The translations under genes were made by a program, and so were the position numbers. DNA of 64,000 nt, from NCBI GenBank assembly GCA_049303835.1, contig JBAQNN010000002.1, positions 94,492 through 158,491 on the forward strand, in the 5' to 3' direction. The notes under the pieces are model-generated. The model made no database searches. It was not told the DNA's origin and saw nothing but the letters and a program-made list of their open reading frames with translations. Numbering within the stretch: the stretch's first letter is position 1; each line of letters starts with the position of its first letter. This DNA comes from Minisyncoccia bacterium (lineage in GTDB: Bacteria > Patescibacteriota > Minisyncoccia > Phycocordibacterales > UBA9973). Positions 1-64,000 of the stretch are shown here, piece by piece.

Positions 1-495
1 AAGCAGAAGTAAATCCGGGTCCTGGATAATAGCTGAAGCGAGAAGCAGTCGTGCTTGTTGCCCTCCGGAAAAAGTTTTGATTATTCTGTCGTGTACTTTG
101 GTATGACCCCTGAGATTTACCACTTCTAAAACATCGTCTATCCGGGGATCAATGTCATACACTTTCGCTGAAGTTTTATTTTGGAAGCATTTTAAAAAGA
201 ATTCTCTTACGGTCAGGTCAAGTTGGTCGCGAGGAATCACTTGTAAGGCTTGGGCGATGCTTATTCCATTCACTATATTTATAATCCCTGATTCCGGAGA
301 GAGTACCCCGGAAATCAAACCAAAGATAGTACTCTTGCCGGCTCCATTTTGACCCATTAAAGTGAATTTTGTACCTCGTCTTATGGTAAAGCTCACTCCG
401 TCCAAGATAGGCATATTAACCCCCCATTCATATGAGACATTATCAAAACGAACTATAGTTTCTTGGGTTTTTGGTGTTTCTTTAACTTCTTTCAT
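1..495 (-). CDS. ABC transporter ATP-binding protein, 5'-partial (continues beyond window start)
   Basis: Minus-strand translation reads MKEVKETPKTQETIVRFDNVSYEWG...GQNGAGKST (Walker A) ...FSGGQQARLLLASAII (ABC signature). The + strand ORF 152..352 is an antisense artefact. Confidence 0.7.
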   Translation of the reverse strand, partial: MKEVKETPKTQETIVRFDNVSYEWGVNMPILDGVSFTIRRGTKFTLMGQNGAGKSTIFGLISGVLSPESGIINIVNGISIAQALQVIPRDQLDLTVREFFLKCFQNKTSAKVYDIDPRIDDVLEVVNLRGHTKVHDRIIKTFSGGQQARLLLASAIIQDPDLLLL

Positions 496-538
496 TGGTG
501 TAGATTAACCTATTTAAGACAAAATAGCGAGTATTTTG

Positions 539-569
539 CTTGACAAATGGTGTATCTTTGTGATATACT
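539..569 (+). promoter_or_regulatory. sigma70-like promoter (TTGACA ... TGaTATACT) with ~75 nt leader upstream of the cold-shock gene
   Basis: TTGACA at 539-544, TATACT at 564-569 preceded by TG; long 5' UTR is typical of csp genes. Confidence 0.4.
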
Positions 570-649
570 TACTACTGTACAAAGTAGGTGCGAAAAGAGT
601 CGATTTTAGAGCTATCTATTTGTAATTTAATAACTTAAATAAAAAATCA

Positions 650-847
650 ATGACTGGTACAATAAAAAGACTCACTGATAAAGGTTTCGGCTTTATAACC
701 GGAGAAGGCCTTGCGAAAGATTTATTCTTTCACAGCAATTCTTTGGTTGGCGTAACCTTTGATGAGCTCAAAGAAGGTGATGCTGTTTCTTTTGAAACTG
801 AAGAATCACCAAAAGGATTGAATGCTGTGAACGTACAACGCGCATAA
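650..847 (+). CDS. cold-shock protein (CspA family, cold-shock DNA-binding domain)
   Basis: 65 aa; MTGTIKRLTDKGFGFITGEG...FFH motif pattern of CSD proteins. Confidence 0.9.
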   Translation: MTGTIKRLTDKGFGFITGEGLAKDLFFHSNSLVGVTFDELKEGDAVSFETEESPKGLNAVNVQRA

Positions 848-860
848 TATTCTCTCTAAT

Positions 861-893
861 AAAAAACCACCCATCTCGGGTGGTTTTTTATTT
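861..893. terminator. rho-independent terminator (A6-CCACCC-loop-GGGTGG-T6), bidirectional between convergent genes
   Basis: aaaaaaccacccatctcgggtggtttttt directly after csp stop and after the stop of the minus-strand thioredoxin-like gene. Confidence 0.8.
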
Positions 894-900
894 TGAGTTT

Positions 901-1164
901 TTATTTATCTTGTGCCCAAGCTTTTAGATTCTCGTAACTATCCTGCCCACAAATCCACTTTTCTGTTTTTGTATTATAAAAAAAAGGCACCCCTCCACAG
1001 AAATCTTTATCAAGGGCAATCAATCGTGCTTCATTCTCTTTATTGTGCCAAACTTCAATGGCTTCCACTTTTATTCCCTCTTCTTTTTCCAGTCGCCCCA
1101 CCAGCTCATGCATAGAAACACAGTGCGGACACTCGGTTCCATAAAATTCAAGTAGGTGTGACAT
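901..1164 (-). CDS. thioredoxin/glutaredoxin-like protein (CxxC)
   Basis: 87 aa with CPHC redox motif (YGTECPHCV), size and spacing typical of the thioredoxin fold. Confidence 0.55.
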   Translation of the reverse strand: MSHLLEFYGTECPHCVSMHELVGRLEKEEGIKVEAIEVWHNKENEARLIALDKDFCGGVPFFYNTKTEKWICGQDSYENLKAWAQDK

Positions 1165-1169
1165 AAAAA

Positions 1170-1421
1170 CTATTTAGTTAATCTTGATAAACGAGACTTT
1201 TTGTTAGCGGCGTTATTCTTCTTGATGACCCCTCTTTTAGCAGCTTTGTCTATCACCTGATAAGCGCCCGAGAGCATTTTTAATGCTTCAGCCTTGTCTG
1301 TCTTGGCAATTTTCTCAATCTTTTTGATTATTTCCTTCATCACCTTTTTTCTTTGGTCATTGAGGGCCTTTTTGCGAAGTGATCCGCGAATAGCTTTTTT
1401 AGCTGATTGTGTTATTGGCAT
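1170..1421 (-). CDS. rpsT: 30S ribosomal protein S20
   Basis: 83 aa, basic, MPITQSAKKAIRGSLRKKALN... matches S20 N-terminus and length. Confidence 0.85.
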   Translation of the reverse strand: MPITQSAKKAIRGSLRKKALNDQRKKVMKEIIKKIEKIAKTDKAEALKMLSGAYQVIDKAAKRGVIKKNNAANKKSRLSRLTK

Positions 1422-1480
1422 ATATGTTAATTTAACAGAAAAACCTTAAAAATGCAACTCGTCCGTCCGTAAATGAAATA

Positions 1481-1489
1481 TGATATAAT
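1481..1489 (+). promoter_or_regulatory. extended -10 (TGaTATAAT) 6 nt upstream of ruvA ATG; leaderless-type promoter
   Basis: tgatataat at 1481-1489, ATG at 1496, no SD. Confidence 0.45.
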
Positions 1490-1495
1490 CAGCTT

Positions 1496-2086
1496 ATGAT
1501 TGGAAGTATCAGAGGGAAAATAGCGCTAAAAACAGAAAAATTTATCCTGGTAGAGACTGGCGGGGTGGGCTATAAAATAAGCATCTCCCCTGACACTTTA
1601 TCCAAGACCTCAAAAATTGGAGATGAAATTTTTCTTTTCATTCACACGCACGTGCGCGAAGACGCATTAGACTTATACGGATTTCTAAACCTTAGAGAAT
1701 TAGAGTTTTTTGAAATGCTCATTAATGTATCCGGCATAGGACCAAAAGGAGCACTCGCCATTTTGGGGATCGCTTCAATTGACACACTAGAGCACGCCAT
1801 AGGCACCGGAGATACGAGCTATCTCACAAAGATTTCCGGTATCGGCAAAAAAACAGCGGAAAAGATAGTAATTGAATTGCGAGACAAACTAGCCGAGAAG
1901 ATAAAAGGTTCTCATGAAGAAGGATCTCTACAAGGAGAGTTGGACGTTTTGGAGGCTCTAAAATCACTTGGCTATTCTCAAAACGAAGCTCGTGATGCCT
2001 TGAAAAAATGTGCCCCGGATACAAATACTAATACAAAAATCCGCGAAGCCTTGAAAATTTTAGGAGGCCATGCCAAAGGCAGGTAA
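1496..2086 (+). CDS. ruvA: Holliday junction branch migration complex subunit RuvA
   Basis: 196 aa; MIGSIRGKI...ETGGVGY..., HhH motifs (GIGPKGALAIL, ISGIGKKTAEKI), C-terminal RuvB-interaction domain. Confidence 0.9.
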   Translation: MIGSIRGKIALKTEKFILVETGGVGYKISISPDTLSKTSKIGDEIFLFIHTHVREDALDLYGFLNLRELEFFEMLINVSGIGPKGALAILGIASIDTLEHAIGTGDTSYLTKISGIGKKTAEKIVIELRDKLAEKIKGSHEEGSLQGELDVLEALKSLGYSQNEARDALKKCAPDTNTNTKIREALKILGGHAKGR

Positions 2087-2096
2087 AAAATAAATT

Positions 2097-2939
2097 ATGC
2101 CAGAATTACCGGAAGTTGAAACTACCAAGAGAGGTCTAGAAAAGACCATTTTGGGGTTGGCAATAAAAGACGTGTGGACTGACTTATCTACAGCAGATAA
2201 ACGCAAAAGCGACACTGTCGCCAATCCAAAATATTTTAAAGTTTTTAAAAAAGAAATTCTAAATAAAAAAGTAACTTCTATAGAAAGAAGGGCAAAAAAT
2301 ATTTTGATAAACCTGTCCGGAGACAAAACCATTCTAGTCCACATGAAGATGACCGGGTATCTTTTTTACGGCAAAGACCCAAAAATTAAATTTGCGCACG
2401 TGATTTTTACTTTAAGTAACGGCTGCTATTTGGTTTTTTCCGACATGCGAAAGTTTGGAAAAATGACTTTACTGAGCCGTCGGCAGGAGGAAGTACTTTC
2501 AGGACTAGGCCCGGAACCATTGGAAAAACAATTCACGATTACAAATTTTAAATTACGAATTAGCAAAAAACCCAACGGTAAAATTAAAACTGTCCTGATG
2601 AATCAAAGTGTCCTCGCCGGTATTGGAAATATTTATTCCGATGAGATACTTTGGCGCGCCGGAGTATGTCCCGAGAGAAAAGTTTATAATCTAAAAGAAA
2701 CAGAAATTAAATTAATTTTTAAAGCCATTAAAGAGACACTCGCTAAGGGCATAGATTTTGGCGGAGATTCAATGTCGGATTATAAAAATATTTATGGCTT
2801 GCCGGGGAAATTTCAACTTCATCATCAGGCCTACAGACGTACGGGAGAAAAATGCCGAAAACCGCACTGTAAAGGCATCATAAAAAGAAAAGTCATAAAC
2901 GGTCGTAGCGCGCACTTTTGCTCAGTACATCAGAAATAA
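2097..2939 (+). CDS. mutM: formamidopyrimidine-DNA glycosylase (Fpg/MutM)
   Basis: N-terminal MPELPEVE (catalytic Pro2/Glu3), H2TH region, C-terminal zinc finger CRKPHC...C. Confidence 0.9.
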   Translation: MPELPEVETTKRGLEKTILGLAIKDVWTDLSTADKRKSDTVANPKYFKVFKKEILNKKVTSIERRAKNILINLSGDKTILVHMKMTGYLFYGKDPKIKFAHVIFTLSNGCYLVFSDMRKFGKMTLLSRRQEEVLSGLGPEPLEKQFTITNFKLRISKKPNGKIKTVLMNQSVLAGIGNIYSDEILWRAGVCPERKVYNLKETEIKLIFKAIKETLAKGIDFGGDSMSDYKNIYGLPGKFQLHHQAYRRTGEKCRKPHCKGIIKRKVINGRSAHFCSVHQK

Positions 2940-2984
2940 AAAAGATAAAATTCCTTAGACTATCATATATGATATACTAAAGAA

Positions 2985-3464
2985 TTAAATTTTTAGCATT
3001 CCAAAGAGTGCCACACCCAAGGCTACCGAGACATTTAGTGATTCCTTTTTTCCACGCATTGGAATCTCAGCAACAATATCGCACTTTTTTAAAATATTCT
3101 TTGGTATACCTGTCACTTCCGCCCCGACAATGAACGCGTTTCTATTTTGTAACTTTACTTTTTTGTAATCAATAGACTTTTTATCTTGTTCTATGCCAAT
3201 AATTAAATATTTTTCTTTCTTTAATTTAGTGAGTAATTGTAAAATATTTTTCTTCTGTTCCCATTTCACAAATTCTTCCGCCCCGAGCGCAGACTTTGCC
3301 AAGTCTCCTCTCTTCCTACCGAAACGATCCAGCGGCGTAGGCGTGTACCCCGTCAAATAAATCTTATCTATCCCCGCCGCATCCGCCGTGCGAAACATCG
3401 CTCCGACATTTTCCACACTTCGTATGTCATTTAATATTAAAATGTTTTTTTGATTCATAATCAT
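2985..3464 (-). CDS. SpoU/TrmH-family RNA 2'-O-methyltransferase
   Basis: 159 aa; SPOUT fold motifs (VENVGAMFRTADAAG, IVGAEVTGIP, ESLNVSVA). Start overlaps uvrC stop (ATGA). Confidence 0.75.
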   Translation of the reverse strand: MIMNQKNILILNDIRSVENVGAMFRTADAAGIDKIYLTGYTPTPLDRFGRKRGDLAKSALGAEEFVKWEQKKNILQLLTKLKKEKYLIIGIEQDKKSIDYKKVKLQNRNAFIVGAEVTGIPKNILKKCDIVAEIPMRGKKESLNVSVALGVALFGMLKI

Positions 3465-4690
3465 TTTAGAAAGTTTCTATTCCTCATATTTTTATGATAA
3501 GCGATAGCAAAGCGGTGAGATTCACTGTTTGCTAATAAAATTTCTTTTTTATATTTCAACCCAAACTCTCTATCCCCCATTATTGCTCTGGCTTTATGAT
3601 GTTCATCTTTTACAACTGAGACTACCGGGATATTTATTTTTAATTTATTTAAAATTTTTCTAGCAATATTTATTTGCGCCATACCGCCATCCACCACTAT
3701 CAAATTCGGGTAAGTCCATTCTGTGTGGGCAAGGCGTCTTTCCAATACTTCTTTCAAGGCTCCAGTATCGTTCGCATCAGTTTGCGTTCTAATTTTAAAT
3801 TTTTTATATTCATTTTTTACCACTTCCCCATCTTCCATCACCACCATGACCCCCACCATATTTTTGCCACCCATATGCGCAATATCATAAGCCTCTATAC
3901 GAGCTCCTGAAACAAGAAAATTTTTATTCGTGTGGGCCCCGCCCGGTACTCCGGGAAGGGAGGAACGAGAAAAATTTTCTTGTTTCAGGAGTGCCACATC
4001 GTTTATGTGCTTCAGTGCAAACATTTGTCTCTTTATTTCCCCCGCTTTCTCAAATTCCTGCTTTTTAGCATACTCTTGCATTTCTTTTTTAAGATTTTTA
4101 AAAATTCTTTTCTTTTTACCCTCAAAAAACAAAATAATATTTTTTATATTTTGTTTATATAATTTTTTATCGTTCAAATCAGGAACCAGGTTTATCTGTT
4201 TATAAAATTCCAAATAGTTCTTGCTTTTCTCGTCCAAAAATGGAAAAATCCTTCGTACTATTTTTAAAGCTTCTCTGAGTTGGGAGCCATTCGGGTAAGG
4301 TCCAAAAACGTTCTTTTCATTTTTTAAATTTTTTCCTCTAACAATAATTACTTTTGGAAGTTGTTCGTCTGTGACACAAACATAATTAAAACTTTTATCC
4401 GATTTTTCTTTAGTATTATACTTCGGCTGATGTTTTTTAATGAGTTTTGCTTCCAGAATAAGCGCTTCCAAGACACTGTCTGTGATCTGCCATTTTATTT
4501 TATCCGCCTTAAAAACCATATCCACTAAGATGGGTCCCCTCGTCTGTATCAAGTCTTTCCCAAAATAACTTCTCACCCTATCTTTAAGCGACGTAGCTTT
4601 GCCAATGTAAATGATTTTCCCTTTTTCTAAGAAAAAATAGACACCGGAATTATCAGGTATTTTAAATTTTTTTAGATTTTTACTATTCAT
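3461..4690 (-). CDS. uvrC: excinuclease ABC subunit C (short form: GIY-YIG + UvrC endonuclease domain, no C-terminal HhH)
   Basis: N-terminal GIY-YIG (GVYFF...IYIGKATSLKDRVRSYF), UvrBC motif region, RNaseH-like C-domain (AYDIAHMGG). Directly downstream of uvrA. Confidence 0.8.
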   Translation of the reverse strand: MNSKNLKKFKIPDNSGVYFFLEKGKIIYIGKATSLKDRVRSYFGKDLIQTRGPILVDMVFKADKIKWQITDSVLEALILEAKLIKKHQPKYNTKEKSDKSFNYVCVTDEQLPKVIIVRGKNLKNEKNVFGPYPNGSQLREALKIVRRIFPFLDEKSKNYLEFYKQINLVPDLNDKKLYKQNIKNIILFFEGKKKRIFKNLKKEMQEYAKKQEFEKAGEIKRQMFALKHINDVALLKQENFSRSSLPGVPGGAHTNKNFLVSGARIEAYDIAHMGGKNMVGVMVVMEDGEVVKNEYKKFKIRTQTDANDTGALKEVLERRLAHTEWTYPNLIVVDGGMAQINIARKILNKLKINIPVVSVVKDEHHKARAIMGDREFGLKYKKEILLANSESHRFAIAYHKNMRNRNFLK

Positions 4691-4691
4691 A

Positions 4692-7358
4692 TTATCTTCT
4701 TAAAACTTTTTTAAGGTATTTACCTGTATGAGATTTGCTATTATTGGCGACTTCTTCCGGAGTTCCTTTGGCTACAATATTTCCTCCTTTCACTCCACCC
4801 TCAGGTCCAATATCTATAATGTAATCTGAGCTTTTAATAATATCAAGGTTGTGTTCTATGAGAACAACGGTATTGCCTTTGGAAACCAGTTTATTTAAAA
4901 CTTCTAAAAGCTTTTGTACGTCATCATAATGAAGCCCGACTGTCGGCTCATCTAAAAGGTAAATAGTTTTTTCTAAATGCGGACGATAAAGTTCGCTTGA
5001 GATTTTTACCCTCTGTGCTTCCCCTCCGGATAGCGTCGTCGCTGGTTGTCCAATCTCAAGATATCCTAGACCCACATCCATCAAAGTCTGTAGCCTGTCA
5101 GAAACTGCTGGAATATCTTTAAAAAATTCCAATCCTTTTTCCACCGTCATACGAAGCACTTCATAAATATTTTTCTTCTTATATTTTACAGTAAGAGTTT
5201 CTTTATCAAAACGCTTTCCTCCACACACATCACAAGTCACATAAACCGTCGGCAAAAAATGCATCTCTACGGCAATTTCTCCATTACCCTCACAAGCTTC
5301 ACAACGTCCGCCCTTCACATTGAAAGAAAAACGGTTTGCTTTCCAGCCTCGCAATCGTGCTTCTTCTGTAGAAGCGAAAAGATCTCGAATATGCGTAAAA
5401 GCACCAGTATAAGTGGCTATATTTGATCTAGGAGTCCTGCCTATTGGTGACTGATCAATCAATATCGCGCGAGAAAGATACTCCGTACCAGAAAATGAAG
5501 AACAGTTAGATACCTGCGCTGTGCGATATTTTCTTTCATAACGCGCCTGTAAATTTTTATAAAGAATTTCATACATAAAAGAACTTTTACCAGAACCAGA
5601 AACTCCAGTGATGGATGTCATCACTCCGAGGGGCACTTCCACATTCATGTTGTTTATATTAAAAATTTTTCCCCCACTTACCCTAAGCGCACCCTTGGCT
5701 TGTCGTCTTTTTTCCGGAACTTCTATTTTTATTTCTTCCCGTAAATAAGCGAGAGTTCTAGAATTATTTACATTCTTTTTGGCAGTTAATAAATCCTCTA
5801 AATAACCGGAAGCTATCACCTCTCCACCGTGCACTCCTGCCTTAGGTCCGATATCCACAATATAATCAGAAGCATAGATAGTGTCTTCATCATGTTCCAC
5901 GATCAAAATTGTATTCCCTAAATCACGAAGATTTTGAAGAGTTTTAATTAATCTATCATTGTCTCGCTGGTGAAGACCTATCGTGGGTTCATCTAATACA
6001 TAAAGCGCACCGACCAACCTAGAACCAAGCTGGGAGGCCAGACGGATGCGTTGCGCTTCTCCCCCAGAGAGCGTGTTGGCCTTACGAGACAGTTGCAGAT
6101 AGTCCAAACCGACATCCAACATAAACTGGAGCCTAGCTTCTATCTCCCTCACCACCGGCACAGATATTTCTTTCTCTTGTGGGGAAAGTTTTAAATTCTT
6201 AAAGAAGTCATGCGCATCTTTAATGGAGAGCGAAGACAATTCCAAGATATTTATTTTTTTGTTTTTATCCGCTTCTAAAAATACATTGAGAGCTTCGGGA
6301 CGCAGTCTGGCACCATGACAAGTATCACACGGCTCATCTCCCATAAAATATTTTGAACCCAAACCATTACATTCCGGACAAGCCCCATAGGGAGAATTAA
6401 AAGAAAACAGCCTCGGCTCAACTTCCGGAAAAGAAAAGCCGTCATTTTTACAAGCAAATTTTGAGGACATAATAAATTCATTATCTCCGATCTTGATAGT
6501 AACCAGTCCGTCGGATTCAATAAGCGTTCGCTCTATCGCCTCGGATAAACGCATCCTACTTGCTTCTTTGTCATCAACAAACTCATGCACCGCAAAACTA
6601 TCTACTAGAATATCTATGTTGTGAGCTTTGTTTTTAGAGAGAGTAATTTGTTCTCGCAGTTTTTTCATCGCGCCATCCAAACGGATTTCGGCAAAACCTT
6701 TGCCAAGTAAATCATAAAGCATTTGGTAATATTCCCCTTTCCTCCCACGAACTACTGGTGAAAAAATACTAATTTCTGTTTCATCAAACTCCACCCCCAT
6801 CACTTTCCTCACATTCTTTTTTGGAGTTCGGGAAGAAGAATTTTGAACGGGAAAGGTTCCAGCCGGAGGCTGGAGTAATCCGGAAAAATTCTTCTTCCCG
6901 AACTCTCCCACTTTTTCCAAAACAAAATTCAAAATTTCTTCATTGGAAAGTTTTTTAATTTCCTCTCCACACAAAGGGCAATGCGGATGTCCGATGCGCG
7001 CATACATCACCCGCAAATAATCATAAATTTCTGTGATAGTAGCCACAGTGGAACGTGGGTTATTTGAACGAGATTTTTGGTCAATAGAAATTGCCGGTGA
7101 AAGACCGGTAATCTCATCCACATCTGGTTTCGGCATTTGATTTAAAAATTGTCGCGCGTAAGAAGACAGGGATTCCACATATCTCCTTTGCCCTTCCGCA
7201 AAGATAGTGTCAAAAGCCAAGGATGATTTTCCAGACCCGGAGACACCGGTAATAACCACCATCTTATTTCGTGGCATCTCCACGTTTATATTCTTTAAGT
7301 TATGGGTCCGCGCCCCCTTAACTACTATTTTATCTATATTTTTCTCTTGTTTTGTCAT
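4692..7358 (-). CDS. uvrA: excinuclease ABC subunit A (UvrA)
   Basis: Two ABC ATPase modules (GVSGSGKSS x2, LSGGEAQR x2) and zinc-finger Cys clusters. The ATG at 7358 ([24 protein letters not shown]) is preferred over the GTG-extended ORF to 7394. Confidence 0.9.
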
Positions 7359-7438
7359 ATTTGTCCGCCCACTAGCGGATAACGCAATGCACACCCCGCT
7401 TTGTTCATAGGGGGTGTCTATCTCAATAATCTAACATA

Positions 7439-9577
7439 CTACTGTTTCTTTTCCAATTTCAACTTGAGTACTCCAATTTCATCCCTCAGTATCGCCGCTG
7501 TTTCAAAATCCAGCTCTTTCACCGCCTTATTCATTTCTTTCTCTTTGATTTTTATTATTTTTTCGTAAATTAGATCACCTATCTCTTCGTCCGAGAGATA
7601 CGATTGCCCTAGGCTAGTGTTTGGTATTCTACTTCTCGATTTTTCCTCTGTTTTTAATCTTTTTGAATAAGCTTTCTTAAAAATTTCCAGATCAAGACCG
7701 AGTTCTGTGTTAACCGTCTTGCCATGTTCGCTTTCCAATTCTTCCGTGATATCTTTTATCTTTTTCAAGATAGTCTTCGGGGTGATGCCATGTTTTTTAT
7801 TATAAGCAAGCTGAATATCTCTACGACGCTTCGTTTCATCAAGAGCGTATTTCATCGCTTTAGTAATGGAGTCGGCATAAAGAATGACTTTTCCTTCGCT
7901 GTTGCGGGCAGCACGACCAATGGTTTGAATCAGAGATGTCTCCGAACGTAAAAACCCTGCCTTGTCTGCATCTAAAATTCCTATTAATGCAACCTCGGGC
8001 AGGTCTAACCCTTCACGGAGAAGATTTACTCCCACCAAAACGTCAAATTCTCCTTTTCTAAATTGAGTCAGGATTTTAATCCTCTCTATGGTTTTTATAT
8101 CACTATGTAAATATTCTGCTTTTATTTTTTTACCCTCCTTGGCGGGTAAATCCTTCAAATAAAGAGAAAGGTCTTCCGCCATCTTTTTGGTAAGTGTCGT
8201 CGCTAAAACCCTGAAACCTTTTTTAATTGTTTTTTCTGTTTCTTCTATAAAATCTTGAATCTGACCTTTGTAGTCTCCTTTTTCATTTACGGGGCGCACT
8301 ACCGTCTCCGGATCTACCAGCCCCGTAGGGCGAATAATCTGCTCCACAATCTGTGTACTTTCTTTTCTCTCCACCTCACTCGGGGTGGCACTAGTGTAAA
8401 TCACCGAACCGATGCGTGCTTGAAATTCTTCATATCTAAGAGGCCTGTTGTCCTTGGCGGAAGGAAGCCGGAAGCCATATTCCACTAGAGTATTTTTACG
8501 AGAAGCATCCCCGGCGTACATACCGTTCAATTGAGGCAGAGTAACGTGCGATTCATCAATGATGGTAAGAAATCCGGTTTTAGGGAAATACGAAAGCAAC
8601 GTCTCCGGAGGCTCCCCTTCTTTCTTGCCGGACAAGTGTCTGGAATAATTTTCTATGCCATTACAATAGCCGACTTCTTTTATCATCGCCAGGTCGTAAT
8701 TTGTTCTTCTTTTGATTCTCTCCGCTTCTAAAAGCTTTTTTTCTTTCTCAAACTTTTTTAACTGGCTATTTAGTTCTTTTTTTATTTCCACTAAAGCTTT
8801 GTTTTTTTTGGTCTCTTCAGTAATAAAGTGTTTCGCGGGGAAAATAAACAAACTATCCTCTTCTTTTAAAATTCGCGAGGAGATTGGATCAACTTTTATT
8901 ATTTTTGAAATTTTTCCATTTTTAAACTCTATTTGATACATCGTGGTCTCGGACACGGGCATAAATTCCACTCGGGGGCCAACAGAACGAAAAGTCCCAG
9001 GGGTCAAATCCGCATTGGTTCGTTCAAAATGAATTTCAATCAATTTTTTCATCAAAACTAATCTGTCTAATTTCATTTCCAACTCTAATTTGAGATTTAC
9101 TTTTTCATATTCTTCTGGAGAACCCAATCCATAAATACAAGAGACCGATGCGACAATAATGACATCCGGCCTGGAGAGGAGAGCTTGCGTAGTAGCATGA
9201 CGCAGACGATCAATTTCTTTATTTATCTGCGCATCTTTTTCAATATACGTGTCCGTTGTCGGCATATAAGCTTCCGGCTGATAGTAGTCGTAATATGAAA
9301 CAAAATAATGCACCGCCGATTCCGGAAAGAATAATCTGAATTCTTGGGCAAGCTGGGCAGCCAGAGTCTTGTTGTGCGCTATTACCAATGTTGGTTTGTT
9401 GTACCCTGCTATGACATTTGCCATAGTAAAAGTCTTGCCCGTACCCGTTGCCCCGAGGAGGGTTTGTTTTTTCATCCCGCTCTCTAGCCCTTTCAATAAA
9501 GCAGAAATAGCCGCAGGTTGATCCCCTGCTGGTTTAAAAGGATTATGTAATTTAAAGACTGCCTTACTTTTCAACAT
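7439..9577 (-). CDS. uvrB: excinuclease ABC subunit B (UvrB)
   Basis: 712 aa; helicase motifs (GATGTGKTF, DESH), C-terminal UvrB/UvrC interaction coiled coil. Confidence 0.9.
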   Translation of the reverse strand: MLKSKAVFKLHNPFKPAGDQPAAISALLKGLESGMKKQTLLGATGTGKTFTMANVIAGYNKPTLVIAHNKTLAAQLAQEFRLFFPESAVHYFVSYYDYYQPEAYMPTTDTYIEKDAQINKEIDRLRHATTQALLSRPDVIIVASVSCIYGLGSPEEYEKVNLKLELEMKLDRLVLMKKLIEIHFERTNADLTPGTFRSVGPRVEFMPVSETTMYQIEFKNGKISKIIKVDPISSRILKEEDSLFIFPAKHFITEETKKNKALVEIKKELNSQLKKFEKEKKLLEAERIKRRTNYDLAMIKEVGYCNGIENYSRHLSGKKEGEPPETLLSYFPKTGFLTIIDESHVTLPQLNGMYAGDASRKNTLVEYGFRLPSAKDNRPLRYEEFQARIGSVIYTSATPSEVERKESTQIVEQIIRPTGLVDPETVVRPVNEKGDYKGQIQDFIEETEKTIKKGFRVLATTLTKKMAEDLSLYLKDLPAKEGKKIKAEYLHSDIKTIERIKILTQFRKGEFDVLVGVNLLREGLDLPEVALIGILDADKAGFLRSETSLIQTIGRAARNSEGKVILYADSITKAMKYALDETKRRRDIQLAYNKKHGITPKTILKKIKDITEELESEHGKTVNTELGLDLEIFKKAYSKRLKTEEKSRSRIPNTSLGQSYLSDEEIGDLIYEKIIKIKEKEMNKAVKELDFETAAILRDEIGVLKLKLEKKQ

Positions 9578-9731
9578 TAATAGAGCTTACCTCATCAAAG
9601 ACATTATTGTAAGCATTGACCACTAAATAAAAAGCCAGACCCGAGCTTATAATAGTAAAAATAAACAAATATAAAAGCGAATGATTCAATTCTTTTATTG
9701 ACGACATAATAGACATTATACCACAAACAAT

Positions 9732-9745
9732 TTTTCTGCTATAAT
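9732..9745 (+). promoter_or_regulatory. TTTTCTGCTATAAT extended -10 promoter, 9 nt upstream of ATG (near-leaderless)
   Basis: Same 14-mer recurs at 20064-20077. Confidence 0.45.
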
Positions 9746-9754
9746 ATTCTGGCC

Positions 9755-10279
9755 ATGGAAAATTTTAAATTTATACTAATTTCAATAATTATTATCGCAG
9801 GCATGGGACTGCTCGGCTATTGGGCAATACGCACACTACCAACAGGAGACGTATATGTCAGCAAACAAAAACAACAAATACTTGAAGAAGAAAACAGAGA
9901 ACTCACAGAAGAAATCAACAGGTTAAAAAAAGAACTAACAGCATTACAACCAAAAGAAGAGGAAAAACCGGAAGTAACTACAACCACTCCAACCAAACCG
10001 ACAACTGTGACTTATAAACATCAAAGTCTGATCAATGATCTACAAAAACTTGTTACTGGTGGAATTTTTATGAAACAAGGATCACAAGGTACCAGAGTGG
10101 GCACTCTACAAACTTTCTTGAATATATATAATAATACTTCAAAAAAAGTGGACAACGACTATGGCGCGGGAATGAAAACAGACGTTATGAATTTCCAAAA
10201 AGCAGAAAAAATAACAGCGGATGGAGAAGCAGGGCCTACCACCTTCCAAAAAATGATAGATTGGCTCAAGAAACAATAG
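9755..10279 (+). CDS. membrane-anchored protein with coiled coil and C-terminal peptidoglycan-binding (PG_binding_1-like) domain
   Basis: N-terminal TM helix, coiled coil (ELTEEINRLKKELTALQ), Thr/Pro linker, C-terminal GTRVGTLQTFLN...DNDYGAGMKTDVMNFQK...DGEAGPTTFQK. Confidence 0.55.
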   Translation: MENFKFILISIIIIAGMGLLGYWAIRTLPTGDVYVSKQKQQILEEENRELTEEINRLKKELTALQPKEEEKPEVTTTTPTKPTTVTYKHQSLINDLQKLVTGGIFMKQGSQGTRVGTLQTFLNIYNNTSKKVDNDYGAGMKTDVMNFQKAEKITADGEAGPTTFQKMIDWLKKQ

Positions 10280-10290
10280 AATTCTATTTG

Positions 10291-10363
10291 TGCGCCCGCT
10301 CGGGATCGAACCGAGGACCTTATCCTTAAAAGGGATCTGCTCTACCAGCTGAGCTACGGGCGC
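10291..10363 (-). tRNA. tRNA-Lys (anticodon TTT), no encoded CCA
   Basis: Cloverleaf by hand: acceptor GCGCCCG/CGGGCGC, D arm GCTC-AGCTGGTA-GAGC, anticodon loop CTTTTAA, T arm CTCGG-TTCGATC-CCGAG. Confidence 0.85.
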
Positions 10364-10404
10364 ATATTTCTTTATGAATGTACAAATCTGATAGTACCAT
10401 ATTT

Positions 10405-11052
10405 CTAGAAAGCTTCAAGTAAAAATTGCTCAAAGGCGGATTCGGCGTCCAGACCTTTTTTTCGGGCCTCGGGCAAAAGGTAGGAAATTTTAGATACATA
10501 ATTTTTCAATTGTTCTTCGGAAAATTTACTAAAATTCTTTTTCAAAAGCATATCTTTAATTTTCCAAAAAAGCACACCGATTAACTCTTCCATTACAACT
10601 CCTTTGTCTACAGCCTGACGAAAATAAATCCAGGTGTTCAACTTGTCTTTGTTGGCAAACGCGTTTGCCAACAAAAAATTATCAAATTTTTCCTTTTTTT
10701 CTTTCGGTAATTCAAAAATATTCAGCTCTGCCCTCGCTTTTTTGAAAGCATCCAGAATCGGTTTGTTCAGTTTACTTTCCAAAAAAACAAAAATATTACC
10801 AGAACTACTCATCAGATCTAATTTTTCTAACACAAAATCACGCGTCTCTTCATGTTCAAATACGCCCAGAAAAATTACCGCCAATTTCGCAGAAAATAGA
10901 CTGGAGCCAGAATACAAACTCTCAACCTGGGCCCGGCTAAAATCATTCCTGTTCACAGAAAAAACTTCTGTACCTTCAGGTATAGATTTTATAAATTTTT
11001 CATAATTTAATATTTTATTTTGTGCATCATCACCCGAAAAGAGGTAAAGCAT
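10405..11052 (-). CDS. holA: DNA polymerase III delta subunit (HolA), short form
   Basis: N-terminal LYLFSGDD... and overall pattern of the delta clamp-loader subunit. 215 aa is shorter than typical, so moderate confidence. Confidence 0.5.
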   Translation of the reverse strand: MLYLFSGDDAQNKILNYEKFIKSIPEGTEVFSVNRNDFSRAQVESLYSGSSLFSAKLAVIFLGVFEHEETRDFVLEKLDLMSSSGNIFVFLESKLNKPILDAFKKARAELNIFELPKEKKEKFDNFLLANAFANKDKLNTWIYFRQAVDKGVVMEELIGVLFWKIKDMLLKKNFSKFSEEQLKNYVSKISYLLPEARKKGLDAESAFEQFLLEAF

Positions 11053-11060
11053 AAAATTAA

Positions 11061-11555
11061 CTATAACTTAACAGATTTTTTATATTCTATATAAGGAGCC
11101 CCATATTTTATAGTCAAAATATCCTCCTCTTTTTTTAAAAAGAAAAATTTGGCTATAAAAAAATTAACAAAAGCAAAAACAACAATAAAAATTGCATTGC
11201 TTACCAAACCGAGCCCTAATGTTAGGAAAAATAATCCTAGGTGGGTAGGAGCGCGAGTAAAACGATATGGCCCATGAGTAAAGGTTTCTTTGTTGATATT
11301 TTCTTTGTTTAGCTTACGAGATGTTTTCTGTGCCCAAACAATCAAAAAAGTGGCAAAAATCAAAAACAAAAAACCTAGTAACACAACACTGTAACTATCA
11401 AAAACCCCTAGGCTGGAATTAAAAAACAAATCCAAGCAAATACTAATTAATAAAAGAAAAAAGAAAAAGAAATACGAGTGTGCTAAAACTTTATGTACAC
11501 TTTGTTTTGGAGGGCTAGTTTTATTGAAATCTTCCATACCCTTATCATACCACAA
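11061..11555 (-). CDS. isoprenylcysteine carboxyl methyltransferase (ICMT/PEMT) family membrane protein
   Basis: Polytopic; motif HGPYRFTRAPTHLG resembles ICMT GPYR.VRHPMYLG with His-to-Ala change. Confidence 0.5.
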   Translation of the reverse strand: MWYDKGMEDFNKTSPPKQSVHKVLAHSYFFFFFLLLISICLDLFFNSSLGVFDSYSVVLLGFLFLIFATFLIVWAQKTSRKLNKENINKETFTHGPYRFTRAPTHLGLFFLTLGLGLVSNAIFIVVFAFVNFFIAKFFFLKKEEDILTIKYGAPYIEYKKSVKL

Positions 11556-11559
11556 AATG

Positions 11560-14016
11560 CTACTTTACTTCTCCCAAATTTTTCCCTGAACCAGAGTGCA
11601 CCAGAAGAGGGACATCTGTTTTAAAATGAAGATATGACCGCAAGAGTACCCCCTCCATGGCTTCTTTGATTATTTTATCGGCTGTATCCAATACACCGTC
11701 TTCGGTCTCATATACTAATTCGTCGTGAATTTGTAAAATCAAATGAACCTTATCCAACATACCGGCGTTTTTTAGATCCTCTTCCGCATACCTTATGGCT
11801 AATTTAATAATATCAGCTGCTGTACCCTGTATCGGTGCGTTTGTGGCCGTTCGCTCAGCCATATTTTTTAAAAAAGGAATTCTGGAGTTAATGTTTGGGA
11901 AATAACGCCTACGACCAAATAGAGTTTCCGTATAAGAATGTTTTTCGGCAAAAACTTTTACTCCATTTAAATAGTCCCTCACTCCCCTAAACTGATGAAA
12001 ATAATTATCGTAAAATTTTTGAGCTTCTTCGCGAGTACCTCCCAGATTTTTACGCAAGGCCGAAACCCCCATGCCATAAATAATACCGAAGTTTATAACT
12101 TTTGCCTTCCGACGCATCTCGCTGTCCACTTTCTCTATCGGAACTCCGAAAACAAATGAAGCGACCCCGGCATGAATATCTTTTTTTTCTTTAAAAACTT
12201 GGGTCATCTTTTCGTCCAAAGAAAGCATCGCTGCGACCCGCAATTCAATCTGGCTATAATCAAAAGCAATAAGTTTGTGCCCTTTTTCTGCGATAAAACC
12301 ATCCCTGATTTTTTTCCCCAATTCTGTTTTTATTGGTAAATTTTGTAGATTTGGATCCTGAGATGAAAATCTGCCGGTGGTAGAGCCATTTTGAATAAAC
12401 TTAGCGTGTAGGCGACCATCATCACCCGCCATTTTAGGGATAACATCAATATAAGTGGAAAGTAATTTCTGTAATTCCCGGTAAGCCATTATTTCTTTTA
12501 TTATTTCATTCTCTTCTTCCAATTCTTCCAATACCGAAATCTTGGTAGAAAAACCTCCACTGGCATTTTTCTTTGCCTTGTTTTTACCTGGAGATTTTAT
12601 TCCTAATTTATTAAAAAGTATTTCTCCCAGTTGTTTGGGAGAATTGATATTGAATTCTGTTCCGGCCTGCTGGTATATTTTTTTTGTTAAAATATCCAAT
12701 TCTCTGTGATATTCTTCTGATAACTTTTCAAAATATTTTTTATCTATCAAGACCCCATGGTCCTCCATTTTTTTTACGATGGGTATAATCGGTTTTTCTA
12801 TTTCTTCATAAACTTTTTCAAGATTTTGTTCTTTTAATTTTTTGAAAATATGCTCATAGGCTGTTTCAAAAGATTCGGTATGCGCATAAAGTAAAATATC
12901 TTCCAGATTTGGATTAGAAATATCAGAATTGATAATCCATAAAGCAATACTAGCTTCTTGTAGTTTTTTTGAGTCCACAGAATCCTGGCGAGAGTGCTCG
13001 GAGGAATCTTCGCTACTGGCAGAAAAACCTTGCTCCTCCAGGACAGATTGCGAATGACGGAGAGCATCTTCGCCAGGATTCTGACTTTCAAAAAAGTTTC
13101 TTAAACGTCCAAGCAAACTTCTGAATTCAAATTGGGCGAAAACTTCTTCAATTTTTTTGAAATCAGCATTTTCCCAAAAAGTCTTCTCTGGCAAAGAGAA
13201 ATTTATTGGCGCATCTGTACGGATGGTCGCCAGTGTTTTTGAAAATAAAGCTTCTTCTTCGTTATTTTTTAATAGCTCAATCATCCTAGGACTAATGCCC
13301 ACTTTTTTAAATTGTAATTCGTAATTTGTACTTCGTAATTGCTTATAAATTTCTTCTATGGTGCCAAAATTTACAATCAAGTTTTCAGCCGTCTTTTCAC
13401 CTATACCTTTGATACCAATAATATTGTCAGATGGATCTCCTCGTAATCCCTTGTAGTCTGGTAAAAGCTTTGGTTTAAAACCAAAACGTTTCACTACCGC
13501 ATCCTCATCATATAAAATAGTATCGTTGATTCCCTTCTTTAGGGTATATATTTGAACTTTCTTATCATCCACCAACTGCATGGTGTCCATATCTCCGGAA
13601 GCAATAACAATATTCAGACTTCTGTCTTTTTTGTATTTCTCAACGATAGTTCCCAACACATCATCCGCCTCAAACCCGGGAGCATCGTAAATAGGAATAC
13701 TGAAAGCCTCAAAAATCTTCCGAGAGTTTTGTAATTGCACAATGAGTGCTTCGTCGGCTTTTACCCGACCGGCCTTATACGCATCATAAGCTTCGTGTCT
13801 AAAGGTCTTTTGTGGCAAATCATAGCAAGCGACGATATAGTCTGGCTTTAGCTCGGTAATTATTTTCATCAACATGCTGGAAAGTCCGTATAGTGCCCCG
13901 GTAGGTTCACCTTTTCCAGACAAAAATTCCGGCAAGGCGTGGTAAGCACGATGAATGATGGCATGAGCATCCAACAGGACCAATTTTTTATTTTTCTGTT
14001 CTTCTGTTTTAGGCAT
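11560..14016 (-). CDS. polA: DNA polymerase I
   Basis: 818 aa; N-terminal 5'-3' exonuclease (LVLLDAHAIIHRAYHA), polymerase motifs A/B/C (DYSQIELR, KAKVINFGIIYGM, QIHDEL). Confidence 0.9.
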   Translation of the reverse strand: MPKTEEQKNKKLVLLDAHAIIHRAYHALPEFLSGKGEPTGALYGLSSMLMKIITELKPDYIVACYDLPQKTFRHEAYDAYKAGRVKADEALIVQLQNSRKIFEAFSIPIYDAPGFEADDVLGTIVEKYKKDRSLNIVIASGDMDTMQLVDDKKVQIYTLKKGINDTILYDEDAVVKRFGFKPKLLPDYKGLRGDPSDNIIGIKGIGEKTAENLIVNFGTIEEIYKQLRSTNYELQFKKVGISPRMIELLKNNEEEALFSKTLATIRTDAPINFSLPEKTFWENADFKKIEEVFAQFEFRSLLGRLRNFFESQNPGEDALRHSQSVLEEQGFSASSEDSSEHSRQDSVDSKKLQEASIALWIINSDISNPNLEDILLYAHTESFETAYEHIFKKLKEQNLEKVYEEIEKPIIPIVKKMEDHGVLIDKKYFEKLSEEYHRELDILTKKIYQQAGTEFNINSPKQLGEILFNKLGIKSPGKNKAKKNASGGFSTKISVLEELEEENEIIKEIMAYRELQKLLSTYIDVIPKMAGDDGRLHAKFIQNGSTTGRFSSQDPNLQNLPIKTELGKKIRDGFIAEKGHKLIAFDYSQIELRVAAMLSLDEKMTQVFKEKKDIHAGVASFVFGVPIEKVDSEMRRKAKVINFGIIYGMGVSALRKNLGGTREEAQKFYDNYFHQFRGVRDYLNGVKVFAEKHSYTETLFGRRRYFPNINSRIPFLKNMAERTATNAPIQGTAADIIKLAIRYAEEDLKNAGMLDKVHLILQIHDELVYETEDGVLDTADKIIKEAMEGVLLRSYLHFKTDVPLLVHSGSGKNLGEVK

Positions 14017-14023
14017 TATCTTA

Positions 14024-14032
14024 ATTATACCA
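14024..14032 (-). promoter_or_regulatory. extended -10 (TGgTATAAT) 7 nt upstream of polA ATG; leaderless
   Basis: Reverse complement of attatacca. Confidence 0.4.
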
Positions 14033-14060
14033 TTTAGAACGAAACCAATCTTTGAGTTAT

Positions 14061-14516
14061 TTATCTGAGTTTAAAATGCTTGTGTTCATTTTTATCCGTT
14101 AAAATATGGATTTTTTTGGCGTGTCCCGGTATTACCCCGGCTACATTTTCTGGCCATTCAATAAAAACCAAGTGCTCTTCGTTATTGATTATATCTTCCC
14201 ATCCCAGGTGTAATAATTCATTTTCATTTTTCAGACGATACGCATCCAGGTGAAACATAAATTTATGTTTTTTGTTTTTAAGAGAATATTTTTTTATTAT
14301 TACAAATGTCGGGCTGTTTACTTTATTTTTTACCCCGAGATGTCGGGCTATAGCCTGAACAAAAGTAGTCTTACCGGCACCCAAGTCCCCCGACAAACCG
14401 ACCACTAACGCTCCTTTTTTATTTCTTTTTTCTCCGAGTATTTTTTCAAGAAACATTTTCGCTATTTCCTTGGTTTCCCTGACGTTTTTTGAAATTTTTG
14501 TGGCATTTTTAGGCAT
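14061..14516 (-). CDS. tsaE: tRNA threonylcarbamoyladenosine biosynthesis protein TsaE
   Basis: 151 aa, P-loop LSGDLGAGKTTFVQAIARHLGV, conserved NSPTF and FHLDAYRL. Confidence 0.8.
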   Translation of the reverse strand: MPKNATKISKNVRETKEIAKMFLEKILGEKRNKKGALVVGLSGDLGAGKTTFVQAIARHLGVKNKVNSPTFVIIKKYSLKNKKHKFMFHLDAYRLKNENELLHLGWEDIINNEEHLVFIEWPENVAGVIPGHAKKIHILTDKNEHKHFKLR

Positions 14517-14537
14517 ATAGGTTATACTTTACCATAA

Positions 14538-16235
14538 ATGGCTTCATTTGATGAAGAAAAACAAAATAAGCAGCTGGCAGAGTTGCACAAACAGGAAGAA
14601 GAGCAGTTGGTGGCTACTTTAGCTGAATCAAAATATGGCATTCCTTATATAAATCTATACCGCCTCGGTGTAGACAACGAAGCTCTGCGAGCAATATCCG
14701 AGCAAGATTCCAGAGAGATGAAGGTGGCCCCTTTTAAACTTTTTGGAAAAAATATTTTTATAGCCGTGCGCGCCCCTTCGGATAATCTTTTTGCCAGACT
14801 AAAAGAAGATATGGAAAGAAAAGGTCTCGTCCCTGTTTTTTATATGGCCTCCCTGGCGAGTCTAAATAAGGTCTGGGATAGATATAAAGAAATTTCCATG
14901 GCTGAGAGTTCTAGAATCGGAGGGTTGGATATCTCCGGAGAAGTTTTAAGGGATACAGCCAAGCAAATTGAAAAAATTCAAGACATAGAAAAAATGGTGG
15001 CAGAATCTCTGGAGGGAAATAAAATACATAAAATTTCTCGTTTGCTTGAAATAATCTTAGCTGGGGCTATAGCCATTAAGGCTTCCGATATCCACATAGA
15101 ACCAGAAAAAGATAGGGGCAGATTGCGACTACGCTTGGACGGAGTGCTTCAAGATGTAAACTTTTTCGGAACGGATGTATATAAACTACTAAACTCTCGC
15201 ATCAAACTCTTGTCTGGGATGAAACTGACCTCCACTGTGGCACAAGATGGGCGTTTTAATATTATAGAGGGAGATGAAGAAATAAGTATTCGTTGTTCCC
15301 TAATTCCAGGCTCTTACGGTGAATCAATAGTGATGCGTATCTTGGATCCAAAATCACTGCAAGTAGAACTAGAAGAACTTGGTATTGAATCTCGTCTTTT
15401 TGGAATTATAAAAGAAGAAATCGTGAAACCAAACGGCTTGATTCTGGTCACAGGTCCTACCGGATCCGGAAAGACGACCACTCTTTATGCTTTTTTGCGA
15501 AGAATATATTCTCCAGATATAAAGATAATAACCATAGAAGATCCAGTAGAATATCATCTTACGGGGGTAACTCAGACCCAAGTAAACATGGAGAGGGGTT
15601 ATACTTTTCCGGAGGGATTACGCTCCACCTTGCGCCAAGACCCGGACGTGATCATGGTCGGAGAAATTCGCGACGGAGACACTGCCTCTATTGCCGTGCA
15701 GTCTGCCTTGACGGGACATATGGTCTTCTCTACTCTCCACACCAACAACGCAGCCGGAGTCATCCCCCGTTTAATTGACCTCGGAGTCAATCCAAAAATT
15801 CTGGTATCTGCTTTATCTATCTCCATAGCCCAACGCTTGGTACGCAAACTTTGTACTTTTTGTAAAAAAGAAAGAGAGCTTACTCCAGCAGAAATAAAAA
15901 CAATGAAAATAATTACCGACGGAATGACTGAAGAGAAAAAACAAATTTCAAATTACAATATAAACCCTGACGGACCTTTCAAAACTTTTGAGGCTGTCGG
16001 TTGCGATAAATGTAACAGTACCGGATTTAAAGGACGCATCGGAATTTTTGAAGCGATAAAAACAGACGAAGAGATAGAAAAAATAATCCCAGAAAATCCG
16101 AGTGAGCGTGAAATCAAAAAAGTAGCCAAGACCCAAGGGATACTCTCTATGAGACAAGATGGATTGATAAAAATATTAAATGGAGTTACTTCTTTCTCGG
16201 AAGTACAAAGCGTCGTGGATCTAAATGAAGAGTAA
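14538..16235 (+). CDS. pilB: type II/IV secretion / type IV pilus assembly ATPase (GspE/PilB family)
   Basis: 565 aa; Walker A VTGPTGSGKTTT, Asp box, His box, C-terminal tetracysteine (CTFC...CDKC). Confidence 0.85.
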   Translation: MASFDEEKQNKQLAELHKQEEEQLVATLAESKYGIPYINLYRLGVDNEALRAISEQDSREMKVAPFKLFGKNIFIAVRAPSDNLFARLKEDMERKGLVPVFYMASLASLNKVWDRYKEISMAESSRIGGLDISGEVLRDTAKQIEKIQDIEKMVAESLEGNKIHKISRLLEIILAGAIAIKASDIHIEPEKDRGRLRLRLDGVLQDVNFFGTDVYKLLNSRIKLLSGMKLTSTVAQDGRFNIIEGDEEISIRCSLIPGSYGESIVMRILDPKSLQVELEELGIESRLFGIIKEEIVKPNGLILVTGPTGSGKTTTLYAFLRRIYSPDIKIITIEDPVEYHLTGVTQTQVNMERGYTFPEGLRSTLRQDPDVIMVGEIRDGDTASIAVQSALTGHMVFSTLHTNNAAGVIPRLIDLGVNPKILVSALSISIAQRLVRKLCTFCKKERELTPAEIKTMKIITDGMTEEKKQISNYNINPDGPFKTFEAVGCDKCNSTGFKGRIGIFEAIKTDEEIEKIIPENPSEREIKKVAKTQGILSMRQDGLIKILNGVTSFSEVQSVVDLNEE

Positions 16236-16245
16236 AATAAAAAAA

Positions 16246-16386
16246 CATTAATCTCTAAACAATCCTTTCAGGGCTGAGCCCCAAAAGTAACAAAGTATTA
16301 TAGGATAGTACCAGCAAACTAATTAAAGCGCCAAAACGTCCTATGCAAATTCGTATAACCTGTGGCTGATTGCTTAGAGATTAATG
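16246..16386. repeat. 141-bp element bounded by 19-bp inverted repeats (cattaatctctaaacaatc / gattgcttagagattaatg); internal GGGCTGAGCCC hairpin
   Basis: 18/19 complementary terminal IRs between pilB stop and ruvB promoter. Confidence 0.5.
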
Positions 16387-16462
16387 TCTTCTTCTCTCAC
16401 CATGGTGGTGACTTCTCTCAAAAAACTCTGAGAGAATTATACTATATGTAAAAGTGCACAAG

Positions 16463-16471
16463 TGCTATAAT
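16463..16471 (+). promoter_or_regulatory. extended -10 TGCTATAAT upstream of ruvB
   Basis: Consensus extended -10. Confidence 0.4.
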
Positions 16472-16539
16472 GTCAATAAGTATGTGTATACCCTGTTGAT
16501 AAATGCACTATGGATACAGTATAGCATACTATAAATGTA

Positions 16540-17550
16540 ATGTCAAGTAAAAAAGGTGAAAAAATAGAAGAGTCTATCTTAGACCAGACCTTGCGTCCTG
16601 GTAGCTGGGAGGAGTATATAGGCCAAAAACACATAAAAGACAATGTTAAAATCCTACTACGGGCAGCCGAAGAACGTGGACACATACCCGAACACATCCT
16701 TTTTTACGGCCCCCCAGGTCTAGGTAAAACCACCCTGGCTCATTTGATTGCCAAAGAAACTGGCAGACAAATGAAAGTGACTTCCGGTCCAGCGATAGAG
16801 AAAGTAGGCGATTTAGCTTCTATCCTGACAAATTTGACTGCTGGCGACATTCTTTTTATAGATGAGATACACAGACTCAATAAAATGGTTGAGGAAATAC
16901 TTTACCCGGCGATGGAATCCGGGGTCCTAGATATCATCATCGGCAAAGGACCTTCGGCGCGGACAATTCAGCTTGATTTACCACCATTTACTTTGATTGC
17001 AGCGACCACTCGCGTGGCCCTCGTTTCCTCCCCTCTTCGTTCTCGTTTCTCAGGTGGAGTCTTTCGTTTGGAATTTTACTCTAACGAAGAAATTGCAAAA
17101 ATTATTGAACGCTCAAGCAAACTTTTAAAAACAAAACTGGAGGTTGAAGCTTTAAAAGAAATTGCCAAGAGAAGCAGATTTACTCCGCGCACTGCCAATT
17201 ACTTTTTGAAACGTTGCCGAGATTTTGCCCAAGTACACAAGAAAGACTTAGATCAAAAGACAGTCCGGGAAGCACTCAACATGCTCGCCATAGATGACAT
17301 TGGACTAAATTCATCCGATAGAAAATTCTTGGAAATATTGATAGAAAAATTCAATGGTGGGCCAGTGGGATTAAAAACAATAGCAGCAGCAATGTCCGAA
17401 GAAGAAGCCACAGTAGAAGAAGTAATAGAGCCATATTTAATACAGCTCGGACTACTTGAACGTTCCCCTCGCGGACGCATCGCCACCCCTAAAGCATACG
17501 AACATTTAGGATTTGATATACCAGAAAATTTACAAAAAAAATTACTTTAA
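16540..17550 (+). CDS. ruvB: Holliday junction DNA helicase RuvB
   Basis: 336 aa; AAA+ Walker A GPPGLGKTTLA, Walker B FIDEIHRL, sensor and winged-helix C-domain. Confidence 0.9.
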   Translation: MSSKKGEKIEESILDQTLRPGSWEEYIGQKHIKDNVKILLRAAEERGHIPEHILFYGPPGLGKTTLAHLIAKETGRQMKVTSGPAIEKVGDLASILTNLTAGDILFIDEIHRLNKMVEEILYPAMESGVLDIIIGKGPSARTIQLDLPPFTLIAATTRVALVSSPLRSRFSGGVFRLEFYSNEEIAKIIERSSKLLKTKLEVEALKEIAKRSRFTPRTANYFLKRCRDFAQVHKKDLDQKTVREALNMLAIDDIGLNSSDRKFLEILIEKFNGGPVGLKTIAAAMSEEEATVEEVIEPYLIQLGLLERSPRGRIATPKAYEHLGFDIPENLQKKLL

Positions 17551-17553
17551 ATT

Positions 17554-18090
17554 ATGTCAGGCCATAACAAATGGGCGCAGATAAAACACAAGAAAGCCAT
17601 CACCGACGCAAAAAAGAGTAAGATCTTCTCCAAGCTTGTGCGTTTCATTTCTGTAGAAGCAAAACTTTCTGGTGGAAAAGAGTCACCCGGGCTTCGCGCG
17701 GCCATTGAAAAGGCCAAGAAAGTGAATATGCCGGCGGACAATATTGAAAGAGCTATTAAGAAAGCGAGTGAGCCTGGGGCACATATGGACGCCATCACTT
17801 ATGAAGCTTATGGCCCGGGTGGAGCAGGAATAATTATTGAAACGTTGACTGATAGTAAAAACAGAACGGCACAAGATATAAAACACATTCTTACAAAAAA
17901 CGGTTTTTCCTTGGGAGGTATCGGCTCTGTCACTTGGGCGTTTAAAAAAGAAAAAAGCCCCGAGGGGCTCATCTGGACACCGACTAGCACTACTTCTCTT
18001 TCAGATACAGACTTGGAACTTTTAGATAAACTCGTGGAGGACTTGGAAGAAAATGATGATGTGCAGGATGTGTACACGAATGCCGAATAG
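17554..18090 (+). CDS. YebC/PmpR-family probable transcriptional regulator (short form)
   Basis: MSGHNKWAQIKHKKA... N-terminus diagnostic of YebC; sits between ruvB and ruvC as in many genomes. Confidence 0.8.
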   Translation: MSGHNKWAQIKHKKAITDAKKSKIFSKLVRFISVEAKLSGGKESPGLRAAIEKAKKVNMPADNIERAIKKASEPGAHMDAITYEAYGPGGAGIIIETLTDSKNRTAQDIKHILTKNGFSLGGIGSVTWAFKKEKSPEGLIWTPTSTTSLSDTDLELLDKLVEDLEENDDVQDVYTNAE

Positions 18091-18108
18091 AAGTGTTAAA
18101 ATAACATT

Positions 18109-18588
18109 ATGCGAATTTTAGGAATAGATCCGGGATATGAAAGACTTGGGGTCGCTATATTAGAAAAAAATAAAAACGGTGATAAGGAAAAAGTACTTTT
18201 TTCCGAATGTTTTAAAACTTCTGTTAAATTAGAATTTGCGGAACGATTAAATTTAATTGGCGAAGAAGTCAGAATGATTATAAAAAAATTCAAGCCGGAA
18301 GTTCTTTCCGTAGAAACTTTATTTCTAAATACCAATCATAAAACAGTCATGCGGGTGGCCGAAGCCCGCGGAGTAATAATTTATGAAGCTTCTCGTGCTC
18401 ATCTTAAAATATTTGAAGCCTCTCCCCCGCAAATAAAAATAGCGACTACCGGTTATGGTAAATCAGACAAGGCACAAATAATTAAAATGGTAAAAATGCT
18501 CGTAAAAATGGACAATTCTAAAACCTCAGATGATGAGTTGGATGCTATTGCTATAGCCATCACCGCTTTCGCACATACAAAAATTTAG
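18109..18588 (+). CDS. ruvC: crossover junction endodeoxyribonuclease RuvC
   Basis: MRILGIDPGYERLGVAIL (catalytic Asp), RNaseH-like fold length 159 aa. Confidence 0.85.
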   Translation: MRILGIDPGYERLGVAILEKNKNGDKEKVLFSECFKTSVKLEFAERLNLIGEEVRMIIKKFKPEVLSVETLFLNTNHKTVMRVAEARGVIIYEASRAHLKIFEASPPQIKIATTGYGKSDKAQIIKMVKMLVKMDNSKTSDDELDAIAIAITAFAHTKI

Positions 18589-18597
18589 TTATCCACA
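18586..18597 (+). promoter_or_regulatory. DnaA-box-like 12-mer TAGTTATCCACA (overlaps ruvC stop codon)
   Basis: Exact TTATCCACA consensus; one of four near-identical 12-mers in the window. Confidence 0.4.
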
Positions 18598-18711
18598 CGA
18601 TATATCTATTTGCTATTGCCAAGCGTTTTTTATTTTGTTACAAAGTAGGAAATTATTAGTAGGTCGCTTTCCCGCGAGAGCGGGGTAAAAATAAAATATT
18701 AAATTTTATAT

Positions 18712-18840
18712 ATGCACGACGAGGACGAAGAAATAGAAGAAGGAGGGTTTAAGGTGGGTGATGACGAAGAACTTGATTTACCTCCAGAAGGGTTAGACGA
18801 CTTTGGGTTGGATGAAGAAGACCCTGATAAAGACAGATAA
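18712..18840 (+). CDS. small highly acidic ORF (43 aa, Asp/Glu-rich), hypothetical
   Basis: MHDEDEEIEEGGFKVGDDEELDLPPEGLDDFGLDEEDPDKDR, immediately followed by a strong terminator. No homology claim. Confidence 0.25.
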   Translation: MHDEDEEIEEGGFKVGDDEELDLPPEGLDDFGLDEEDPDKDR

Positions 18841-18842
18841 AA

Positions 18843-18878
18843 ACTAAAAAACGCCCACTCGGGCGTTTTTTAGTTTTG
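18843..18878. terminator. bidirectional rho-independent terminator (AAAAAACGCCC-actc-GGGCGTTTTTT)
   Basis: Perfect GC stem flanked by A- and T-tracts; serves the + small ORF and the convergent tyrS. Confidence 0.8.
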
Positions 18879-20045
18879 TGTAACTTTCACGAATCTTTTT
18901 TTGCCGATTTTAAGCGTTAAGTTTTCTGAAACTTTTAAATTTACATCTGTAATATTAGTATTATTGCCTAAATCATGGATGGCGTTTTCTAAAACAAGTC
19001 TGCGCCATTCCCCTTTTGAAGACAACACTTTGCTCTTTACTAAAACTTCACTCAACAATTCTCCCGCGCCGGCTTTTATCTCTTCCATTTCATCCGGAAT
19101 TTCTTTTTTCTGAAAAGTTTTTACAAAGTTTTCCTCGGCCTCTTTCGCTTTTTTCTCCCCATGATAGATTTTCACAATTTCAAAAGCCAGACGCATTTTT
19201 GCATCCCGTGGGTTTTCATTTTGAGGGATTTCTAAATCAGAAATATTTGTGCAAAGTTTAAAGTATTTAGGAATAAGCTCATCACGCAAAGCCATAATCT
19301 TACCAAACATATCATTTGGTTCATCGGTTATGTTTACGACATTTCCCCAAGAAGTGGACATTTTTCTTCCGTCCGTTCCCTCCAGCATTGAAACCGTCAA
19401 AATATCCTGTTCCGGCATCCCATAGTGTTTTTGAACTGTTCTACCGGCTTTCAAATTAAACAATTGATCAAAACCCCCTATTTCCACATCTGCTTTTACA
19501 ACAACACTATCATATCCTTGCATTAGCGGATACAAAAACTCACGCAGAGATATTTCTTCTTCTTTGTCAATTCTATCTTTGAAATTACGCCTATTGGACA
19601 TTTGTTGAACAGAAAAACTCTCAGCTAGTTCTGAGATTTCTTTAAATCCTAGTTTTCCCAACCATTTACTATTGTATTTAAATTCCGTTTTCTTTAAGTC
19701 TATAATCATGCCTAGTTGTTTGGCATAATTTTTCATATTTATTTTTATTTGTTTAGCTGTGAGCATCGGACGTTTTTCCAATTTATCTGATGGGTCTCCT
19801 ATCGTGGCCGTAAAATCTCCAACTATTAAAACGACCTTATGCCCCAGGTCTTGAAATTGTTTTAGTTTTTGCAATGGCACCGCTCTTCCTAGGTGAATTT
19901 TGGGTCCGGTTGGGTCAATACCTAGTTTTACCCGAAGAACTTTTCCTGAAAGAAGCTGTTTTTTGAGGTGTTCTTTTACAAAGACATCTTCCACTCCTCG
20001 GTTTAAAATTTCATCTATTTTTTTCTCATCCGTTATCACTTTCAT
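18870..20045 (-). CDS. tyrS: tyrosine--tRNA ligase, archaeal/eukaryotic-type class I core
   Basis: GIDPTGPKIHLG (HIGH region) and KMSTS (KMSKS variant resembling archaeal KMSSS). Block pattern MQGYD...GGFDQ as in archaeal TyrRS. TrpRS cannot be fully excluded. Confidence 0.65.
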   Translation of the reverse strand: MKVITDEKKIDEILNRGVEDVFVKEHLKKQLLSGKVLRVKLGIDPTGPKIHLGRAVPLQKLKQFQDLGHKVVLIVGDFTATIGDPSDKLEKRPMLTAKQIKINMKNYAKQLGMIIDLKKTEFKYNSKWLGKLGFKEISELAESFSVQQMSNRRNFKDRIDKEEEISLREFLYPLMQGYDSVVVKADVEIGGFDQLFNLKAGRTVQKHYGMPEQDILTVSMLEGTDGRKMSTSWGNVVNITDEPNDMFGKIMALRDELIPKYFKLCTNISDLEIPQNENPRDAKMRLAFEIVKIYHGEKKAKEAEENFVKTFQKKEIPDEMEEIKAGAGELLSEVLVKSKVLSSKGEWRRLVLENAIHDLGNNTNITDVNLKVSENLTLKIGKKRFVKVTQN

Positions 20046-20063
20046 AACTCGAATAATACCACA

Positions 20064-20077
20064 TTTTCTGCTATAAT
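20064..20077 (+). promoter_or_regulatory. TTTTCTGCTATAAT extended -10 promoter, 7 nt upstream of PBP1A ATG (leaderless)
   Basis: Identical 14-mer to 9732-9745. Confidence 0.45.
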
Positions 20078-20084
20078 TCTATTA

Positions 20085-22607
20085 ATGCTTAAAATATTTC
20101 AAAACAAAAAATTATTGAAAAATCTGGCCTTATTGTTGGTTAGTCTTTTTGTTTTAATCTCCGGAATAGTGCTTGTTCTACTTTTTTCCTTAAAAATTCC
20201 GGATTTTCATTCTATAGAAGAAAGAAGGGTGGAAAACTCTACCCAGATTTTTGATCGTACTGGAGAAGTTTTGCTTTTTGATATACACCAAGATGTAAAA
20301 AGAACTGCCATCCCATTTGAACAAATGGGTATAAACATTAAGAATGCCACTGTGGCTATTGAAGACTCGGAATTTTATAACCATAGTGGAATACGCATAA
20401 CTTCTATAATCCGTGCAGTTTTTTCAAATATTTTTGGTGTCGGCATTGGTGGAGGCGGATCAACCATAACTCAGCAGTTAGTAAAAAATACCCTGTTGAC
20501 TCAAAGTAGTGGCCTGGGAAGATATGTCAGAAAAATAAAAGAATGGTTTTTGGCGGTAAAAATAGACAGCTCCATCCCGAAAGAAAAAATTTTGGAAGCC
20601 TATTTGAATGAAATTCCTTACGGAGGAAATATTTACGGCATCCAGGCCGCCAGCAAAACCTACTTCAATAAAAATGCAGAGGGTCTCTCTTTGGCAGAGG
20701 CAGCGTATTTGGCAGCTATCCCCCAATCTCCAACCGTTCTTTCTCCATACGGAAAAAACAAAGAAAGATTGGAAACTAGAAAAAATTTAGTACTTTCTAG
20801 AATGTTGGAACTTAAATTTATTTCTGAAGATGAATACAAAAAGGCAAAGAGTGAGGTGGTGGCTTTCATCCCCCAAGCGACGATGGGTATCCGAGCGGCA
20901 CACTTTGTTTTTTATATTAAAGATTACATAGAACAAAAATATGGGCAATTGGCCACCGGGGGTGGACTCAAGGTGACTACGACAATTGATGCAGAACTAC
21001 AGGCAAAAGCGGAAGAATTTGTAAAAGAGGGAGCTCTAAAAAACGAGAGAGATTGGAACGGTAAAAATGCCGGTCTGGTAGCCATAGACCCAAAAACGGG
21101 ACAAATTTTAACGATGGTTGGTTCAAGGGATTATTTTGATAAAGAAATTGACGGTAACTTCAATATAACCACCGCCAACAGACAACCTGGATCCTCTTTT
21201 AAGCCTTTTATTTACGCTACGGCCTTCAATAAAGGCTTTACTCCTGACACCGTGCTGTTTGACTTACCTACGGAATTTCAAACAACCTGTGACGCATCAG
21301 GCAGAGCCTTGCCTGGACGTAGTCAGAGCAACTGCTATATGCCGGACAACTATGATGGAAAGTTTCGTGGTCCAATGAGTCTAAAGGATGCCTTGGCCCA
21401 ATCAATCAACATTCCAGCGGTAAAACTTCTTTATTTATCTGGTTTGTCTGATTCACTCAAAACAGCCGAGAGTATGGGAATAAGTACTTTGGGAGATGTC
21501 GGCCAGTATGGGCTTACTCTCGTCATCGGAGGTGGTGAGGTTTCACTTCTTGATATGACTTCCGCTTATGGAGTTTTTGCCAACGAGGGAATAAAAAATC
21601 AACACACTGGAATTTTAAAAATTGAAGATTTAAAAGGAAATGTTTTAGAAGAGTTTAGGCCAAACGCGCAAGAAGTTCTGCCTAAAAACACAGCCTTAAC
21701 CATTTCCAATATTTTGTCCGACGAAGAAGCTCGTGTGCCCACCTTTGGATCTCATTCCTCTTTATATATTCCAAACAAAAATGTAGCGGTAAAAACAGGA
21801 ACGACAAACAACAACAAGGATGCTTGGATCATCGGATACTCCCCATCTATCGCAGTGGGTGTCTGGGCTGGAAACAATGACAACACGCCAATGAAAAAAG
21901 GAGGAGCTGCAATGGCGGGACCTATTTGGAACAAATTTATGAGTGAAGCATTAAAAAACCTACCAAATGAAAGTTTTGAAGAACCAAACTTAGAAATTGA
22001 TCCAACTCAAGTAAAACCTGTTCTTCGTGGATTTTGGCAAGGAAACGAAAACTTTTTTATAGATAAAATTTCCGGTAAGTTGGCTACGGAAAACACCCCC
22101 AAAGAAACTTTGATAGAAAAAGTTGTTACTAATGTGCACTCAATTTTATATTGGGTGGACAGAGATGACATTTTGGGTCCTCCTCCCCTCGGTAAAGACA
22201 ACCCGGTACAGTTTAACCACTGGGAAACACCCGTACAAAACTGGTGGGCACAAAACAAAAATAAATACCCCACCACAACCTGGAGCGACAAGCCAACCTC
22301 ATCAGACGACATACACACCGATTCTTCAAGTCCTTCAGTTTTAATTACTGAACCAAACAATGTAAAGGTTTATTCTCCTAATCAAAAAATAAATCTTGAA
22401 ATTCTTACTTCTGGCCCGTTTCCTTTACAAAAAATAGATATTTTTATAAATAATATTTATTACGAAACAGTGGAAACTCCTTTCAACTTTTCCTTCCTAC
22501 CTAGAGAGTTGGAAAACCTAGAAAATAACAATGAATTAAAAATAATTTCTTACGACACAGCATTTAATCGTAGTGAGGTAAGTGTAATTTTTAGAGTGGA
22601 TCTGTAA
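20085..22607 (+). CDS. penicillin-binding protein 1A family (bifunctional transglycosylase/transpeptidase) with C-terminal extension
   Basis: GT51 motifs (EDSEFYNHSGI, GGSTITQQ), transpeptidase SxxK (SSFKP), SxN, KTGT. Confidence 0.85.
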   Translation: MLKIFQNKKLLKNLALLLVSLFVLISGIVLVLLFSLKIPDFHSIEERRVENSTQIFDRTGEVLLFDIHQDVKRTAIPFEQMGINIKNATVAIEDSEFYNHSGIRITSIIRAVFSNIFGVGIGGGGSTITQQLVKNTLLTQSSGLGRYVRKIKEWFLAVKIDSSIPKEKILEAYLNEIPYGGNIYGIQAASKTYFNKNAEGLSLAEAAYLAAIPQSPTVLSPYGKNKERLETRKNLVLSRMLELKFISEDEYKKAKSEVVAFIPQATMGIRAAHFVFYIKDYIEQKYGQLATGGGLKVTTTIDAELQAKAEEFVKEGALKNERDWNGKNAGLVAIDPKTGQILTMVGSRDYFDKEIDGNFNITTANRQPGSSFKPFIYATAFNKGFTPDTVLFDLPTEFQTTCDASGRALPGRSQSNCYMPDNYDGKFRGPMSLKDALAQSINIPAVKLLYLSGLSDSLKTAESMGISTLGDVGQYGLTLVIGGGEVSLLDMTSAYGVFANEGIKNQHTGILKIEDLKGNVLEEFRPNAQEVLPKNTALTISNILSDEEARVPTFGSHSSLYIPNKNVAVKTGTTNNNKDAWIIGYSPSIAVGVWAGNNDNTPMKKGGAAMAGPIWNKFMSEALKNLPNESFEEPNLEIDPTQVKPVLRGFWQGNENFFIDKISGKLATENTPKETLIEKVVTNVHSILYWVDRDDILGPPPLGKDNPVQFNHWETPVQNWWAQNKNKYPTTTWSDKPTSSDDIHTDSSSPSVLITEPNNVKVYSPNQKINLEILTSGPFPLQKIDIFINNIYYETVETPFNFSFLPRELENLENNNELKIISYDTAFNRSEVSVIFRVDL

Positions 22608-22610
22608 AAT

Positions 22611-22868
22611 CTACTTTATGTCTCGTGGAGTTTTTTTTCCAAAAGATTCTTCTAGTTTAGATAGAATTAAATTCTGTTTTAAAAAAACTTCATTTTTGTA
22701 GATAGGTTTTATGTTTAAATAAAGTATATTATCTTTTATCTTAATATCTTCAGATGATATACTTATCTTAACAACTTCAGATATAATCTTCTTTATCACT
22801 TCTTTTTTTTCTTCCTCTCTAAAAAGAATTTTATTAAACCTAGCCAGCAAGTCCTTAATTTCAATCAT
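22611..22868 (-). CDS. hypothetical small protein downstream of dnaN, possibly DUF721 (DciA-like)
   Basis: 85 aa; position right after dnaN and an IKIKDNILYLNIKP...EVFLKQ pattern reminiscent of DUF721. Weak. Confidence 0.3.
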   Translation of the reverse strand: MIEIKDLLARFNKILFREEEKKEVIKKIISEVVKISISSEDIKIKDNILYLNIKPIYKNEVFLKQNLILSKLEESFGKKTPRDIK

Positions 22869-22875
22869 ATGAGTT

Positions 22876-23973
22876 TTATCTATTCATTGGCATAATGAGA
22901 TAGGTAAAAGAAGAATCAGAGACCGGGGATACAACCATAGGACTTCCTGTGCCGGAGAGTTTTATAGAAACACTATCAGTGACAATTGACTGAAAACAGT
23001 CCAAAAAGTATTTATAGTTGAAAGAAAGTTCTATGTTTTCACCGTTTATAACGGCATCTAAATAAGTTTTATTTTCTCCCACATCGTTGTTGGAAGATGA
23101 AAACTCTAAAATCTTTTCTTTTGGAATAATCTTTAAATTAACTTGATTAAACTTGTCTGAAAAGATATTAGACAACTTTAAGGCATTCAATAAATCTTGT
23201 TTGAGAACCACTACCTCCGTAGTTGTGTTTTTGGGAATAATTTGACGATAATCTGGAAAAATACCGTCAATTATTCGTGAAGTTAAGTAAATGTTATCAG
23301 AAGAAAGTGAAATTTGATTTTTATTAAAACAAACCTTTAGGACCCCCTGAAATTCCCCAAAAACCTTCAAAATTTCAGCTATGTTTTTATAAGGAACAAG
23401 AATACCTGAAATTTCCTCAACCCCCTTCGCTTTTACCTTTTTTTCGGCCAACCTAAAAGAATCTGTTGAAACAAAAACCAAATTATCTCCGTTGGTATAT
23501 ATAAAAACACTTGAAATTTCTGGCTTTATATCGGAAACAGAGGAGCTATAATAAACTGATTTAATTCCCTCAATAAGTTTTTTTGATTCTATTTCAAAAC
23601 TTGTTCCCGTCACAGTGGGAATGGTTGGAAAATCTTCGTGAGGCTGACATTTTAATCTTATTTGACTTTTTTTTGTTTTAATTAAAAGATTTTCATCCTT
23701 TTTTTCCAACTGAACATTTTCATTTTGAGAAACGTTGGAAAAAATAGCGTTTAGCACCGAACCTGAGATAGCCAAAGTTCCTTCTTTTTCTATTTTAGCT
23801 GAAATTTCAACTTCAATACCCAAGTTTAAGTTGGTGGATCTCATTTTTAATGATTTACCCGAAGCAATCAATAAAATTGAGCTTAAAACGGGAAGGGTTA
23901 GATTTTTGCCGGTAATTCTCTCTACTTGAGATATTCCATTTTTGAGTTTTTCAACCGAACATTCTATTTTCAT
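22876..23973 (-). CDS. dnaN: DNA polymerase III beta sliding clamp
   Basis: 365 aa, three-domain beta clamp pattern, located immediately downstream of dnaA. Confidence 0.85.
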   Translation of the reverse strand: MKIECSVEKLKNGISQVERITGKNLTLPVLSSILLIASGKSLKMRSTNLNLGIEVEISAKIEKEGTLAISGSVLNAIFSNVSQNENVQLEKKDENLLIKTKKSQIRLKCQPHEDFPTIPTVTGTSFEIESKKLIEGIKSVYYSSSVSDIKPEISSVFIYTNGDNLVFVSTDSFRLAEKKVKAKGVEEISGILVPYKNIAEILKVFGEFQGVLKVCFNKNQISLSSDNIYLTSRIIDGIFPDYRQIIPKNTTTEVVVLKQDLLNALKLSNIFSDKFNQVNLKIIPKEKILEFSSSNNDVGENKTYLDAVINGENIELSFNYKYFLDCFQSIVTDSVSIKLSGTGSPMVVSPVSDSSFTYLIMPMNR

Positions 23974-24212
23974 ATATTTGTTTATATCTTATATAAATAA
24001 ATTATTAGTAATATTAGTGTTGTTAATAAGTGGATAATTATTTTTATATTTATTAAATATACTTATTTTTAATTTATAAACTGAACTTAAATCTAATAAC
24101 TTTTTGTCTTATGTTTATGAAAATATTTTTTATTTTTAATTTTTCTTTTTATTCGCGTTAATTAACAGATTTTGTCTGGTTTGTTATATTGTTTTTCCCT
24201 ACTTATAAACAG
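23974..24212. promoter_or_regulatory. candidate oriC part: very AT-rich dnaA-dnaN spacer (DNA unwinding element) with an 8/9 DnaA box at 24030-24038
   Basis: Long runs of TTTTTA/ATTTTT, gtggataat = ATTATCCAC. Confidence 0.5.
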
Positions 24213-25556
24213 CTATTTAAACATAATTCTTATTTGTTCCAACTCTTGCAGCAACGAAGAATCATTTTTTAAGTCAGTTTTTATTTTTAAACAAGAGTGG
24301 ATGACTGTCGTGTGATCCTTTCCCCCCAATTTTTGTCCAATTAGCGGATAAGATACATTAAAGTCTTCTCGGAGTAGATACATGACTACTTGTCTTGCTC
24401 TGACTATTTCCTTTTTTCTTGTTTTCTCATAAATTGAAGATTCTTCCAATTTATAATATTCACTCACTATCTTTACTACATCCTTTATGGCCATGTTTTT
24501 CTTTGGTCTAAGGTTGTTTTTGAGTAGATTTTTTACCTCTACAAGCGTCAATGGTTTGTTTTTTAGTTTATATTGGCAAACAATAAGGTTAAGACTTCCT
24601 TCCAGCTCCCTGATGTTTCCCTGAACTGCCCCCGCCACGTAATCTATCACCTCCTCAGCCAAATCAACATTTAATTCACGGAGTTTAACCTTTAAAATAG
24701 CCAGACGTGACTCATATTCAGGCTCAGATATGTCAACGATCATACCAGCAGCAAAACGAGACTTTAGTCTATCCGCCAGCTCTGGAATGTAGTTTGGGTG
24801 TTTGTCTGAAGAAAAGATAATCTGTTTGTTGTTTTCATAAAAAGTGTTAAATGTGTGAAAAAGTTCTTCTTGAATTTTTTCCATTTTTCCAATGAATTGG
24901 ATATCGTCTATTATTAACAGGTCGTATTTACGATATTTTTCTTTAAAAGAATTTGCTTTGTTGTTTTGGAGTGAATTTACAAAATCTGTGGCAAATTTTT
25001 CCAAGGTCATATAGTGTACCTTTTTATTTGGATATTTTTCTTTTATTGAGTTTCCCACCGCCTGAATCAAGTGTGTTTTTCCTAGTCCAGTACCTCCATA
25101 AATAAAAAATGGGTTATATTTTGTTCCAGGAGAGTCTATTATTGCCTGGGCTGCAGCATAAGCGAGCTCATTGAAAGTTCCGACGATAAACGAATTGAAT
25201 TGATAGCGTGGATTTAGGTTGTCTTCCAGATTTATGTATAAATCTTTTAGGGGTAGTTCTTTTTCTATGGTTATTTCATTTATTGGCGCTGGTTCTTGTT
25301 TTACATTTTCTGTTTTAACAATAGTATATTCTACGGCACGCATATTTTCATAGGCATCGGCAATGGTTTTGGTTATCAATTTGTGATATTTATTGATAAG
25401 CCAGTCGCGGACGAACTCGTTTGGCACCCCAATATAAACAATACCGGTATCTTCTTTTATGATGGATGTGTTTTTAAACCAGGTACTAAAATTTGCTTTT
25501 GATATACCAGATTCTATTTCCATTAGACAACTTTTCCACAACTCTTTTGTATTCAT
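24213..25556 (-). CDS. dnaA: chromosomal replication initiator protein DnaA
   Basis: 447 aa; AAA+ GGTGLGKTHL, DDIQF, C-terminal helix-turn-helix DnaA signature (LIGQKLGGKDHTTVIHS). Confidence 0.95.
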   Translation of the reverse strand: MNTKELWKSCLMEIESGISKANFSTWFKNTSIIKEDTGIVYIGVPNEFVRDWLINKYHKLITKTIADAYENMRAVEYTIVKTENVKQEPAPINEITIEKELPLKDLYINLEDNLNPRYQFNSFIVGTFNELAYAAAQAIIDSPGTKYNPFFIYGGTGLGKTHLIQAVGNSIKEKYPNKKVHYMTLEKFATDFVNSLQNNKANSFKEKYRKYDLLIIDDIQFIGKMEKIQEELFHTFNTFYENNKQIIFSSDKHPNYIPELADRLKSRFAAGMIVDISEPEYESRLAILKVKLRELNVDLAEEVIDYVAGAVQGNIRELEGSLNLIVCQYKLKNKPLTLVEVKNLLKNNLRPKKNMAIKDVVKIVSEYYKLEESSIYEKTRKKEIVRARQVVMYLLREDFNVSYPLIGQKLGGKDHTTVIHSCLKIKTDLKNDSSLLQELEQIRIMFK

Positions 25557-25710
25557 TGTTTTTATCTTACACTATTTATAAAACAGGGGGTATATGTAAT
25601 ATCTTATTAACTATGTTGATAAGCTGTGGATAAGTTTGTTGCCGGCATGATTTGTTTATCACACAAGACTTGGATTTGATAAAAACCGGATGATGTTATA
25701 TACTACCTGT
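25557..25710. promoter_or_regulatory. dnaA upstream region with perfect DnaA box TGTGGATAA (25625-25633) and GATAAG repeats; candidate oriC part / dnaA autoregulation
   Basis: Exact reverse complement of TTATCCACA. Confidence 0.5.
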
Positions 25711-25845
25711 ATGTCACAAACATATCAACCTAAAAAGAGAAAAAGAGCAAAAGCCCATGGATTTTTAGTTAGATCTAAGACCAAAACAGGCCAAAAGGTT
25801 CTTTTAAGAAGAAGAAGAAAAGGACGAGCGAAGCTCTCTGTTTAA
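25711..25845 (+). CDS. rpmH: 50S ribosomal protein L34
   Basis: 44 aa [44 protein letters not shown]. Not in the ORF track (<60 aa). Confidence 0.9.
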
Positions 25846-25868
25846 AACACACTAGAAGCCGAAAAAGT

Positions 25869-26192
25869 ATGCTCAAAAAAATAAATAGGGCTGACAGAAA
25901 GACGGTGGAGAACATCTTCAAGAAAGGAAAATTCCTCAATTCTTTAAATTTGACCTTTAAATTTTTAAAAATTACCCAAGAAGACAAAAAAATCTCTATT
26001 TTAGTTCCTAAAAGTGTAGCAAAGTCGGCAGTAAAAAGAAATTTATTGAGGCGTTTAGGGTATAGAGCCATGGAAAAACAAATAAAGAGCTCCCCTTCTG
26101 GAATTATAGGGGTTTTTATATTTAAGAAGTATCAGGAGGATGTTTTGGTATTAGAAAATGAAATTAAAGACATTTTTTCTAAAATTAATTGA
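25869..26192 (+). CDS. rnpA: ribonuclease P protein component
   Basis: 107 aa basic protein after rpmH; conserved RNR-like motif (AVKRNLLRRLGY). Confidence 0.8.
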   Translation: MLKKINRADRKTVENIFKKGKFLNSLNLTFKFLKITQEDKKISILVPKSVAKSAVKRNLLRRLGYRAMEKQIKSSPSGIIGVFIFKKYQEDVLVLENEIKDIFSKIN

Positions 26193-26373
26193 TTTTTATC
26201 AAAAAAAGGTTTCAATTTTTAAAAAACCGAGTTGTGTTTTTTATCCGACTTGTTCCGAGTACACAAAACAAGCTATAGAAAAATATGGACTCCCTAAAGG
26301 AGTTCGTTTAGGATTTTTGCGTATTTTACGATGTCACCCCTGGCAAAAAAATCATATTGATCCACTACTTTGA
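26158..26373 (+). CDS. yidD: membrane protein insertion efficiency factor YidD
   Basis: 71 aa; CVFYPTCSEY...LRCHPW motif. Confidence 0.8.
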   Translation: MKLKTFFLKLIDFYQKKVSIFKKPSCVFYPTCSEYTKQAIEKYGLPKGVRLGFLRILRCHPWQKNHIDPLL

Positions 26374-26403
26374 TTTTTTTGTGTTTTCATATAGAATGAA
26401 TTA

Positions 26404-27138
26404 ATGCTTAGTAATATTTGGAATGTTGTTTTATATCAACCACTACTAAACGCCCTAGCTTTTCTCGTTTCCATTATCCCTGGTGGGGATGTGGGGATAG
26501 CTGTTATTCTCCTTACTATTCTTGTAAAAGTTATTCTTTTTCCTCTTTCTCAAAAATCCATAGAAAGTCAGGCTCAAATGAGCGTTTTAACCCCAGAACT
26601 CAATAAAATCAAAGCGAGCGGGGCAAGCAAAGAAGAACAAGCCAGGCAGACCTTTGAGCTCTATAAACAACACAAAACCAACCCTTTCTCTGGGTGTCTT
26701 TTGGTTTTAATTCAAATTCCCATTATTTTTGCCCTATACTATGTATTTTTGAAGGGAATAAATTTTGAAGGTGGGCACCTGTACTCCTTCATTCATATAC
26801 CAGAGCATAGTAATATGCTTTTCTTGGGTCTCCTAGACATTACTCAAAAAAGTCTGATTTTGGCTGTTTTGGCGGGCCTTTCCCAATACTTACAAGCACA
26901 TTTTGTACCAAAACCACCTGTTCCTTCTGTTGTAAGTGGTACTTCCCCCTCTTTCTCCGATAGTTTTGCCAAAAGTATGAACATGCAGATGAAGTACATC
27001 TTTCCTTTCATTGTCGCCTTTATCGCTTATAGTATTTCTGGCGCGGTTGCATTGTATTGGATTACGAGTAACCTATTTATGGTAGGACAACAGATTTATG
27101 TAAAAAAGAAGGAGTTTACAACATTAGTTATAAAGTAG
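26404..27138 (+). CDS. yidC: membrane protein insertase YidC (short form)
   Basis: 244 aa, 5 TM core with conserved helices (LLTILVKVILFPL, QIPIIFALY). Confidence 0.8.
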   Translation: MLSNIWNVVLYQPLLNALAFLVSIIPGGDVGIAVILLTILVKVILFPLSQKSIESQAQMSVLTPELNKIKASGASKEEQARQTFELYKQHKTNPFSGCLLVLIQIPIIFALYYVFLKGINFEGGHLYSFIHIPEHSNMLFLGLLDITQKSLILAVLAGLSQYLQAHFVPKPPVPSVVSGTSPSFSDSFAKSMNMQMKYIFPFIVAFIAYSISGAVALYWITSNLFMVGQQIYVKKKEFTTLVIK

Positions 27139-27164
27139 AAAGTCATAAAGTTTATAAAGAATAG

Positions 27165-27650
27165 ATGGATAAAAACGAGATACAAAAATTAATAACAGAA
27201 TTGATTGAAAAAACTACAGTGAAATTAAATGATGTTTCTGTGGTAGAAGACGGGCCCAAAAACATCTGGGTTGCAGTAGAGGTGAGTGAACCACACTTCT
27301 TTATTTCACACGACGGTGAAGGTTTGCAAGCCCTAAACCATATTGTTCATAGAATTATTGAAGCTAAAAACCCTTCCCCCGCACCTGGTTTAGGAGAAAA
27401 AGCAGGGCTGGGAATCCTGGTGGATGTAAATGGTTTTCAAAAAAAGCACGTGGAGAATGTCCGAGCCATAGCTCATATGATGTCTGAGAGAGCGAGATAT
27501 TTTAAATCAAACATAGAAGTTGATCCGATGTCAGCCTTTGAGCGTAGAATTGTACACGAATTTTTATCCGATGCGCCTGATCTCAAAACCGAATCCATGG
27601 GTATGGGGCGTGATCGCCGAGTAGTTATCAAATATATCGGCTCTATTTAA
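27165..27650 (+). CDS. jag: Jag/KhpB-like RNA-binding protein (KH + R3H domains)
   Basis: C-terminal R3H (ERRIVHEFLSD); canonical position after yidC. Confidence 0.7.
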   Translation: MDKNEIQKLITELIEKTTVKLNDVSVVEDGPKNIWVAVEVSEPHFFISHDGEGLQALNHIVHRIIEAKNPSPAPGLGEKAGLGILVDVNGFQKKHVENVRAIAHMMSERARYFKSNIEVDPMSAFERRIVHEFLSDAPDLKTESMGMGRDRRVVIKYIGSI

Positions 27651-29007
27651 GTTCCAATTCCCAAAGGAAAGAGTCTTTTTTGTTTACAAAAAATAGATAA
27701 TTTTCCTCTGTATCAAGCGCGAGTTTTATGCTATCTGTCTCCTCTCCTCCTTCCACAGTGGTTGGGTCTAAAAGAAGAGTCGCATTTCCGGTAGTTAAAT
27801 CTATTTTCCAGAATTGATCTCCGAAAGATACTTCTCCACGATACCAAATATCCGGATATCCCGCTCCGGTAATTACTTTAGGAACTCCACAGTAGATGAC
27901 ATCGCTCACACTTCCCCAGACACATTTTTCCGGTAAAGTCCTTACCCCAAGAACTTCTGATGTCTTTGTGTCTGTATGGTAGATACCGAGAGCTAGGTTG
28001 TTGTTTCCATAAAGAATAGATTTTCCATCTGGACTAGTGAGGGTGGTCAATCCATTTATATTGCCGAAAATTTGGTGCAAGTTTTTATTATTTATTGGGT
28101 CCACGCCATATACAAATCCGGGGACAGAAGCGGCAGGTTTTGTGGTTAAAGTCATGAGTTTGTTGTTTGGCCACTCGGGCAACCACTCGGTGAATGGTGA
28201 ATCAAAGATTTGAGATTTTTTGTTGGTGGTCAGGTTTAAAGTTGTACCCACAATATTTTCTCCGACCTCAAACAGATAAAGAATACTTCCTTTGTCTCCC
28301 GACAGGCTCACATCCCTTATGTCTTCTGGCAAGAATGTTCCAGTTATTTCATTTTCTCCTGTAGTGTCTCCCCCCAAGACTTCTTTTGGCAAATTACCGA
28401 CAAAAGTAATGATGATGTTTCCATCTTCTTTTAAATATCTCATTATCACAGACTCTCCTTTGTTGCCAAAGAATGCTTCATATACTTTAGGAATCATTGT
28501 TCCGGAAAACTTCCTTTCTTCTATTTTATCCGCGAAAGTCTGATAGATGTTTCCTGTAGCTCTATCCACATACCTTAGAGCCGACACGAATTCTGTCGCC
28601 GGTGGGGTTGGTTTTGTGGTGGTCGTTGTTTTTGGAGTTGTTTCTTCCGGGGTGGTGGTATTTTCAGCAGGAGGAGTTGTCGGCGCTACCACAGGAGGAA
28701 TTTCTACTAGTCTTTCTTTAGTATAAACAGTAAAACCAGCCACGGGCATACTGGAGACCTTTTTAAGTTTTACTTCTTCCTGCTCGGGTCCTGGCTCGTA
28801 ACCGGAGACATCAGTAGGAGTGTCTCCTTTGGGCGTCGTCGGTGATTTGCCTCCCGTTCCAAATGGATTGAATTGTGAGATAAAGTTTGTCCCCTCTCCT
28901 TCTTCTCCTAGTGTCCCCGTGCCTTGTTGTAAATATAAAAATCCAAACACTACCAGGATAGTGATGATCAGAATTATTATTAAAAGTATAAAATTTCTTT
29001 TTGACAT
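27643..29007 (-). CDS. hypothetical membrane-anchored extracellular protein (Thr/Pro-rich linker, beta-rich C-domain)
   Basis: N-terminal TM, TTPPAENTTTPEETTPKTTTTTKPTPPA linker; no recognisable family. Confidence 0.45.
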   Translation of the reverse strand: MSKRNFILLIIILIITILVVFGFLYLQQGTGTLGEEGEGTNFISQFNPFGTGGKSPTTPKGDTPTDVSGYEPGPEQEEVKLKKVSSMPVAGFTVYTKERLVEIPPVVAPTTPPAENTTTPEETTPKTTTTTKPTPPATEFVSALRYVDRATGNIYQTFADKIEERKFSGTMIPKVYEAFFGNKGESVIMRYLKEDGNIIITFVGNLPKEVLGGDTTGENEITGTFLPEDIRDVSLSGDKGSILYLFEVGENIVGTTLNLTTNKKSQIFDSPFTEWLPEWPNNKLMTLTTKPAASVPGFVYGVDPINNKNLHQIFGNINGLTTLTSPDGKSILYGNNNLALGIYHTDTKTSEVLGVRTLPEKCVWGSVSDVIYCGVPKVITGAGYPDIWYRGEVSFGDQFWKIDLTTGNATLLLDPTTVEGGEETDSIKLALDTEENYLFFVNKKDSFLWELELK

Positions 29008-29016
29008 ATGTTTTTA

Positions 29017-29994
29017 TTATCTGCCATCCACTGACCAATGCCAAGGTTCGGATGGTAAGTTAGAAAGACCGTATTTACCGGCATTTGCTTGTAGCCACAC
29101 AAAGCACTTATTATCGCGGGTTTGAATAAATTTTCCATCACACTGTAGATCAAATGCCTTGCCATGGTTGTGATTTGATTGACCTGGAAGAGCTGTGGGT
29201 GGATTACATTTTGCACTTGCGTTTTCGTAGTCTCCATTACAATATTTTATTCTTAATTGTTTCTGTTGTTCTGTAGATCTATATCCCCCACCTGTTATGT
29301 TTAATCCGGCACTTTTTGATGCAACTAGCATGGCGTTAATGTTTGAAACAATATCTTTACATGCAAACATGCTAATTTGGGTTTTTACCACTCCGGCGCT
29401 ACATCCAGATGTAACTCCTGGGGGGTTCCCAGAATCGCTTGCTATTGCGTCTGCTAGTGTTACCTCTACTGTTATTTTTTCTAAACTACTCAGATCAGTC
29501 TTTAGAATATCTGGATTTATTTGGTTTAAGATTGTCCAAGCGCCCAAAGCGAGCACAAGTCCAAAAATAGCGCCAGTGATTCTATGTTTACCGTTTTCTT
29601 TATTAGATATCAGTTCACTAGTCATATACTCCAAACCACCCACCACTATCATTATCACAGCCAACACAGCGCATATACCGATGAAAATACGTATCATTAT
29701 GTTCAAATACTCACCTATTTTGGAATTTTCTCCCTCTGCGCTTGTCGGGTCAAAGGTTTTTAGTTGTCCATCTTCACACCCAGGAGTACCTTTTTCACAA
29801 GGCAGAGGGGCTAAAAAATTATATTTCAAATCATTTTCTTGTGTAGCATTTACGCAGGACACCCCATCAGGAGCAAGTATTTTATCTCCTGTGCATTCAA
29901 CTGCCAAAACAGAGTTGGTGGAGACAAAAAAACTAAAGATTAAAAAAACCAATTGTAATGAGACTATTATCTTTTTAAGCATATCTTTTTTCAT
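29017..29994 (-). CDS. VirB2/TrbC-like pilin region fused to M15 (VanY/LAS) D-Ala-D-Ala peptidase domain
   Basis: Signal peptide, Cys-rich segment, two TM helices with Gly-rich turn (IVVGGLEYM...GAIFGLVLALGAW) as in T4SS pilins. C-terminal zinc-peptidase motif SNHNHGKAFDL plus GGGYRS. Confidence 0.45.
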   Translation of the reverse strand: MKKDMLKKIIVSLQLVFLIFSFFVSTNSVLAVECTGDKILAPDGVSCVNATQENDLKYNFLAPLPCEKGTPGCEDGQLKTFDPTSAEGENSKIGEYLNIMIRIFIGICAVLAVIMIVVGGLEYMTSELISNKENGKHRITGAIFGLVLALGAWTILNQINPDILKTDLSSLEKITVEVTLADAIASDSGNPPGVTSGCSAGVVKTQISMFACKDIVSNINAMLVASKSAGLNITGGGYRSTEQQKQLRIKYCNGDYENASAKCNPPTALPGQSNHNHGKAFDLQCDGKFIQTRDNKCFVWLQANAGKYGLSNLPSEPWHWSVDGR

Positions 29995-30980
29995 TAAAAT
30001 TCTACTCTTATTTCTTTACTTGTACCACCGAAAATTTTAAAGGTATCCTCAATCTCCAATTTTATTATAGATGTTCCCGACTGGCCCGACTGGACTGCGA
30101 GGGGCATAATATTCTTTTTATAAGCTGGCACAGCGACTTGATAATCGTTGATAAACCAATTAAATACGAGAGTCGGTATTCGTATTTCTTTAGGTGAGAT
30201 AAAATAAGGTACAGCCTCTATAATTTCATTTCCTTGTATCTTGTGTCCATCAGACAGAATCGTCTCCCAGACAGTTCCCGTAGTCGGGTTCTTTCTGTAA
30301 AATAGAATTTTTGGTTCTACTGTCCCCACAGTAATATTTGCAGCAGAAGAATATTTTTGATCTGTGGTGGAGGCCGTCACTCCTATAGTGCTAGTATCTT
30401 CCAGGTAATCATCTACATAGCTAAAAGAGTTTTTGCCATAACCGGAGGCATCTTGTTTGTTTGTATAGTCTCTCTTCCAAGCATAAACGAGGTTTTTAGA
30501 ATTTACTGTTTGGGTTCCATTTCTAATTTCTGGCATGGCCACTATTTTTATCTCGCTTCCGGTCGTCGGCATAGCCTTGCCACGATAAAAAGGTGGCACA
30601 TGAGAATCGTTTGCTTGCCAAAGGAGAGTCATAATGGATGGGCGGATCGTTATTCTCTTGTCTATAGTTCCGTCCGGTAGAGAGATAGAAGCTACGATGC
30701 TGGTCTCTTTTCCTGCCTCCGGAGCTGTAAGAGAAAAAGACTTTTTACCGATTCCAGACAAAACATTTTTCCCGTCCACAGACCATACGATGAGGACACT
30801 ATCCAGATTGCTGACATAGCTATTCAAGTTGATATTTACATTTTCATTTGGGCCAGGATTTTCCGGAGAGATGTCCACCAAGATACTACTTGAAGAAACA
30901 GCGGTTACTTCGGAAGGGAGAAAAATCCCTGTCAATAAAAGTGTTACTATTAAATATGAAAGTAAAAATCTTAATTGCAT
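29994..30980 (-). CDS. hypothetical secreted protein (signal peptide, repeated beta-rich domains)
   Basis: N-terminal signal MQLRFLLSYLIVTLLLTGIFLPSEVTA; no family recognised. Confidence 0.45.
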   Translation of the reverse strand: MQLRFLLSYLIVTLLLTGIFLPSEVTAVSSSSILVDISPENPGPNENVNINLNSYVSNLDSVLIVWSVDGKNVLSGIGKKSFSLTAPEAGKETSIVASISLPDGTIDKRITIRPSIMTLLWQANDSHVPPFYRGKAMPTTGSEIKIVAMPEIRNGTQTVNSKNLVYAWKRDYTNKQDASGYGKNSFSYVDDYLEDTSTIGVTASTTDQKYSSAANITVGTVEPKILFYRKNPTTGTVWETILSDGHKIQGNEIIEAVPYFISPKEIRIPTLVFNWFINDYQVAVPAYKKNIMPLAVQSGQSGTSIIKLEIEDTFKIFGGTSKEIRVEF

Positions 30981-31045
30981 AACTCAGCCTAATTATATCA
31001 TATCTGCTTTACAACTTTATAACTTTCAACTTTTGAACTTTATAA

Positions 31046-32893
31046 CTATTGTTTACCCTCAGTTTCCGCTCTCTCCTGCTCCTCCTTGGCTTTTCTGTTT
31101 GAAAGTATTTGGGAAGGGTCGGAAGTGATTATCTGGTCTTCAGTATAAGAAGAAATGACTTTTATGGCTACATGCTTTAGGCCGGCAAAGAATATTCCCT
31201 CCCCGAGGCCTGACTCCAAAAGCAGATATTTTTCTTCATCCGTCAGGTTGAAGGTTTTTTGTAAAATATCTATAGTGGTCGGTGATTGTTTAAGGAGAAG
31301 TTGAATAGAAGAGTTTGTAATGATGGGGACACCATAAGGAGATTTCATAAAGTCGGCGGCGTCTTGGGTGATGGTGGAAAGACCGAGATAATATTTTCTA
31401 CCTCTTTTGGCGATAGAGTATAAGAATGAAGCGGTGTCTTCAGATTTCATCATCCACCAAGCCTCATCTACTACCAAGAGGCGCTTTTTCAAATTTTTTC
31501 GTACGGTATTCCAGATATAATGCATGATGATATACATGGCGACGGGTTTTAACTCGTCTTCCATGTCGCGGACGGAAAATACTACGAATTTTTTATTGAT
31601 ATCCACATTGGACGGTCTGTTTAAGAATGTCGCCCAAGAACCCCTCGTATATTTGGCTAGTCTGGTGACGATTGAATCACTTCCATCCATCCCTCCGAGC
31701 ACCATTTCAAAATCTGACAGAAGAGGAGGTTCAATGTTTGAGAAATCAGATTCAGGAGTGATATCTTTCATCGCATAAGTTTCGGAAATAGCTCGGTCTA
31801 CCATTGAATCTTCTTCAGGGGTGAGTCCGCCTAGCATCAATCTGAAAAGCCCTACCAAGTTTATGATATTTGAACGGAGGACATCTTCGGCTGTTTCGCC
31901 TTCGTGAGGAATAGGTAAATCAAAAGGATTGATGTGGTGATCGGAAGAAAGAGAAATATTGAAATATCTTCCACCGACCGCCTCTGACAAGAACTCGTAT
32001 TCCCTTTCCGGATCTATCACTATGACATCAACATCAAACATTAAAGATCTCAAAATTTCTAGCTTAGTGGCATACGATTTTCCGGAGCCGGACTTGGCAA
32101 AGGTCACGGAGTTGTAATTCTCTAGTGAAAATCTATCAAAGATGACTAGGCTGGAATTGTGCCTGTTGATGCCGTAAAGTATTCCTTTGTTGGAAGTCAG
32201 GTCAAAAGAAATAAATGGGAATACACTACTAAGTGGTTCAGAATTCAACTTCTGATGAATACCAAGTATGTCTGTATTTATGGGTATGACGCTCTTAAAA
32301 CCGTCTTCTTGTTGGAAGAGAGCCGGTTTGATATAGATGAGTTTTGATTCAAGGATTGATTTTATCTCATTTTCTATTTTGAAAAGTTCCAACTCGTTGT
32401 CGGCATAAATGGTGATGTAAATACCCACATCAAACATTTTTTCTTGCGCTTGGATCAGATTATTGCGCAGGCCCTCTAGGTCTTGGTAGGCAGTATCAAG
32501 CATAGGGTCGCGCACCATACCCTTACTCTCTCGTACACTTATCTGACTCTGCACCTCGGCGACTTTTTTCTGAAATTGTCTCAAGACCAGAGAAGTGTCT
32601 ATCGGATGAATAAAAATTGAAATATCAAAAACTTTATCCAGATTGATTATAGGAGAGAACCAATTGTCTGTCAGAAATCTAGGATAGGAAATGATGAAAA
32701 AAGTACGAGCGATTTTATCTCCCAAGCTTATGGATTTAGACGATATTTTCAGAGCTGAAGGAGCGATGACATCTTGGAGCTCCAGGGTGGCGGATTGGTA
32801 GATTTCTTCCGGCATCACTGCCAAGACGGAAGCTCTCACTTCCTTTTCCTCCCCTCCTTTTTGTCCACCTAATAATTTTTTTAAAAAGTCCAT
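31046..32893 (-). CDS. virB4: VirB4/TraC-family type IV secretion ATPase (C-terminal 615-aa portion)
   Basis: Walker A TFAKSGSGKSY, Walker B LLVVDEAWWMM, VirB4-type N-flank ...LGDKIARTFFIISYP... Confidence 0.8.
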   Translation of the reverse strand: MDFLKKLLGGQKGGEEKEVRASVLAVMPEEIYQSATLELQDVIAPSALKISSKSISLGDKIARTFFIISYPRFLTDNWFSPIINLDKVFDISIFIHPIDTSLVLRQFQKKVAEVQSQISVRESKGMVRDPMLDTAYQDLEGLRNNLIQAQEKMFDVGIYITIYADNELELFKIENEIKSILESKLIYIKPALFQQEDGFKSVIPINTDILGIHQKLNSEPLSSVFPFISFDLTSNKGILYGINRHNSSLVIFDRFSLENYNSVTFAKSGSGKSYATKLEILRSLMFDVDVIVIDPEREYEFLSEAVGGRYFNISLSSDHHINPFDLPIPHEGETAEDVLRSNIINLVGLFRLMLGGLTPEEDSMVDRAISETYAMKDITPESDFSNIEPPLLSDFEMVLGGMDGSDSIVTRLAKYTRGSWATFLNRPSNVDINKKFVVFSVRDMEDELKPVAMYIIMHYIWNTVRKNLKKRLLVVDEAWWMMKSEDTASFLYSIAKRGRKYYLGLSTITQDAADFMKSPYGVPIITNSSIQLLLKQSPTTIDILQKTFNLTDEEKYLLLESGLGEGIFFAGLKHVAIKVISSYTEDQIITSDPSQILSNRKAKEEQERAETEGKQ

Positions 32894-32975
32894 AATTGTA
32901 TTTAGGCTTTAGCTTTTAGGCTCTAGGCTCTAGCTTTTGAGTTTGCTAATGCCTAAGGCCTAGTTGCCTAGCGCC
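32894..32975. repeat. heptamer-repeat palindromic element A ([T/C][T/C]TAGGC arrays inverted against GCCTA[A/G] arrays)
   Basis: tttaggctttagcttttaggctctaggctctagc...gcctaaggcctagttgcctagcgcc; separates the two VirB4 ORFs. Confidence 0.7.
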
Positions 32976-33614
32976 CTACTCTATTTTAATCTTACCCTCC
33001 AATTCTCCGGGGTTGAAAACTTTATAAAATACTTCCACTACTTCTTCGGTATTCAGCTGGGCCGAATTTATTCCACAACGAGACAATCCTTGCTGGATGA
33101 CAGCTACCCTCTCTTCTAGTTGAGATCTCTTCTCTTCAAAATCTATCTGTTTTGCGGCTCGCACTTCTTCTGAATTCTTTTTGGAAAATAGCTTTCCCAA
33201 TATCCCGGAATCTGATTTTAAAGTTGTACGTGAATATGGTATTACAATAAAGAAGTTTTTTGTCATGATACTGACAGATTCAGTAAAGCTTCTTATAAAC
33301 TCTATATATTCCCTAGTTTGCAACTTGATCAACGGCTCATTTTGCACTTTTACTCTGTTTTCTAAAAGGAGTAAATAAGGTCTGATGTCCAGCCTTCTGG
33401 ATTGGACTGATATCTGTACCGGAAAATCCAAGGTGTTTAAAAAATTTTGAAATTGAAGAATGGTCGCATGTTGTTCATCGGAAGATTTCAAGGATAGGTT
33501 GACCGAGTTTGCGAGTACGATGGCTCGGAGCTCACCTTCTTTTAGCACGATGATGCCATCGCGTATCTCTTTGATTGGTATAAATTCTTGTGTTGCTTTT
33601 GCTTTTAATGCCAT
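32976..33614 (-). CDS. probable VirB4 N-terminal domain encoded as a separate 212-aa ORF
   Basis: N-terminus TQEFIPIKEIRDGIIVLKEGELRAIV...SSDEQ resembles the start of Gram-positive PrgJ/TcpF-type VirB4. 212+615 aa approximates full-length VirB4. Confidence 0.45.
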   Translation of the reverse strand: MALKAKATQEFIPIKEIRDGIIVLKEGELRAIVLANSVNLSLKSSDEQHATILQFQNFLNTLDFPVQISVQSRRLDIRPYLLLLENRVKVQNEPLIKLQTREYIEFIRSFTESVSIMTKNFFIVIPYSRTTLKSDSGILGKLFSKKNSEEVRAAKQIDFEEKRSQLEERVAVIQQGLSRCGINSAQLNTEEVVEVFYKVFNPGELEGKIKIE

Positions 33615-33701
33615 AAATTTTTTCTAGGGCTTTAGGCTCTAGGCGTTAGGCTTTAGCTTTTGTTTCGCTAGAGCCTAGTGCCTAAGGCCTAGCTGCCTGC
33701 A
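33615..33701. repeat. heptamer-repeat palindromic element B (long imperfect hairpin, ~26 bp stem with G-T wobble positions)
   Basis: ctagggctttaggctctaggcgttaggctttagc-ttttgtttc-gctagagcctagtgcctaaggcctagctgcctgca; right arm overlaps last codons of the upstream gene. Confidence 0.7.
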
Positions 33702-34141
33702 TTTTTCTTTTTACTCAAATCAAGCACGTCCAAGCTCCAGGCCAAATCTCGCAACCTACTTCCATCCAATTTTGAACTGACATTTGGCAGTACTTCATTT
33801 TTATTTTCATCCATGTTTGTAGTTTGCGATTTATTATTTGCTACCCTACCGGTCTTCTTCTTCCAAATATAAAGTTTGTTTTGAGAAAAATATTTAAACC
33901 CTGCTTCAATCATGTTTATAAAAGGCTTATTGTTTGGTTTATAGAAAGTAAGAGCTAAAGAAAACCCGGCGATAATCAAAATAGGGATGGCGCTAAAGAC
34001 GAGCCCTAATAATTTATAAAGCACAAAACACAAACCTGCTCCGCCGGCCAAATAAGCAAACTCCCTAAAAGTAAAAGGGCCGAATATTTTATCTTCTATT
34101 TCTAAAAATTGTGGAACCTTGAATTGCATAAATACAGGCAC
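33689..34141 (-). CDS. VirB3/PrgI-like small T4SS membrane protein
   Basis: 150 aa; N-terminal EDKIFGPFTFREFAYLAGGAG followed by two TM helices, adjacent to VirB4. GTG start with an ATG 4 codons in. Confidence 0.45.
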   Translation of the reverse strand: MPVFMQFKVPQFLEIEDKIFGPFTFREFAYLAGGAGLCFVLYKLLGLVFSAIPILIIAGFSLALTFYKPNNKPFINMIEAGFKYFSQNKLYIWKKKTGRVANNKSQTTNMDENKNEVLPNVSSKLDGSRLRDLAWSLDVLDLSKKKNAGS

Positions 34142-34166
34142 TAGGCTTTAGGCGCTAGGCTCTAGC
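34141..34166. repeat. heptamer-repeat element C (CTAGGCT TTAGGCG CTAGGCT CTAGC), single-orientation copy
   Basis: Overlaps the stop region of the four-helix-bundle gene (encodes its C-terminal ...QLEPSA) and the start of the VirB3-like gene. Confidence 0.65.
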
Positions 34167-34507
34167 TGAGAAATTAGTTTATTCAACATTTTCATAATTT
34201 CTTCTAATAAAGAACCCACTTTATTATAATCTAATTTTGCAGTTTTGGGTAATTTTTTAGATATTATTAGCTGAGTTTCTAGCTCCGCACCAGAAGCAAA
34301 GGCAATAAGTAAGAATCTTTTGAATTCTGGAATTCCTCCTCGCATTTTCCCTTCTGCAATATTAGAAGGTATGGATACTGCCGCCCTACGAATTTGTGAG
34401 GTTAAACCATAAATTTCTTCCTTCGAAAATTTGTCTGTGAGTTCATAAACTGCTATTACAAGCTCTATCGATTTTTGCCACACGACTAAATCTCTATATG
34501 TTTTCAT
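34148..34507 (-). CDS. four-helix-bundle protein (23S rRNA intervening-sequence protein / Avd-like family, PF05635-type)
   Basis: 119 aa; YRDLVVWQKSIELVIAVYELT...FSKEEIYGLTSQIRRAAVSIPSNIAEG is the signature N-terminal block of this family. Confidence 0.7.
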   Translation of the reverse strand: MKTYRDLVVWQKSIELVIAVYELTDKFSKEEIYGLTSQIRRAAVSIPSNIAEGKMRGGIPEFKRFLLIAFASGAELETQLIISKKLPKTAKLDYNKVGSLLEEIMKMLNKLISQLEPSA

Positions 34508-34517
34508 GTGTTTTTTA

Positions 34518-34542
34518 CTAGCGCCTAATGCCTAGAGCCTAG
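34518..34542. repeat. heptamer-repeat element D (CTAGCGCCTAATGCCTAGAGCCTAG), inverted relative to element C
   Basis: Reverse complement CTAGGCTCTAGGCATTAGGCGCTAG pairs with element C across the 119-aa gene. Confidence 0.65.
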
Positions 34543-34548
34543 AAAATA

Positions 34549-35100
34549 TTACTCCGGTATCTCCCTATACGGATCAATTTTAGGAACATCTGCTCTATTT
34601 CCACTGGTCTTTTCTTCTTTAGTAATATTTTCTATTGAGTGGTCCGTCTCTACAACAGGATTTTTTACAAGGCCGGATAGTTTTTGGGCCAAAATGGGAT
34701 GTGGAGAATCTATCTCCAGTTTTTCCGGCACAATCTCAATCCCAGCGGATTTTAGTATCTCTGTGTCGTTCTCCTCTTCTTTTATCTTTGATGAATCTAT
34801 TAATTTTTCTCGGATTTCCTTCAATATTTTTTCATTAACGTCATTTACTATGGTGTGGATTTTTTCCTCCGGCAGTTTTAGACTGTTTCTGACCGACTCT
34901 TCAAATTTATCCGGATGAGTAAACCCAAACATCACCATGTGTGTCTCAAGTGACAATTGACCCATCTGTTCTACGTTTAGATTTTCTTTTTGACCTATTT
35001 CTATAATGTTATCGTCCACATTGGCCGCCATGATTGACCATTTTAGGTCTTCCGGCAAGCTCTCAAATTTTTTTTGTATTTCTTCTAATGATATTTCCAT
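34549..35100 (-). CDS. hypothetical acidic protein (183 aa)
   Basis: No recognisable family; part of the T4SS-like operon. Confidence 0.4.
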   Translation of the reverse strand: MEISLEEIQKKFESLPEDLKWSIMAANVDDNIIEIGQKENLNVEQMGQLSLETHMVMFGFTHPDKFEESVRNSLKLPEEKIHTIVNDVNEKILKEIREKLIDSSKIKEEENDTEILKSAGIEIVPEKLEIDSPHPILAQKLSGLVKNPVVETDHSIENITKEEKTSGNRADVPKIDPYREIPE

Positions 35101-35127
35101 AATATTTTTTATTAGAGCTGATAATTA

Positions 35128-38127
35128 CTAGTGTCCTCCGTGTCCCGCATCGTGTCCAGCATCATGTCCCCCACCAGAAGGCGCTTCCGGAGGATGTTCG
35201 TGTTTTGGTTCGGCAGATGCCTTTGGTGTGGCGTGTCCTCCGCCTCCCTTTCCTTCTTTCTTGTGGCCACCTTCTTTGTCGTGCTCTTCCTTATGGAACA
35301 CATCTTTATCTTTTCCTAGATCATATTTTTCTTTTTCAAGTCTCCTCATTTGATCTGGTGCGGTTTTTAGCCTATTTAATTGACCCAGTTCTGTTGTGGC
35401 TTTAAACGCAGCATTCTTTATTGCAGTCATTCTAGGATCGTTATCAGGAACGTTCTGCTTGACAAGCTCTTGAAGTTTTAAATCTTCCCTCTTCATAGTA
35501 AACGTGAGTTGGGCTATTCTCTTTTCTACCCCTTTCAGATTGACTTCATCTTTACCGTTTTTATTTTTTTCAACCAGTTTAGTGATTTCTCCCGAAATGT
35601 CGTCTTTTACCTCCATATTTTTTCCTTCTTCCATTATTGTAGTTAAATTTTCTAACGCCACAGTATTCTCTGTCAACCTGTCTTCTATCTTTTGTAGTTT
35701 TTTATGCCCTTTTTCAATATCAGTGGCGAATGATCCCTGGGCCGCTTCTCCCGTGCCTTTTACTCCCGTAGCTTCCTTGAATTTTCTGGTCACTCCAAAC
35801 GCTGCTGCTCCGGCTGTTGTGACCTTTGCCGCCGTAGCTATACCCGCTATACCCGCGATACCACCGATTCCAGCAAGTGCTGCTGCCACCCCAGCTTTCA
35901 TTACAACCTTCTGGGTTCTTCCTTTGTTTATATCGTCTATTGTGGGTTCTTTGTGTGCTTCTTTAAACATTCTCTCAAATCTTTCTTTGTCGAATCCACT
36001 TCCTTCTCTTGTTTGTGCTTCTTTTTCTGCATCCTTTTTTTCTTCAGCCCAGTTCTTATATTCTTTTGAATCTTTGTAATTGTTTTGGTCAACCATTCCA
36101 CCACTTGCTTTCAACAAAGAACGCGCGAGAGAAGCCGTTAATCCATTTTGTCCGAAGTTATTTATAAATTCTTTCATTCTGTCGTGATTGAGTTCATCCG
36201 CCGATTTGTATCCCTTTGGTCGCTCACCGTTTTTCTTCTTAAATTCTTCCTCACTAATTCCATTCTTCTTTGCTATCGCAAGATTACTGTCGTATTCATC
36301 TTGTTTTTTCTTTGACCATGCTTTTACTTCGTCACCACTCATACTTGTTTTATAGAGCTTTGATTCTTCTTCTAATTTCTTCTTTTGCTTTTCTTTTCGT
36401 CCTTGGTATCCTCCCTCATTTGCAGAACCCAAATTTATGCCGGTTCCGCTTACAAATTTCTTTCCAAGACCAGTGGCCCGAATATCGAAGGATGCCTTTG
36501 ATCCATAATCTGCTGTTTTTAGCATCTTTCTTGCTGCCCAACCAGTGAACCCCCTTTCTTTATTGTTTGCGGCGGTTTTTAGACCCTCACTGCTTGCAAC
36601 TTTACTCGATATCGCGCCTATTGCTTGTGTTGCCATAAGCGATGTACCTCCTGTAGCAGCACCCAAGGCGAGTCCCCCAATTAGTTTTGCACCAGTCATC
36701 AATTTTTCTCCCAAGGCGCCGGAACCCTTTTTGGCATATTCTGTAGCTTTGAGTAAGAGAATTAGAATTACTAAGGCAGGAATTATGATGAGCAAGATAG
36801 TTTCTATGAAGCTCGCGTTTGATTTAGAAATAATTTGGTCAAATATCTTTGCTTGAATCAGCATAAATATAAAATACATAAAGAACATGAAAATCGGCGC
36901 CATAAAAGCGGTTTTAAGCAAACGTTTGAACCAAGCATCCCAACCCAAATATTCAACACTACTTAAAATTGGAATGGTTGAAGACATAAAAGCAAAAGGA
37001 GAGAATATAATTAGAACAAAAAGTTCAATCATACGGCCCACAAAGCTGATGCCGGCAACAAAAAAACAATATGCGGCAAAAAACATGAGCACTCCAGCGA
37101 TGATTGTGATTCCAATCAACATACCCCCAGAAACTTCAGTTGAAGCTTTAACTCCTCCTATTTCTTGGGTTTTAAGTTTTGCAAAAAAATCTGGGGTTAA
37201 TAAACTAGTTGGATTGAATGCGTTTACCATACCACCAGCGACATCCTTTTCTCCATTTGCCGTGTTTTGATATTCCCGTACTTTACCATCTGCGTTTACT
37301 GTGTTGACTTCCATTTTATTGTAAAAAACCAAAGCCAAAACATTAGAAGTATCAATAATTACTTGAGTAAAGAACATAGAAAAGTTTATCAAGAGAGCAA
37401 TAACGATGACTTTCACTATCATTTTTTTTGCATCGTGTCCCGCTAAATCTAAAATTATTTTTATAGCGATAAAAAGGAGAATGAGTATAAAGAAAATATT
37501 TGAAAGATCTCGAACTACACCCCAAGCAGTAGGGATGAATGTAGAATTAGCAAACAATTTGCCACTAAGTGTGATGAATATTAAAACATTAAAAAAATAA
37601 GCTGATAACCACAACAAGAAAGAAGGAATAACATAAAAAAGACCATAAGATGCCTGCACAAAACATCCGGGATAAAAGGAAGAGTCACTTCCTCCTAGCC
37701 CGGTTACTCCAAATCCGCAAATATTTTTTCCAATTTCATTCTCAAATGCAGTTTTTGGGCTATTTGTATTTTGTACATCTGTTCCATCTGCCGCTGCATC
37801 AGATGCTTTTGGTCTCCACTGCCCCCCTCCAGCTTCACAAACACTTTTTGTCTTTTCAGTTACTACACTATTTGTGGTACAAATTCCGGTTACTTCGTCT
37901 TTATTGTCTGGAACCCATCTTTTAGTAAAACCCTCAAGTAGTTCAAGATCCGTACATTTTTGTTGTGTTTCAAACTTTTCTCTTCGTATTATATCGCCAT
38001 TCCTATTTGAAACTTCACAGGTTCCTGTTCCTGTTTGTGCCTCTACTTTCTCAGCCATCCCAAATACCCCGCCCAGTACGATGAGTATCAATAAATATGG
38101 TATTATTTTTTTTACTCTATTTTTCAT
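35128..38127 (-). CDS. VirB6/TrbL-like polytopic membrane protein with Cys-rich N-terminal ectodomain and long C-terminal coiled-coil/low-complexity tail ending in Gly/His repeats
   Basis: Signal/TM, then 6-7 TM helices in the middle, charged coiled-coil C-half, tail GGGGHATPK...GHDAGHDAGHGGH. Architecture of Gram-positive VirB6 analogues. Confidence 0.45.
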   Translation of the reverse strand: MKNRVKKIIPYLLILIVLGGVFGMAEKVEAQTGTGTCEVSNRNGDIIRREKFETQQKCTDLELLEGFTKRWVPDNKDEVTGICTTNSVVTEKTKSVCEAGGGQWRPKASDAAADGTDVQNTNSPKTAFENEIGKNICGFGVTGLGGSDSSFYPGCFVQASYGLFYVIPSFLLWLSAYFFNVLIFITLSGKLFANSTFIPTAWGVVRDLSNIFFILILLFIAIKIILDLAGHDAKKMIVKVIVIALLINFSMFFTQVIIDTSNVLALVFYNKMEVNTVNADGKVREYQNTANGEKDVAGGMVNAFNPTSLLTPDFFAKLKTQEIGGVKASTEVSGGMLIGITIIAGVLMFFAAYCFFVAGISFVGRMIELFVLIIFSPFAFMSSTIPILSSVEYLGWDAWFKRLLKTAFMAPIFMFFMYFIFMLIQAKIFDQIISKSNASFIETILLIIIPALVILILLLKATEYAKKGSGALGEKLMTGAKLIGGLALGAATGGTSLMATQAIGAISSKVASSEGLKTAANNKERGFTGWAARKMLKTADYGSKASFDIRATGLGKKFVSGTGINLGSANEGGYQGRKEKQKKKLEEESKLYKTSMSGDEVKAWSKKKQDEYDSNLAIAKKNGISEEEFKKKNGERPKGYKSADELNHDRMKEFINNFGQNGLTASLARSLLKASGGMVDQNNYKDSKEYKNWAEEKKDAEKEAQTREGSGFDKERFERMFKEAHKEPTIDDINKGRTQKVVMKAGVAAALAGIGGIAGIAGIATAAKVTTAGAAAFGVTRKFKEATGVKGTGEAAQGSFATDIEKGHKKLQKIEDRLTENTVALENLTTIMEEGKNMEVKDDISGEITKLVEKNKNGKDEVNLKGVEKRIAQLTFTMKREDLKLQELVKQNVPDNDPRMTAIKNAAFKATTELGQLNRLKTAPDQMRRLEKEKYDLGKDKDVFHKEEHDKEGGHKKEGKGGGGHATPKASAEPKHEHPPEAPSGGGHDAGHDAGHGGH

Positions 38128-38176
38128 CTCTTTTACTATTCCAGCAACCTCTTAACTTAAAAAACCTTAAACATAT

Positions 38177-40564
38177 TTAAAACGTATCCTCTCCCGCATG
38201 TGTATAGTCCGTCTTATTAGATCTAAAGACAGAGTTGCAATCTATGTCTGCACTGATTCTTTTATCTGTTTCACCTCCACCCAACCAGCTACAAATTCCA
38301 GTACAGGTAATATCTCCGTAAATATTTTTTGCATTGACTATAGGAAGATCTTTGTAGCCTTCTTCTCCCTCGTCATTGTTTTCGTTTCTGAAGGTGAAAG
38401 ATTGCCCTTGGTTAGAGGAATCTGATCTTATTATCTCTCCATGGCTATATCCAGAAACTATCGGAATGCTACAGAACTTTGCAAGTTCCGTCATTTGTCC
38501 ATGTTGTTTGCTTTCTCTTCCTCCAATTTTGTCCCAGTCAGCATTTTCTCTCTGTCCTTCACATTCTGTAGCCATATTCTTTATACTATTCCTTTTGTCG
38601 TTTAGTGAGTCCACATCTGATCTAGCGTTTTCTATTGTTATAGAAGATGAAACTGAAGATTTTATTGAATTATATTGTTTCTTTAACAGAACCATAGTTT
38701 TTTCCTGGGCAGAACCAGCTTCTGGTTGTGTCGCTATCGCCGCTAAGCCTGTTTTTTGTGCCGCTTTTTCGTTTCCTGCTATCGCCTTTAACCTTGCAAG
38801 CGCCTGAGCTTTTTCTCTTTTTATTCTTATAGCTTCGTCCATTTTTTCTGGAAAACCATCCATATTACTTATCTCCTCTAAATACAATATTGAGTTAGGA
38901 AGTTCATTTATCATTCTCATTATCACCCAATCCTTAAAGGAATCTACTGCAAACTTTAATTCTCTAACAGCATCAGTCGCTGCTTTTATTTTTAGATCAT
39001 CATCCCCAGCCTGATCTTTTTGTAGTTTATTTACAATTCTTCCCTGTTCTTCTTTTAATCTTTTTTCCCAGTTTTTGTCTGGTCCAGGAATACACTGGTC
39101 TAGTTTTTCAGCAAGTTGAGAGATCCCAAGACTTTCTGGATTAATATTATTTATTAGTTTCGGTATTATTTCTAGAAGAATTATTTCAGTTTCTGTGTTT
39201 GCTATGTCCCCAGGTATATAGGTACCATTACCAGTATTTCCTATTTCCTCGATCGTTTCTTCAGCACCTGTTTCTGGATTGATTTTTGTAACAATAGTTT
39301 TTCCATGCAATTGTTTTTTAAATTTATCTAATATGATTTCTTCGTCAGGCCCGGAGTCCCAGGACGAGTTAGCTCCTCCCTCATCAGGGCTTCCAAGAGT
39401 TAGCCCATTATAGCTCCAATCGTCCACTACAGGCTCAGGGTTTTTCTTGCTTGCTAGGCTATTTAGCCCGTCTCCTATGAATTTATTTAATAAAGCATCA
39501 AAAATGGTTGAAAGACTATTCCCCATAGCTGCTCCGAGTTCACTTTGGCGAAAGTTTGATCCTAGGGCATTTGTTATCTGGCTTGATACGACAGCGCCAG
39601 GAGTTGTACTTACTAATCCTCCTGGACAAGTATTTTCTTCTTGCCAATCTTGTTTTTCAGTTGCAACCCCATTTTGATAATCCATGTTGTAATTATCACA
39701 CCGCGTCTTTTCTTCTGGTGTTGGTTGTCCGTCGATGTTAAACTGACAAAAACTCTCATCATATTTTTGTGATGGCTTGAAGCTCGGTCTCTGAAATTCG
39801 TTCACTCCATTATTGTAGGATGGATTTGATGGACAAGTTTGTGGAGACAAGAACCCCATTCCCTGTTGTAGGGTTGTTTGTACCTTCTGTGCAGCTGTTT
39901 GAGTGGTTCCTTGTACTCGTCTAGCGAGTTCTTCTGTAGCGAGCATTTGGAAGCCTAGATAATTGTTTTGTGGATATTGAGTGTTTATGAGGAAAGCATC
40001 CCAGCCCCCTACATTGAAATTATTTTGATAGTTGCGAAGTTGTACTGGGTCAGTCATGACCTTACTCAAAGAATATGCTGCGTTATCACTGAGTTGTCTT
40101 TTATATGCGTTTATTGTGTTTAAAGCAAAATCTTTACCAAAAGGATATTTTAGATTGTCATAACCGAATGTGTCTACTAAATTTTTTACTTCTGATTTAG
40201 CGATGTCTTCAAAAAATGATTGTGGGTTTTCTAAAAAGAGAGGGCTTCCATGAAAACCCGAATTTATCCAGTTTACAGTACTTTTTGTTATCTCTTGTAG
40301 GGCTTTTCGGGCTACGGCTTGCAAAACTTGCTTCAAGATTTCTTGATACCATGTTTGTACAGCCTTTGAGGCAGTTATAGCGTTGGAGGCATTTCCTTGT
40401 ATTCCCAACGCAACCTTTATTCCACTCCATATCCCCCCCAAGATATCCATTACAGTAACTGCCTCAGCCTTCCTTGGTTCAATAAATAAAAAAGAGGGGA
40501 CAAGAATCATAATTAGCAGGAAAAGAGAGATTAACTTTTGAATTTTTGGGTTCTTAAAAATCAT
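38177..40564 (-). CDS. hypothetical large membrane-anchored surface protein (795 aa)
   Basis: N-terminal TM/signal (LISLFLLIMILVPSFLF), Gln/Asn-rich and Cys-containing ectodomain with coiled-coil segments. Confidence 0.4.
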   Translation of the reverse strand: MIFKNPKIQKLISLFLLIMILVPSFLFIEPRKAEAVTVMDILGGIWSGIKVALGIQGNASNAITASKAVQTWYQEILKQVLQAVARKALQEITKSTVNWINSGFHGSPLFLENPQSFFEDIAKSEVKNLVDTFGYDNLKYPFGKDFALNTINAYKRQLSDNAAYSLSKVMTDPVQLRNYQNNFNVGGWDAFLINTQYPQNNYLGFQMLATEELARRVQGTTQTAAQKVQTTLQQGMGFLSPQTCPSNPSYNNGVNEFQRPSFKPSQKYDESFCQFNIDGQPTPEEKTRCDNYNMDYQNGVATEKQDWQEENTCPGGLVSTTPGAVVSSQITNALGSNFRQSELGAAMGNSLSTIFDALLNKFIGDGLNSLASKKNPEPVVDDWSYNGLTLGSPDEGGANSSWDSGPDEEIILDKFKKQLHGKTIVTKINPETGAEETIEEIGNTGNGTYIPGDIANTETEIILLEIIPKLINNINPESLGISQLAEKLDQCIPGPDKNWEKRLKEEQGRIVNKLQKDQAGDDDLKIKAATDAVRELKFAVDSFKDWVIMRMINELPNSILYLEEISNMDGFPEKMDEAIRIKREKAQALARLKAIAGNEKAAQKTGLAAIATQPEAGSAQEKTMVLLKKQYNSIKSSVSSSITIENARSDVDSLNDKRNSIKNMATECEGQRENADWDKIGGRESKQHGQMTELAKFCSIPIVSGYSHGEIIRSDSSNQGQSFTFRNENNDEGEEGYKDLPIVNAKNIYGDITCTGICSWLGGGETDKRISADIDCNSVFRSNKTDYTHAGEDTF

Positions 40565-40594
40565 TTGAAGTATTTTAATTATATAATTTTTTAC

Positions 40595-41476
40595 TTAATC
40601 ATTCAATTTATTATACACTTCCTCACTCAGATTCTTGATTGTTTCCTCTAAAGAAACGCTATTTTTTTCGTACTGACTTATTCCTATAAGCGAAACGATT
40701 GCATCCGTGTCATACATCTTGATGTCTTCTATGTTTTCTGCAATTCTTTCCATCCCGTTTATAAAACTCAAATGAAGTGGAACCAAAGATTTTGGTACTC
40801 CTATTTTTAATATTTCGTCTATCAAACTTCTCGTTTGTTTTATTATTGGGTCTAAGTCTTTTAAAACACTTGTGTCCACATTATTTTCATCTATTACAAA
40901 TTTACCCAGCACCTCGATAACGCTTCCCTTTATGGGGTTTTTGGCATAAGCACTGTTTAGCTCATCGTTGTATGTCCTTATTGTTGCGTATTGATTTTCG
41001 TCCAGGATTTTTATATCCGCTTGGGTAAACACCTTTCTAGGTAAGATATTTTGCATTTTTTCGGAAAGAGAGGTAGTTATGCTGTCCACTGTCTTTTCAT
41101 CTACATTTCCTTGCTGATTAAGAGTTGCTACTGTTGAGAACAGTTCCCTTGAAAATTTCTCTGTCTCTGTGAGATTTTCAGTGTAATCTGGGCTGTCTTC
41201 AGTTGTAATGTTTGTGTCAAAACCTTGTTCAGCTTTCAATTTTTTTATTACCGAACTATCTGGGGCTCCGGGAGTAGTTTCTTTTGTTGTCGGGTCTAGA
41301 CCCCACAATGGCTCCTCCCAATCCAAAATTCCATCCCCATCTGTATCTTTATTTACTAGGTCTCCTATCGCCACAGTGTCATAAGTCAGTCCATCTTGTC
41401 CGCCCTTAACAAAATCTACAGTATTTTGAAACACAGAAGTGTTTTTCGCCAAAAAAAGGATGACGAGAAAAACCAC
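40595..41476 (-). CDS. hypothetical membrane-anchored protein with EF-hand/dockerin-like Ca-binding loop
   Basis: N-terminal TM; DTDGDGILDWEE matches the canonical 12-residue EF-hand/dockerin loop. Confidence 0.4.
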   Translation of the reverse strand: MVFLVILFLAKNTSVFQNTVDFVKGGQDGLTYDTVAIGDLVNKDTDGDGILDWEEPLWGLDPTTKETTPGAPDSSVIKKLKAEQGFDTNITTEDSPDYTENLTETEKFSRELFSTVATLNQQGNVDEKTVDSITTSLSEKMQNILPRKVFTQADIKILDENQYATIRTYNDELNSAYAKNPIKGSVIEVLGKFVIDENNVDTSVLKDLDPIIKQTRSLIDEILKIGVPKSLVPLHLSFINGMERIAENIEDIKMYDTDAIVSLIGISQYEKNSVSLEETIKNLSEEVYNKLND

Positions 41477-41562
41477 TGCCGAGCAGATTAAAATTACTCT
41501 TTTGTGTTTTGACCAAAATTCTTTAATTATGCTTTTATTGTACCACTTCTTTTGGAAGTAAA

Positions 41563-42417
41563 CTAGTTTTTAGCAAGCATTGACCAGTCTGATAGTGACA
41601 AATCTTCCGCTCTTTTATCTCCCAAGTTTGCCGAAGACAATTTTTCGGTAGAAATCAACCCTTTTAGGTTTGAAGAAAGCTTTTTGCGCTTGTGGGCAAA
41701 GCCATTTTTCACTATTTCCCAAAATTTTTCTTCATTTATTTTATTTTTATAAAAAAATTGACGAGAAATATTTTTTATCTCAATGATTGCCGAATCAACC
41801 TTGGGCTCGGGAGAAAAATACCTCTTATTTACCTTCATAACCATTTTCGGTTCCCCATATGCCTTCACGGAGATAGAAAGGATACTCTCCTTCCCGTCTC
41901 TGGCGACTATTCTAGACGCCACCTCGTGCTGAACCATGAGCACCATACGCTCTGGCTGATTTTCTGCTGTCAAAAATTTTTTTAAAATAGCGCCAGTGAT
42001 GTTGTAAGGAATGTTGGCAATTAGCTTATAGCTACACAAAATATTCTCGGACTCACCACGCATATTCACCTGCTGGTGAATTGCTTTTCTCGCGCCGTCG
42101 CGCTGCGAAGAGGTTCGCTCTAGAACATTTTGTTTCAGGTTAAAGTTCAAAATATCTTCATTTATTAACACAAAAGCACCTAACTGAATTTGTGTGGCAA
42201 ATTTGGTTTTTAAAAACTCAAAAAGTTCTCTATCTTTTTCTACTGCTACTACAGTGGCTCCGGTCTGTAGAAGTTTTTCTGTTAGCGCTCCCTTGCCCGG
42301 ACCAATCTCTAGGACAACATCACCAGGTTTTATTTCTCCCGCCTCGATAATCTTCTTGAGAGCTAGCTCAGATTTCAAAAAATTCTGTCCAAGTGATTTT
42401 TTTGCTTTGTGTATCAT
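41563..42417 (-). CDS. rsmA: 16S rRNA (adenine1518/1519-N6)-dimethyltransferase RsmA/KsgA
   Basis: KSLGQNFL N-terminal motif, SAM motif VLEIGPGKGALT. Confidence 0.85.
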   Translation of the reverse strand: MIHKAKKSLGQNFLKSELALKKIIEAGEIKPGDVVLEIGPGKGALTEKLLQTGATVVAVEKDRELFEFLKTKFATQIQLGAFVLINEDILNFNLKQNVLERTSSQRDGARKAIHQQVNMRGESENILCSYKLIANIPYNITGAILKKFLTAENQPERMVLMVQHEVASRIVARDGKESILSISVKAYGEPKMVMKVNKRYFSPEPKVDSAIIEIKNISRQFFYKNKINEEKFWEIVKNGFAHKRKKLSSNLKGLISTEKLSSANLGDKRAEDLSLSDWSMLAKN

Positions 42418-43955
42418 ATTGAAAGAATATTTTTAAGTTCATACAAATTTTTTGGGAAGTAACTTTTTATGGTTGGATCCATTAATTTTTCTACTGGAGA
42501 AAAATTATCTGTTAGAATTATATGATTTTCCTCTTTTAAAGATTGGGTAGAAATTATTTTGTCTGATAAAAAGTTATTTTCTCCCGACAACAATTTTTGT
42601 CTGAGCTCTGTTTCATTTATCGGAAGTTTTCCGTTTATACCAACCAACACTATGTTTTGTGGAAGTTCTCTCTCTGCACCAAAAGCGAATATGTAAAAAT
42701 TTGGGAAACTAGTTTTAAAAGTATTTAGTACACTATGAGTAAAAATAGATTTTTCTCCCGAGATTGAGCCGATAAAATTTATTGCATAGATTCCACCCTC
42801 ATTTAGTCTTTCTTTTACCTTACTATTCCATTCTTTTGTTAATAAATACCAAGGTACAGATATAAATGAATTATATGCATCACCAAATATTACATCATAT
42901 TTTTCTGTGTTTTTATTTATGACATTTTTTGCATCTCCTACGATTGTTTTTATATTGTATTTTTTTAGATCAAAAAAAGCATTGCCGATATTGATCATTT
43001 CTGGGTCTATTTCAACAACCGAAACACTCGCATCTTTATAATAATTCTCAAAATGTTTTGGCATTGTATATGCCCCAGCACCAATGACGAGAATATTCTT
43101 TATTTTTTCTTTTAAGCTAGCAAAGACAGGATATATTTCCGGGTAATATTCAATTTTTTTTTGGGGTTCAATGCTGTGAAAATCAAAATCCAAAACTAAA
43201 ATCCTAGAATCCCCATATGAAGAAAAATTGGTATCAACGACTTTTGCATCGTAATAGTTTGTTTCTTTTTCAAATACTATCTTAGGGTTTGATGTCTCCC
43301 GCTGTGTGAAATATAAAATTGTTGGCACTAGAATTATTGTCAAAATAAAAATCAAAAGCACTTTTCTATTTTTAAAGGCAAAAATTCCTCCTACCAAAAA
43401 TAATATGATAGACATCAACCAAATTGCTTCCTTGCTTCCGATATGAGAGATAAAGAAAAATCCGGTCAAAAATACACCGAGGATGCCACCGAATGACCAA
43501 GCAAAGGATAATGTGCCGTACTCGCTGCCGATTTTTGAAAAGTCGTTGGCGAATCTTTTTAAAATTATCGGCTGGATGAGTCCTATCGCCAGTGTCGGAA
43601 GCAGGAAGAGATATATAGATAAATATAAATTTAATTTTAAGATAGAATCCGAAGAATTTGTGATAAAATCTGTATTTTTTGCCAATAGTGGAATTATAGA
43701 AACTAGTATTGCCGAAGCGAGGAATGCCAAAGGAAGTGATTTGTCCCCGTCTGTTTTGTCTGCTATCTGCCCGCCGACATAACTACCAAAGGCTAGGCCA
43801 AGTAGAGTTATACCTATAACCGATGTCCAAGTAAATACCGAGGAACCGATGATAGGGGCGACTATTCTGCTTGAAATTAATTCAACTACCATCACCGAAA
43901 ATCCAGCAAGAAAAGAACTTAGTACGTAGAGTGATTGTTTGTTGAGAATTTGCAT
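42414..43955 (-). CDS. fused MFS-like membrane domain / spermidine synthase-like (aminopropyltransferase fold) protein
   Basis: About 6 N-terminal TM helices, then ILVIGAGAYTMPKHF...GDAKNV...YDVIFGDAY typical of the SpeE fold. Confidence 0.65.
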   Translation of the reverse strand: MQILNKQSLYVLSSFLAGFSVMVVELISSRIVAPIIGSSVFTWTSVIGITLLGLAFGSYVGGQIADKTDGDKSLPLAFLASAILVSIIPLLAKNTDFITNSSDSILKLNLYLSIYLFLLPTLAIGLIQPIILKRFANDFSKIGSEYGTLSFAWSFGGILGVFLTGFFFISHIGSKEAIWLMSIILFLVGGIFAFKNRKVLLIFILTIILVPTILYFTQRETSNPKIVFEKETNYYDAKVVDTNFSSYGDSRILVLDFDFHSIEPQKKIEYYPEIYPVFASLKEKIKNILVIGAGAYTMPKHFENYYKDASVSVVEIDPEMINIGNAFFDLKKYNIKTIVGDAKNVINKNTEKYDVIFGDAYNSFISVPWYLLTKEWNSKVKERLNEGGIYAINFIGSISGEKSIFTHSVLNTFKTSFPNFYIFAFGAERELPQNIVLVGINGKLPINETELRQKLLSGENNFLSDKIISTQSLKEENHIILTDNFSPVEKLMDPTIKSYFPKNLYELKNILSI

Positions 43956-43962
43956 ACATTCA

Positions 43963-45990
43963 TTATAAGTAAATCGTTTTTATTCCGCTAGTTTCGCCTT
44001 CTTTTTCTAATAAATCTGCTGGGATGTCGGAAATAAATTCCGAAGGAGCGTTTATTTGGCGTGAGCCGAAAATGGTGCGGAAATTTGCAAAGGATAAAAA
44101 TAATTTTTCTTTCGCGCGAGTAAGGGCTACATAAAATAGTCGGCGTTCCTCTTCTCTATCCTCGCCTGTTTGTCTCTCGTTCTGTCTTTCGTGCGGAAAG
44201 AGTCCGTCTTCCAGCCCTGTGACAAAAACGTATTTAAACTCAAGGCCCTTTGAAGCATGGACAGTCATGAGTTTGACGGCATTTATCGTTTCTTTTTTTT
44301 CTGTTTGGATCATTAACGAATCTTGGTCACTCGCCAGAGCTCCATCTTCTAAAAGCTTTTCTATGCCTGCACCGTTTTCTAAATTATCGTATTTCAAAGC
44401 CAAGGTAGCAAGCTCTTTGATGTTTTCCAGTCTTTCTATGTCCTCCTCTCCCCCACCCAAAAGCTCTTGTTCAATGCCGGATTTTTTGACCACAAACTTT
44501 ATCACTTCACTCGCTTTGGCGGTTTTTATTTTTTCTTTTATTTCTTCCAGAATTTGATAAAAATTGTTTATTTTCACTCTGACTTTTATTGGTAGCCCCC
44601 CGATTTCATTAGCAAAAATTTTTACTAAAGTGACCTTACCTATTCCTCGCGCCGGGAAATTGATAATTCTTTTTATATCCGAGAGGCTGTCAGGGTTTAA
44701 GGCGGCACGTAAATATGCGAGGGTGTCTTTGATTTCTTTTCTTTCAAAAAACTTTACTCCGAGGACCTGATAAGGAATATTGTAGCGGAGCATCGCTTCT
44801 TCCAGTGCGCGGGATTGAAAGTTTGCGCGATACAAGACCGCAATCTCTGAGTGTGAGCCTAGAGAAGAATGTTGATCCATAATTTCTAAAATTTTTGTCG
44901 CCACAAACTCTGCTTCGTCGGTTTCATCCAACGCTTCGTAGAGTCCTATTTTATCGCCCACTACATTTTCAGTAAATAAATTTTTATCCGGGCGGTATTT
45001 GTTTTTTTTGATTATCTCATTGGCCGCTTCCAAAATATTCTTTGTAGAACGATAATTTTGTTCTAGTAAGATTATTTTTGCATTCGGATAATCTTTTTCA
45101 AAACTCAAAATATTTTTTAAATTTGCTCCGCGCCAGGAATAAATATTCTGATCCGCATCTCCCACTACGCAGATATTTTTGTTGTTTTCGGAAAGCAGTT
45201 TGGACATCAAATATTGCACTTCGTTGGTGTCTTGATATTCGTCTACATGGATGAAGTCCCATTTTTCTTGATAAATTTTCCTAATTTCTGCATTTTCTTT
45301 TAATAATTTTGTCGCTTTCAAAAGCAAGTCGTCAAAATCAAGCGAATTTTCCTTCATCTTTTGTTTTTCATACAAATTCCACACCTGGGCCACTATTTTC
45401 CCTAGAGTGTCACTAGCCCCTTCCGCATAATCGGATAAGTGCACGAATTTCCCCTTTTCGCGCGAGATTATATTTTTTATTTTTTTTGGATCGTATTGTT
45501 TCGGATCTATGCCAAGCTCTTTTAAGATATTTTTTATCAAAGTCGTCGCATCGCCCTCATCTAAAATTGTGAAATATTTTGTGAGTCCGAGCAATTTAGC
45601 ATTTTGTTTTATTATATAAACTCCGAGTGAGTGAAATGTAGAAACGAAAGGCGCAGAAAATACTTCTCGCCTGGGGTCGCTGTCTCCACGTGCTCGTGGA
45701 GCGCTCCCTCTCGGCTCGTCAGCCTGCGAGAGACCCCACTCAAGAAGATTTTCTGCGCCCAGGGCAGACATGATTCTCTCCCGCATTTCTTTCGCTGCTT
45801 TGTTTGTGAAAGTCACAGCCAAAATCTTCTCCGGAGCGATTCCATTTTTTATCAAATTTACGATTCTGTGGGTGATAGTCTTGGTTTTTCCTGCTCCTGC
45901 TCCGGCGACGACAAGAAGCGGACCGTCCATATGAAGCGCCGCCTCTTTTTGTTCGTTATTTAGCCCCGCCAAGTGCTCCAAATTAGTCAC
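43963..45990 (-). CDS. UvrD/PcrA-family ATP-dependent DNA helicase with a GC-rich ~28-aa insertion
   Basis: GAGAGKTKT (motif I), TFTNKAAKEM (Ia), DEYQDTN (II), VGDADQNIY, C-terminal helicase motifs; insertion ...SQADEPRGSAPRARGDSDPRREVF... before TFHS. Confidence 0.85.
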   Translation of the reverse strand: MTNLEHLAGLNNEQKEAALHMDGPLLVVAGAGAGKTKTITHRIVNLIKNGIAPEKILAVTFTNKAAKEMRERIMSALGAENLLEWGLSQADEPRGSAPRARGDSDPRREVFSAPFVSTFHSLGVYIIKQNAKLLGLTKYFTILDEGDATTLIKNILKELGIDPKQYDPKKIKNIISREKGKFVHLSDYAEGASDTLGKIVAQVWNLYEKQKMKENSLDFDDLLLKATKLLKENAEIRKIYQEKWDFIHVDEYQDTNEVQYLMSKLLSENNKNICVVGDADQNIYSWRGANLKNILSFEKDYPNAKIILLEQNYRSTKNILEAANEIIKKNKYRPDKNLFTENVVGDKIGLYEALDETDEAEFVATKILEIMDQHSSLGSHSEIAVLYRANFQSRALEEAMLRYNIPYQVLGVKFFERKEIKDTLAYLRAALNPDSLSDIKRIINFPARGIGKVTLVKIFANEIGGLPIKVRVKINNFYQILEEIKEKIKTAKASEVIKFVVKKSGIEQELLGGGEEDIERLENIKELATLALKYDNLENGAGIEKLLEDGALASDQDSLMIQTEKKETINAVKLMTVHASKGLEFKYVFVTGLEDGLFPHERQNERQTGEDREEERRLFYVALTRAKEKLFLSFANFRTIFGSRQINAPSEFISDIPADLLEKEGETSGIKTIYL

Positions 45991-46010
45991 TTATCAAATA
46001 TAACACAGAT

Positions 46011-46316
46011 TTAGTTTCCTATTTGATTCATTATTCCGGAAGCTTTATCTTTAAATTTTAAAGCCTCTTCTTCTATTATTTTTTCAAAGTCTTTTACTTT
46101 TTCTTTTAAAAACATAAAAATATCTTCCGGCCCCGCATTTCTGTCTAGAAGTTTTTCAAATTCATCTTGATCTTCTTCTTTCATCACTTCCATCACGCGC
46201 ATTAGAACGTTTTGATAAATCAAAGCCCCGACACGAAGGATAATTTCTTGACGTTCTTCTGGCGGAAGATTCTCTAGTTCAAGCACACTGCTGATATTTT
46301 TTTGAATTGGGTTCAT
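46011..46316 (-). CDS. hypothetical protein (101 aa, acidic, helical)
   Basis: Co-oriented 25 nt downstream of the 775-aa hypothetical; no family recognised. Confidence 0.35.
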   Translation of the reverse strand: MNPIQKNISSVLELENLPPEERQEIILRVGALIYQNVLMRVMEVMKEEDQDEFEKLLDRNAGPEDIFMFLKEKVKDFEKIIEEEALKFKDKASGIMNQIGN

Positions 46317-46341
46317 AATTTTTTGTTATTAGTGATAAAAA

Positions 46342-48669
46342 CTACTCTTTAATTTTTAATTGGTCTAATTTTCCAATCTCCGCTGCTTTTTGTAATGCCC
46401 GCGCCATATACTCTCCGTTTGTTTCAGCCCTGAGGTGGAGAGAGGCCAAACCTCTTGGTTTGATGCCCGTGATTGTGGCGAGTTTATTAAGATAAATTAA
46501 TTTAGGATCGGAATCTTCACCTATCTTACCAAAATGAACCCAGTTTTTAGCCTTTAAATTACTGAAGCTTTCCCATTCGTCTCTGTCTTTAAATATATGT
46601 TCTACGTTGTGTCCGTGAACTTTCAAAGCCCGAACCAAAGTTTCTCCATCTAGATGAAAAGGGTTGTTTGCAAACTCTGGATGATGATTCAAAAAGTCAT
46701 TCTCGTCTGGAGAAAGTCCTGGGAAGTAGTACTGTGGGCCACCCATATTCATACCAGGGAATCTAGAATCATAATAATAATTTGTTCCACCTGGTCCGCG
46801 TCCTGGTTCTACCGCTCCTCCGACGCCTATCCTTGTGCCTGTCCTGATTGTGTTGTTTGGTGTGCTCATTTTTTCTAGTACTTTTGCCCTGGTGGCTTCA
46901 ACGTCAGTATGCGTATCTACACGAGATACTTCTACTTTTTCTGGAAAATTTTCCGTTTCAAATTTGTGTACTGGAGGGTAGGCTTTGTCTCCCAAGTGAA
47001 AAGATTCTGGCGTTTCAGAGTATGGGTTTCCTTTAATATTAAAAGGTGAACTTGTGGTCTCGGGATGAGAAGCTGAAGCTACTGTCTCAACTGTGGGTGA
47101 CTTCGGATGTTTATATTCGTATTTTTCTGTGTCTTCCTCAAATTGTGACCCAGAACCATGTTCTTCTACCAGTCCACTTCCGACTTTTAGTTCATCAACT
47201 TTTAATTCTCCATTTTCTAATTTAAGCTGATATGCCACTTCATTTGCCGGCCTTACCCATATCTCTTCACCCGTAACCTTATCTACGTAACCATGTTCTA
47301 AGGCGACTCTGTGCGCTGCTCCACCAGAAAATTCGTACAAAGCTTTTGTGTCATTCACATCTCCTTTAAAACCTAGGCTCTTTGCGAGCTCTGTATTTTC
47401 CACTATTTGTCTTCTAAACGCGTGTTCTATTCCTTCCCCTTTTTGTATAATTGCTGTCTCGTCTGGTTTGATAGTTTCTGTTGCGCCAGTCGTGGCGGAT
47501 TCAGTCTTTATGCTTTCCGGTGTTTCGGTGTCAATTTCTGTTTTTAGATGTCCGGGCTTTGTTTCAGGAGTATCCAAGTGACCAGCGGAGGGATGTAATA
47601 TTTGACCCATTCCATAACCTGTTCCTATTGATGCCGCTCCGCCGACTACCATACTAGCCATAGCTTTTCCTATTAATCTGTTTCTTTTGCTTTTTTGTTC
47701 CTTCTCTAATATGTCAGCGTAAGTTTTTTTAACTTCAGATAAATTTCCTTCTCCAAAGAACTCTGCCAGCTTTTGTTTTGCGAGTTCTCTTTCTTCTTCT
47801 GATTTGTCTTTAAAAATTAAATCATAAAGTTTTGCTGTTCCTTGTCCGGCACCTAGCCCGACGAACGTACGTGTTGTTTTTATACCTAAATAAGCAAGAC
47901 TTCCTCCAGCTGCGGCTACTGAGCTAGGTAAAACTGTAAAAGCAAATCCCGCTGATAATGCGAAAGACATAGCAATTTTTGTGGGTCTTTTTTGCACCAT
48001 ATACCAATCCAAAAGTTTTTTTGCTAGATTTTTTTCTTTTGGTGGCAGATTTTCTGCTTTTAAAGCATTTAGTTTTGTTTGCTCATCAATTATAACTTTA
48101 GTGAAAATTTCATTTTTTGTCTTTTTTGCTGAGAACATTGCGTTTCCGTATTCTACTGTAGCTTTTTCGTATTCTTTTTCTAACTCTTTTAACTCCGGAG
48201 GAATTTCAGAGTCTTCTATTTTCGCTCCGAAAATAAATCTTTTAGCACGAGTAAATTTTTCAGCTCCGGCCAAAAACTTCTTGTATTCTTCCGCATATTT
48301 TGCTCTAGCATCATCTAGTCTTTTTTCTACATCTAATATTGGGGTGGGTGCTACTTCTGTTGGGGTAATTTTTAAACCTTCTTTTTTCTCCCGGATTGTA
48401 TCTTTTAAGACGCTTATTTTATTATCAACAGTTTCTTTTGCGGAGGAGAAAACTTCAGTTAGATCAGAAAAAGACTCAAATTTTGATGATTGGACGTTCA
48501 TTTCTTCCACTATTTTTTTTACCTCTTCCGTACCGGCACCTCTGGTCAAAGCCTCATTCATTTGATCTAAAACATATAGGTAGTGTCTCGTTACGTCATC
48601 AAACTCAATCAGCCTTTTAATAAGTAAGTCCTTATCTTCCCCGACCCCCGCACTTGTTTCTTGTTTCAT
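46342..48669 (-). CDS. hypothetical 775-aa protein with central TM hairpin(s)
   Basis: Coiled-coil N-half, two Gly/Ala-rich TM segments (MSFALSAGFAFTV..., ASMVVGGAASIGTGYGMG), long acidic C-half. No family recognised. Confidence 0.4.
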   Translation of the reverse strand: MKQETSAGVGEDKDLLIKRLIEFDDVTRHYLYVLDQMNEALTRGAGTEEVKKIVEEMNVQSSKFESFSDLTEVFSSAKETVDNKISVLKDTIREKKEGLKITPTEVAPTPILDVEKRLDDARAKYAEEYKKFLAGAEKFTRAKRFIFGAKIEDSEIPPELKELEKEYEKATVEYGNAMFSAKKTKNEIFTKVIIDEQTKLNALKAENLPPKEKNLAKKLLDWYMVQKRPTKIAMSFALSAGFAFTVLPSSVAAAGGSLAYLGIKTTRTFVGLGAGQGTAKLYDLIFKDKSEEERELAKQKLAEFFGEGNLSEVKKTYADILEKEQKSKRNRLIGKAMASMVVGGAASIGTGYGMGQILHPSAGHLDTPETKPGHLKTEIDTETPESIKTESATTGATETIKPDETAIIQKGEGIEHAFRRQIVENTELAKSLGFKGDVNDTKALYEFSGGAAHRVALEHGYVDKVTGEEIWVRPANEVAYQLKLENGELKVDELKVGSGLVEEHGSGSQFEEDTEKYEYKHPKSPTVETVASASHPETTSSPFNIKGNPYSETPESFHLGDKAYPPVHKFETENFPEKVEVSRVDTHTDVEATRAKVLEKMSTPNNTIRTGTRIGVGGAVEPGRGPGGTNYYYDSRFPGMNMGGPQYYFPGLSPDENDFLNHHPEFANNPFHLDGETLVRALKVHGHNVEHIFKDRDEWESFSNLKAKNWVHFGKIGEDSDPKLIYLNKLATITGIKPRGLASLHLRAETNGEYMARALQKAAEIGKLDQLKIKE

Positions 48670-48776
48670 ATGTCTTCATATTATATGACTTTTAATTTTT
48701 TTAGACCAATTTTTACTCAAAAAGCTACCAAAATTATTCAGTTTAGTAGCTTTTTTGTCAAATTTTAACCCCCAAA

Positions 48777-48788
48777 TAGTTATCCACA
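48777..48788 (+). promoter_or_regulatory. DnaA-box-like 12-mer TAGTTATCCACA in divergent intergenic region
   Basis: Exact copy of the 18586 and 53001 12-mers. Confidence 0.4.
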
Positions 48789-49043
48789 GACCCCCCTTGT
48801 CGGATTGACTTTTGACCCTTTTTGAGCTATTCTATATCTCGTAGTCCTGGAGAGAAGTTGGGCGCGAACTGGCTGTAAGACAGAAGAGATTGTAACCATC
48901 GTGAGAACCTTTGTTTACAGAACCTATTGGTCGTCCTGTAATTCTACCCTTATTCTAAAAGGCTAGAAAAGGAAATCTCGCGAAATTTAGTTTGTTTTAT
49001 AAAACCTACAAAAAAAACAGTTAGTAAAATATTAAGGTCTATC

Positions 49044-50159
49044 TTGACGTCCTCCCTGCTATTTGGGGCCCTTTTTGTGCCTACTCGGGGGGTAGAGGCT
49101 GGAATCCTTTCCTCCCTCTCTTCTATGTTTGTGGGGGATCCAGTGTATGCACAATCTGATCCAAATATAATAAAGCCACCCCAGCCAGGCAGTAATTCTC
49201 AGAATATTGCTCTCTTGCAAGCCAACGTCTCTTCTGCCTCTGTTTTGGAAGATAAAAGTATTAATAAAGATGAGGTTTTAGATATGATAACAATAGACAC
49301 CACAAACAGTATTATTTCTGATAATGCTCTTTTGCCATCTCTGGCCGGCTTTGTCGGGGCTGATGGCATGGATGCAAATACAGATGTTTCTTTTGAAGAT
49401 ATCAGTGTTTATGTAGTAAGAAAGGGTGATTCCTTGTCCCAAATAGCTGATATGTTTGAAGTTTCTGTAAATACCATACTTTGGGCCAATGATATGAAAA
49501 AAGGCGATAAATTAGTAGAGGGAGACACACTTTTTATATTACCCGTCTCTGGACTAAAACATGTTGTAACTAAAGGACAAACCCTGAAGAGTATCGCCCA
49601 GAAATACAATGCGGATATTGGGGATATAGTCAGTTTCAATGGAATTACAGAGGATACTAAATTGGTAATTGGAGATGAATTGATCATTCCAGGCGGAGAA
49701 ATGTCTGTGGATGGGCCAGTCAAAACGACCACCGCGAAAGGTGTTGTGGCTACTGCCAAGACTTCACTGAAGAGTATTGCAGGGTACTTTATAAATCCGG
49801 TTCTAGGGGCCATCAAAACCCAAGGACTACACGGCAAAAATGCTGTTGACCTGGCTGCTCCGATAGGTACGCCGATACGTGCGGCAGCTTCCGGGACAGT
49901 TCTTCTTGCTCGTATGGGATGGAATGGAGCTTACGGAAACATGGTCATCATTCAACACCCAAATGGTACTAAAACTCTTTACAGTCATTTATCCAAGATT
50001 GCAAGCACGACAGGACAAAGTGTTTCTCAGGGAGACACTATCGGCTATGTCGGGAATTCAGGAAGAGTCAGAGCGGCCAAAGGAGGAAATGGTGCGCACT
50101 TGCACTTTGAAGTTTATAACGCCAAAAATCCCGGGGCTGATCGCTCCTGGAAGCAATAA
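49044..50159 (+). CDS. secreted peptidoglycan hydrolase: 2x LysM + M23 (LytM) peptidase domain
   Basis: LysM (VVRKGDSLSQIADMF...; VVTKGQTLKSIAQKY...), M23 motifs (HGKNAVDLAAPIGTPIRAAASG, GNSG...HLHFEV). TTG start at 49044 gives a signal-like N-terminus; the in-frame ATG at 49125 is the alternative. Confidence 0.8.
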   Translation: MTSSLLFGALFVPTRGVEAGILSSLSSMFVGDPVYAQSDPNIIKPPQPGSNSQNIALLQANVSSASVLEDKSINKDEVLDMITIDTTNSIISDNALLPSLAGFVGADGMDANTDVSFEDISVYVVRKGDSLSQIADMFEVSVNTILWANDMKKGDKLVEGDTLFILPVSGLKHVVTKGQTLKSIAQKYNADIGDIVSFNGITEDTKLVIGDELIIPGGEMSVDGPVKTTTAKGVVATAKTSLKSIAGYFINPVLGAIKTQGLHGKNAVDLAAPIGTPIRAAASGTVLLARMGWNGAYGNMVIIQHPNGTKTLYSHLSKIASTTGQSVSQGDTIGYVGNSGRVRAAKGGNGAHLHFEVYNAKNPGADRSWKQ

Positions 50160-50166
50160 AAGATTT

Positions 50167-50919
50167 TTATTCTAAATACAAAAGCGCAGTCATTGCGAGA
50201 ACTCCGATGATGACAGCTACTATCTGCAAAGCTGAATGCTCTGCTTTTTTTGTTTTATGAAGTTCTGGAATCAAATCTGCCACAGCTACATAGATAAATC
50301 CACCGGCGGCAATTGGCAGAATCCACAAACTGAAAGCCTCTCCTGCTTCTCCTAAAACAAAAGCCAAAATCATTCCCAAGATGGCGCAAAGTCCAGAAAG
50401 AAAATTAAGAAAGAGTGCACGTGATTTGGTGTAGCCAGAATGAAGCAACACAGCAAAGTCCCCTATCTCTTGCGGAATCTCGTGCAAGATCACTGCAATG
50501 GTAGTAGCTATACCCACTGGTACGCTTACAAGGAAACTAATTCCAATGATGATGCCGTCTATAAAATTGTGAACCCCGTCAGAAAAAAGAATGAGCTTTC
50601 CTACCGGATGAATTTCTTCCGTATCTTCGCCGTGGTGGTGCCAGTGGAGAAATTTTTCCAAGATAAAAAATATTAAGACCCCGACGATTACGAGGATACT
50701 CACGTGGGTGGCGTTGGCGATATGTTCAAAGGCTTCCGGAATGAGATGAATAAAAGCATCTCCTAGAAGTGCGCCGACGGCCAGGGAAATAAAAACAAAA
50801 ATATATTTTCGCAAGAGATCTTCTCTGATTGAAAGTGCAAAAACTCCAATCAAGGAAATTAAGCTCACTATCACCACACTGACAAAAGAATAAATGTATG
50901 TGCTTATCATGCTATTCAT
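50167..50919 (-). CDS. zupT: ZIP-family divalent metal transporter (ZupT-like)
   Basis: 8 TM; HEIPQEIGDFAVLLHSG and HNFIDG ZIP signature helices. Confidence 0.8.
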   Translation of the reverse strand: MNSMISTYIYSFVSVVIVSLISLIGVFALSIREDLLRKYIFVFISLAVGALLGDAFIHLIPEAFEHIANATHVSILVIVGVLIFFILEKFLHWHHHGEDTEEIHPVGKLILFSDGVHNFIDGIIIGISFLVSVPVGIATTIAVILHEIPQEIGDFAVLLHSGYTKSRALFLNFLSGLCAILGMILAFVLGEAGEAFSLWILPIAAGGFIYVAVADLIPELHKTKKAEHSALQIVAVIIGVLAMTALLYLE

Positions 50920-50940
50920 CGTATATTAAATAAAAATAGT

Positions 50941-51002
50941 TTGCAAAAAAATTAAGAGAAATTAGAAAGGGGCGGGGTGTCGATTTCTCGACTCCCCGCC
51001 CC
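50941..51002 (-). terminator. GC-rich rho-independent terminator (GGGGCGGGG ... CCCCGCCCC followed by T-rich tract on the minus strand)
   Basis: 9-bp G/C stem with 16-nt loop directly after the small high-GC ORF stop. Confidence 0.6.
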
Positions 51003-51026
51003 GATGGGTGGCTGTGGCGTGTCAGA

Positions 51027-51188
51027 TCAGAAGAGCTTCTTGACGATCTCCCTGAAGCTCTCCAGGTTGGAGAGCGCGAGAAGGGTCGCGACGACGATGG
51101 TGAGCACCCCGAGCGAGATGCCCAGCATGGTCTTGGTGGGGTTTCGCTTCGGTGAAGGGTTGTCTTCATCCAGTCCGAGCATGGTCAT
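51027..51188 (-). CDS. small hydrophobic peptide (53 aa) in a high-GC cassette; type I toxin-like / foreign-origin ORF
   Basis: MTMLGLDEDNPSPKRNPTKTMLGISLGVLTIVVATLLALSNLESFREIVKKLF; about 59% GC by hand count against a roughly 35% background. Perfect AAGGAG SD 6 nt upstream, TTGACA -35, own terminator. Not in the ORF track (<60 aa). Confidence 0.35.
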   Translation of the reverse strand: MTMLGLDEDNPSPKRNPTKTMLGISLGVLTIVVATLLALSNLESFREIVKKLF

Positions 51189-51252
51189 GTTTTTCTCCTT
51201 TCCGAATTTGATACTACAATAAAGACGCCTTTTGTCAAGGATAGATTTTTTG

Positions 51253-51323
51253 TGCGGGATGGGAGAATCGAACTCCCAACCTCAGTTTGGAAAACTGACG
51301 TTTTACCATTAAACTAATCCCGC
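51253..51323 (-). tRNA. tRNA-Gly (anticodon TCC), no encoded CCA
   Basis: Acceptor GCGGGAT/ATCCCGC, D arm GTTT-AATGGTA-AAAC, anticodon loop TTTCCAA, T arm GGGAG-TTCGATT-CTCCC. Confidence 0.85.
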
Positions 51324-51377
51324 ATCTGTCTTCTAACTATATCTTTTATTTTATATTTTTTCAACCAAACTTCAGTA

Positions 51378-52307
51378 TTATTTATTTACTATAAATTCCA
51401 CCAGAACGAAAATCAGCCAGAAAATAAATAGTAGATATCCTTCTTTTTTTGAAATGGTACGGCCCGAGCGCATAAACCGAAACAAAATAAAAGAAGCTAC
51501 CACCATAAATATTCCGGTTACATAAATTATTTTTTGAGGAAAGAAAAATGGTCTTACCAATGCGAGGATTCCGACGACGATAGTCGCGTCCGCCAATACT
51601 GTTCCTAGCAAGTCCCCGACTGCCAGAGAATCATCATTTTTACGTAGAGACTTTAAAGAAAAGAAAAATTCCGGCATAGTGGTTCCCAGTCCTACGATAA
51701 ACATTCCTACTAGTATCGGACTTATTCCCAAATAATAAGCGAGAGAGGATGCCGAAGATACTGTAAAATGAGAACCAATCAACAAGATAGACATGCTAAA
51801 TATTAGCATTAATGAATTTTTACGGTAATTATTTGTTTTGTCTGAAGGAGTCTCTCCGTCAATTCCATTTTTTAAAGCTAAATAGTAAAATATTCCTCCA
51901 GTAATGATGAGCGTCAGGCCCTCAATGCGGGAAAAATATCCGTCTAAACCCAATATGAGTGGCAACAAAAGTAAAAATGGATAGACATTGTAATTTTTGA
52001 GAATTTTACTTTCAATTTTTAATCCCCTTCCGGTTAGTAAAATTAATAGAGCAAAAATCAAAGTTAGGTCCGCCACATTTGAACCAAAAAGTACGCCGAG
52101 ACCGAAAGACGGTATTCCTTCTAGTGCAGAATTTATGGCTATAAAAGTCTCAGGTAGAATTGAGATGATAGCGATGATGATAAACCCTACCGTGTATTTA
52201 GAGAGTCTAAAACTCTCTGCTAATTGTGCAGCGTACCTGGTAGCCATAGTCGCACCTTTTATAACCATAAAAAGGGCTACCGTGAAAATAAAGATATTGT
52301 TAAGCAT
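51378..52307 (-). CDS. CaCA-family Na+/Ca2+ antiporter (YrbG-like)
   Basis: Two alpha-repeat motifs (GSNVADLTLI..., GDLLGTVLADATIV). Start set at internal ATG 52307 because the longer ORF would overlap tRNA-Pro. Confidence 0.7.
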   Translation of the reverse strand: MLNNIFIFTVALFMVIKGATMATRYAAQLAESFRLSKYTVGFIIIAIISILPETFIAINSALEGIPSFGLGVLFGSNVADLTLIFALLILLTGRGLKIESKILKNYNVYPFLLLLPLILGLDGYFSRIEGLTLIITGGIFYYLALKNGIDGETPSDKTNNYRKNSLMLIFSMSILLIGSHFTVSSASSLAYYLGISPILVGMFIVGLGTTMPEFFFSLKSLRKNDDSLAVGDLLGTVLADATIVVGILALVRPFFFPQKIIYVTGIFMVVASFILFRFMRSGRTISKKEGYLLFIFWLIFVLVEFIVNK

Positions 52308-52336
52308 AAAATTGTGCGTATTGATCCTCTCTTCGT

Positions 52337-52407
52337 TCGGGCCGCTGGGAATTGAACCCAGTCTAAATGCTCCCAAAGCACTTGTACTACCGGTATACTA
52401 CGGCCCG
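52337..52407 (-). tRNA. tRNA-Pro (anticodon TGG), no encoded CCA
   Basis: Acceptor CGGGCCG/CGGCCCG, D arm GTAT-ACCGGTA-GTAC, anticodon loop TTTGGGA, T arm CTGGG-TTCAATT-CCCAG. Confidence 0.8.
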
Positions 52408-52433
52408 GATTACTTAAAAACTAAATGAGTATA

Positions 52434-52862
52434 TCATAAAATGATGTCGCTGACCACCTTTACTCTGGCTTTTTTATTTTTTAAATCCAGATATACAACC
52501 AGGAGATCCACTTGCCACTCTTTACCTTCGGAGATTTTTTCGGACAAAAGATATGTTTGAATTGTCCGTGACATTCGTTTTAGTTTCCAGGGATGCATAT
52601 TATCTTCTGGTCTGTAGTTGTTGTCTGTTGTTACATGTGAAACATTGTCTAGCGTTACACGGGAAACACTCTTTACTTCTATAAAATACAGCCTGTTATT
52701 TTTTTCAGCTATTATGTCTATCTCCCCCCATTTTTTAGTATAATTTCTTTCCAATATTGAAAAACCGTGTTTCACGAGAAACTTTTCAGCTATGTTTTCC
52801 CCAATTTCTCCTATCTTTTGGGTTTCTGATGTAAATTTTTTAGGCATTTTAATAAGTTTCAT
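52434..52862 (-). CDS. yraN: YraN-family (UPF0102) endonuclease-like protein
   Basis: GEIGENIAEKFLVKHGFSILERNYTKKWGEIDIIA...YFIEVKS matches UPF0102. GTG at 52871 or ATG at 52862 as start. Confidence 0.7.
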   Translation of the reverse strand: MKLIKMPKKFTSETQKIGEIGENIAEKFLVKHGFSILERNYTKKWGEIDIIAEKNNRLYFIEVKSVSRVTLDNVSHVTTDNNYRPEDNMHPWKLKRMSRTIQTYLLSEKISEGKEWQVDLLVVYLDLKNKKARVKVVSDIIL

Positions 52863-53000
52863 GTGTAACACGTTTCACGTGAAACACTTTACTAAATTTT
52901 AGTGTCTTTTATCATAAAACCCTTACTTTTCAACGTATTTTTGATAAAAATGATCCCAAAAGACAGTTTTGAAATGTGTCCTTTATAAACATTACTAACA

Positions 53001-53012
53001 TAGTTATCCACA
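53001..53012 (+). promoter_or_regulatory. DnaA-box-like 12-mer TAGTTATCCACA between yraN promoter region and tRNA-Gly
   Basis: Exact 12-mer. Confidence 0.4.
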
Positions 53013-53075
53013 TTTCGCAGTCTTTTTGAGTAATATCCTTTATCTGATGAGGTTTTTGATAAAGGACAAAATTTG

Positions 53076-53146
53076 TGCGGCCAGAGAGAATCGAACTCTC
53101 GTCTCATCCTTGGCAAGGACGTGTTCTACCACTAAACCATGACCGC
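53076..53146 (-). tRNA. tRNA-Gly (anticodon GCC), no encoded CCA
   Basis: Acceptor GCGGTCA/TGGCCGC (one G-U), D arm GTTT-AGTGGTA-GAAC, anticodon loop TTGCCAA, T arm GAGAG-TTCGATT-CTCTC. Confidence 0.85.
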
Positions 53147-53302
53147 TCTTTGTTTGTGAACAAGAACCAGGGATTAAAAATACTGTTTGATTATAATATT
53201 TTATTGATACTAAAGCAATTACAAAAATAGCTTGAAAAATAAGCACTATTTGCCAATATTTTCTGAATAGTGTAAAATAACAGTGTATTATTAGATAATT
53301 CT

Positions 53303-53374
53303 GCACCCGTAGTGAAATGGATATCACAACAGTCTTCGGAACTGTCGTTGGGGGTTCGAGTCCCTCCGGGTGCA
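53303..53374 (+). tRNA. tRNA-Arg (anticodon TCG), no encoded CCA
   Basis: Acceptor GCACCCG/CGGGTGC, D arm GTGA-AATGGATA-TCAC, anticodon stem ACAGT/ACTGT with loop CTTCGGA, T arm GGGGG-TTCGAGT-CCCTC. Confidence 0.75.
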
Positions 53375-53450
53375 CAAAGTGCGGGGTACTTTGTGCAAGG
53401 CGGAGCGCGACGGCGCGAGCCAGGGTCGTGCAAATTTTCAGTAGAAAATT

Positions 53451-55079
53451 ATGCCTGACCACAATAATGTTATGGAACAAGATCTAAAAAATTTAATACA
53501 AAAAATACCCAAGGAGGTTTCACATGTAACAAGTACACTAGAAGAAGCTGGTTTTGAAGTGTACCTAGTCGGCGGCTGTGTTCGCGATTTACTGATGAGC
53601 AGAGAGCCCAAAGATTGGGATGTCACTACCAATGCCAAACCGGATCAGATTATTGGTCTTTTTGAGAAAACTATTTACGAAAACACCTTTGGAACCGTAG
53701 GAGTAGTTGTTCCACGCCTGTCCGCCAAAGCCTTGGCGTCGGAGGATGAAACAACAGAAAAAGAGGTTTCACATGAAACTATGATTATTGAGGTCACTCC
53801 ATACAGAATTGAGGCAAAATATAGTGATTTTAGGCATCCAGATGAAGTAAAATTTAGTCAAAAACTAGAAGATGATCTAAAAAGACGCGATTTTGGTGTT
53901 AACGCGATGGCCCTAAGTCCTAAAGGACATCTGGTTGATTTGTTTGATGGTCTAAAGGACATCAAAGATAAGATACTTAAGGCTGTCGGAAACCCAGATG
54001 ACCGATTTGAAGAGGATGCTCTCAGAATGTTGAGAGCTGTCCGTTTTGCTTGTCAACTTGATTTTTCTGTGTCGTATGAAACAACGGAAAGTATTTTGAA
54101 AAATGCGGAATTAATAAAAAAAATTTCTGCCGAAAGAATTCGTGATGAGTTTGTAAAAATGGTTATGTCGCCGAATTCTGCGAGTGGAATGGTGATGTTG
54201 CAAAAATTTAATTTGTTAAAAAATATAATTCCGGAATTAGAAGAGGGGATAGGGTGCGAACAATCGGGCGAACACATATACGATGTTTGGAATCATTTAC
54301 TGGCCGCCCTTCAGCATGCTTCAGACAAGAATTGGCCTTTAGAAATAAGGCTTTCTGCACTTTTTCATGATATCGGGAAACCTCGTTCTAGACGAAGCAT
54401 AACTTCACCTGATGCTTTTGCTCAGTCGCTCGGTCCCTCGTTTCACTCAGCCACTCCTTCACAAAAGCATACAGGTTCAGTTTCTAAATCTAAGAAAAAA
54501 TTTACTTTTTATGGTCATGAAGTTGTCGGCGCACGGATGACAAAAAAAATAATGGAACGGTTAAAATTTTCAAACAAAGAAATTGAAGCTGTGGAAAAAC
54601 TCGTACGCAACCACATGTTCTTCTCGGACACGGAATTGATCACCCTCTCGGCGGTGCGAAGAATCATCACCAAGGTTGGGAAAGAAAACATCTGGTCTCT
54701 AATGGACGTCCGTGAGTGTGACAGGGTCGGGATGAAGAAAAAAGAAGCGCCATATCGCCTGCGGAAGTACTTTGCGATGATAGAAGAGGCACTGAGGGAC
54801 CCAATATCTGTAAGCCAATTAAAGATAAACGGCGAATTTATGCAAAAAGAGCTCGGAATTGTTCCTGGTCCCAGAATGGGGTGGATTTTGAGTGCTCTTC
54901 TAGAGGAAGTCTTAGACGCTCCGGAGAAAAATACTGTGGAACATCTCTCGGAATTAGTGAAATCTCTGAATATGCTAGGAGATGCTGAACTCAAAACTCT
55001 TGGTCTTCGTGGAAAAGAAAAAAAAGAAGAGCTTGAAGAAGAAGAAGTTGCCAAACTTCATAAAAAACACGGAGTCTAA
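53451..55079 (+). CDS. cca: CCA-adding tRNA nucleotidyltransferase with C-terminal HD domain (contains ~35-aa insertion and Lys/Glu-rich tail)
   Basis: Pol-beta-like NTase head (VYLVGGCVRDLLM...DWDV), RDF motif, HD domain (LFHDIGKP...GHEVVGA). Confidence 0.8.
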   Translation: MPDHNNVMEQDLKNLIQKIPKEVSHVTSTLEEAGFEVYLVGGCVRDLLMSREPKDWDVTTNAKPDQIIGLFEKTIYENTFGTVGVVVPRLSAKALASEDETTEKEVSHETMIIEVTPYRIEAKYSDFRHPDEVKFSQKLEDDLKRRDFGVNAMALSPKGHLVDLFDGLKDIKDKILKAVGNPDDRFEEDALRMLRAVRFACQLDFSVSYETTESILKNAELIKKISAERIRDEFVKMVMSPNSASGMVMLQKFNLLKNIIPELEEGIGCEQSGEHIYDVWNHLLAALQHASDKNWPLEIRLSALFHDIGKPRSRRSITSPDAFAQSLGPSFHSATPSQKHTGSVSKSKKKFTFYGHEVVGARMTKKIMERLKFSNKEIEAVEKLVRNHMFFSDTELITLSAVRRIITKVGKENIWSLMDVRECDRVGMKKKEAPYRLRKYFAMIEEALRDPISVSQLKINGEFMQKELGIVPGPRMGWILSALLEEVLDAPEKNTVEHLSELVKSLNMLGDAELKTLGLRGKEKKEELEEEEVAKLHKKHGV

Positions 55080-55089
55080 GTTATCCACA
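55078..55089 (+). promoter_or_regulatory. DnaA-box-like motif AAGTTATCCACA overlapping cca stop codon
   Basis: 11/12 identity to the other three copies, perfect TTATCCACA core. Confidence 0.35.
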
Positions 55090-55150
55090 TTCCTATCCTT
55101 AGGATAGAGATGGGCTTTTTAATTTTTTGTTTCTATTGTAGTATTTAGAT

Positions 55151-55696
55151 ATGAAACATCACACTATGCCAACCGAGATGCCGGAGATTGTTCTTCGTCT
55201 TGAGCACTACAATGATATATTTTCTGATTTTGACATCCGGCCGTACTCCAAAAGAGCTCTTTCTATAGATTTCTTAGATGAAATAAAACGGGCTACTTCT
55301 GACAAAGAAAATGGGGCAGTAGAGCTCATCTTTCATGTGCCCGAAAAAGATAGAGACGAATCAAGAGAAATAACAATAAGGGAACGTCTAATTGAGCATT
55401 TCAGACGTCACCACCATCTATTGGAAGTAGAAAAAAAACGAATTATGAAGCTCGGAACATGGATGGTTATTATGGGAATTATTTGTATGGTCGCTGCGAC
55501 CTTTGTGATTTTTGAAGATCCTTCACAGAATCTACTTTTATCTTTTTTGGTGGTGTTTTTGGAACCGGCTGCTTGGTTTTTGCTCTGGGAGGGAATGGAC
55601 CAAATTATTTTTAACTCAAAAAGTTTGAATTCTGAACTAAATTTTTACCGTAAAATGTCTAGTCCACACGGAAATATACATTTTAAATCATATTAA
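55151..55696 (+). CDS. hypothetical membrane protein (181 aa, His-rich segment, 2 TM)
   Basis: No family recognised. Confidence 0.4.
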   Translation: MKHHTMPTEMPEIVLRLEHYNDIFSDFDIRPYSKRALSIDFLDEIKRATSDKENGAVELIFHVPEKDRDESREITIRERLIEHFRRHHHLLEVEKKRIMKLGTWMVIMGIICMVAATFVIFEDPSQNLLLSFLVVFLEPAAWFLLWEGMDQIIFNSKSLNSELNFYRKMSSPHGNIHFKSY

Positions 55697-55698
55697 AA

Positions 55699-56505
55699 AT
55701 GAAAATTGGTATTTTTGATTCCGGACTGGGAGGGCTGATCATCGCGAAAGCTGTGAAAAAAGTGCTGCCAGAGTATGACTACGTATATTTGGGCGACACC
55801 AAGAGGGTGCCGTACGGCAATCGTTCTTATGATGCTGTCTTTGAATTTACCCGAGAGTGTGTGGACTATCTTTTTCACAAAGAAAATTGTGCAATTGTTA
55901 TAATTGCCTGTAATACTGCTTCGGCGCGTGCGTTGCGAAAAATTCAACAAGAATATTTACCTCAAAATTTCCCCAAAAATAAATTTCAGCGAAAAGTTCT
56001 AGGTGTTTTGATTCCCGCGGCAGAAGAATGCACAAAATTTGAAAAAATTGGAGTACTGGGGACGAGGGGAACTGTGGATTCAAATACCTTTCCAGTAGAG
56101 ATACGAAAATTTAACAGACGGGCAAGCATTTTTCAGAATTCGGCGCCGATGCTCGTGCCTTTGGCCGAAGAAGGGGAGACAAAAAATGTCTTGCCGTTTA
56201 TTAAAAAATATTTACAACCTTTCAGAAACAAAAAATTGGATGCTTTGGTTCTCGGTTGTACCCATTACCCAATATTTAAAAGCCAAATTAGGAAGTTGTT
56301 GCCCAGGGGTGTAAAAGTGATTTCTCAAGATGAGATTATCCCAAAAAAATTGAAAAATTATCTAAAAAGACACCAAGAAATCACCCAAAAACTTTCCAGA
56401 AATCACACAGCCAAAATCTTGGTGACTGATATGACAAAAAGTGTAGAAAAATTAACTCAAAAGTGGTTTGGAAAAGATATCAAACCAAAACTAATCAATC
56501 TCTAA
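55699..56505 (+). CDS. murI: glutamate racemase
   Basis: IGIFDSGLGGL, ACNTASA catalytic Cys motif, second GCTHYP Cys motif. Confidence 0.85.
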   Translation: MKIGIFDSGLGGLIIAKAVKKVLPEYDYVYLGDTKRVPYGNRSYDAVFEFTRECVDYLFHKENCAIVIIACNTASARALRKIQQEYLPQNFPKNKFQRKVLGVLIPAAEECTKFEKIGVLGTRGTVDSNTFPVEIRKFNRRASIFQNSAPMLVPLAEEGETKNVLPFIKKYLQPFRNKKLDALVLGCTHYPIFKSQIRKLLPRGVKVISQDEIIPKKLKNYLKRHQEITQKLSRNHTAKILVTDMTKSVEKLTQKWFGKDIKPKLINL

Positions 56506-57290
56506 ACCAAAGTAATCCAAAGTGGGCAATGGTCTGAGCCATAATAGTCGTTTAGCATTCCCGAGTCTTTGATTTTTGGCAGGATTTTTTTGTCGGCGAA
56601 AAAATAATCAATTCTCCAGCCGACGTTCCTGTCTCGTGCGCGGGTTTTCTGGTCCCAGTAGGTGTAGACATCTTTTTTGCCTGGGTTTAAATTTCTCCAA
56701 ACATCTATAAAATTATTTTTTACTACTTTATCCAGCCAAGCGCGTTCTATCGGCAAGAATCCCGTATTTTCTTCATTTTCTTTTGGCCGAGCCAGGTCTA
56801 TCGCTTCGTGGGCAGTGTTTACATCTCCGCAGAAGATTACATTTTCGCCATTTTTGCGGAGTTTTGAAATAAATTTTAAAAAAGCATCATAAAATTCAAG
56901 TTTGTATTTTAATCTTTCCGGGCCTTGTCCACCGTTCGGGAAATAGCAGGTTATTATTGTATAATTTTTTAATTTTATACCAATTAGTCTACCCTCATCA
57001 TCTAATTTTTCCACACCCATGCCGTAGAAAACCTTCGTGGGCTTTTCTTTGGTGTAAATAGCGACTCCGCTGTAACCCTTTTTAGTTTTGGGATGCGAAA
57101 AATAAGAAAAATATCCGGGAACGTTCCGTACATCTTCCGGTAATTGTTCTGGTTCTGCTTTTGTTTCCTGTAGGCACAAAACATCTGGACTTTTATCAAA
57201 AAGGGGAGTAAAAAATCCTTGCTTTGCTGTCGCCCGGAGTCCATTTGTGTTCCAAGAAATTATTTTTACCTGTTCTTTGGTATGGTTCAT
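56502..57290 (-). CDS. xth: exodeoxyribonuclease III (Xth family AP endonuclease)
   Basis: IISWNTNGLRA, LCLQETK, C-terminal SDHCPL. ATG at 57290 preferred over the GTG-extended ORF to 57329, which would overlap xerD. Confidence 0.85.
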   Translation of the reverse strand: MNHTKEQVKIISWNTNGLRATAKQGFFTPLFDKSPDVLCLQETKAEPEQLPEDVRNVPGYFSYFSHPKTKKGYSGVAIYTKEKPTKVFYGMGVEKLDDEGRLIGIKLKNYTIITCYFPNGGQGPERLKYKLEFYDAFLKFISKLRKNGENVIFCGDVNTAHEAIDLARPKENEENTGFLPIERAWLDKVVKNNFIDVWRNLNPGKKDVYTYWDQKTRARDRNVGWRIDYFFADKKILPKIKDSGMLNDYYGSDHCPLWITLV

Positions 57291-57294
57291 ATTT

Positions 57295-58212
57295 TTATTT
57301 TTGATTATGAAATTTTTTATGGATCTCACGGAGATGTTTGTCGGTCACGTGAGTATATATCTGAGTGGTGCCTATGTTCGCATGACCCAACATCACTTGG
57401 ACCGACCTTATGTCCGCGCCGTTGTTTAATAAATCAGTGGCAAAAGAATGTCTGATGACGTGAGGGGTGACTTTTTTGGTGATGCCGGCCTTGATAGCGT
57501 GTTGCTTTACGATTCTTTCAACAGATCTGCGAGTAAGGGGCGCTCCTGTGCCAGGTGTAGGGGAATCTCCGACTTGGATAAATAATGCGTCGCTCATATC
57601 TTTGCGCACGTCCAAATATTTTTTTACCGCTTTTTTTGCTTCATCGGATATAAAGACTACTCGTACCTTGCCTCCTTTTCCTCGGATGGATATCTCATCT
57701 CTTTTAAAATCAAAATCATTGGTGAGGGAACAGAGTTCGGATACGCGCAAGCCGGTGGAAAATAATAATTCAAGGATGGCTTTGTCTCGCAAATCTTTCA
57801 AGGTGTTTCCACTTGGGGAATTTAGAAGCCTCACTAGTTCGTCTGGAGAGATGAGGTCAAGCGATCGTTCGGGAGTTTTGGCCAATTCTATCTGATCTCT
57901 TGGCATGGATTTTATCTCTCTCTTGGTTAAGTATTTCAAAAAAACCCGGAGAGCGATCAGATAATAATTTTGAGTTTTTTTGGAAACAGTATTTCCATTT
58001 TGTCTGTTGTTGCCGGTACTTTGTCTGTTTAACCAGAGGCGAAATTCTCGTACGGAGGCATCATTGATATCGCTCGGACTTTTTATTTTAGCAAATTCAA
58101 AAAAACAAGTGAGATAATGCTCGTAGTTTTCTACTGTCCTTATCGCCCGGCCTTTTTCTATTTCCAAATATTCCAAGAATTCACGTTTGAGTTTGTCTAT
58201 CTCTGTCGCCAT
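57295..58212 (-). CDS. tyrosine site-specific recombinase XerC/XerD-like
   Basis: Catalytic RHRY pattern: GLRVSEL (Arg), HVIRHSFAT (His-x-x-Arg), LGHANIGTTQIYTHV (His, Tyr). Confidence 0.85.
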   Translation of the reverse strand: MATEIDKLKREFLEYLEIEKGRAIRTVENYEHYLTCFFEFAKIKSPSDINDASVREFRLWLNRQSTGNNRQNGNTVSKKTQNYYLIALRVFLKYLTKREIKSMPRDQIELAKTPERSLDLISPDELVRLLNSPSGNTLKDLRDKAILELLFSTGLRVSELCSLTNDFDFKRDEISIRGKGGKVRVVFISDEAKKAVKKYLDVRKDMSDALFIQVGDSPTPGTGAPLTRRSVERIVKQHAIKAGITKKVTPHVIRHSFATDLLNNGADIRSVQVMLGHANIGTTQIYTHVTDKHLREIHKKFHNQK

Positions 58213-58217
58213 GACCC

Positions 58218-58262
58218 AATTTTAACATAATTTACGAAAATATTGTGCGACACCCAATGGGT
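58218..58262 (-). promoter_or_regulatory. candidate dif-like site adjacent to the xerD-like gene (XerD-arm-like TTATGTTAAAA)
   Basis: Minus-strand reading ...CGCACAATATTTTCGTAAATTATGTTAAAATTG contains a 10/11 match to the E. coli dif XerD arm TTATGTTAAAT; the left arm is poorly conserved. Confidence 0.25.
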
Positions 58263-58290
58263 TGCATTTTTACGCAGTTTATGCTAATAT
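58262..58290 (+). promoter_or_regulatory. sigma70 promoter TTGCAT-N17-TAATAT, 7 nt upstream of rpsO ATG (leaderless)
   Basis: Spacing and hexamers close to consensus. Confidence 0.45.
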
Positions 58291-58297
58291 ATTGAAC

Positions 58298-58561
58298 ATG
58301 TTAGCTACAAAGAAAAAACAAGCAGTTATAAAAAAGCACCAGATTCATGATAAAGACACAGGCTCTCCGGAGGTGCAGGTGGCCGTTTTGTCTACGCAGA
58401 TTGACGCCTTGGCAAAACACTTAAAGAAACATAAAAAAGATAATCACTCTCGTAGAGGTCTGATAAAGATGGTTGCCGACAGACGCACTCATTTGAAATA
58501 TTTGGAACGCAAAGACAAGTCTCGCTACGCTGCTCTGGTAAAGAAAATGGAACTCGCCTAG
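58298..58561 (+). CDS. rpsO: 30S ribosomal protein S15
   Basis: ...[18 protein letters not shown]...[18 protein letters not shown] matches S15; ATG at 58298 preferred over the TTG-extended ORF. Confidence 0.85.
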
Positions 58562-58608
58562 TTTGTCTCTAAAATAGCCAAACTTTTTTACAGTGCTATA
58601 CTATATAT

Positions 58609-59118
58609 ATGACAGTTATAAAACATAAAGAACAAAGAGTCGGGGTTTTTATTGATACTCAAAATTTATATCACTCAGCTCGCAATTTGTATCAAGCGCG
58701 AGTAAATTTCGGTGCGGTTTTGAAAGATGCAGTCGCCGGCAGAAAGCTCGTGCGTGCTGTCGCTTATGTCATCACGACAGAGGCAGGAGATGAAAAGAAT
58801 TTTTTTGAAGCTTTGTCCAAACTCGGCATTGAAACGAAGACGAAAGATTTGCAAATATTTGCCGGTGGCGCCAAGAAAGCGGATTGGGATGTGGGGTTAG
58901 CAGTGGATGCCATCAAGATGTCTCCTCGTCTGGACTCGGTGGTCATAATCTCCGGGGACGGAGATTTTATTCCCCTTGTGGAATATTTACAGACTATCGG
59001 AGTGCAAGTAGAAGTAGTTTCGTTTGGTAAATCAACTTCAGGGAAACTGCGTGAAGCAGTGGACGACTTCGTGGACCTTTCCCTCAACCCTAGAAAATAT
59101 TTAATGAGTTCAAATTAA
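58609..59118 (+). CDS. NYN-domain (LabA/YacP-like) protein
   Basis: VGVFIDTQNLYHSA...DWDVGLAVDA...ISGDGDF, the NYN/PIN-like acidic motif set. Inserted between rpsO and pnp. Confidence 0.65.
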   Translation: MTVIKHKEQRVGVFIDTQNLYHSARNLYQARVNFGAVLKDAVAGRKLVRAVAYVITTEAGDEKNFFEALSKLGIETKTKDLQIFAGGAKKADWDVGLAVDAIKMSPRLDSVVIISGDGDFIPLVEYLQTIGVQVEVVSFGKSTSGKLREAVDDFVDLSLNPRKYLMSSN

Positions 59119-59302
59119 TTTTGAAAACTTTTTGCTTTTTTGTCCCAAAATGCTAAGATAAATCCGAAGTCGTGAGTCTTTTAAAAAGTTTATCAGTTAA
59201 CTAACAAGTTCGTCTTTAGATAGAGATAGTGTCTCACTTTTTTGTGAAACAGTACTTTATTCTGAAGATGAGCCCTGCTCGCTTAGGCGGGTAAACCCAT
59301 AA

Positions 59303-61438
59303 ATGGGGCAAAATATGCAAAAAAAAGAATATAGTGTGGAGATTGGGGGTAAGACGATGACCGCTATTTTTAGTGATTTGGCGGAACAAGCGCATGGTTC
59401 GGTAATATTAAAATATGGAGAGACTATCGTCCTAGCTACCGCTTGTATGTCCAAAGACAGTCAGGCAGGGTTGGGATTTTTTAATTTGACGGTTGACTAT
59501 GTAGAAAAATTTTATGCGGCCGGAAAAATTTTAGGTTCGCGTTTTGTCAGGAGAGAAGGCAAACCTTCGGAAGAAGCGGTCTTGGGAAGTAGGGTGATAG
59601 ATCGTACCTTGCGTCCTTTGTTTGATCAGTCAGTGCGCCATGCCGTGCAAGTGATAGTGACGGTCTTGTCGGTAGATGAAAATGACCCGACGATTTTGGC
59701 TATCAATGCGGCCTCTCTCGCCCTCCTTGTATCGGATATTCCTTGGAACGGACCCGTTGGTTGCGTGCGTATCGGGAAATACGATAGTGAAGATTTGAAA
59801 ATTAATCCCGCACAATCTCTCCGAGTGAATGAAGAAACACAATACAAATTTGATATGACTGTCTGTGGGAAGAATGGGCACATCAATATGATTGAAGCTT
59901 CCGCTCGTCAAGCGAAAGAAGCGGAACTGGAAGAAGCACTCCAAGTCGCGAGTGCGGAGATAGTCAAGTTGGAAGATTTTCAGAAAAAAATAGCGTCGGA
60001 AATCGGTAAAGAAAAGAGAGTGATAGAAAAAGGAACAATCTCTCCGGAAGCGGTTGCCTTGTTTAACGAAAATATTTTACCGAAAATGGAGGATGCTATA
60101 TTTGAAGGTCCGGGCAAAACAAAGATTGATGCCCTCCATACTACTTGGAATAATTTGGTGAAAGAAAAGTTTCCTGATAGAGAAGATTTTAGTTTGGAAG
60201 ATAATTTGTTTGATGATACAGAAAATGAAATTCTGCACAAAAAAGCGATAGACGAAGACAAGCGCGCCGACGGCAGGAAAATGGATGAGCTTCGTGACTT
60301 ATATGCGCAAGCAGGAGGGCTCTCTAGTCAGCTTCACGGGTCCGGAATTTTTTATCGCGGAGGGACTCACGTGCTCTCAGTGTTGACACTTGGTGGTCCG
60401 GAAGAAAGAAATTTAGTGGATGGTTTACAATTGAAAGTAGAAAAAAGATTTATGCATCACTATAACTTTCCACCGTATTCATCAGGAGAAGTGGGAAGAT
60501 TTGGCACGACCAATCGCCGAGAAGTGGGGCACGGAGCACTCGCCGAAAAAGCACTTGCGATGGTATTGCCTTCGGTTTCGGAATTTCCTTACACGATGAG
60601 AATCGTCTCCGAATCAATGGCGTCCAATGGTTCCACTTCTCAGGCTTCTATTTGCGCCGGTGTGCTTGCGCTCATGGATGGAGGAGTTCCCATCAAAGCT
60701 CCAGTCGGTGGTATCGCCATGGGGCTGATGTATGAGGATGACAAAAAATATAAAATACTTACTGACATTCAGGGTCCGGAAGATCATCATGGTGATATGG
60801 ATTTCAAAATTGCAGGAACTAGAGAGGGAGTCACTGCTATCCAATTGGACGTAAAGGTAGAAGGAGTGCCGATAAAGATATTGGGTGAAGCGATGATTCA
60901 ATCAAAAAAAGCCAGGGTCACCATCATAGACAGAATTGAAAAAGAAATTGCCAAACCTAGGGAAAATATTTCTATTAATGCTCCAAAAATATTGATCATT
61001 AAAATCAATCCGGAGAAAATAGGATTGGTCATCGGCGGAGGAGGAAAGACCATCAAAGAAATAAAAGAAAAATCTGGCGCGGAGATAACCATAGAAGATG
61101 ACGGTACAGTATATCTGACAGGGAAGGATGGTTCTGCGGAGAAGGCCAAAATGATAATAGAAGAAATGACCCACGAATTTAAAGTGGGAGAAATGCTGAA
61201 GGGTGAGATTGTAAAGATAGCTGATTTTGGAGCTTTTGTGAGACTAAATGATTTCTCTGACGGCATGGTGCATATCTCTGAGATTGCCCCATTTCGTGTG
61301 GAGCGTGTTTCGGATATAATAAAGGAAGGAATGATAGTCCCTGTCAAAGTCATAAATATTGATCCTGAACGTGGACGTATCGGGCTCTCAATCAAAGAAG
61401 CGGATAAAGACTTTTTCAAAAACAATGGATCCCGTTAG
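59303..61438 (+). CDS. pnp: polyribonucleotide nucleotidyltransferase (PNPase)
   Basis: 711 aa; two RNase PH domains, KH (GGGGKTIKEI) and S1 (GEIVKIADFGAFV) domains. Confidence 0.9.
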   Translation: MGQNMQKKEYSVEIGGKTMTAIFSDLAEQAHGSVILKYGETIVLATACMSKDSQAGLGFFNLTVDYVEKFYAAGKILGSRFVRREGKPSEEAVLGSRVIDRTLRPLFDQSVRHAVQVIVTVLSVDENDPTILAINAASLALLVSDIPWNGPVGCVRIGKYDSEDLKINPAQSLRVNEETQYKFDMTVCGKNGHINMIEASARQAKEAELEEALQVASAEIVKLEDFQKKIASEIGKEKRVIEKGTISPEAVALFNENILPKMEDAIFEGPGKTKIDALHTTWNNLVKEKFPDREDFSLEDNLFDDTENEILHKKAIDEDKRADGRKMDELRDLYAQAGGLSSQLHGSGIFYRGGTHVLSVLTLGGPEERNLVDGLQLKVEKRFMHHYNFPPYSSGEVGRFGTTNRREVGHGALAEKALAMVLPSVSEFPYTMRIVSESMASNGSTSQASICAGVLALMDGGVPIKAPVGGIAMGLMYEDDKKYKILTDIQGPEDHHGDMDFKIAGTREGVTAIQLDVKVEGVPIKILGEAMIQSKKARVTIIDRIEKEIAKPRENISINAPKILIIKINPEKIGLVIGGGGKTIKEIKEKSGAEITIEDDGTVYLTGKDGSAEKAKMIIEEMTHEFKVGEMLKGEIVKIADFGAFVRLNDFSDGMVHISEIAPFRVERVSDIIKEGMIVPVKVINIDPERGRIGLSIKEADKDFFKNNGSR

Positions 61439-61458
61439 AAATTTAACTGACGGGAGTA

Positions 61459-62385
61459 GTGGTAAAAATTAGCATATTAATTTCTAACGGGATGGAGGAA
61501 AATAAAACACAATCCACCGCAAATGAAGAAAGTAATAAACTGGTAAAGACCTATGCCGAAGATATGGCGAGGGTTCTTGAAAATGATAAAGAAGGTTTAG
61601 TAAAAAAGATAATTCATGGAGACGAACAACACGAACAAGAGAAGAAAAATCTATCTCCTGAGTCAAAAAAGAATAAACTCTTTATGCTTATCGGCCTTAT
61701 CCTCATCTTCCTAGCTTTGTTAATTTTGTCGTATTTTCTTTTAAAGAAAAAGGAGATCAATACAGCCGCGGTACAAGAACAATTTATTCCCATCATTTTC
61801 AATGACAAGAGCACCTTTGTGGAAGTCGGAACTTTCAACAAAGAAGAGATAGTGCAGACCATCCTAAGTCATGTAAATAACACCGAAGTAAAAATCGGAG
61901 GTATAGAGGGAATTTATCTTACGGAGAACAAAAAGATTGTCGGGTTGCGGAGATTTATTTCCCTTATTAAGGGAAATTTGATCCCTGTTGAAAACAAGCT
62001 TCTGGTAGATGATAATTTTTTAATGGGTTCAATGCTGACAGGACTCAGATCTTCCTCGCCTACAGGCGGAGACTTTTTTATCTTGCTCAAGACTCGTTCT
62101 CTCTCGGATATTTTTGATTCTATGCGCGCTTGGGAAGAAAAAATGCTTACCGATTTGCACAAATTTATGGGAATCAGTTTGTCAGCAGAGACAAACTATC
62201 TTTTCACAAAAGATTTTGAAGACGGCATAGTAGAAAACAAAAACGCGCGCATCCTTCGCAATAAAGAAGGGGGGATAGTGTTGATGTATGTTTTTGCAGA
62301 TGAAAATTCTGTCATCATCACTAGTTCGGAACCCGTCACTCACGAAATAATCCTCCGCCTAGCCTCTGCCGGGAAGAAGCAGTAA
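61459..62385 (+). CDS. hypothetical membrane-anchored protein (308 aa, single TM)
   Basis: TM at LFMLIGLILIFLALLILSYFLL; no family recognised. Confidence 0.4.
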   Translation: MVKISILISNGMEENKTQSTANEESNKLVKTYAEDMARVLENDKEGLVKKIIHGDEQHEQEKKNLSPESKKNKLFMLIGLILIFLALLILSYFLLKKKEINTAAVQEQFIPIIFNDKSTFVEVGTFNKEEIVQTILSHVNNTEVKIGGIEGIYLTENKKIVGLRRFISLIKGNLIPVENKLLVDDNFLMGSMLTGLRSSSPTGGDFFILLKTRSLSDIFDSMRAWEEKMLTDLHKFMGISLSAETNYLFTKDFEDGIVENKNARILRNKEGGIVLMYVFADENSVIITSSEPVTHEIILRLASAGKKQ

Positions 62386-62393
62386 AAAATAAA

Positions 62394-63068
62394 ATGCCAG
62401 AAAAATTTAACATAAATCAACAAGAATATTGGGACAGGCAACACAAAAAAAGAGAAGCGGAATCTTTAGAGTTAATAAATGTACCAAACGAATTTGCCAA
62501 GAATTGTTTGAAATATATAAAACCAGAAGGAAAAGTTTTAGAAATTGGTATTGCTAATGGAAGAGATTCTAGATATTTTGTTAAGCAAAATAAAAATAAA
62601 ATAGTTGGGGTTGATATTTCAACAGAAGCGATTAGACAACTCATTGATGCTGCTATTTCTGATGGTACAATAAGTAGTATATTACCAGTTGTTGCTGAGG
62701 CTAGTGAAATTCCAGAATTATTAGAAGATCAAGAATTTTATGATGCCTTTTATTCTCGTTCAGCATTGCACTTAGACGATAAAAAAATTATTTTATTTTT
62801 TGAATATGTGGTATCTCATTTAAATAAAGATGGTATATTAATGGTTGAGGGAAAGCCAAAAGAAGATCAAAAAATAGAGAGGTCTATAGAAGTTGATAAA
62901 AATTGTTTTGAAGATATTGATGGTCATATTCGTCGTGTTTGGTCAGAAGATAATATAAAATCTTTATGTGATTCTTTTAATCTTGAAATAGTTGAGATAG
63001 GAAGAACTACAGAAGTTTGGCAAGGGAAAGAAACTAAATTTATTCATTTTATCGCAAAGAAAAAATAA
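62394..63068 (+). CDS. class I SAM-dependent methyltransferase
   Basis: Motif I VLEIGIANGRDS, motif II region; Rossmann MTase spacing. Confidence 0.55.
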   Translation: MPEKFNINQQEYWDRQHKKREAESLELINVPNEFAKNCLKYIKPEGKVLEIGIANGRDSRYFVKQNKNKIVGVDISTEAIRQLIDAAISDGTISSILPVVAEASEIPELLEDQEFYDAFYSRSALHLDDKKIILFFEYVVSHLNKDGILMVEGKPKEDQKIERSIEVDKNCFEDIDGHIRRVWSEDNIKSLCDSFNLEIVEIGRTTEVWQGKETKFIHFIAKKK

Positions 63069-63069
63069 T

Positions 63070-63588
63070 ATGATAAACGAACAACCAAGAGCAATAATTT
63101 CTGCAATTCTTTTAAAAAATCAAGGTAATGAAAAAAAGATTTTTCTTCAAACTAGATGGAAGCCAAAAACAAGTCCGACTTATTCTGGAATGCTGGAAAT
63201 CCCTGCTGGTGGTATCGATTCTTATGAAAATGTTTACAATTCCTTAAGGAGAGAAGTAAAAGAAGAAACTAACTTAGATATAGTTAAAATTTTAAATGAT
63301 TATCAAGGAGAAATTTTTGAACCCAGGAAGAATGACAAAGCTTTTATTTTTAGGCCTTTTATCTGCCAGCAAGCCCTTGAAACAAACAATGGTTTACCAT
63401 GGATTGGTTTTGTTTTTTTGTGTGAAGTTACTGGTGAATTAAAAATCAACGAAGGTGAAGCAAAAGATCCAATTTGGGTTTCGATTAAAGAGTTAGAAAA
63501 TATTGTAAACAATAAACCAGAAAGTGTTTTTCCATTACAATTACCCGTGCTTAAATATTTTGTTGAAAATTTTTATAACTTTATATGA
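63070..63588 (+). CDS. NUDIX hydrolase
   Basis: Nudix box GGIDSYENVYNSLRREVKEETNL (GX5EX7REUXEEXGU pattern). Confidence 0.7.
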   Translation: MINEQPRAIISAILLKNQGNEKKIFLQTRWKPKTSPTYSGMLEIPAGGIDSYENVYNSLRREVKEETNLDIVKILNDYQGEIFEPRKNDKAFIFRPFICQQALETNNGLPWIGFVFLCEVTGELKINEGEAKDPIWVSIKELENIVNNKPESVFPLQLPVLKYFVENFYNFI

Positions 63589-64000
63589 AATCAGAAATAG
63601 AAGTAAAAGCGAAAGTAAAAAATAAAGATGTTTTAGTATCCAAACTTAGAGAAATTGGATGTGTCTTGAATGAACCGGTTGTCCAGGATGACTGCATTTA
63701 TAATAAAAAGGGAATTGATTTATCAAGTCATAGTCATGGCACCCCAGTTTTGCGTATTAGAGAACAAAAGGGGCGAATAGTTTTTACTCTGAAAAAGAAT
63801 AGGAGTAATGATCTTGATTGTATAGAAAAAGAAATTGAGATAACTGATAAAAATACCTTGGAAGAAATTATAGAGTTACTCGATTATGAAAAAACAGTGG
63901 AAGTCCATAAAAAAAGACAAAGAGGAAAGTATAGTGATTATGAAATCTGTCTTGATGAAGTAGAGGGGCTCGGTTTTTTTATAGAAGTGGAAAAAATGTC
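63585..64000 (+). CDS. CYTH-domain protein (class IV adenylate cyclase / triphosphate tunnel metalloenzyme-like), 3'-partial
   Basis: N-terminal EIEVKAKV (ExExK motif) and later ...GFFIEVE, typical of the CYTH tunnel. Overlaps NUDIX stop (ATGA). Confidence 0.5.
   Translation, partial: MKSEIEVKAKVKNKDVLVSKLREIGCVLNEPVVQDDCIYNKKGIDLSSHSHGTPVLRIREQKGRIVFTLKKNRSNDLDCIEKEIEITDKNTLEEIIELLDYEKTVEVHKKRQRGKYSDYEICLDEVEGLGFFIEVEKM

Follow-up and report, generated by a model that had tools for sequence, protein, structure and literature searches.

A 12-nt motif built on the DnaA box recurs at four intergenic positions of the 64,000-nucleotide stretch of DNA analysed here (the window). This raises the question of what these copies do, and of where the chromosome of this Nomurabacteria member begins to replicate. 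Replication control and gene regulation are almost unstudied in CPR bacteria, because these organisms are uncultured and possess few recognisable transcription factors. DnaA boxes and parS sites are well-known kinds of element, and the conceptual novelty of the present observations is therefore modest. The locus places two candidate initiation sites in direct competition, and the choice between them bears on genome start points, on growth-rate estimates from coverage (iRep/PTR) and on the curation of CPR genomes by skew.

Identity of the recurrent motif

Exact matches to TAGTTATCCACA are present on the plus strand at 18586-18597 (site 1), 48777-48788 (site 2) and 53001-53012 (site 3), and an exact match to AAGTTATCCACA at 55078-55089 on the same strand (site 4). 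With one mismatch allowed, these four copies compare with 0.24 expected in the window, and four matches were attained in none of 100 shuffles, which bears out the over-representation claimed by the original prediction. The gene contexts given there are also correct: sites 1 and 4 overlap the stop codons of ruvC and cca, site 2 lies between divergent genes and site 3 between yraN and a tRNA gene. All four copies are exact 9/9 matches to the DnaA box consensus TTATCCACA. The window holds five such perfect 9-mers, the fifth being located upstream of dnaA at 25625-25633 (-).

Treating a specific 12-mer as the unit proved over-specified, since orthologous sites 1 and 2 have in common the 9-mer alone, in most cases preceded by a G at -1. 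The three bases that precede it at these sites read GGG, GAG, TAG, CAG or AAG, and the TAG prefix is kept only at 53001. Beyond the 9-mer, G is weakly favoured at -1 and A at -2. The unit that matters is the DnaA box TTATCCACA, a 9-mer that most often has G at -1. The window was also considered together with 160 related loci (2.25 Mb in total). This set contains 225 distinct perfect boxes against 27 expected, a count to be read in the light of the fact that the loci are syntenic orthologues and do not represent independent events. Intergenic DNA, which makes up 17% of the sequence, carries 192 of these 225 boxes (85%), and the 33 found inside coding sequences are near chance level.

The window encodes a DnaA protein (24213-25556, -) with a canonical domain IV, which can be aligned over its whole length with B. 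subtilis DnaA (8btg). The domain IV alignment conserves the segments ...RQ..., ...P.IG... and GGKDHTTVIHS. The R-Q, P and DHTT-x-H residues are thus retained, and we take them as the counterparts of the base-contacting residues R399, P423, D433, H434, T435 and H439 of E. coli DnaA, whose roles were reportedly described by Fujikawa et al. in 2003. In E. coli oriC, R4 reads GAGTTATCCACA and R3 reads GTAGTTATCCAAA. The present copies resemble the R1/R4 boxes by an identical 9-mer and by an AG or TAG on its 5' side, which puts G at -1, and the cognate DnaA keeps its domain IV base-contact residues. They differ in that the host is a CPR bacterium (Nomurabacteria) and in that most copies are single and promoter-proximal instead of clustered. 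The 12-mer is taken, with moderate confidence, to be a full-consensus DnaA box with a weakly preferred 5' flank and a candidate site for the organism's own canonical DnaA; this grading applies jointly to the identification of the box, to its promoter-proximal role and to its role as an origin core.

Single boxes upstream of predicted promoters

At site 1, ruvC ends at 18588 and its TAG stop forms positions 1-3 of the motif, the 9-mer itself occupying 18589-18597. The box is conserved in relatives, most of which carry it between ruvC and tyrS in an unchanged orientation. The spacer past ruvC is not empty, which qualifies the context given initially; it holds a predicted promoter and a small open reading frame. 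The promoter (18616-18644, +) combines a -35 element TTGCCA at 18616-18621, a 17-nt spacer with a TG and a -10 element TACAAA at 18639-18644. The gap between box and -35 element is 18 nt in the window; in the site 1 family as a whole, 27 contexts have a gap of 7 nt and 9 have one of 18 nt. Relatives devoid of the box have the consensus TTGACA where the window has TTGCCA. The presumed target gene is the adjacent acidic 42-aa reading frame MHDEDEEIEEGGFKVGDDEELDLPPEGLDDFGLDEEDPDKDR (18712-18840, +; GenBank hypothetical protein WA060_01110). A Pfam search with this protein gave no match. In a comparison by eye with the related locus L081, most substitutions in the reading frame concern third codon positions. 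GC-rich palindromic inserts adjoin the site 1 box in some relatives.

Site 2 separates a 775-aa gene of unknown kind (-) from an M23 peptidase gene with LysM domains (49044-50159, +), which has a conserved leader (~200 nt) ahead of it and is the presumed target of this site. About 35 relatives have a perfect box in front of the M23 orthologue. The predicted promoter (48805-48833, +) consists of a -35 element TTGACT, a 17-nt spacer and a -10 element TATTCT. It starts 16 nt after the box in the window; the site 2 family includes 6 contexts with a gap of 6 nt and 12 with one of 16 nt.

Each of these two families therefore shows two gap values, one helical turn apart. When all boxes other than those of site 3 are pooled, the gap lengths show two maxima, at 6-7 and at 16-18 nt, against a flat control, the promoters being consensus-based predictions. 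The same layout recurs at several unrelated promoters; the box always reads TTATCCACA toward the gene, and its position and orientation are conserved at orthologous genes.

A related arrangement precedes dnaA itself. The boxes TTATCCACA (25625-25633) and TTATCAACA (25614-25622), separated by a 2-nt spacer, form a tandem with an 11-bp period (25614-25633, -) in the divergent rpmH/dnaA region, where rpmH starts at 25711 (+). This arrangement is kept in relatives.

Sites 1 and 2 are best read as DnaA regulatory sites, because they are conserved, promoter-proximal and helically phased. This is one half of the role initially proposed for the motif; the other half, titration of DnaA, receives no specific support from single isolated boxes. 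The B. subtilis DnaA-box clusters and the E. coli datA and DARS loci comprise several boxes and have defined effects on titration or nucleotide exchange. The present boxes resemble them in being intergenic, near the origin and outside the dnaA-flanking region. Examined for several clustered boxes away from promoters, as a titration or reactivation locus would have, sites 1, 2 and 4 in contrast proved to be single boxes tied to promoters. According to the proposed mechanism, a single box lying 6-7 or 16-18 nt upstream of the -35 element would be centred near -47 or -58. Both positions would fall on the same face of the helix, and DnaA bound there would influence RNA polymerase, most likely as an activator of transcription. 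This class of operators would include sites 1 and 2 as well as the dnaA and dnaN promoters, and the single-box layout suggests a class-I-like activation.

DnaA acts as a transcription factor at dnaA and nrdAB in E. coli, at dnaA, sda and others in B. subtilis, and at gcrA, ftsZ and podJ in Caulobacter. The parallels with such promoters are boxes placed upstream, autoregulatory boxes at dnaA, one small-protein target (as sda in B. subtilis) and one target related to the cell envelope or to division. The differences are a strict single box at 6-7 or 16-18 nt from the -35 element, in one orientation and at many promoters, and candidate regulon members that are distinct from the known examples. 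A candidate conserved DnaA regulon, comprising dnaA, dnaN, the M23/LysM peptidase and the 42-aa acidic protein, is thereby delineated together with a testable promoter grammar.

Single promoter-proximal sites at a fixed helical phase also resemble ordinary activator sites, and the 9-mer is prolonged by the slight bias toward A at -2 and G at -1. The motif might accordingly be the operator of another DNA-binding protein, such as a lineage-specific global regulator, that merely coincides with the DnaA-box consensus. This alternative is improbable. The core is the exact universal DnaA box and the recognition helix of the cognate DnaA is unaltered; the motif stands in tandem with an 11-bp period before dnaA and again before dnaN, which are classical autoregulatory positions; it is also found at the skew switch beside parS, described below; and no candidate for an alternative regulator was identified.

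A conserved non-coding module at site 3

Site 3, between yraN (-) and the tRNA-Gly gene (-), belongs to the most conserved non-coding module of the region (52863-53074), a candidate oriC/centromere. The module block was found in all 67 related loci that cover this region, and about 40 nt around site 3 are near-invariant across species whose cca genes are only 69-83% identical. Three tandem boxes share one orientation (52983-53012, +): box a, TTATAAACA, at 52983-52991; box b, TTACTAACA, at 52992-53000; and, after a TAG spacer, box c, TTATCCACA, at 53004-53012. In some species box a reads TTATCCACA or TTATACACA and box b reads TTACCCACA. A fourth box lies 10 nt 3' of box c, perfect in L042 and with 8/9 matches in L038 and L044. 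The array thus comprises one invariant full box and two or three boxes of the same orientation that depart from the consensus at 1-3 positions, the spacings being 9, 12 and 10 bp. The weaker boxes would be of low affinity.

This array of boxes is accompanied by parS. The site CGTTTCACGTGAAACA (52871-52886), which matches the palindromic consensus TGTTNCACGTGAAACA at 15 of 16 positions, is located 133 bp upstream of box c, and in about 55 relatives a parS stands at a fixed -130 to -132 bp from that box. Seven parS-like sites fall within 1.2 kb of the window (52629-53780) against 0.45 expected, and the cluster reaches into the coding sequences of yraN and cca. The relatives contain 224 parS-like sites, and all those measured in 60 box-anchored loci lie between -543 and +1665 bp from the box; none was found in 1.02 Mb of dnaA loci.

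The module also contains a local repeat, TGTCCTTTAT (52903-53068), with plus-strand copies at 52903 (1 mismatch), 52977 and 53034 (1 mismatch), an inverted copy AAAAGACA at 52958 and a minus-strand copy at 53059. TGTCCTTTAT is not enriched elsewhere in the window. Inverted TGTCCTTTAT / ATAAAGGACA arms are found on either side of site 3.

Alternatively, the copies of the motif might mark the ends of a MITE or other small dispersed repeat, belong to a structured RNA, or recur by chance. The palindromic inserts that abut the site 1 box in some relatives and the inverted arms around site 3 speak for this group of readings. Comparison of the flanks of the four window copies revealed nothing common outside the 12-mer, and the orthologous families share no common flank either; a dispersed repeat, which the original prediction had entertained, was rejected on this basis. 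A structured RNA was rejected as well. An Rfam scan at a permissive threshold returned two tRNAs only, and for 34 orthologues RNAalifold computed -6.3 kcal/mol on one strand and -3.0 kcal/mol on the other, covariation being essentially absent. Chance recurrence is excluded by the shuffles and by conservation. Taken together, these three explanations are very improbable.

Two candidate sites of initiation

The original prediction had placed all four copies outside the origin, which it associated with the boxes near dnaA. Both of the latter boxes were recovered, TTATCCACA at 25625 (-) and an 8/9 match, here located at 24029-24037 (-). The second belongs to an element situated directly upstream of dnaN (24000-24037, -), where the overlapping boxes TTATCCACT (24029-24037) and TTATTAACA (24021-24029) are followed by a DnaA-trio-like tract, CTA ATA TTA CTA ATA ATT (24000-24017). 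Among 53 relatives, 43 have tandem boxes upstream of dnaN and then, after 0-6 nt, 5-7 NTN triplets, as compared with about 9% of AT-rich controls.

Strand asymmetry distinguishes the two locations. At 4-fold sites, the same-strand contrast in GC skew amounts to +0.235 from one side of site 3 to the other, with a positive value in 51 of 55 loci; the step appears in plus- and minus-strand genes alike and in each 2-kb bin, some strand/side classes of this comparison being represented by few gene families. Across the dnaA-dnaN spacer, the same contrast is -0.040, positive in 22 of 60 loci, and no origin-type step is present. To the left of site 3, 78% of the coding bases are on the minus strand. 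The 4-fold TA skew forms a bump limited to the interval between dnaA and site 3, and supports neither location.

The module at site 3 is probably oriC, because strand composition switches there and not at dnaA. The exclusion of all four copies from the origin thus fails for 53001, which forms the core of a conserved module with the parS cluster and the only origin-type GC-skew step. Equating the dnaA-proximal boxes with the origin is likewise not sustained, as they lie in the compact region from which the rpmH and dnaA promoters diverge and immediately before dnaN, where the GC skew has no step. With an origin firing at 53 kb, the box at 53001 would be the high-affinity anchor of 3-4 boxes of the same orientation, and replication would start within the conserved ~210-bp module, with its parS and TGTCCTTTAT, 21-30 kb from dnaA (about 28 kb in the window). 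A more comprehensive scheme is advanced only tentatively. The Nomurabacteria origin would have been relocated 21-30 kb from dnaA to a compact parS/DnaA-box module bracketed by a lineage-specific, factor-binding TGTCCTTTAT; the ancestral dnaA-flanking boxes and the trio tract would be promoter remnants; and DnaA would have been co-opted, in these minimal genomes, as a general promoter-proximal activator at two helically phased positions, tying cell-wall remodelling, together with other genes, to the state of initiation.

The competing possibility, which is also judged rather unlikely, is that the origin is the classical dnaA-flanking region, made up of the rpmH-dnaA boxes and of the dnaA-dnaN spacer with its boxes and trios. 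The 53-kb module would then be an auxiliary locus near the origin, uniting a ParB-loading centromere and a regulatory site for DnaA, and the four 12-mers would stand outside the origin. The rpmH-rnpA-yidC-jag / dnaA-dnaN gene context, which is ancestral, is indeed present. A parS need only be near an origin, not within it, and parS1 and oriC1 of V. cholerae are separated by tens of kb. An auxiliary role of the 53-kb module would be loosely comparable to that of the B. subtilis DnaA-box clusters or of E. coli datA. Work on V. cholerae regards parS1 and oriC1 as distinct sites, each acting in cis (PMC4091711). The basal unwinding system of B. subtilis incC associates a pair of DnaA boxes with DnaA-trios (PMC6669920, PMC8287927), and its rule calls for a DnaA box with no more than 2 mismatches and for three or more NAN trios after a spacer not exceeding 16 bp (PMC8287927). 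The element located, as in Bacillus, just before dnaN, with its overlapping tandem boxes followed by 5-7 NTN triplets, matches this rule, which is permissive in AT-rich DNA, and the dnaA-dnaN spacer could be the unwinding site. The differences are that this element at 24.0 kb is not one of the four 12-mers and that the pooled GC skew shows no replichore switch there. In the window alone, regression places the best single strand-corrected skew boundary at 22-23 kb, and the 4-fold TA skew rises by ~0.2 across dnaA-dnaN. Site 3, for its part, has only one full box, the others carrying 1-3 mismatches. Past box c, the runs of NTN triplets are not longer than in AT-rich controls and no DnaA-trio run exceeds background; the flanks are AT-rich, but no defined unwinding element was found in them.

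Several observations argue against initiation beside dnaA. The 60 pooled loci have no origin-type GC-skew step at dnaA-dnaN, in contrast to site 3. An origin located there predicts that the interval between dnaA and site 3 should resemble the sequence to the right of site 3, whereas both GC and TA skew differ, and ~75% of the coding bases in this interval would run head-on to replication. In many relatives the rpmH-dnaA spacer measures just ~110 nt, all of it taken up by a pair of promoters and a pair of boxes. Finally, the trio-like tract is equally explicable as a conserved part of the dnaN promoter, and all trio observations are orthologous, amounting to one evolutionary event.

A probable origin at site 3 would not lack parallels. 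In E. coli, oriC is found at gidA-mioC, unlinked from dnaA (PMC8287927), and the present candidate is comparably situated tens of kb from dnaA. In P. aeruginosa, parS sites overlap oriC (PMC10419367), and here parS sites lie within and around the candidate origin. Compared with these two origins, the module differs by its size of ~210 bp, by one perfect box with 2-3 degenerate ones, by a parS at a fixed 130 bp, by the additional repeat TGTCCTTTAT, which has no known counterpart, and by having no recognisable trio or unwinding signature. A precise candidate origin/centromere module is thus available, which automatic finders favouring dnaA-adjacent boxes would probably miss.

A lineage-specific copy at the end of cca

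The cca gene ends at 55079, and its TAA stop overlaps positions 1-2 of the motif at site 4. This copy is specific to the lineage and is not conserved; L072 is the only relative with a box after cca, in a different context. No clear -35 element was seen at site 4, which is located 62 nt upstream of a 181-aa open reading frame. It may be a young or weak example of the promoter-proximal box.

The DnaA box as the conserved unit

The repeated 12-mer TAGTTATCCACA of the original prediction is found exactly at 18586, 48777 and 53001 (sites 1, 2 and 3), and its variant AAGTTATCCACA at 55078 (site 4), all on the plus strand. The gene contexts are also as described: site 1 lies at the end of ruvC (18588), site 2 between divergent genes, site 3 between yraN and tRNA-Gly, and site 4 at the end of cca (55079). 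The claim of over-representation holds, with four matches against 0.24 expected when one mismatch is allowed and none of 100 shuffles reaching four. The perfect 9-mer DnaA box contained in the 12-mer, TTATCCACA, occurs five times in the window, the fifth copy being located upstream of dnaA at 25625 on the minus strand, and an 8/9 box is present at 24029 on the same strand. The proposal that the copies are the ends of a longer dispersed repeat was rejected: a comparison of the flanks found nothing in common among the four copies, and neither these copies nor any of the orthologous families have shared sequence past the box. A scan for intrinsic terminators at the two boxes overlapping stop codons (sites 1 and 4) finds none.

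Judged by the relatives of its cca gene, the source belongs to Candidatus Nomurabacteria (Paceibacterota / Minisyncoccia, CPR). The window was compared with 80 loci around cca, taken from species-representative genomes and covering sites 2 to 4, and with 80 loci around dnaA, taken from metagenomes and covering site 1 and the dnaA region. In the window and loci together (2.25 Mb), 225 distinct perfect boxes are found for 27 expected from base composition. Intergenic DNA, which represents 17% of the sequence, holds 192 of them, and the 33 coding matches are near chance level. The TAG prefix that completes the 12-mer is kept only at site 3 (49/60); orthologues of sites 1 and 2 have GGG, GAG, TAG, CAG, AAG or GAC in its place. 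Outside site 3, the base at -1 is most often G (44%) and A is weakly preferred at -2 (49%). The identity of the 12-mer within the window is therefore partly a preference and partly a coincidence. The DnaA protein of this organism can be aligned over its full length with that of B. subtilis and retains the box-reading residues of domain IV, from which canonical recognition of the box is expected.

A conserved module between yraN and cca

The block at site 3 comprises about 40 nearly invariant nucleotides (TGTCCTTTATaAACAtTACcaACATAGTTATCCACAgTTTT) in species whose cca proteins are just 69-83% identical. It is present in every relative covering the region, with TTATCCCCA or TTTTCCACA in the few that have no perfect box. 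The block can be read as a series of DnaA boxes in the same orientation: box a, TTAT[A/G/C][A/C]ACA, which reaches the full consensus in some species; box b, TTAC[C/T][A/C]ACA, followed by the spacer TAG; box c, the perfect TTATCCACA; and, 10 nt downstream of box c, the weaker box d, which is perfect in one relative (L042). This array is bracketed by a local repeat, TGTCCTTTAT, found only at site 3 in four or five copies and both orientations (52903, 52958, 52977, 53034 and 53059; inverse forms ATAAAGGACA and AAAAGACA). The repeat is conserved across species without covariation, and no known binding factor or function matched it.

The same spacer is surrounded by parS-like sites (TGTTTCACGTGAAACA), of which the window contains seven for 0.45 expected, all within 52629-53780 and reaching into the coding sequences of yraN and cca; the best one is CGTTTCACGTGAAACA at 52871-52886. 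The cluster is conserved in all relatives, with 224 parS-like sites in their cca loci. Wherever a box could serve as anchor (60 loci), every parS-like site measured falls between -543 and +1665 bp of that box, and one parS stands at a constant -130 to -132 bp from it in about 55 loci. No parS-like site was detected in the dnaA loci (1.02 Mb).

A structured-RNA reading of site 3 was rejected. Rfam, at gathering and permissive thresholds, reports only the two tRNAs as structured RNAs, and the energies obtained with RNAalifold for the two strands are weak (-6.3 and -3.0 kcal/mol), with essentially no covariation. A minus-strand sigma-70 promoter overlapping the site (TGGATA-17-TATAAA) was also considered; as judged by eye, its -10 element has no conserved T at position 6 and varies together with box a. 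No DnaA-trio run at site 3 rises above the AT-rich background.

Location of the replication origin

In 98% of the loci, the raw GC skew changes sign at site 3. This signal was set aside as origin evidence since it is confounded by gene strand, and the skew was therefore computed at 4-fold-degenerate sites, stratified by gene strand and expressed in plus-strand coordinates. Measured in this way, it rises from -0.17 on the left of site 3 to +0.08 on the right for plus-strand genes, and from +0.01 to +0.21 for minus-strand genes; the change is sharp (within ±2 kb) and present in all 2-kb bins. The per-locus same-strand contrast is +0.235 and positive in 51 of 55 loci. Like all the loci counted here, these are syntenic orthologues, so that such counts lack independence; in addition, few gene families represent some of the strand/side classes. 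The plus strand carries 22% of the coding bases on the left of site 3, 53% on the right, and 26% between dnaA and site 3. Taken together, the parS cluster, the 4-fold skew step and the gene-strand shares make the yraN-tRNA-cca spacer the probable replichore boundary. With the origin markers (parS and strand-stratified skew) directed at this spacer, the 12-mer at 53001 would not lie outside the origin as initially proposed. The original observation is confirmed, and its interpretation supported in part only.

That replication is initiated at site 3 itself appears somewhat more probable than not. It is rather unlikely, if still credible, that initiation takes place instead in the dnaA-dnaN region, 21-30 kb away according to the three contigs common to both locus sets, with site 3 acting as an auxiliary ParB/DnaA locus. 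This alternative draws on an element located directly upstream of dnaN (24000-24037, minus strand; conserved in L081-L160), in which overlapping tandem boxes precede a DnaA-trio-like run (CTA ATA TTA ...). Such boxes followed by 5-7 NTN triplets are found in 43 of 53 relatives, compared with about 9% of controls; they resemble the incC unwinding module of B. subtilis and fit the basal-unwinding-system rule (PMC8287927), in the classical rpmH-rnpA-yidC-jag / dnaA-dnaN gene context. A regression limited to the window also places the best single strand-corrected boundary at 22-23 kb. Against it, the pooled same-strand contrast across the dnaA-dnaN spacer is -0.040 (positive in 22 of 60 loci), and the 22-23 kb boundary, not being reproduced in the pooled dnaA loci of 60 relatives, was treated as local noise. 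In this genome alone, the 4-fold GC skew shows an upward step near 22.7 kb, adjoining dnaN (1-22600 versus 22900-53000), which disappears once 60 relatives are pooled. The strand-averaged 4-fold TA skew (about -0.05 left of dnaN, +0.15 from dnaA to site 3, +0.02 right of site 3) forms a bump rather than a two-level pattern, fits neither location and was judged uninformative.

The dnaA promoter region

The dnaA promoter (within 25557-25730), divergent from rpmH, combines two boxes with an 11-bp period and then a strong -10 element only 7-9 nt from the ATG. This element is the consensus TATAAT in most relatives (L081-L160) and TAAGAT in the window; that of rpmH (start 25711, plus strand) is TATACT, 7 nt from the ATG. 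Such proximity of the -10 elements to the start codons suggests leaderless or near-leaderless mRNAs for both genes. Where the spacer is compact in relatives, rpmH has its -35 element, TTGATA, provided by the second dnaA box read on the complementary strand (TGTTGATAA). Between dnaA and the candidate origin, a conserved minus-strand cluster (27643-33614), syntenic in all relatives, encodes a VirB4-like ATPase of conjugal transfer / type IV secretion (31046-32893, minus strand) among unknown neighbours.

Promoter-proximal boxes

The site 1 box, between the ends of ruvC and tyrS, is kept in most relatives. It precedes a conserved predicted promoter on the plus strand (TTGCCA 18616-18621, a 17-nt spacer with TG, TACAAA 18639-18644) and a conserved, very acidic 42-aa ORF (18712-18840, plus strand), annotated in GenBank as a hypothetical protein, whose substitutions between the window and one relative (L081), compared by eye, mainly affect third codon positions. 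Box and -35 are separated by 7 nt in 27 distinct contexts and by 18 nt in 9, the window being among the latter. In relatives devoid of the site 1 box, TTGCCA is replaced by the consensus TTGACA. The leader of the ORF (about 70 nt, within 18645-18840) contains a hairpin, CCCGC-gaga-GCGGG, with AGGTCGCTT just before it; by eye, its stem shows compensatory-looking changes in relatives (CCCGCC/GGCGGG, CCGCC/GGCGG).

At site 2, about 35 species have a perfect box ahead of the orthologue of an M23/LysM peptidase gene, upstream of a predicted promoter (TTGACT-17-TATTCT), at 6 nt in 6 contexts or 16 nt in 12, the window included. The roughly 200 nt that separate this promoter from the peptidase gene (48834-49043, GTAGTYCTGRAGAGAGGTA...) form a conserved 5' leader, which has no match in Rfam and may be an undescribed cis-regulatory RNA of a cell-wall hydrolase.

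When all boxes outside site 3 are pooled, -35-like hexamers are concentrated exclusively downstream, 6-7 and 16-18 nt from the box, and the same layout is observed at unrelated promoters in individual relatives. From these spacing classes, which differ by one helical turn, and the fixed orientation, we infer a face-of-helix-dependent regulator, which would act at about -47 or -58. DnaA boxes are also found 7-18 nt before consensus TTGACA-17-TATAAT promoters of genes absent from the window, on the minus strand (L015 13980, L026 5065, L033 11375) and in further loci (L075 2768, L079 20774, L119 17798, L142 20881), so that the predicted DnaA regulon varies among species.

Relation to known systems

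Each element is of a known kind: this applies to DnaA boxes, to promoters controlled by DnaA, to parS, and to an origin that is not linked to dnaA, as the candidate origin would be and as found in E. coli. A literature search returned no description of oriC in Patescibacteria or Nomurabacteria. Relative to the literature searched, the novelty lies in the description for this phylum, in the strict promoter grammar, in the compact module combining parS, a box array and a local repeat, and in the presence of two competing candidate sites of initiation.

Site 4 and inserts next to DnaA boxes

Site 4 is not conserved, a box after cca being found in one relative only (L072) and in another context, and no clear -35 element is detected downstream of it. 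It is probably a young or weak site, whose function, if any, is uncertain. In several relatives, finally, GC-rich palindromic inserts of 30-80 nt (e.g. ...tccgacgcaaggtcggactccgacttcgctttgcgaacgtcggag) are immediately adjacent to DnaA boxes on their 5' side. They are located between the ruvC stop codon and the site 1 box (L097, L114, L122, L133, L142, L150, L160) or in the rpmH-dnaA spacer (L082, L090, L101, L112, L115, L129, L153), and may represent either MITE-like elements or terminator hairpins of ruvC.

What the first reader, a model, noticed from the sequence alone, without database searches (positions are those of the whole stretch)
27643..41476. Type IV secretion-like gene cluster embedded in a housekeeping chromosome region
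A co-directional minus-strand block encodes, by family signatures, the following:
- VirB4 ATPase (31046..32893) plus a separate probable N-terminal fragment (32976..33614).
- A VirB3/PrgI-like small membrane protein (33689..34141).
- A VirB6-like polytopic membrane protein (35128..38127).
- A VirB2/TrbC-like pilin region fused to an M15 peptidase (29017..29994).
- Several large secreted or anchored proteins of unknown function.

No relaxase, VirD4 coupling protein, oriT or integrase is visible in the window. This therefore looks like a chromosomal, non-conjugative T4SS-like apparatus, possibly for DNA uptake or host/episymbiont interaction, as proposed for reduced-genome bacteria. Most components are divergent enough that they may not be called by standard annotation.
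Basis: partly seen in the sequence, partly recalled or inferred. Interest (0 to 1): 0.6.

Follow-up and report, generated by a model that had tools for sequence, protein, structure and literature searches.

The report
Chromosomal type IV secretion locus, Patescibacteria
The flagged block is a real but already described kind of machine, the chromosomal non-conjugative type IV secretion system that ultrasmall Patescibacteria keep next to their replication origin; one detail I did not find discussed is that its pilin is fused to interchangeable cell-wall-cutting enzymes.

Summary
The minus-strand block 27643-41476 encodes:
- a VirB4 ATPase, which passes the NCBIfam CD1110 cut-off;
- a separate TrsD-like protein equivalent to the VirB4 N-terminal domain;
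- a PrgI/VirB3 protein;
- a VirB2-like pilin fused to an M15/VanY peptidase;
- five membrane-anchored, secreted or cytoplasmic proteins with no known family.

The block lies between ksgA and jag/yidC/dnaA/dnaN. It is colinear in 76 of 80 species-level Nomurabacteria/Paceibacteria genomes. VirB4 is conserved at least as well as DnaA. I found no relaxase, coupling protein or element integrase in the window; the only recombinase is a Xer-type enzyme 16 kb away.

This matches the Patescibacteria-clade T4SS described in Wang et al. 2023 (Cell) and Quinonero-Coronel et al. 2025 (Microb Genom). Those papers already report the TrsD gene, the missing relaxase and the position near dnaA. The finding is therefore correct but not new.

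One detail was not discussed in the papers I could search. The orthologous pilin gene carries C-terminal peptidoglycan-enzyme modules (VanY, NlpC/P60, YkuD and others, 18 sequence clusters) that differ even among the closest relatives.

A passenger four-helix-bundle gene flanked by an inverted repeat interrupts the operon.

The parts
40595..41476 (-). p293: first gene of the conserved block. It is a bitopic membrane protein with a DxDxDG (bacterial TSP3-like) calcium-binding-type motif followed by a helical ectodomain. No known family. The true start is probably upstream, near 41527-41530.
   Evidence: Present in 28 of 29 loci where genes on both sides are held. The alignment shows a conserved DTDGDGIxDWEE motif and an N-terminal TM helix in orthologs. 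TSP3_bac hits appear in 3 sequences of a pooled set of 125 orthologs of five families that includes this one; the output does not say which family they belong to. The reading frame is open upstream of GTG 41476 and encodes KHKRVILICSAVVFLVILFLA, as in orthologs. No PDB profile hit.
38177..40564 (-). p795: large protein anchored or secreted through an N-terminal hydrophobic segment, with several conserved cysteines. The C-terminal half is an elongated helical bundle. No known family.
35128..38127 (-). p999: extended VirB6-like polytopic membrane protein. It has a signal peptide, a small Cys-containing beta ectodomain, about 7 TM helices (VirB6-like core roughly at window 36718-37680) and a charged, Gly/His-rich C-terminal tail of about 480 aa.
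34549..35100 (-). p183: small acidic cytoplasmic protein between VirB6 and VirB3. No known family.
   Evidence: No TM segment. Present in 52 of 65 bracketed loci at low identity, median 32%. No Pfam or NCBIfam family.
34148..34507 (-). Passenger gene, not a T4SS part: a four-helix-bundle protein (23S rRNA intervening-sequence protein family).
   Evidence: PF05635 at 6.3e-36. TIGR02436 at 1.9e-34. Present in only 11 of 80 related loci, at three different intergenic sites.
34136..34542 (-). Inverted repeat that brackets the passenger gene. The arms lie at 34136-34165 and 34518-34542 and are predicted to close the ORF into a long stem-loop.
   Evidence: Arms of 23-25 nt, 84-91% complementary. Both the MFE and the centroid RNA fold pair the two arms, z = -2.5. 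Flanking repeats of different sequence surround most of the other copies of the gene.
33689..34141 (-). PrgI/VirB3-like small membrane protein.
   Evidence: Pfam PrgI at 1.2e-8, 35.8 bits against a cut-off of 27. Hydrophobic hairpin at about residues 27-66. Present in 72 of 72 bracketed loci.
32976..33614 (-). TrsD-like protein, the equivalent of the VirB4 N-terminal domain encoded as a separate gene.
   Evidence: NCBIfam hits cover only the N-terminal part of VirB4 models, plus TrsD over profile positions 15-200 of 201. It is a separate ORF upstream of virB4 in all related loci, 210-234 aa long in 70 of the 75 where the ORF is complete and shorter in the other five. Median identity 73%. The TrsD curated cut-off (200 bits) is not reached (27.3 bits).
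31046..32893 (-). VirB4 ATPase of the MPF-FATA-like CD1110 family. It lacks the N-terminal domain, which TrsD supplies.
   Evidence: NF045971 at 364.5 bits, above the cut-off of 325, covering profile positions 182-733 of 752. P-loop_TraG and AAA_10. Walker A and B motifs are intact. At least 592 relatives in species-level genomes; the 80 best all carry Patescibacteria-type record titles or are unnamed MAGs.
29994..30980 (-). p328: secreted or anchored beta-rich (Ig-like) protein directly downstream of virB4. No known family.
   Evidence: N-terminal hydrophobic segment. Present in 70 of 70 bracketed loci. No PDB profile hit. Only weak Ig-like hits.
29017..29994 (-). VirB2-like pilin fused to an M15B (VanY/LdcB-type) zinc peptidase. 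It has a signal peptide, a Cys-containing N-terminal segment, a pilin helical hairpin (about window 29467-29823) and the peptidase domain (about window 29032-29358).
   Evidence: T4SS_pilin at 7.9e-8 and VanY at 9.5e-13, both above cut-off. NF045849 Mbov_0395 pilin-like at 3.3e-7. Three hydrophobic segments. It aligns to VanY/LdcB crystal structures with the SxHxxGxAxD motif kept, and EPWHW is present. It is the only pilin-domain ORF in the window.
27643..29007 (-). p454: last gene of the block. It has an N-terminal TM anchor, a Pro/Thr-rich linker and a conserved domain of about 300 aa, probably a beta-propeller. No known family.
   Evidence: TM segment at residues 6-24. Present in 61 of 61 bracketed loci, median identity 47%. 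No PDB profile hit. PD40 hits in 2 orthologs only.

Best explanation
[quoted passage not shown] It derives from the monoderm (MPF-FATA) conjugation machinery but is no longer part of a mobile element.

**Shown by computation**
- An intact VirB4 motor whose N-terminal domain is encoded separately (TrsD-like).
- A VirB3/PrgI membrane partner.
- An extended VirB6-fold polytopic protein.
- One VirB2-fold pilin whose C-terminus carries a zinc peptidase with its catalytic motif intact.
- Five co-inherited proteins specific to this lineage, four of them membrane-anchored or secreted.

**Inferred mechanism**
- VirB4, TrsD, VirB3 and VirB6 form the cytoplasmic-membrane translocon.
- The pilin hairpin is inserted by Sec, with its loop in the cytoplasm and its C-terminal enzyme outside.
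- The hairpin docks at the VirB6/VirB4 platform. The tethered peptidoglycan enzyme then remodels the wall exactly where the machine crosses it. This is the job done by VirB1/PrgK in other systems.
- p328, p454, p795 and p293 supply the wall-spanning and contact parts. In ordinary Gram-positive systems VirB8-like proteins and adhesins do this.

There is no relaxase and no coupling protein at the locus. The machine therefore most likely does not conjugate DNA. It more likely serves contact-dependent exchange with the host cell, either effector export or uptake of host macromolecules. The support is by analogy: the homologous system is essential for epibiotic growth in Southlakia epibionticum. 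The direction of transport and the substrate remain unknown.
For: - **Component identities.**, detailed under parts.
- **Complementary model coverage.** TrsD covers VirB4-model positions 1-75, 3-177 and 101-237. The 615-aa ATPase covers 182-733, 269-725 and 287-892. Together they make one full VirB4.
- **Fixed chromosomal locus.** The order ksgA-p293-p795-p999-p183-prgI-trsD-virB4-p328-pilin-p454 | jag-yidC | dnaA-dnaN is colinear in 76 of 80 species-level genomes. Each core gene is present in 100% of loci that bracket it.
- **Strong purifying selection on the motor.** Median identity to the window is VirB4 86%, DnaA 80%, TrsD 73%, DnaN 70%, YidC 66%. The exposed proteins are at 30-47%.
- **Composition.** G+C of the block is 0.37-0.41, inside the window's range of 0.32-0.42.
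- **No mobility genes.** No relaxase, VirD4 or element integrase among the window's ORFs.
- **Literature.** The same gene set, the TrsD association, the rarity of relaxases and the proximity to dnaA/dnaN/ksgA in Paceibacteria are reported in PMC12102498. Tn-seq essentiality of the T4SS genes and pilins in S. epibionticum is reported in PMC10633639 and reviewed in PMC12857230.
Against: - No function was tested; everything mechanistic is inference.
- VirB6 identity rests on fold rank and on ortholog HMM hits. The window protein alone scores E 0.019, and the Foldseek E-values are not significant.
- The five accessory proteins are tied to the T4SS only by conserved synteny. None matches a T4SS family.
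- No VirB8-like protein was found.
- A coupling protein or relaxase could be encoded outside the 64-kb window. PMC12102498 reports VirD4 homologs far from virB4 in many Patescibacteria.
- The 80 loci were chosen as the best VirB4 matches, which inflates VirB4's apparent conservation somewhat.
- VanY and YkuD-type domains are wall-remodelling rather than strictly lytic enzymes, so the VirB1-like role is a guess.
Confidence: 0.85

Rival explanations
1. A remnant or active integrated conjugative element (ICE) that carries a Gram-positive-type T4SS and has inserted near the origin.
For: VirB4 belongs to a family defined on a Clostridioides ICE (CD1110). The pilin and the VirB6-like orthologs hit Mycoplasma ICE families. 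A tyrosine recombinase exists in the window.
Against: - Position and gene order are the same in 76 of 80 species-level genomes.
- VirB4 is conserved at least as well as DnaA.
- No relaxase or T4CP was found.
- The recombinase is Xer-type (XerD 251 bits; XerA_Arch 244.5, above its cut-off of 220). It lies 16 kb away among housekeeping genes.
- There is no compositional break.
Confidence: 0.03
2. A ComB-like DNA-uptake (competence) T4SS. A VirB2/3/4/6 set without a coupling protein or relaxase imports environmental or host DNA to feed a cell that cannot make nucleotides.
For: The gene content (VirB2, VirB3, VirB4 and VirB6, with no T4CP, VirB11 or relaxase at the locus) resembles Helicobacter ComB as I know it (established knowledge, not tested here). 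In the ABY1 class the locus sits next to comF, recG and radA (PMC12102498). A 2026 preprint links VirB4 and tubular structures to acquisition of host nucleic acid.
Against: In S. epibionticum competence depends on type IV pili and ComEC. Deleting comEC abolishes transformation but not viability, whereas the T4SS is essential (PMC12857230 summarising PMC10633639). There are no competence genes next to the block in this window; the only neighbour of that kind is a lone PilB ATPase 11 kb from the block.
Confidence: 0.1
3. Only the core (p999 to the pilin gene) is a secretion machine. The flanking conserved genes (p293, p795, p454 and perhaps p328 and p183) are unrelated envelope genes that stay nearby because the origin-proximal region is syntenic in this lineage.
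For: None of these five families matches any T4SS family in Pfam, NCBIfam or the PDB. The housekeeping neighbours (ksgA, jag, yidC, dnaA) are just as syntenic.
Against: The genes are co-directional and tightly spaced with the core genes: gaps are 9-82 nt and there is one 1-nt overlap. p328 sits between virB4 and the pilin gene in 68 of the 70 loci that hold both. Their fast divergence fits surface parts of a contact machine.
Confidence: 0.2

Closest known systems
Patescibacteria-clade T4SS (Quinonero-Coronel et al. 2025, PMC12102498; S. epibionticum SEML1_0006-0019, Wang et al. 2023, PMC10633639)
   Same: VirB4 with an adjacent TrsD, PrgI/VirB3, VirB6 and a VirB2-like pilin near virB4. No relaxase and no outer-membrane core. 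In Paceibacteria the locus lies beside dnaA, dnaN and ksgA.
   Different: Saccharimonadia carry arrays of 2-11 free-standing pilin genes. This locus has a single pilin gene, fused to a wall enzyme. The five conserved accessory families found here are not named in those papers. No essentiality data exist for Paceibacteria.
MPF-FATA conjugative T4SSs of monoderms (pGO1 TrsD/TrsE, C. difficile CTn2 CD1110, pCF10 PrgH-PrgI-PrgJ-PrgK-PrgL)
   Same: The VirB4 family is the same: the CD1110 model is passed. A TrsD-type split N-terminal domain occurs as in pGO1. The gene order VirB6-VirB3-VirB4-wall hydrolase matches the pCF10 order, which I recall from memory and did not test.
   Different: There is no relaxase, coupling protein, VirB8-like protein (PrgL/TcpC) or adhesin. 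A VirB2-like pilin is present, which Gram-positive systems lack (PMC12857230). The locus is chromosomal and fixed rather than mobile.
Mycoplasma ICE transfer module (Mbov_0395 pilin-like, Mbov_0396 / MMCAP2_0566 TM protein, Mbov_0397 VirB4)
   Same: All three NCBIfam families are hit. The pilin scores 3.3e-7. The VirB6-like orthologs score down to 6e-9 and 7e-8. VirB4 scores 7.1e-77, and TrsD scores 2.6e-11 against the N-terminus of the VirB4 model.
   Different: Every score is below the curated cut-offs, so these are relatives and not members. The Mycoplasma modules sit on mobile ICEs.
VirB6 / DotA channel proteins of Gram-negative T4SSs (R388 TrwI, Legionella DotA)
   Different: Sequence identity is 8-11%. 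There is no Pfam TrbL/VirB6 hit, and the Foldseek E-values are not significant. The N-terminal beta ectodomain and the 480-aa charged tail have no counterpart.
VirB1-type T4SS wall hydrolases (PrgK, TraG of pIP501, CD419)
   Same: A membrane-tethered peptidoglycan enzyme is encoded just downstream of virB4. Orthologs carry NlpC/P60 or SLT modules, like those proteins.
   Different: The tether here is a VirB2-like pilin hairpin instead of a plain N-terminal TM helix. In this window the enzyme is an M15B VanY/LdcB-type peptidase.

Membership tests
Type IV secretion system (VirB4-based) | VirB4-family ATPase with P-loop motifs | tested here: met
   NF045971 at 364.5 bits against a cut-off of 325. 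Pfam P-loop_TraG at 7.5e-25. Walker A and B motifs present.
Type IV secretion system (VirB4-based) | VirB3-like small membrane partner | tested here: met
   Pfam PrgI at 35.8 bits against a cut-off of 27.
Type IV secretion system (VirB4-based) | VirB6-like polytopic channel protein | tested here: met
Type IV secretion system (VirB4-based) | VirB8-like bitopic protein | tested here: not met
   No VirB8, TcpC or PrgL family hit in any block protein or in 125 orthologs. PDB profile searches were empty. Structures of p328, p454 and p293 were not predicted, so a fold-level VirB8 is not excluded.
Conjugative element (ICE or plasmid T4SS) | Relaxase and oriT | tested here: not met
   No relaxase family among the window ORFs scanned. 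The two unscanned ORFs in the tRNA cluster and the end-cut ORFs were read only as translations. oriT cannot be searched without a relaxase family. The genome outside the window was not seen.
Conjugative element (ICE or plasmid T4SS) | Type IV coupling protein (VirD4/TcpA) | tested here: not met
   None in the window. The only other secretion ATPase is a PilB-type T4P ATPase at 14538-16235.
Conjugative element (ICE or plasmid T4SS) | Element integrase at a border, with variable presence or location among relatives | tested here: not met
   The only recombinase is Xer-type and lies 16 kb away. The block is colinear in 76 of 80 genomes.
Patescibacteria-clade T4SS (PMC12102498) | TrsD homolog adjacent to virB4 | tested here: met
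   A TrsD-like ORF lies directly upstream of virB4 in the window and matches in 80 of 80 loci. The NCBIfam TrsD cut-off is not reached (27 against 200 bits).
Patescibacteria-clade T4SS (PMC12102498) | VirB2-like pilin encoded near virB4 in a monoderm | tested here: met
   PF18895 above its cut-off, two genes downstream of virB4. 69 of 70 orthologs have the domain.
Patescibacteria-clade T4SS (PMC12102498) | Origin-proximal chromosomal location (dnaA, dnaN, ksgA nearby) in Paceibacteria | tested here: met
   dnaA lies 2.1 kb beyond the block's last gene. ksgA is directly upstream.
Patescibacteria-clade T4SS (PMC12102498) | VirB4 falls in the monophyletic Patescibacteria clade | not tested
   No phylogeny was built. 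Indirect support: at least 592 confirmed relatives, and the best 80 (75-92% identity) are all Patescibacteria-type MAGs.
ComB-type DNA-uptake T4SS | Functional coupling to DNA import (ComEC-dependent transformation) | not testable with these tools
   Only literature on a different class is available. In S. epibionticum competence needs T4P and ComEC, and the T4SS is essential independently of ComEC.
M15B VanY/LdcB peptidases (pilin C-terminal domain) | LAS zinc-binding motifs (SxHxxGxAxD and a C-terminal His) | tested here: met
   SNHNHGKAFD aligns to SEHQLGLAVD of VanY structures. EPWHW is present at residues 316-320. Pfam VanY at 48.5 bits against a cut-off of 25.

The most novel reading that the evidence does not exclude
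The single VirB2-like pilin of the Nomurabacteria/Paceibacteria T4SS may be a modular carrier. Its conserved hairpin is fused to interchangeable peptidoglycan-active modules: VanY/M15, NlpC/P60, YkuD, SLT, amidase and several unknown types.

These modules form 18 sequence clusters in 70 orthologs, and they differ among genomes whose VirB4 proteins are each 90-92% identical to the window's. If the fusion polymerises, or sits at the tip of the channel, the enzyme would be presented to the host's cell wall rather than the cell's own wall. Module turnover would then track the wall chemistry of the host, making this gene a determinant of host range.
Probability: 0.2. Interest if true: 0.65.

Novelty: already known. 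Interest (0 to 1): 0.3.

Why it matters
The Patescibacteria T4SS matters because it is the first T4SS shown to be essential for the bacterium that carries it. It is also a leading candidate for how these ultrasmall episymbionts exploit their hosts. That significance was established by Wang et al. 2023 and Quinonero-Coronel et al. 2025, so this window adds another typical example.

The analysis adds three things:
- A precise parts list for the Nomurabacteria-type locus: 10 co-inherited genes, five of them without any family.
- Fold-level support that the 999-aa protein is the VirB6 component.
- The observation that the pilin is fused to rapidly swapped cell-wall enzyme modules. This gives a concrete, testable handle on whether the machine works on the host wall.

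Tried and rejected
- **PDB profile searches.** Profile (hmmsearch) searches of the PDB with ortholog alignments of TrsD, p999, p293, p328 and p454 found nothing significant.
- **Pfam on VirB6 orthologs.** 40 VirB6-like orthologs gave no TrbL/VirB6 hit. Two distant homologs listed with precomputed PF19590 gave no hit in the current Pfam at E<=0.01.
- **AlphaFold database fold search.** Not available on the machine.
- **Pooled Pfam scan.** 125 orthologs of the five unknown families were scanned for VirB8, TcpC, VirB5 or PrgF-type families. None was found.
- **Second pilin gene.** A home-made pilin HMM found no second pilin gene in the window.
- **Broader pilin homolog search.** The pilin domain returned only 24 short free-standing pilins, so it could not measure how widespread the fusion is.
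- **Promoter and terminator scan of the block.** No more sites than in shuffles.
- **DnaA-box search.** No overall enrichment (24 found against 17 expected). Three boxes lie just upstream of dnaA.
- **Source contig look-up.** Exact-protein look-up found nothing on record.
- **Pseudogene hypothesis for the virB4 split.** Rejected, because virB4 is preceded by a separate trsD-like ORF in every related locus; that ORF is 210-234 aa long in 70 of the 75 loci where it is complete.


Full report
**Observation**

The window carries a run of co-directional minus-strand ORFs from 41476 down to 27643, with short gaps.

Curated profile searches confirm four of the five family calls outright:
- 31046-32893 is a VirB4 ATPase. 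Pfam gives P-loop_TraG 7.5e-25 and AAA_10. NCBIfam NF045971 'CD1110 family' scores 364.5 bits against a cut-off of 325. The Walker A and B motifs are intact.
- 33689-34141 is PrgI/VirB3, at 35.8 bits against a cut-off of 27.
- 29017-29994 combines a T4SS_pilin domain (32.7 against 26.6 bits; TrbC is weaker) with a VanY/M15 peptidase domain (48.5 against 25 bits).
- 32976-33614 matches only the N-terminal stretch of VirB4 models (positions 101-237, 1-75 and 3-177). It also matches TrsD across nearly the whole model.

The 615-aa ATPase matches the complementary C-terminal stretches of those same models. The two genes together therefore equal one full VirB4.

**The VirB6 call**

The 999-aa protein has no Pfam hit, either alone or in 40 orthologs. 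Three other lines support the call.
- *Layout.* It has a signal peptide and about seven hydrophobic helices, followed by a 480-aa charged tail.
- *Ortholog HMM hits.* Among 40 orthologs, 10 match NCBIfam 'MMCAP2_0566 conjugal transfer protein' (best 6.3e-9). Six match 'Mbov_0396 ICE transmembrane protein' (best 7.1e-8). Three match 'CD3337/EF1877 mobilome membrane protein'. The window protein itself reaches only E 0.019.

Foldseek ranks the same proteins first, but with non-significant E-values of 0.09-0.6. I accept 'VirB6-like' at the fold level. The long hydrophilic tail fits the 'extended VirB6' class described in PMC12857230.

**Context and conservation**

The block sits between ksgA (with uvrD/pcrA further out) on one side and jag, yidC, dnaA and dnaN on the other. 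The rest of the window is housekeeping: ruvABC, uvrABC, polA, tyrS, a PBP, PNPase, CCA-adding enzyme and tRNAs.

A scan of one genome per species found at least 592 loci that encode a relative of this VirB4. The best 80 (75-92% identity) are all Nomurabacteria, Paceibacteria or Patescibacteria-type MAGs, or unnamed MAGs. NCBI places Nomurabacteria in the Parcubacteria group of Patescibacteria.

tblastn of the window's proteins against those 80 loci gives the order ksgA-p293-p795-p999-p183-prgI-trsD-virB4-p328-pilin-p454 | jag-yidC | dnaA-dnaN. The order is colinear in 76 of 80 loci. Each core gene is present in every locus that holds genes on both sides of it; p293 is in 28 of 29 such loci and p183 in 52 of 65.

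In every related locus virB4 is preceded by a separate trsD-like ORF. That ORF is 210-234 aa long in 70 of the 75 loci where it is complete, and the longest ORF found is shorter in the other five. The split is therefore a conserved gene arrangement and not a frameshift in this genome.

Median identity to the window over the 50 loci that also hold dnaA and dnaN:

| Protein | Median identity |
|---|---|
| VirB4 | 86% |
| DnaA | 80% |
| TrsD | 73% |
| DnaN | 70% |
| YidC | 66% |
| PrgI | 59% |
| Exposed proteins | 30-47% |

One caveat applies: the loci were chosen by VirB4 similarity, which favours VirB4 somewhat. Base composition shows no break at the block.

**Mobility genes**

The Pfam and NCBIfam scans covered every listed ORF of 100 aa or more except two in the tRNA cluster and ORFs that overlap a scanned gene. 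They found no relaxase and no VirD4/TcpA-type coupling protein. The two unscanned ORFs and the ORFs cut by the window ends were read only as translations.

57295-58212 encodes a tyrosine recombinase, but it is Xer-type: XerD 251 bits, XerC 250 bits, and XerA_Arch 244.5 bits against a cut-off of 220. It lies 16 kb away, between an exonuclease III-like gene and a NYN-domain gene. I take it to be the chromosome-dimer resolvase and not an element integrase.

**What is known**

This is the system described by Quinonero-Coronel et al. 2025 (PMC12102498). That paper reports:
- a Patescibacteria-specific VirB4 clade related to MPF-FATA;
- TrsD as the most abundant associated component;
- PrgI/VirB3, VirB6 and VirB2-like pilins near virB4;
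- almost no VirB8;
- relaxases in only about 100 genomes;
- proximity to dnaA, dnaN and ksgA in Paceibacteria.

Wang et al. 2023 (PMC10633639) showed by Tn-seq that the homologous cluster and its pilins are essential for epibiotic growth of Southlakia epibionticum. They also noted the lack of recognisable coupling and relaxase proteins. A 2025 review calls these systems unique among monoderm T4SSs, both for essentiality and for potential pili. A 2026 preprint reports tubular structures at a parasite-host interface that may be T4SS pili.

**Most likely mechanism**

Shown by computation: the parts list above, intact catalytic motifs in VirB4 and in the peptidase, and strong co-inheritance.

Inferred:
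- VirB4 with TrsD, VirB3 and VirB6 forms the membrane translocon.
- The pilin is exported by Sec. Its hydrophobic segments lie at residues 6-24, 103-121 and 139-157, and the loop between the last two is basic (KENGKHR).
- That topology places the C-terminal enzyme outside the membrane.
- The hairpin docks the enzyme at the machine, where it remodels peptidoglycan, the role of VirB1/PrgK elsewhere.
- The four anchored or secreted lineage-specific proteins provide the wall-spanning and contact parts.

With no relaxase or coupling protein at the locus, conjugation is unlikely. The likely role is contact-dependent exchange with the host. The direction of transport and the substrate cannot be decided from sequence.

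The main rival is a ComB-like nucleic-acid importer. It is weakened by the S. epibionticum result that competence runs through type IV pili and ComEC while the T4SS is essential independently of ComEC.

**Detail not discussed in the literature I could search**

The orthologous gene two positions downstream of virB4 carries the pilin domain in 69 of 70 complete ORFs, and a C-terminal extension of 100 aa or more in 65. Homology to the window protein usually stops right after the second helix, at about residues 160-200.

The extensions fall into 18 sequence clusters:

| Cluster size | Pfam type seen in scanned members |
|---|---|
| 13 | NlpC/P60 |
| 12 | none (only one member, L006, was scanned individually) |
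| 9 (includes the window) | VanY |
| 5 | YkuD |

Pfam on 41 orthologs gives these counts:

| Family | Orthologs |
|---|---|
| T4SS_pilin | 37 |
| NlpC/P60 | 8 |
| VanY | 7 |
| YkuD | 4 |
| Amidase_5 | 4 |
| Peptidase_M15_4 | 3 |
| SLT_2 | 2 |

The modules differ among the closest relatives I scanned individually, whose VirB4 proteins are 88-92% identical to the window's. L001, L007 and L009 carry VanY. L002, L003, L008 and L012 carry NlpC/P60. L004 carries YkuD. L006 and L017 carry no recognised domain.

The window's domain aligns to VanY and LdcB crystal structures with the zinc motif kept. The main text of PMC12102498 mentions no such fusion. One supplementary row does list a VirB2 hit whose protein cluster is annotated PF00877. 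The fusion is therefore implicit in their data but not discussed.

Whether the fusion polymerises into a pilus or is only an anchor is unknown.

**Unknown components**

p293, p795, p183, p328 and p454 have no Pfam, NCBIfam or PDB-sequence relatives, even when 125 orthologs are scanned.
- p293 has a TSP3-like DxDxDG motif and a helical ectodomain.
- p454 looks like an anchored beta-propeller; only 2 orthologs have weak PD40 hits.
- p328 is beta-rich.
- The C-terminal half of p795 is a confident helical bundle without a specific structural match.

No VirB8-like protein was identified.

**Verdict**

Interest is low to moderate. It rests on the pilin-enzyme module swapping and on a cleaner parts list for this lineage.

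Noticed in passing
window 34136-34542 (gene 34148-34507, minus strand): A four-helix-bundle protein gene (23S rRNA intervening-sequence protein family, PF05635/TIGR02436) sits inside the T4SS operon. It is bracketed by a 23-25 nt inverted repeat built of CTAGGC-like units, and the predicted RNA fold closes the ORF into a long stem-loop. Only 11 of 80 related loci have such a gene, at three different intergenic sites. Most copies have flanking inverted repeats of a different sequence. It resembles an rRNA intervening sequence placed in an mRNA operon.
   Followed up: partly
window 29017-29994 and the orthologous ORFs in L001-L080: The C-terminal enzyme module of the pilin fusion is swapped among close relatives (VanY, NlpC/P60, YkuD, SLT, amidase, unknown; 18 clusters in 70 orthologs). 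N-terminal extensions also vary; one carries a CBM_10 domain.
   Followed up: partly
window 41477-41530: The reading frame of the first block gene is open upstream of its GTG at 41476. It encodes KHKRVILICSA..., which completes the transmembrane helix seen in orthologs. No ATG, GTG or TTG is available there, so the true start may be an ATA or ATT codon near 41527-41530.
   Followed up: partly
window 57295-58212 (minus strand): A Xer-type tyrosine recombinase (XerC/XerD/XerA-like) lies among housekeeping genes. It is the only recombinase in the window and is probably the chromosome-dimer resolvase.
   Followed up: yes
window 14538-16235 (plus strand): A lone PilB/GspE-type type IV pilus assembly ATPase sits between tsaE and ruvB, with no other pilus genes beside it.
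   Followed up: no
window about 48000-53500: The cumulative GC skew reaches its minimum near 48-50 kb, and gene orientation flips around a cluster of four tRNA genes (51252-53375). This is about 25 kb from dnaA. The T4SS block may therefore lie between dnaA and the skew-inferred origin. Three DnaA-box-like sites lie just upstream of dnaA (25532-25633).
   Followed up: partly
window 46342-48669 (residues about 398-493): A 775-aa protein of unknown function shares a domain of about 95 aa (34-45% identity) with a gene that lies between the p795 and VirB6-like genes in 10 related loci. This hints at a further variable accessory component of the system.
   Followed up: no
window 42414-43955 and 46011-46316: A fused MFS/spermidine-synthase protein (NF037959, 273 bits) and a DUF5663 protein lie just upstream of the block, between ksgA and the 775-aa protein.
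   Followed up: no
window 31046-32893 compared with 24213-25556: Across 50 related genomes VirB4 (median 86% identity) is at least as conserved as DnaA (80%) and more conserved than DnaN (70%). This is unusual for a secretion ATPase and fits an essential role, although the loci were selected by VirB4 similarity.
   Followed up: yes

What the first reader, a model, noticed from the sequence alone, without database searches (positions are those of the whole stretch)
31046..33614. VirB4 ATPase appears split into two ORFs exactly at a palindromic repeat element
The 212-aa ORF resembles the N-terminal domain of Gram-positive-type VirB4 (PrgJ/TcpF-like start ...TQEFIPIKEIRDGII...SSDEQ...). The 615-aa ORF carries the rest, including the LGDKIARTFFIISYP block, Walker A and Walker B. 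Together they reach about 827 aa, a normal VirB4 length.

The 82-bp element A lies between them, with a stop codon on one side and a fresh ATG on the other. This could be a functional two-polypeptide VirB4, a disrupted pseudogene, or an assembly or sequencing artefact.
Basis: inference. Interest (0 to 1): 0.55.

Follow-up and report, generated by a model that had tools for sequence, protein, structure and literature searches.

The report
Known two-gene VirB4 plus IVS-like hairpin
The "split" secretion ATPase is the normal, conserved and already published two-gene form (TrsD plus VirB4) of ultra-small Patescibacteria, and the hairpin between the genes arrived later; that hairpin is built like the intervening sequences known from ribosomal RNA genes.

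Summary
On the minus strand a 212-aa ORF (32976-33614) and a 615-aa ORF (31046-32893) are separated by an 82-bp hairpin (32894-32975). Together they cover one VirB4 collinearly.

The split is neither damage nor artefact.
- All species-representative relatives with a readable junction (about 77 of 80 loci) have a stop near codon 212 and a separate downstream virB4. About two thirds have gaps of 28 nt or less and no hairpin.
- dN/dS is about 0.04 for the 212-aa ORF and 0.01 for the 615-aa ORF.
- A separately held assembly (Logan, SRR28062879) matches the window exactly.
- The 212-aa protein is the TrsD family. PMC12102498 (2025) reports TrsD as a remote homologue of the VirB4 N-terminus, found next to virB4 in 1,664 Patescibacteria loci. 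Firmicutes megaplasmids show the same prgI/N-part/ATPase order.

So the split did not arise at the palindrome. The hairpin entered an existing intergenic gap.

The hairpin is the less ordinary part.
- Its arms are tandem units of about 7 nt ([C/T]TAGGCN).
- Two related copies lie within 1.7 kb. One has a PF05635 four-helix-bundle ("23S rRNA IVS protein") gene as its loop, the architecture of classical rRNA intervening sequences.
- Element A is 89-90% identical across species whose synonymous sites are saturated.

RNase III processing of the operon mRNA is inferred, not shown.

The parts
32976..33614 (-). trsD-like gene: 212-aa stand-alone N-terminal module of VirB4 (Pfam PF26593 TraC-like; TrsD/TraD family)
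   Evidence: ORF. NCBIfam hits to TrsD 15-200/201 and to the N-terminal positions of VirB4 models. The top 120 of >7,800 homologues are all 211-216 aa. The fold matches TrwK/VirB4 only. dN/dS 0.04.
31046..32893 (-). virB4 proper: 615-aa remainder of VirB4 (second half of the N-terminal region plus the P-loop ATPase domain)
   Evidence: Pfam P-loop_TraG, AAA_10 and DUF87. 4AG5 VirB4 CTD E 1e-37 over residues 234-590. CD1110 family 182-733/752, 364 bits against a cutoff of 325. 55% identity to residues 230-790 of fused P0262. dN/dS 0.009.
32894..32975 (-). Element A: ORF-less hairpin with arms made of tandem ~7-nt units ([C/T]TAGGCN / NGCCTA[A/G]) and stops in all three frames
   Evidence: Sequence; fold -31.4 kcal/mol, z -2.6. 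Orthologous copies in L010 and L021 are 89-90% identical, while third codon positions of the flanking genes are 48-53% identical. No Rfam family. Not terminator-like.
33615..33692 (-). Element B: second hairpin of the same family, between prgI and trsD; its first unit supplies the TAG stop of prgI
   Evidence: (family D4); fold -36.1 kcal/mol, z -3.4. 70% identical to element A. Orthologous copies in L016 and L021.
33689..34141 (-). prgI (VirB3-like) gene; the likely true start is the ATG at 34126, which is conserved in relatives
   Evidence: Pfam PrgI 1.2e-8. Sequence. The same MQFKVPQF start is visible downstream of the IVP genes of relatives.
34148..34507 (-). 119-aa four-helix-bundle gene (PF05635 '23S rRNA intervening sequence protein', TIGR02436) sitting as the loop of a third hairpin
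   Evidence: Pfam 6e-36 at 123 bits. NCBIfam TIGR02436 at 118 bits.
34518..34548 (-). 5' arm (on the mRNA strand) of the IVP-bearing element: CTAGGCT CTAGGCA TTAGGCG CTAG
   Evidence: Inverted repeat I9: 23 nt, 91% complementary to 34136-34158, 359 nt apart. Best period 7.
34134..34167 (-). 3' arm of the IVP-bearing element; overlaps the last codons and stop of the IVP gene
   Evidence: duplex -54.9 kcal/mol against a shuffle mean of -32.0, sd 3.8.
29017..38127 (-). Surrounding co-directional T4SS-type cluster: 999-aa polytopic VirB6-like candidate, conserved 183-aa gene, IVP, prgI, trsD, virB4, conserved 328-aa gene, and a pilin-VanY fusion. dnaA and dnaN lie 3.5-6 kb away.
   Evidence: The same gene order is seen in relatives. 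T4SS location near dnaA is reported in PMC12102498.

Best explanation
The two ORFs are not a broken gene. They are the standard two-gene form of VirB4 in Patescibacteria: trsD, a stand-alone N-terminal module of about 210 aa, followed directly by virB4, which carries the rest including the ATPase. The gene order prgI(VirB3)-trsD-virB4 mirrors the domain order of VirB3-VirB4 fusion proteins described in other systems. By inference from R388 structures, TrsD supplies the membrane-proximal, VirB3-binding part of the ATPase assembly as a separate chain.

In most relatives the two genes abut or overlap (-4 to +28 nt), the kind of spacing usually associated with translational coupling (inference). 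In this genome and a minority of relatives, a hairpin was inserted into that gap.

The hairpin belongs to the intervening-sequence (IVS) type of element. It has inverted arms of tandem units of about 7 nt that form a stem of 22-30 pairs. The loop is either short or carries a PF05635 four-helix-bundle gene, as in the copy 1.2 kb upstream.

Shown here: the homology, collinearity and conservation of the split; purifying selection on both ORFs; secondary insertion of the hairpin; the shared architecture with IVS elements; and strong sequence conservation of the hairpin.

Inferred only: that the stem is cut by RNase III in the operon transcript, as demonstrated for the Coxiella 23S IVS, so that the trsD and virB4 cistrons are uncoupled or differentially stabilised.
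For: Split is conserved.
- The top 120 of >7,800 homologues of the N ORF are all 211-216 aa.
- Of the best 150 clusters at 50% identity, only one is about 800 aa.
- Among 80 GTDB species loci, every readable junction has a stop near codon 212 followed by a separate virB4. 52 of 78 gaps are 28 nt or less, with a mode of 1-4 nt.

Collinearity. NCBIfam model ranges and alignment to fused P0262: residues 1-213 and 230-790.

Fold. The TrsD model matches only TrwK/VirB4 significantly.

Selection. dN/dS is 0.04 for trsD and 0.009 for virB4 against L002.

Not an artefact. The Logan assembly L001 is identical to window 32423-34115.

Literature. TrsD is described as a remote homologue of the VirB4 N-terminus, with 2,272 homologues in Patescibacteria, 1,664 of them next to virB4, and it is listed as essential in Ca. 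Southlakia epibionticum ML1 (PMC12102498).

Firmicutes. Megaplasmids carry the order prgI / N-part homologue / DUF87 ATPase.

Hairpin is secondary. L002, L004, L006 and L008 have 4-28-nt gaps without it.

IVS type.
- The IVP gene is flanked by the same arms.
- All 14 IVP genes in these T4SS loci (the window's plus 13 in relatives) have inverted tandem-repeat arms.
- Period 7 is the best period in 31 of 35 arms, while only 1 of 131 control windows is periodic.
- The Coxiella 23S IVS has tandem heptamers upstream of S23p and an RNase III cut in the stem (PMC4990558).
- An Azospirillum 23S IVS and IVP genes in cyanobacterial operons have arms of the same style.

Constraint. Element A is 89-90% identical to the L010 and L021 copies, against 48-53% at third codon positions of the flanking genes.
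Against: No expression, protein or RNA-processing data exist for this organism.

TrsD scores far below the NCBIfam TrsD cutoff (27 against 200 bits), and the local Pfam copy gave no hit. Family placement therefore rests on weak sequence matches, the fold, a precomputed PF26593 hit and gene context.

Folding energies show no sense-strand advantage: the sense strand is more stable in only 6 of 19 hairpins. An RNA-level role is therefore unproven, and a DNA-level or selfish explanation remains open.

Half-elements and a patchy distribution suggest frequent decay. The high cross-species identity of element A could reflect recent recombinational transfer rather than selection.
Confidence: 0.85

Rival explanations
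1. Pseudogene: a once-fused virB4 was recently disrupted in this genome by insertion of the 82-bp palindrome, leaving two non-functional fragments.
For: The element carries stops in all three frames and sits exactly at the junction. A fused 797-aa homologue exists in Ca. Colwellbacteria.
Against: The same stop and restart is present in about 77 other species, most without any element. dN/dS is 0.04 and 0.009. The C-ORF start, M[DE]F[LF]KKL, is conserved in relatives. TrsD is a recognised stand-alone family (PMC12102498).
Confidence: 0.02
2. Assembly or sequencing artefact: the palindrome, or the stop codon, was introduced by mis-assembly at a repeat.
For: Palindromic repeats with three local copies can confuse assemblers. 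Reads could not be inspected.
Against: A Logan contig from SRR28062879 matches the window exactly over 1,693 bp spanning both hairpins; whether it derives from the same reads as the window is not known. Orthologous elements at the same two gaps occur in other species' MAGs: A and B in L016 and L021, A only in L010.
Confidence: 0.01
3. Ancient causation: an IVS-type element, with stops in every frame, originally split a fused virB4 in an ancestor. The element was later lost in most lineages, leaving tight gaps, and persists or re-invades in some.
For: Such elements repeatedly occupy exactly this gap. About 20-25 of 78 species have hairpins or half-arms there, and L046 and L055 carry a whole IVP gene there. 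Elements supply stop codons to upstream genes, as for prgI here and trsD in L016. The 27-28-nt gap of L002 and L004 resembles a decayed right arm by eye.
Against: The split also exists in Firmicutes megaplasmids, where the junctions were not examined for such elements, and in the pGO1 subclass (PMC12102498). The modal gap is 1-4 nt. The arm sequences in this gap differ between lineages, which indicates independent insertions into an existing gap.
Confidence: 0.07
4. The hairpin is a selfish, MITE-like passenger with no role in the operon. Its presence between trsD and virB4 only reflects a permissive intergenic site.
For: Distribution is patchy, with half-elements that look like decay. No sense/antisense folding asymmetry. 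TAGGC-heptamer hairpins occur in unrelated contigs of 31-66% GC. IVSs are regarded as selfish elements (PMC4990558).
Against: Element A is 89-90% identical between species whose synonymous sites are near saturation (48-53% third-position identity; dS > 1.5), and it is more like its orthologues than like its paralogue 640 bp away, at 70%. All three copies in 64 kb lie within one operon.
Confidence: 0.3

Closest known systems
TrsD/TraD + TrsE/TraE (VirB4) gene pair of the pGO1/pSK41 subclass of MPF_FATA T4SS, and the TrsD-VirB4 pair reported across Patescibacteria (PMC12102498)
   Same: A protein of about 200 aa homologous to the VirB4 N-terminus is encoded immediately upstream of a shortened VirB4 ATPase and downstream of a PrgI/VirB3-like gene. 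The locus is chromosomal, lacks a relaxase and lies near dnaA.
   Different: Nothing essential. In this genome the normally tight trsD|virB4 junction is widened to 82 bp by a hairpin. The score against the NCBIfam TrsD model is far below its cutoff (27 against 200 bits).
Full-length monoderm VirB4 ATPases (CD1110/Tn916-type family NF045971; the fused 797-aa Ca. Colwellbacteria protein P0262)
   Same: Collinear coverage: N ORF = residues 1-213 and C ORF = residues 230-790 of P0262, with 36% and 55% identity. Same Walker motifs.
   Different: Here there are two polypeptides. The linker is replaced by a stop, a spacer and a new start that adds about 38 non-homologous N-terminal residues to the C part.
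23S rRNA intervening sequences carrying an S23p/PF05635 ORF (Leptospira, Coxiella burnetii; also the Azospirillum lipoferum example found here)
   Same: Terminal inverted repeats form a stem of roughly 22-30 bp. The arms are built of tandem heptamers (Coxiella: GACAGAT). A PF05635 ORF sits in the loop, and ORF-less variants exist (PMC4990558).
   Different: The elements sit between protein-coding genes of an operon, not in helix 9, 25 or 45 of 23S rRNA. Element A has no ORF. RNase III excision is untested here.
REP/REPIN-RAYT systems and MITEs
   Same: Short intergenic palindromes occur in several copies, with a small gene flanked by the same inverted repeats, which suggests an 'autonomous versus non-autonomous' relationship.
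   Different: The flanked gene is a four-helix bundle rather than a RAYT/IS200-type or other transposase. There is no GTAG REP signature. No target-site duplications were identified (not examined systematically).

Membership tests
VirB4 (T4SS ATPase; TIGR00929 / NF045971 CD1110 family) | C-terminal P-loop NTPase domain with Walker A and Walker B, homologous to solved VirB4 CTDs | tested here: met
   GSGKS and LLVVDEAW in the translation. 4AG5 E 1.2e-37 and TrwK 2e-8. Pfam P-loop_TraG 7.5e-25.
VirB4 (T4SS ATPase; TIGR00929 / NF045971 CD1110 family) | Whole-protein score above the curated family cutoff | tested here: met
   The C ORF scores 364.5 bits against NF045971, cutoff 325, although it covers only positions 182-733/752. 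It is below cutoff for TIGR00929 (109 against 643).
VirB4 (T4SS ATPase; TIGR00929 / NF045971 CD1110 family) | N-terminal domain and ATPase domain on one polypeptide of about 800 aa | tested here: not met
   There are two ORFs in different frames with stops in all frames between them. The missing N-terminal positions are supplied by the separate 212-aa ORF.
VirB4 (T4SS ATPase; TIGR00929 / NF045971 CD1110 family) | Encoded with other T4SS inner-membrane components (VirB3/PrgI, VirB6-like, pilin) | tested here: met
   PrgI is immediately upstream. A T4SS_pilin/TrbC domain protein lies downstream. The 999-aa polytopic protein gives only a weak hit to an ICE transmembrane family.
VirB4 (T4SS ATPase; TIGR00929 / NF045971 CD1110 family) | ATPase activity and hexameric assembly at the channel base | not testable with these tools
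   Requires biochemistry or cryo-EM.
TrsD/TraD family (NF041427; Pfam PF26593 TraC-like) | Stand-alone protein of about 200 aa aligning end to end with the family model | tested here: inconclusive
   It aligns over 15-200/201 at E 2.8e-6, but at 27.3 bits against a cutoff of 200. Precomputed Pfam PF26593 is assigned to it and to all listed homologues. The local Pfam copy gave no hit.
TrsD/TraD family (NF041427; Pfam PF26593 TraC-like) | Homology to the N-terminal part of VirB4 | tested here: met
   NCBIfam VirB4 models match over N-terminal positions only. 36% identity to residues 1-213 of fused P0262. Foldseek's top 14 hits are all TrwK/VirB4.
TrsD/TraD family (NF041427; Pfam PF26593 TraC-like) | Gene located immediately upstream of virB4 | tested here: met
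   True in the window and in every related locus with a readable junction except the rearranged L058.
rRNA-type intervening sequence (IVS) elements | Terminal inverted repeats forming a stable stem of about 20-30 bp | tested here: met
   Element A -31.4 kcal/mol and element B -36.1 kcal/mol. IVP arms are 23 nt and 91% complementary.
rRNA-type intervening sequence (IVS) elements | Arms composed of tandem heptameric units | tested here: met
   Best period is 7 in 31 of 35 arms flanking PF05635 genes, against 1 of 131 periodic control windows. Coxiella heptamers are described in PMC4990558.
rRNA-type intervening sequence (IVS) elements | PF05635 (S23p) ORF in the loop | tested here: not met
   Met for the 34134-34548 element but not for element A or B, whose loops are 9-10 nt. 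ORF-less rRNA IVSs do exist (PMC4990558; PMC11270868).
rRNA-type intervening sequence (IVS) elements | Inserted in a 23S (or 16S) rRNA helix | tested here: not met
   All three copies lie between protein-coding genes, and there is no rRNA in the window.
rRNA-type intervening sequence (IVS) elements | Excised from the transcript by RNase III | not testable with these tools
   Needs RACE, RNA-seq or an in vitro assay. No RNase III signature motif was found in the 64-kb window, but the rest of the genome was not available.
Intrinsic (Rho-independent) terminator | GC-rich stem followed by a U-tract | tested here: not met
   No minus-strand terminator-like site was called in 30900-38300. The stem is followed by AAATACAATT.

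The most novel reading that the evidence does not exclude
PF05635 four-helix-bundle genes and their inverted arms of 7-8-nt tandem repeats may form one widespread module that is not restricted to rRNA. Under this reading the module colonises the gaps between functionally coupled genes: T4SS genes in Patescibacteria, and cas, RNR, parAB and ABC-exporter genes in cyanobacteria. It would leave ORF-less hairpins such as element A, and it would be maintained by selection, perhaps as an RNase III-dependent site that uncouples neighbouring cistrons. The repeat unit appears to co-vary with the protein subfamily, which would fit sequence-specific recognition of the arrays by the pentameric protein. If so, this would assign a role to a large family of unknown function and possibly to cyanobacterial heptamer (STRR-like) repeats; the STRR link rests on my own knowledge of that literature.
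Probability: 0.35. Interest if true: 0.65.

Novelty: already known. Interest (0 to 1): 0.3.

Why it matters
For the split itself the value is in annotation. In Patescibacteria and in some Firmicutes elements, a roughly 210-aa "hypothetical protein" upstream of a short VirB4 is the missing N-terminal module. It is not a sign of gene decay, and the T4SS here should be scored as intact. That T4SS is reported as essential for epibiotic growth in the one Patescibacteria strain tested (PMC12102498).

The hairpin matters more. It shows that IVS-type stem-loops, known from 23S rRNA, also sit inside protein-coding operons, with and without their four-helix-bundle gene. One such copy is conserved across species far beyond neutral expectation. 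That makes the long-unknown function of the PF05635 family and of IVS elements testable in an mRNA context.

Tried and rejected
- Sequence search of the 212-aa ORF against the PDB gave nothing even at E <= 10. The local Pfam-A scan also gave nothing. Identity was established instead through NCBIfam, the fold and a fused homologue.
- Rfam found no family for the hairpins; the only hits were chance-level miRNA and snoRNA matches at E about 0.7-0.9.
- The terminator scan found no minus-strand terminator at the hairpins, so the terminator reading was dropped.
- Comparing sense and antisense RNA folding of 19 T4SS-operon hairpins, to look for RNA-level selection through G-U pairs, showed no asymmetry: 6 of 19 favoured the sense strand, Wilcoxon p = 0.12. 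This is inconclusive and cannot separate RNA-level from DNA-level roles.
Many are plain tandem heptamer arrays, or single matches that could be chance, in GC-rich contigs. About 20 were clear hairpins, and only 2 had an adjacent IVP gene (L204, L125). One pair of arms flanks a MaoC-like ORF (L105). The TAGGC hairpin is therefore not specific to the T4SS or to IVP genes.
- Literature string searches for the arm motifs found nothing relevant.
- The NJ tree of TrsD+VirB4 is too coarse to decide between vertical inheritance with losses and lateral transfer of element A.
- A formal covariation analysis of the stems was not attempted, because the repetitive arms make the alignment register ambiguous.
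- REP/RAYT membership was rejected: there is no transposase-like gene and no GTAG motif.
Full report
**1. The observation**

The minus strand carries a 212-aa ORF (32976-33614) and a 615-aa ORF (31046-32893). They are separated by 82 bp (32894-32975), bounded by a TAG stop and an ATG start. The two ORFs are in different frames. Read directly, the spacer has stop codons in all three frames, so no readthrough or frameshift could join them.

The spacer folds as an imperfect hairpin: -31.4 kcal/mol, z = -2.6. It is one of three related copies that all lie within 1.7 kb:
- a second hairpin at 33615-33692 between prgI and the 212-aa ORF (-36.1 kcal/mol, z = -3.4);
- a pair of arms at 34518-34548 and 34134-34167 that flank the gene at 34148-34507.

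No further copy was found in the 64-kb window.

**2. What the two ORFs are**

The 615-aa ORF is a VirB4-type ATPase that lacks its N-terminus.
- Pfam gives P-loop_TraG, AAA_10 and DUF87.
- The solved VirB4 C-terminal domain 4AG5 matches at E 1e-37 over residues 234-590.
- It passes the curated cutoff of the CD1110 VirB4 family (364 against 325 bits) but covers only model positions 182-733 of 752. For TIGR00929 it covers positions 269-725 of 792.

The 212-aa ORF fills the missing part.
- It hits the same VirB4 models only at their N-terminal positions (TIGR00929 3-177; CD1110 1-75; Mbov_0397 family 101-237).
- It aligns end to end with the TrsD/TraD family model (15-200 of 201), though far below that model's cutoff.
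- An AlphaFold model built on 25 homologues (pLDDT 81) has significant PDB matches only to TrwK/VirB4 chains of the R388 system. These are the top 14 hits, with probability 0.99-1.00.

A fused 797-aa homologue from Ca. Colwellbacteria (P0262) aligns with the 212-aa ORF over residues 1-213 (36% identity). It aligns with residues 39-598 of the 615-aa ORF over residues 230-790 (55% identity).

**3. The split is old, conserved and functional**

- The 212-aa ORF has more than 7,800 homologues. The best 120 are all 211-216 aa and come from Nomurabacteria, Paceibacterota and Minisyncoccia MAGs.
- In an exhaustive search of 50%-identity representatives, 2,284 clusters match. Of the best 150, only one is of fused length.
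- In 80 species-representative genomes (54-87% identity), every locus with a readable junction has a stop near codon 212 followed by a separate virB4. 52 of 78 gaps are 28 nt or less, with a mode of 1-4 nt and some 4-nt overlaps.
- The start of the downstream protein, M[DE]F[LF]KKL, is conserved in the close relatives examined.
- Against the closest relative, L002, dN/dS is 0.04 for the 212-aa gene and 0.009 for the 615-aa gene. dS is about 1.5-1.8, so the ratios are approximate.
- A separately held assembly (a Logan contig of SRR28062879) is identical to the window over 32423-34115.

Pseudogene and artefact are therefore rejected.

**4. It is already known**

Quinonero-Coronel et al. 2025 (PMC12102498) make these points:
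- it is present in the pGO1 subclass of MPF_FATA;
- it was the most abundant T4SS component they retrieved in Patescibacteria, with 2,272 homologues in 2,221 assemblies, 1,664 of them associated with virB4;
- it is listed as essential in Ca. Southlakia epibionticum ML1.

They also note the location near dnaA. That is true here as well: dnaA lies at 24213-25556 and dnaN at 22876-23973.

Firmicutes megaplasmids carry the same order, PrgI-family gene, N-part homologue, then DUF87 ATPase. Examples are B. thuringiensis Bt407 BTB_502p and C. perfringens pJFP838A.

By inference from the R388 structures, prgI-trsD-virB4 encode as three chains what some systems encode as one VirB3-VirB4 fusion.

**5. 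The palindrome did not make the split**

L002 is the window's nearest relative in a rough NJ tree. It has a 27-nt gap with no hairpin. L004 has 28 nt, and L006 and L008 have 4 nt.

About 25 of 78 species have longer gaps. Most of these are hairpins or half-arms whose repeat unit differs by lineage:
- CTAGGC-type in the window, L010, L016, L021 and L026;
- AAAGTTATAAAGT-type in L015, L025, L034 and L087;
- other unit types in L049, L069 and L084.

In L046 and L055 the gap holds an entire small gene.

The gap is therefore a recurrent landing site in an already split gene pair. An ancient causal role for such an element cannot be strictly excluded. It is unparsimonious, though, because the split also occurs in the pGO1 subclass and on Firmicutes plasmids.

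**6. What the hairpin is**

[quoted passage not shown] Its flanks carry the same [C/T]TAGGCN / NGCCTA[A/G] arms as elements A and B: 23 nt, 91% complementary, 359 nt apart. Elements A and B are thus the ORF-less form of the same structure.

Thirteen relatives carry an IVP gene in the T4SS locus, upstream of prgI or in the trsD|virB4 gap. All are flanked by inverted tandem-repeat arms. The unit sequence tracks the IVP subfamily:
- win-type IVP with TAGGC arms;
- L033 with TAGCT arms;
- L063 and L064 with TTAGT/TAGAT arms;
- L055-type (L004, L026, L027) with AATTACG arms;
- L046-type with ATAAAGT arms.

A win-type IVP with TAGGC arms also occurs in an unrelated contig of 50% GC, L204.

The best repeat period is 7 in 31 of 35 arms. 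Among control windows, only 1 of 131 shows comparable periodicity.

This is the architecture of classical IVS elements. The Coxiella burnetii 23S IVS has a 28-bp terminal stem and three tandem heptamers (GACAGAT) upstream of its S23p ORF. RNase III cuts in the middle of that stem (PMC4990558).

Among plasmid-borne homologues, an Azospirillum copy sits inside 23S rRNA sequence with arms of the same style. I recognised the flanking rRNA sequence by eye. Cyanobacterial and Gemmatirosa copies have 7-8-nt arrays on both sides, inverted in 7 of the 8 examined. The annotated copies are wedged between hlyD-like and ABC-transporter genes, RNR beta and alpha, parA and parB, cas6 and cas4, and cmr2 and cmr3.

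IVP genes inside cas operons and in rRNA insertions of CPR bacteria were already reported. Those papers give no function and do not mention the arms (PMC3936711, PMC11270868).

**7. Is the hairpin under constraint?**

Element A is 89-90% identical to the copies at the same site in L010 and L021. It is only 70% identical to element B, 640 bp away. Between the same genomes, third codon positions of trsD and virB4 are 48-53% identical, and overall DNA identity is 72-79%.

Either the element is under strong purifying selection, or it moved recently between species by recombination through the conserved flanks. The rough tree places carriers next to non-carriers and cannot decide between these.

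Further tests gave the following:
- no sense-strand folding advantage was found;
- no Rfam family matches;
- the hairpins are not terminator-like.

**8. Mechanism, with status**

Shown:
- a two-gene VirB4 under purifying selection;
- a hairpin inserted secondarily;
- IVS-type architecture shared with a neighbouring PF05635-bearing copy;
- unusual sequence conservation of the hairpin.

Inferred:
- TrsD assembles with VirB4 and PrgI as the N-terminal module of the ATPase.
- The hairpin forms in the operon transcript and is an RNase III substrate. Cleavage would separate or differentially stabilise the trsD and virB4 messages, replacing the tight coupling seen in relatives.

Alternative for the hairpin: a selfish palindrome with no operon role (about 0.3).

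**9. Verdict**

The finding is real but ordinary as stated. It is the published TrsD-VirB4 arrangement, so novelty is "already known" and interest is low to moderate.

The lead worth keeping is the IVS-type heptamer-repeat element family that sits inside protein-coding operons.

Noticed in passing
window 34134-34548 (minus strand): A PF05635 four-helix-bundle ('23S rRNA IVS protein') gene sits between a conserved 183-aa T4SS-cluster gene and prgI. It forms the 359-nt loop of a stem whose arms are tandem CTAGGCN heptamers, which is IVS architecture inside an mRNA operon. The last codons and stop of the gene are encoded by the 3' arm.
   Followed up: yes
window 33615-33692: A second hairpin of the same family lies between prgI and trsD, and its first repeat unit provides the TAG stop of prgI. 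In L016 the equivalent element at the trsD|virB4 gap extends trsD to 216 aa and supplies its stop.
   Followed up: partly
L004, L015, L021, L026, L027, L033, L035, L041, L043, L046, L055, L063, L064 (T4SS loci of relatives): IVP genes of at least three subfamilies occupy either the gap upstream of prgI or the trsD|virB4 gap. The sequence of the flanking repeat unit tracks the IVP subfamily (TAGGC, TAGCT, TTAGT, AATTACG, ATAAAGT). This suggests either a co-travelling unit or specific recognition of the repeats by the protein.
   Followed up: partly
L210-L217 (plasmids of Calothrix, Geminocystis, Nostoc, Pseudanabaena, Gemmatirosa, Azospirillum, Picosynechococcus, Leptolyngbya): Four-helix-bundle genes are flanked by 7-8-nt tandem arrays, inverted in 7 of 8 and direct in Pseudanabaena. 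The annotated copies are wedged between partner genes (hlyD-like/ABC exporter, RNR beta/alpha, parA/parB, cas6/cas4, cmr2/cmr3). The Azospirillum copy lies within 23S rRNA sequence. The Nostoc arrays (GTAGGGA/TCCCTAC) resemble cyanobacterial STRR-type heptamer repeats.
   Followed up: partly
L105 2446-3016 (metagenome contig, 62% GC): Near-perfect CTAGGCA x6 and GCCTAGT/GCCTAAT x8 arms flank a segment of about 500 nt that holds a 136-aa MaoC-dehydratase-like ORF rather than an IVP gene. The heptamer arms can therefore bracket other cargo.
   Followed up: no
window 22876-25556 versus 29017-38127: The T4SS-type cluster lies 3.5 kb from dnaA and dnaN, that is, next to the presumed replication origin. 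This matches the arrangement reported for Patescibacteria in PMC12102498.
   Followed up: partly
window 29017-29994 (minus): A 325-aa protein combines a T4SS pilin/TrbC-like domain (residues about 82-158) with a C-terminal VanY D-Ala-D-Ala carboxypeptidase domain. This is a pilin-cell-wall hydrolase fusion at the end of the cluster.
   Followed up: no
window 35128-38127 (minus): A 999-aa polytopic membrane protein is the VirB6-like candidate, on only a weak hit to an ICE transmembrane family. It has a long charged coiled C-terminal half and ends in a Gly/His-rich tail (…GGGGHATPKASAEPKHEHPPEAPSGGGHDAGHDAGHGGH).
   Followed up: no
L032 about 4455-4465; L058: One relative, L032, has an in-frame stop inside the variable linker of trsD (around residue 150), which may be a further split or an error. 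In L058, virB4 is inverted upstream of trsD and has a very different identity level (78% against 59%), which suggests a rearrangement or a chimeric contig.
   Followed up: no
window 3904-3991 and 6824-6905: Two perfect inverted repeats (22-nt and 21-nt arms, 100% complementary, 44-nt and 40-nt loops) are unrelated in sequence to the TAGGC elements.
   Followed up: no
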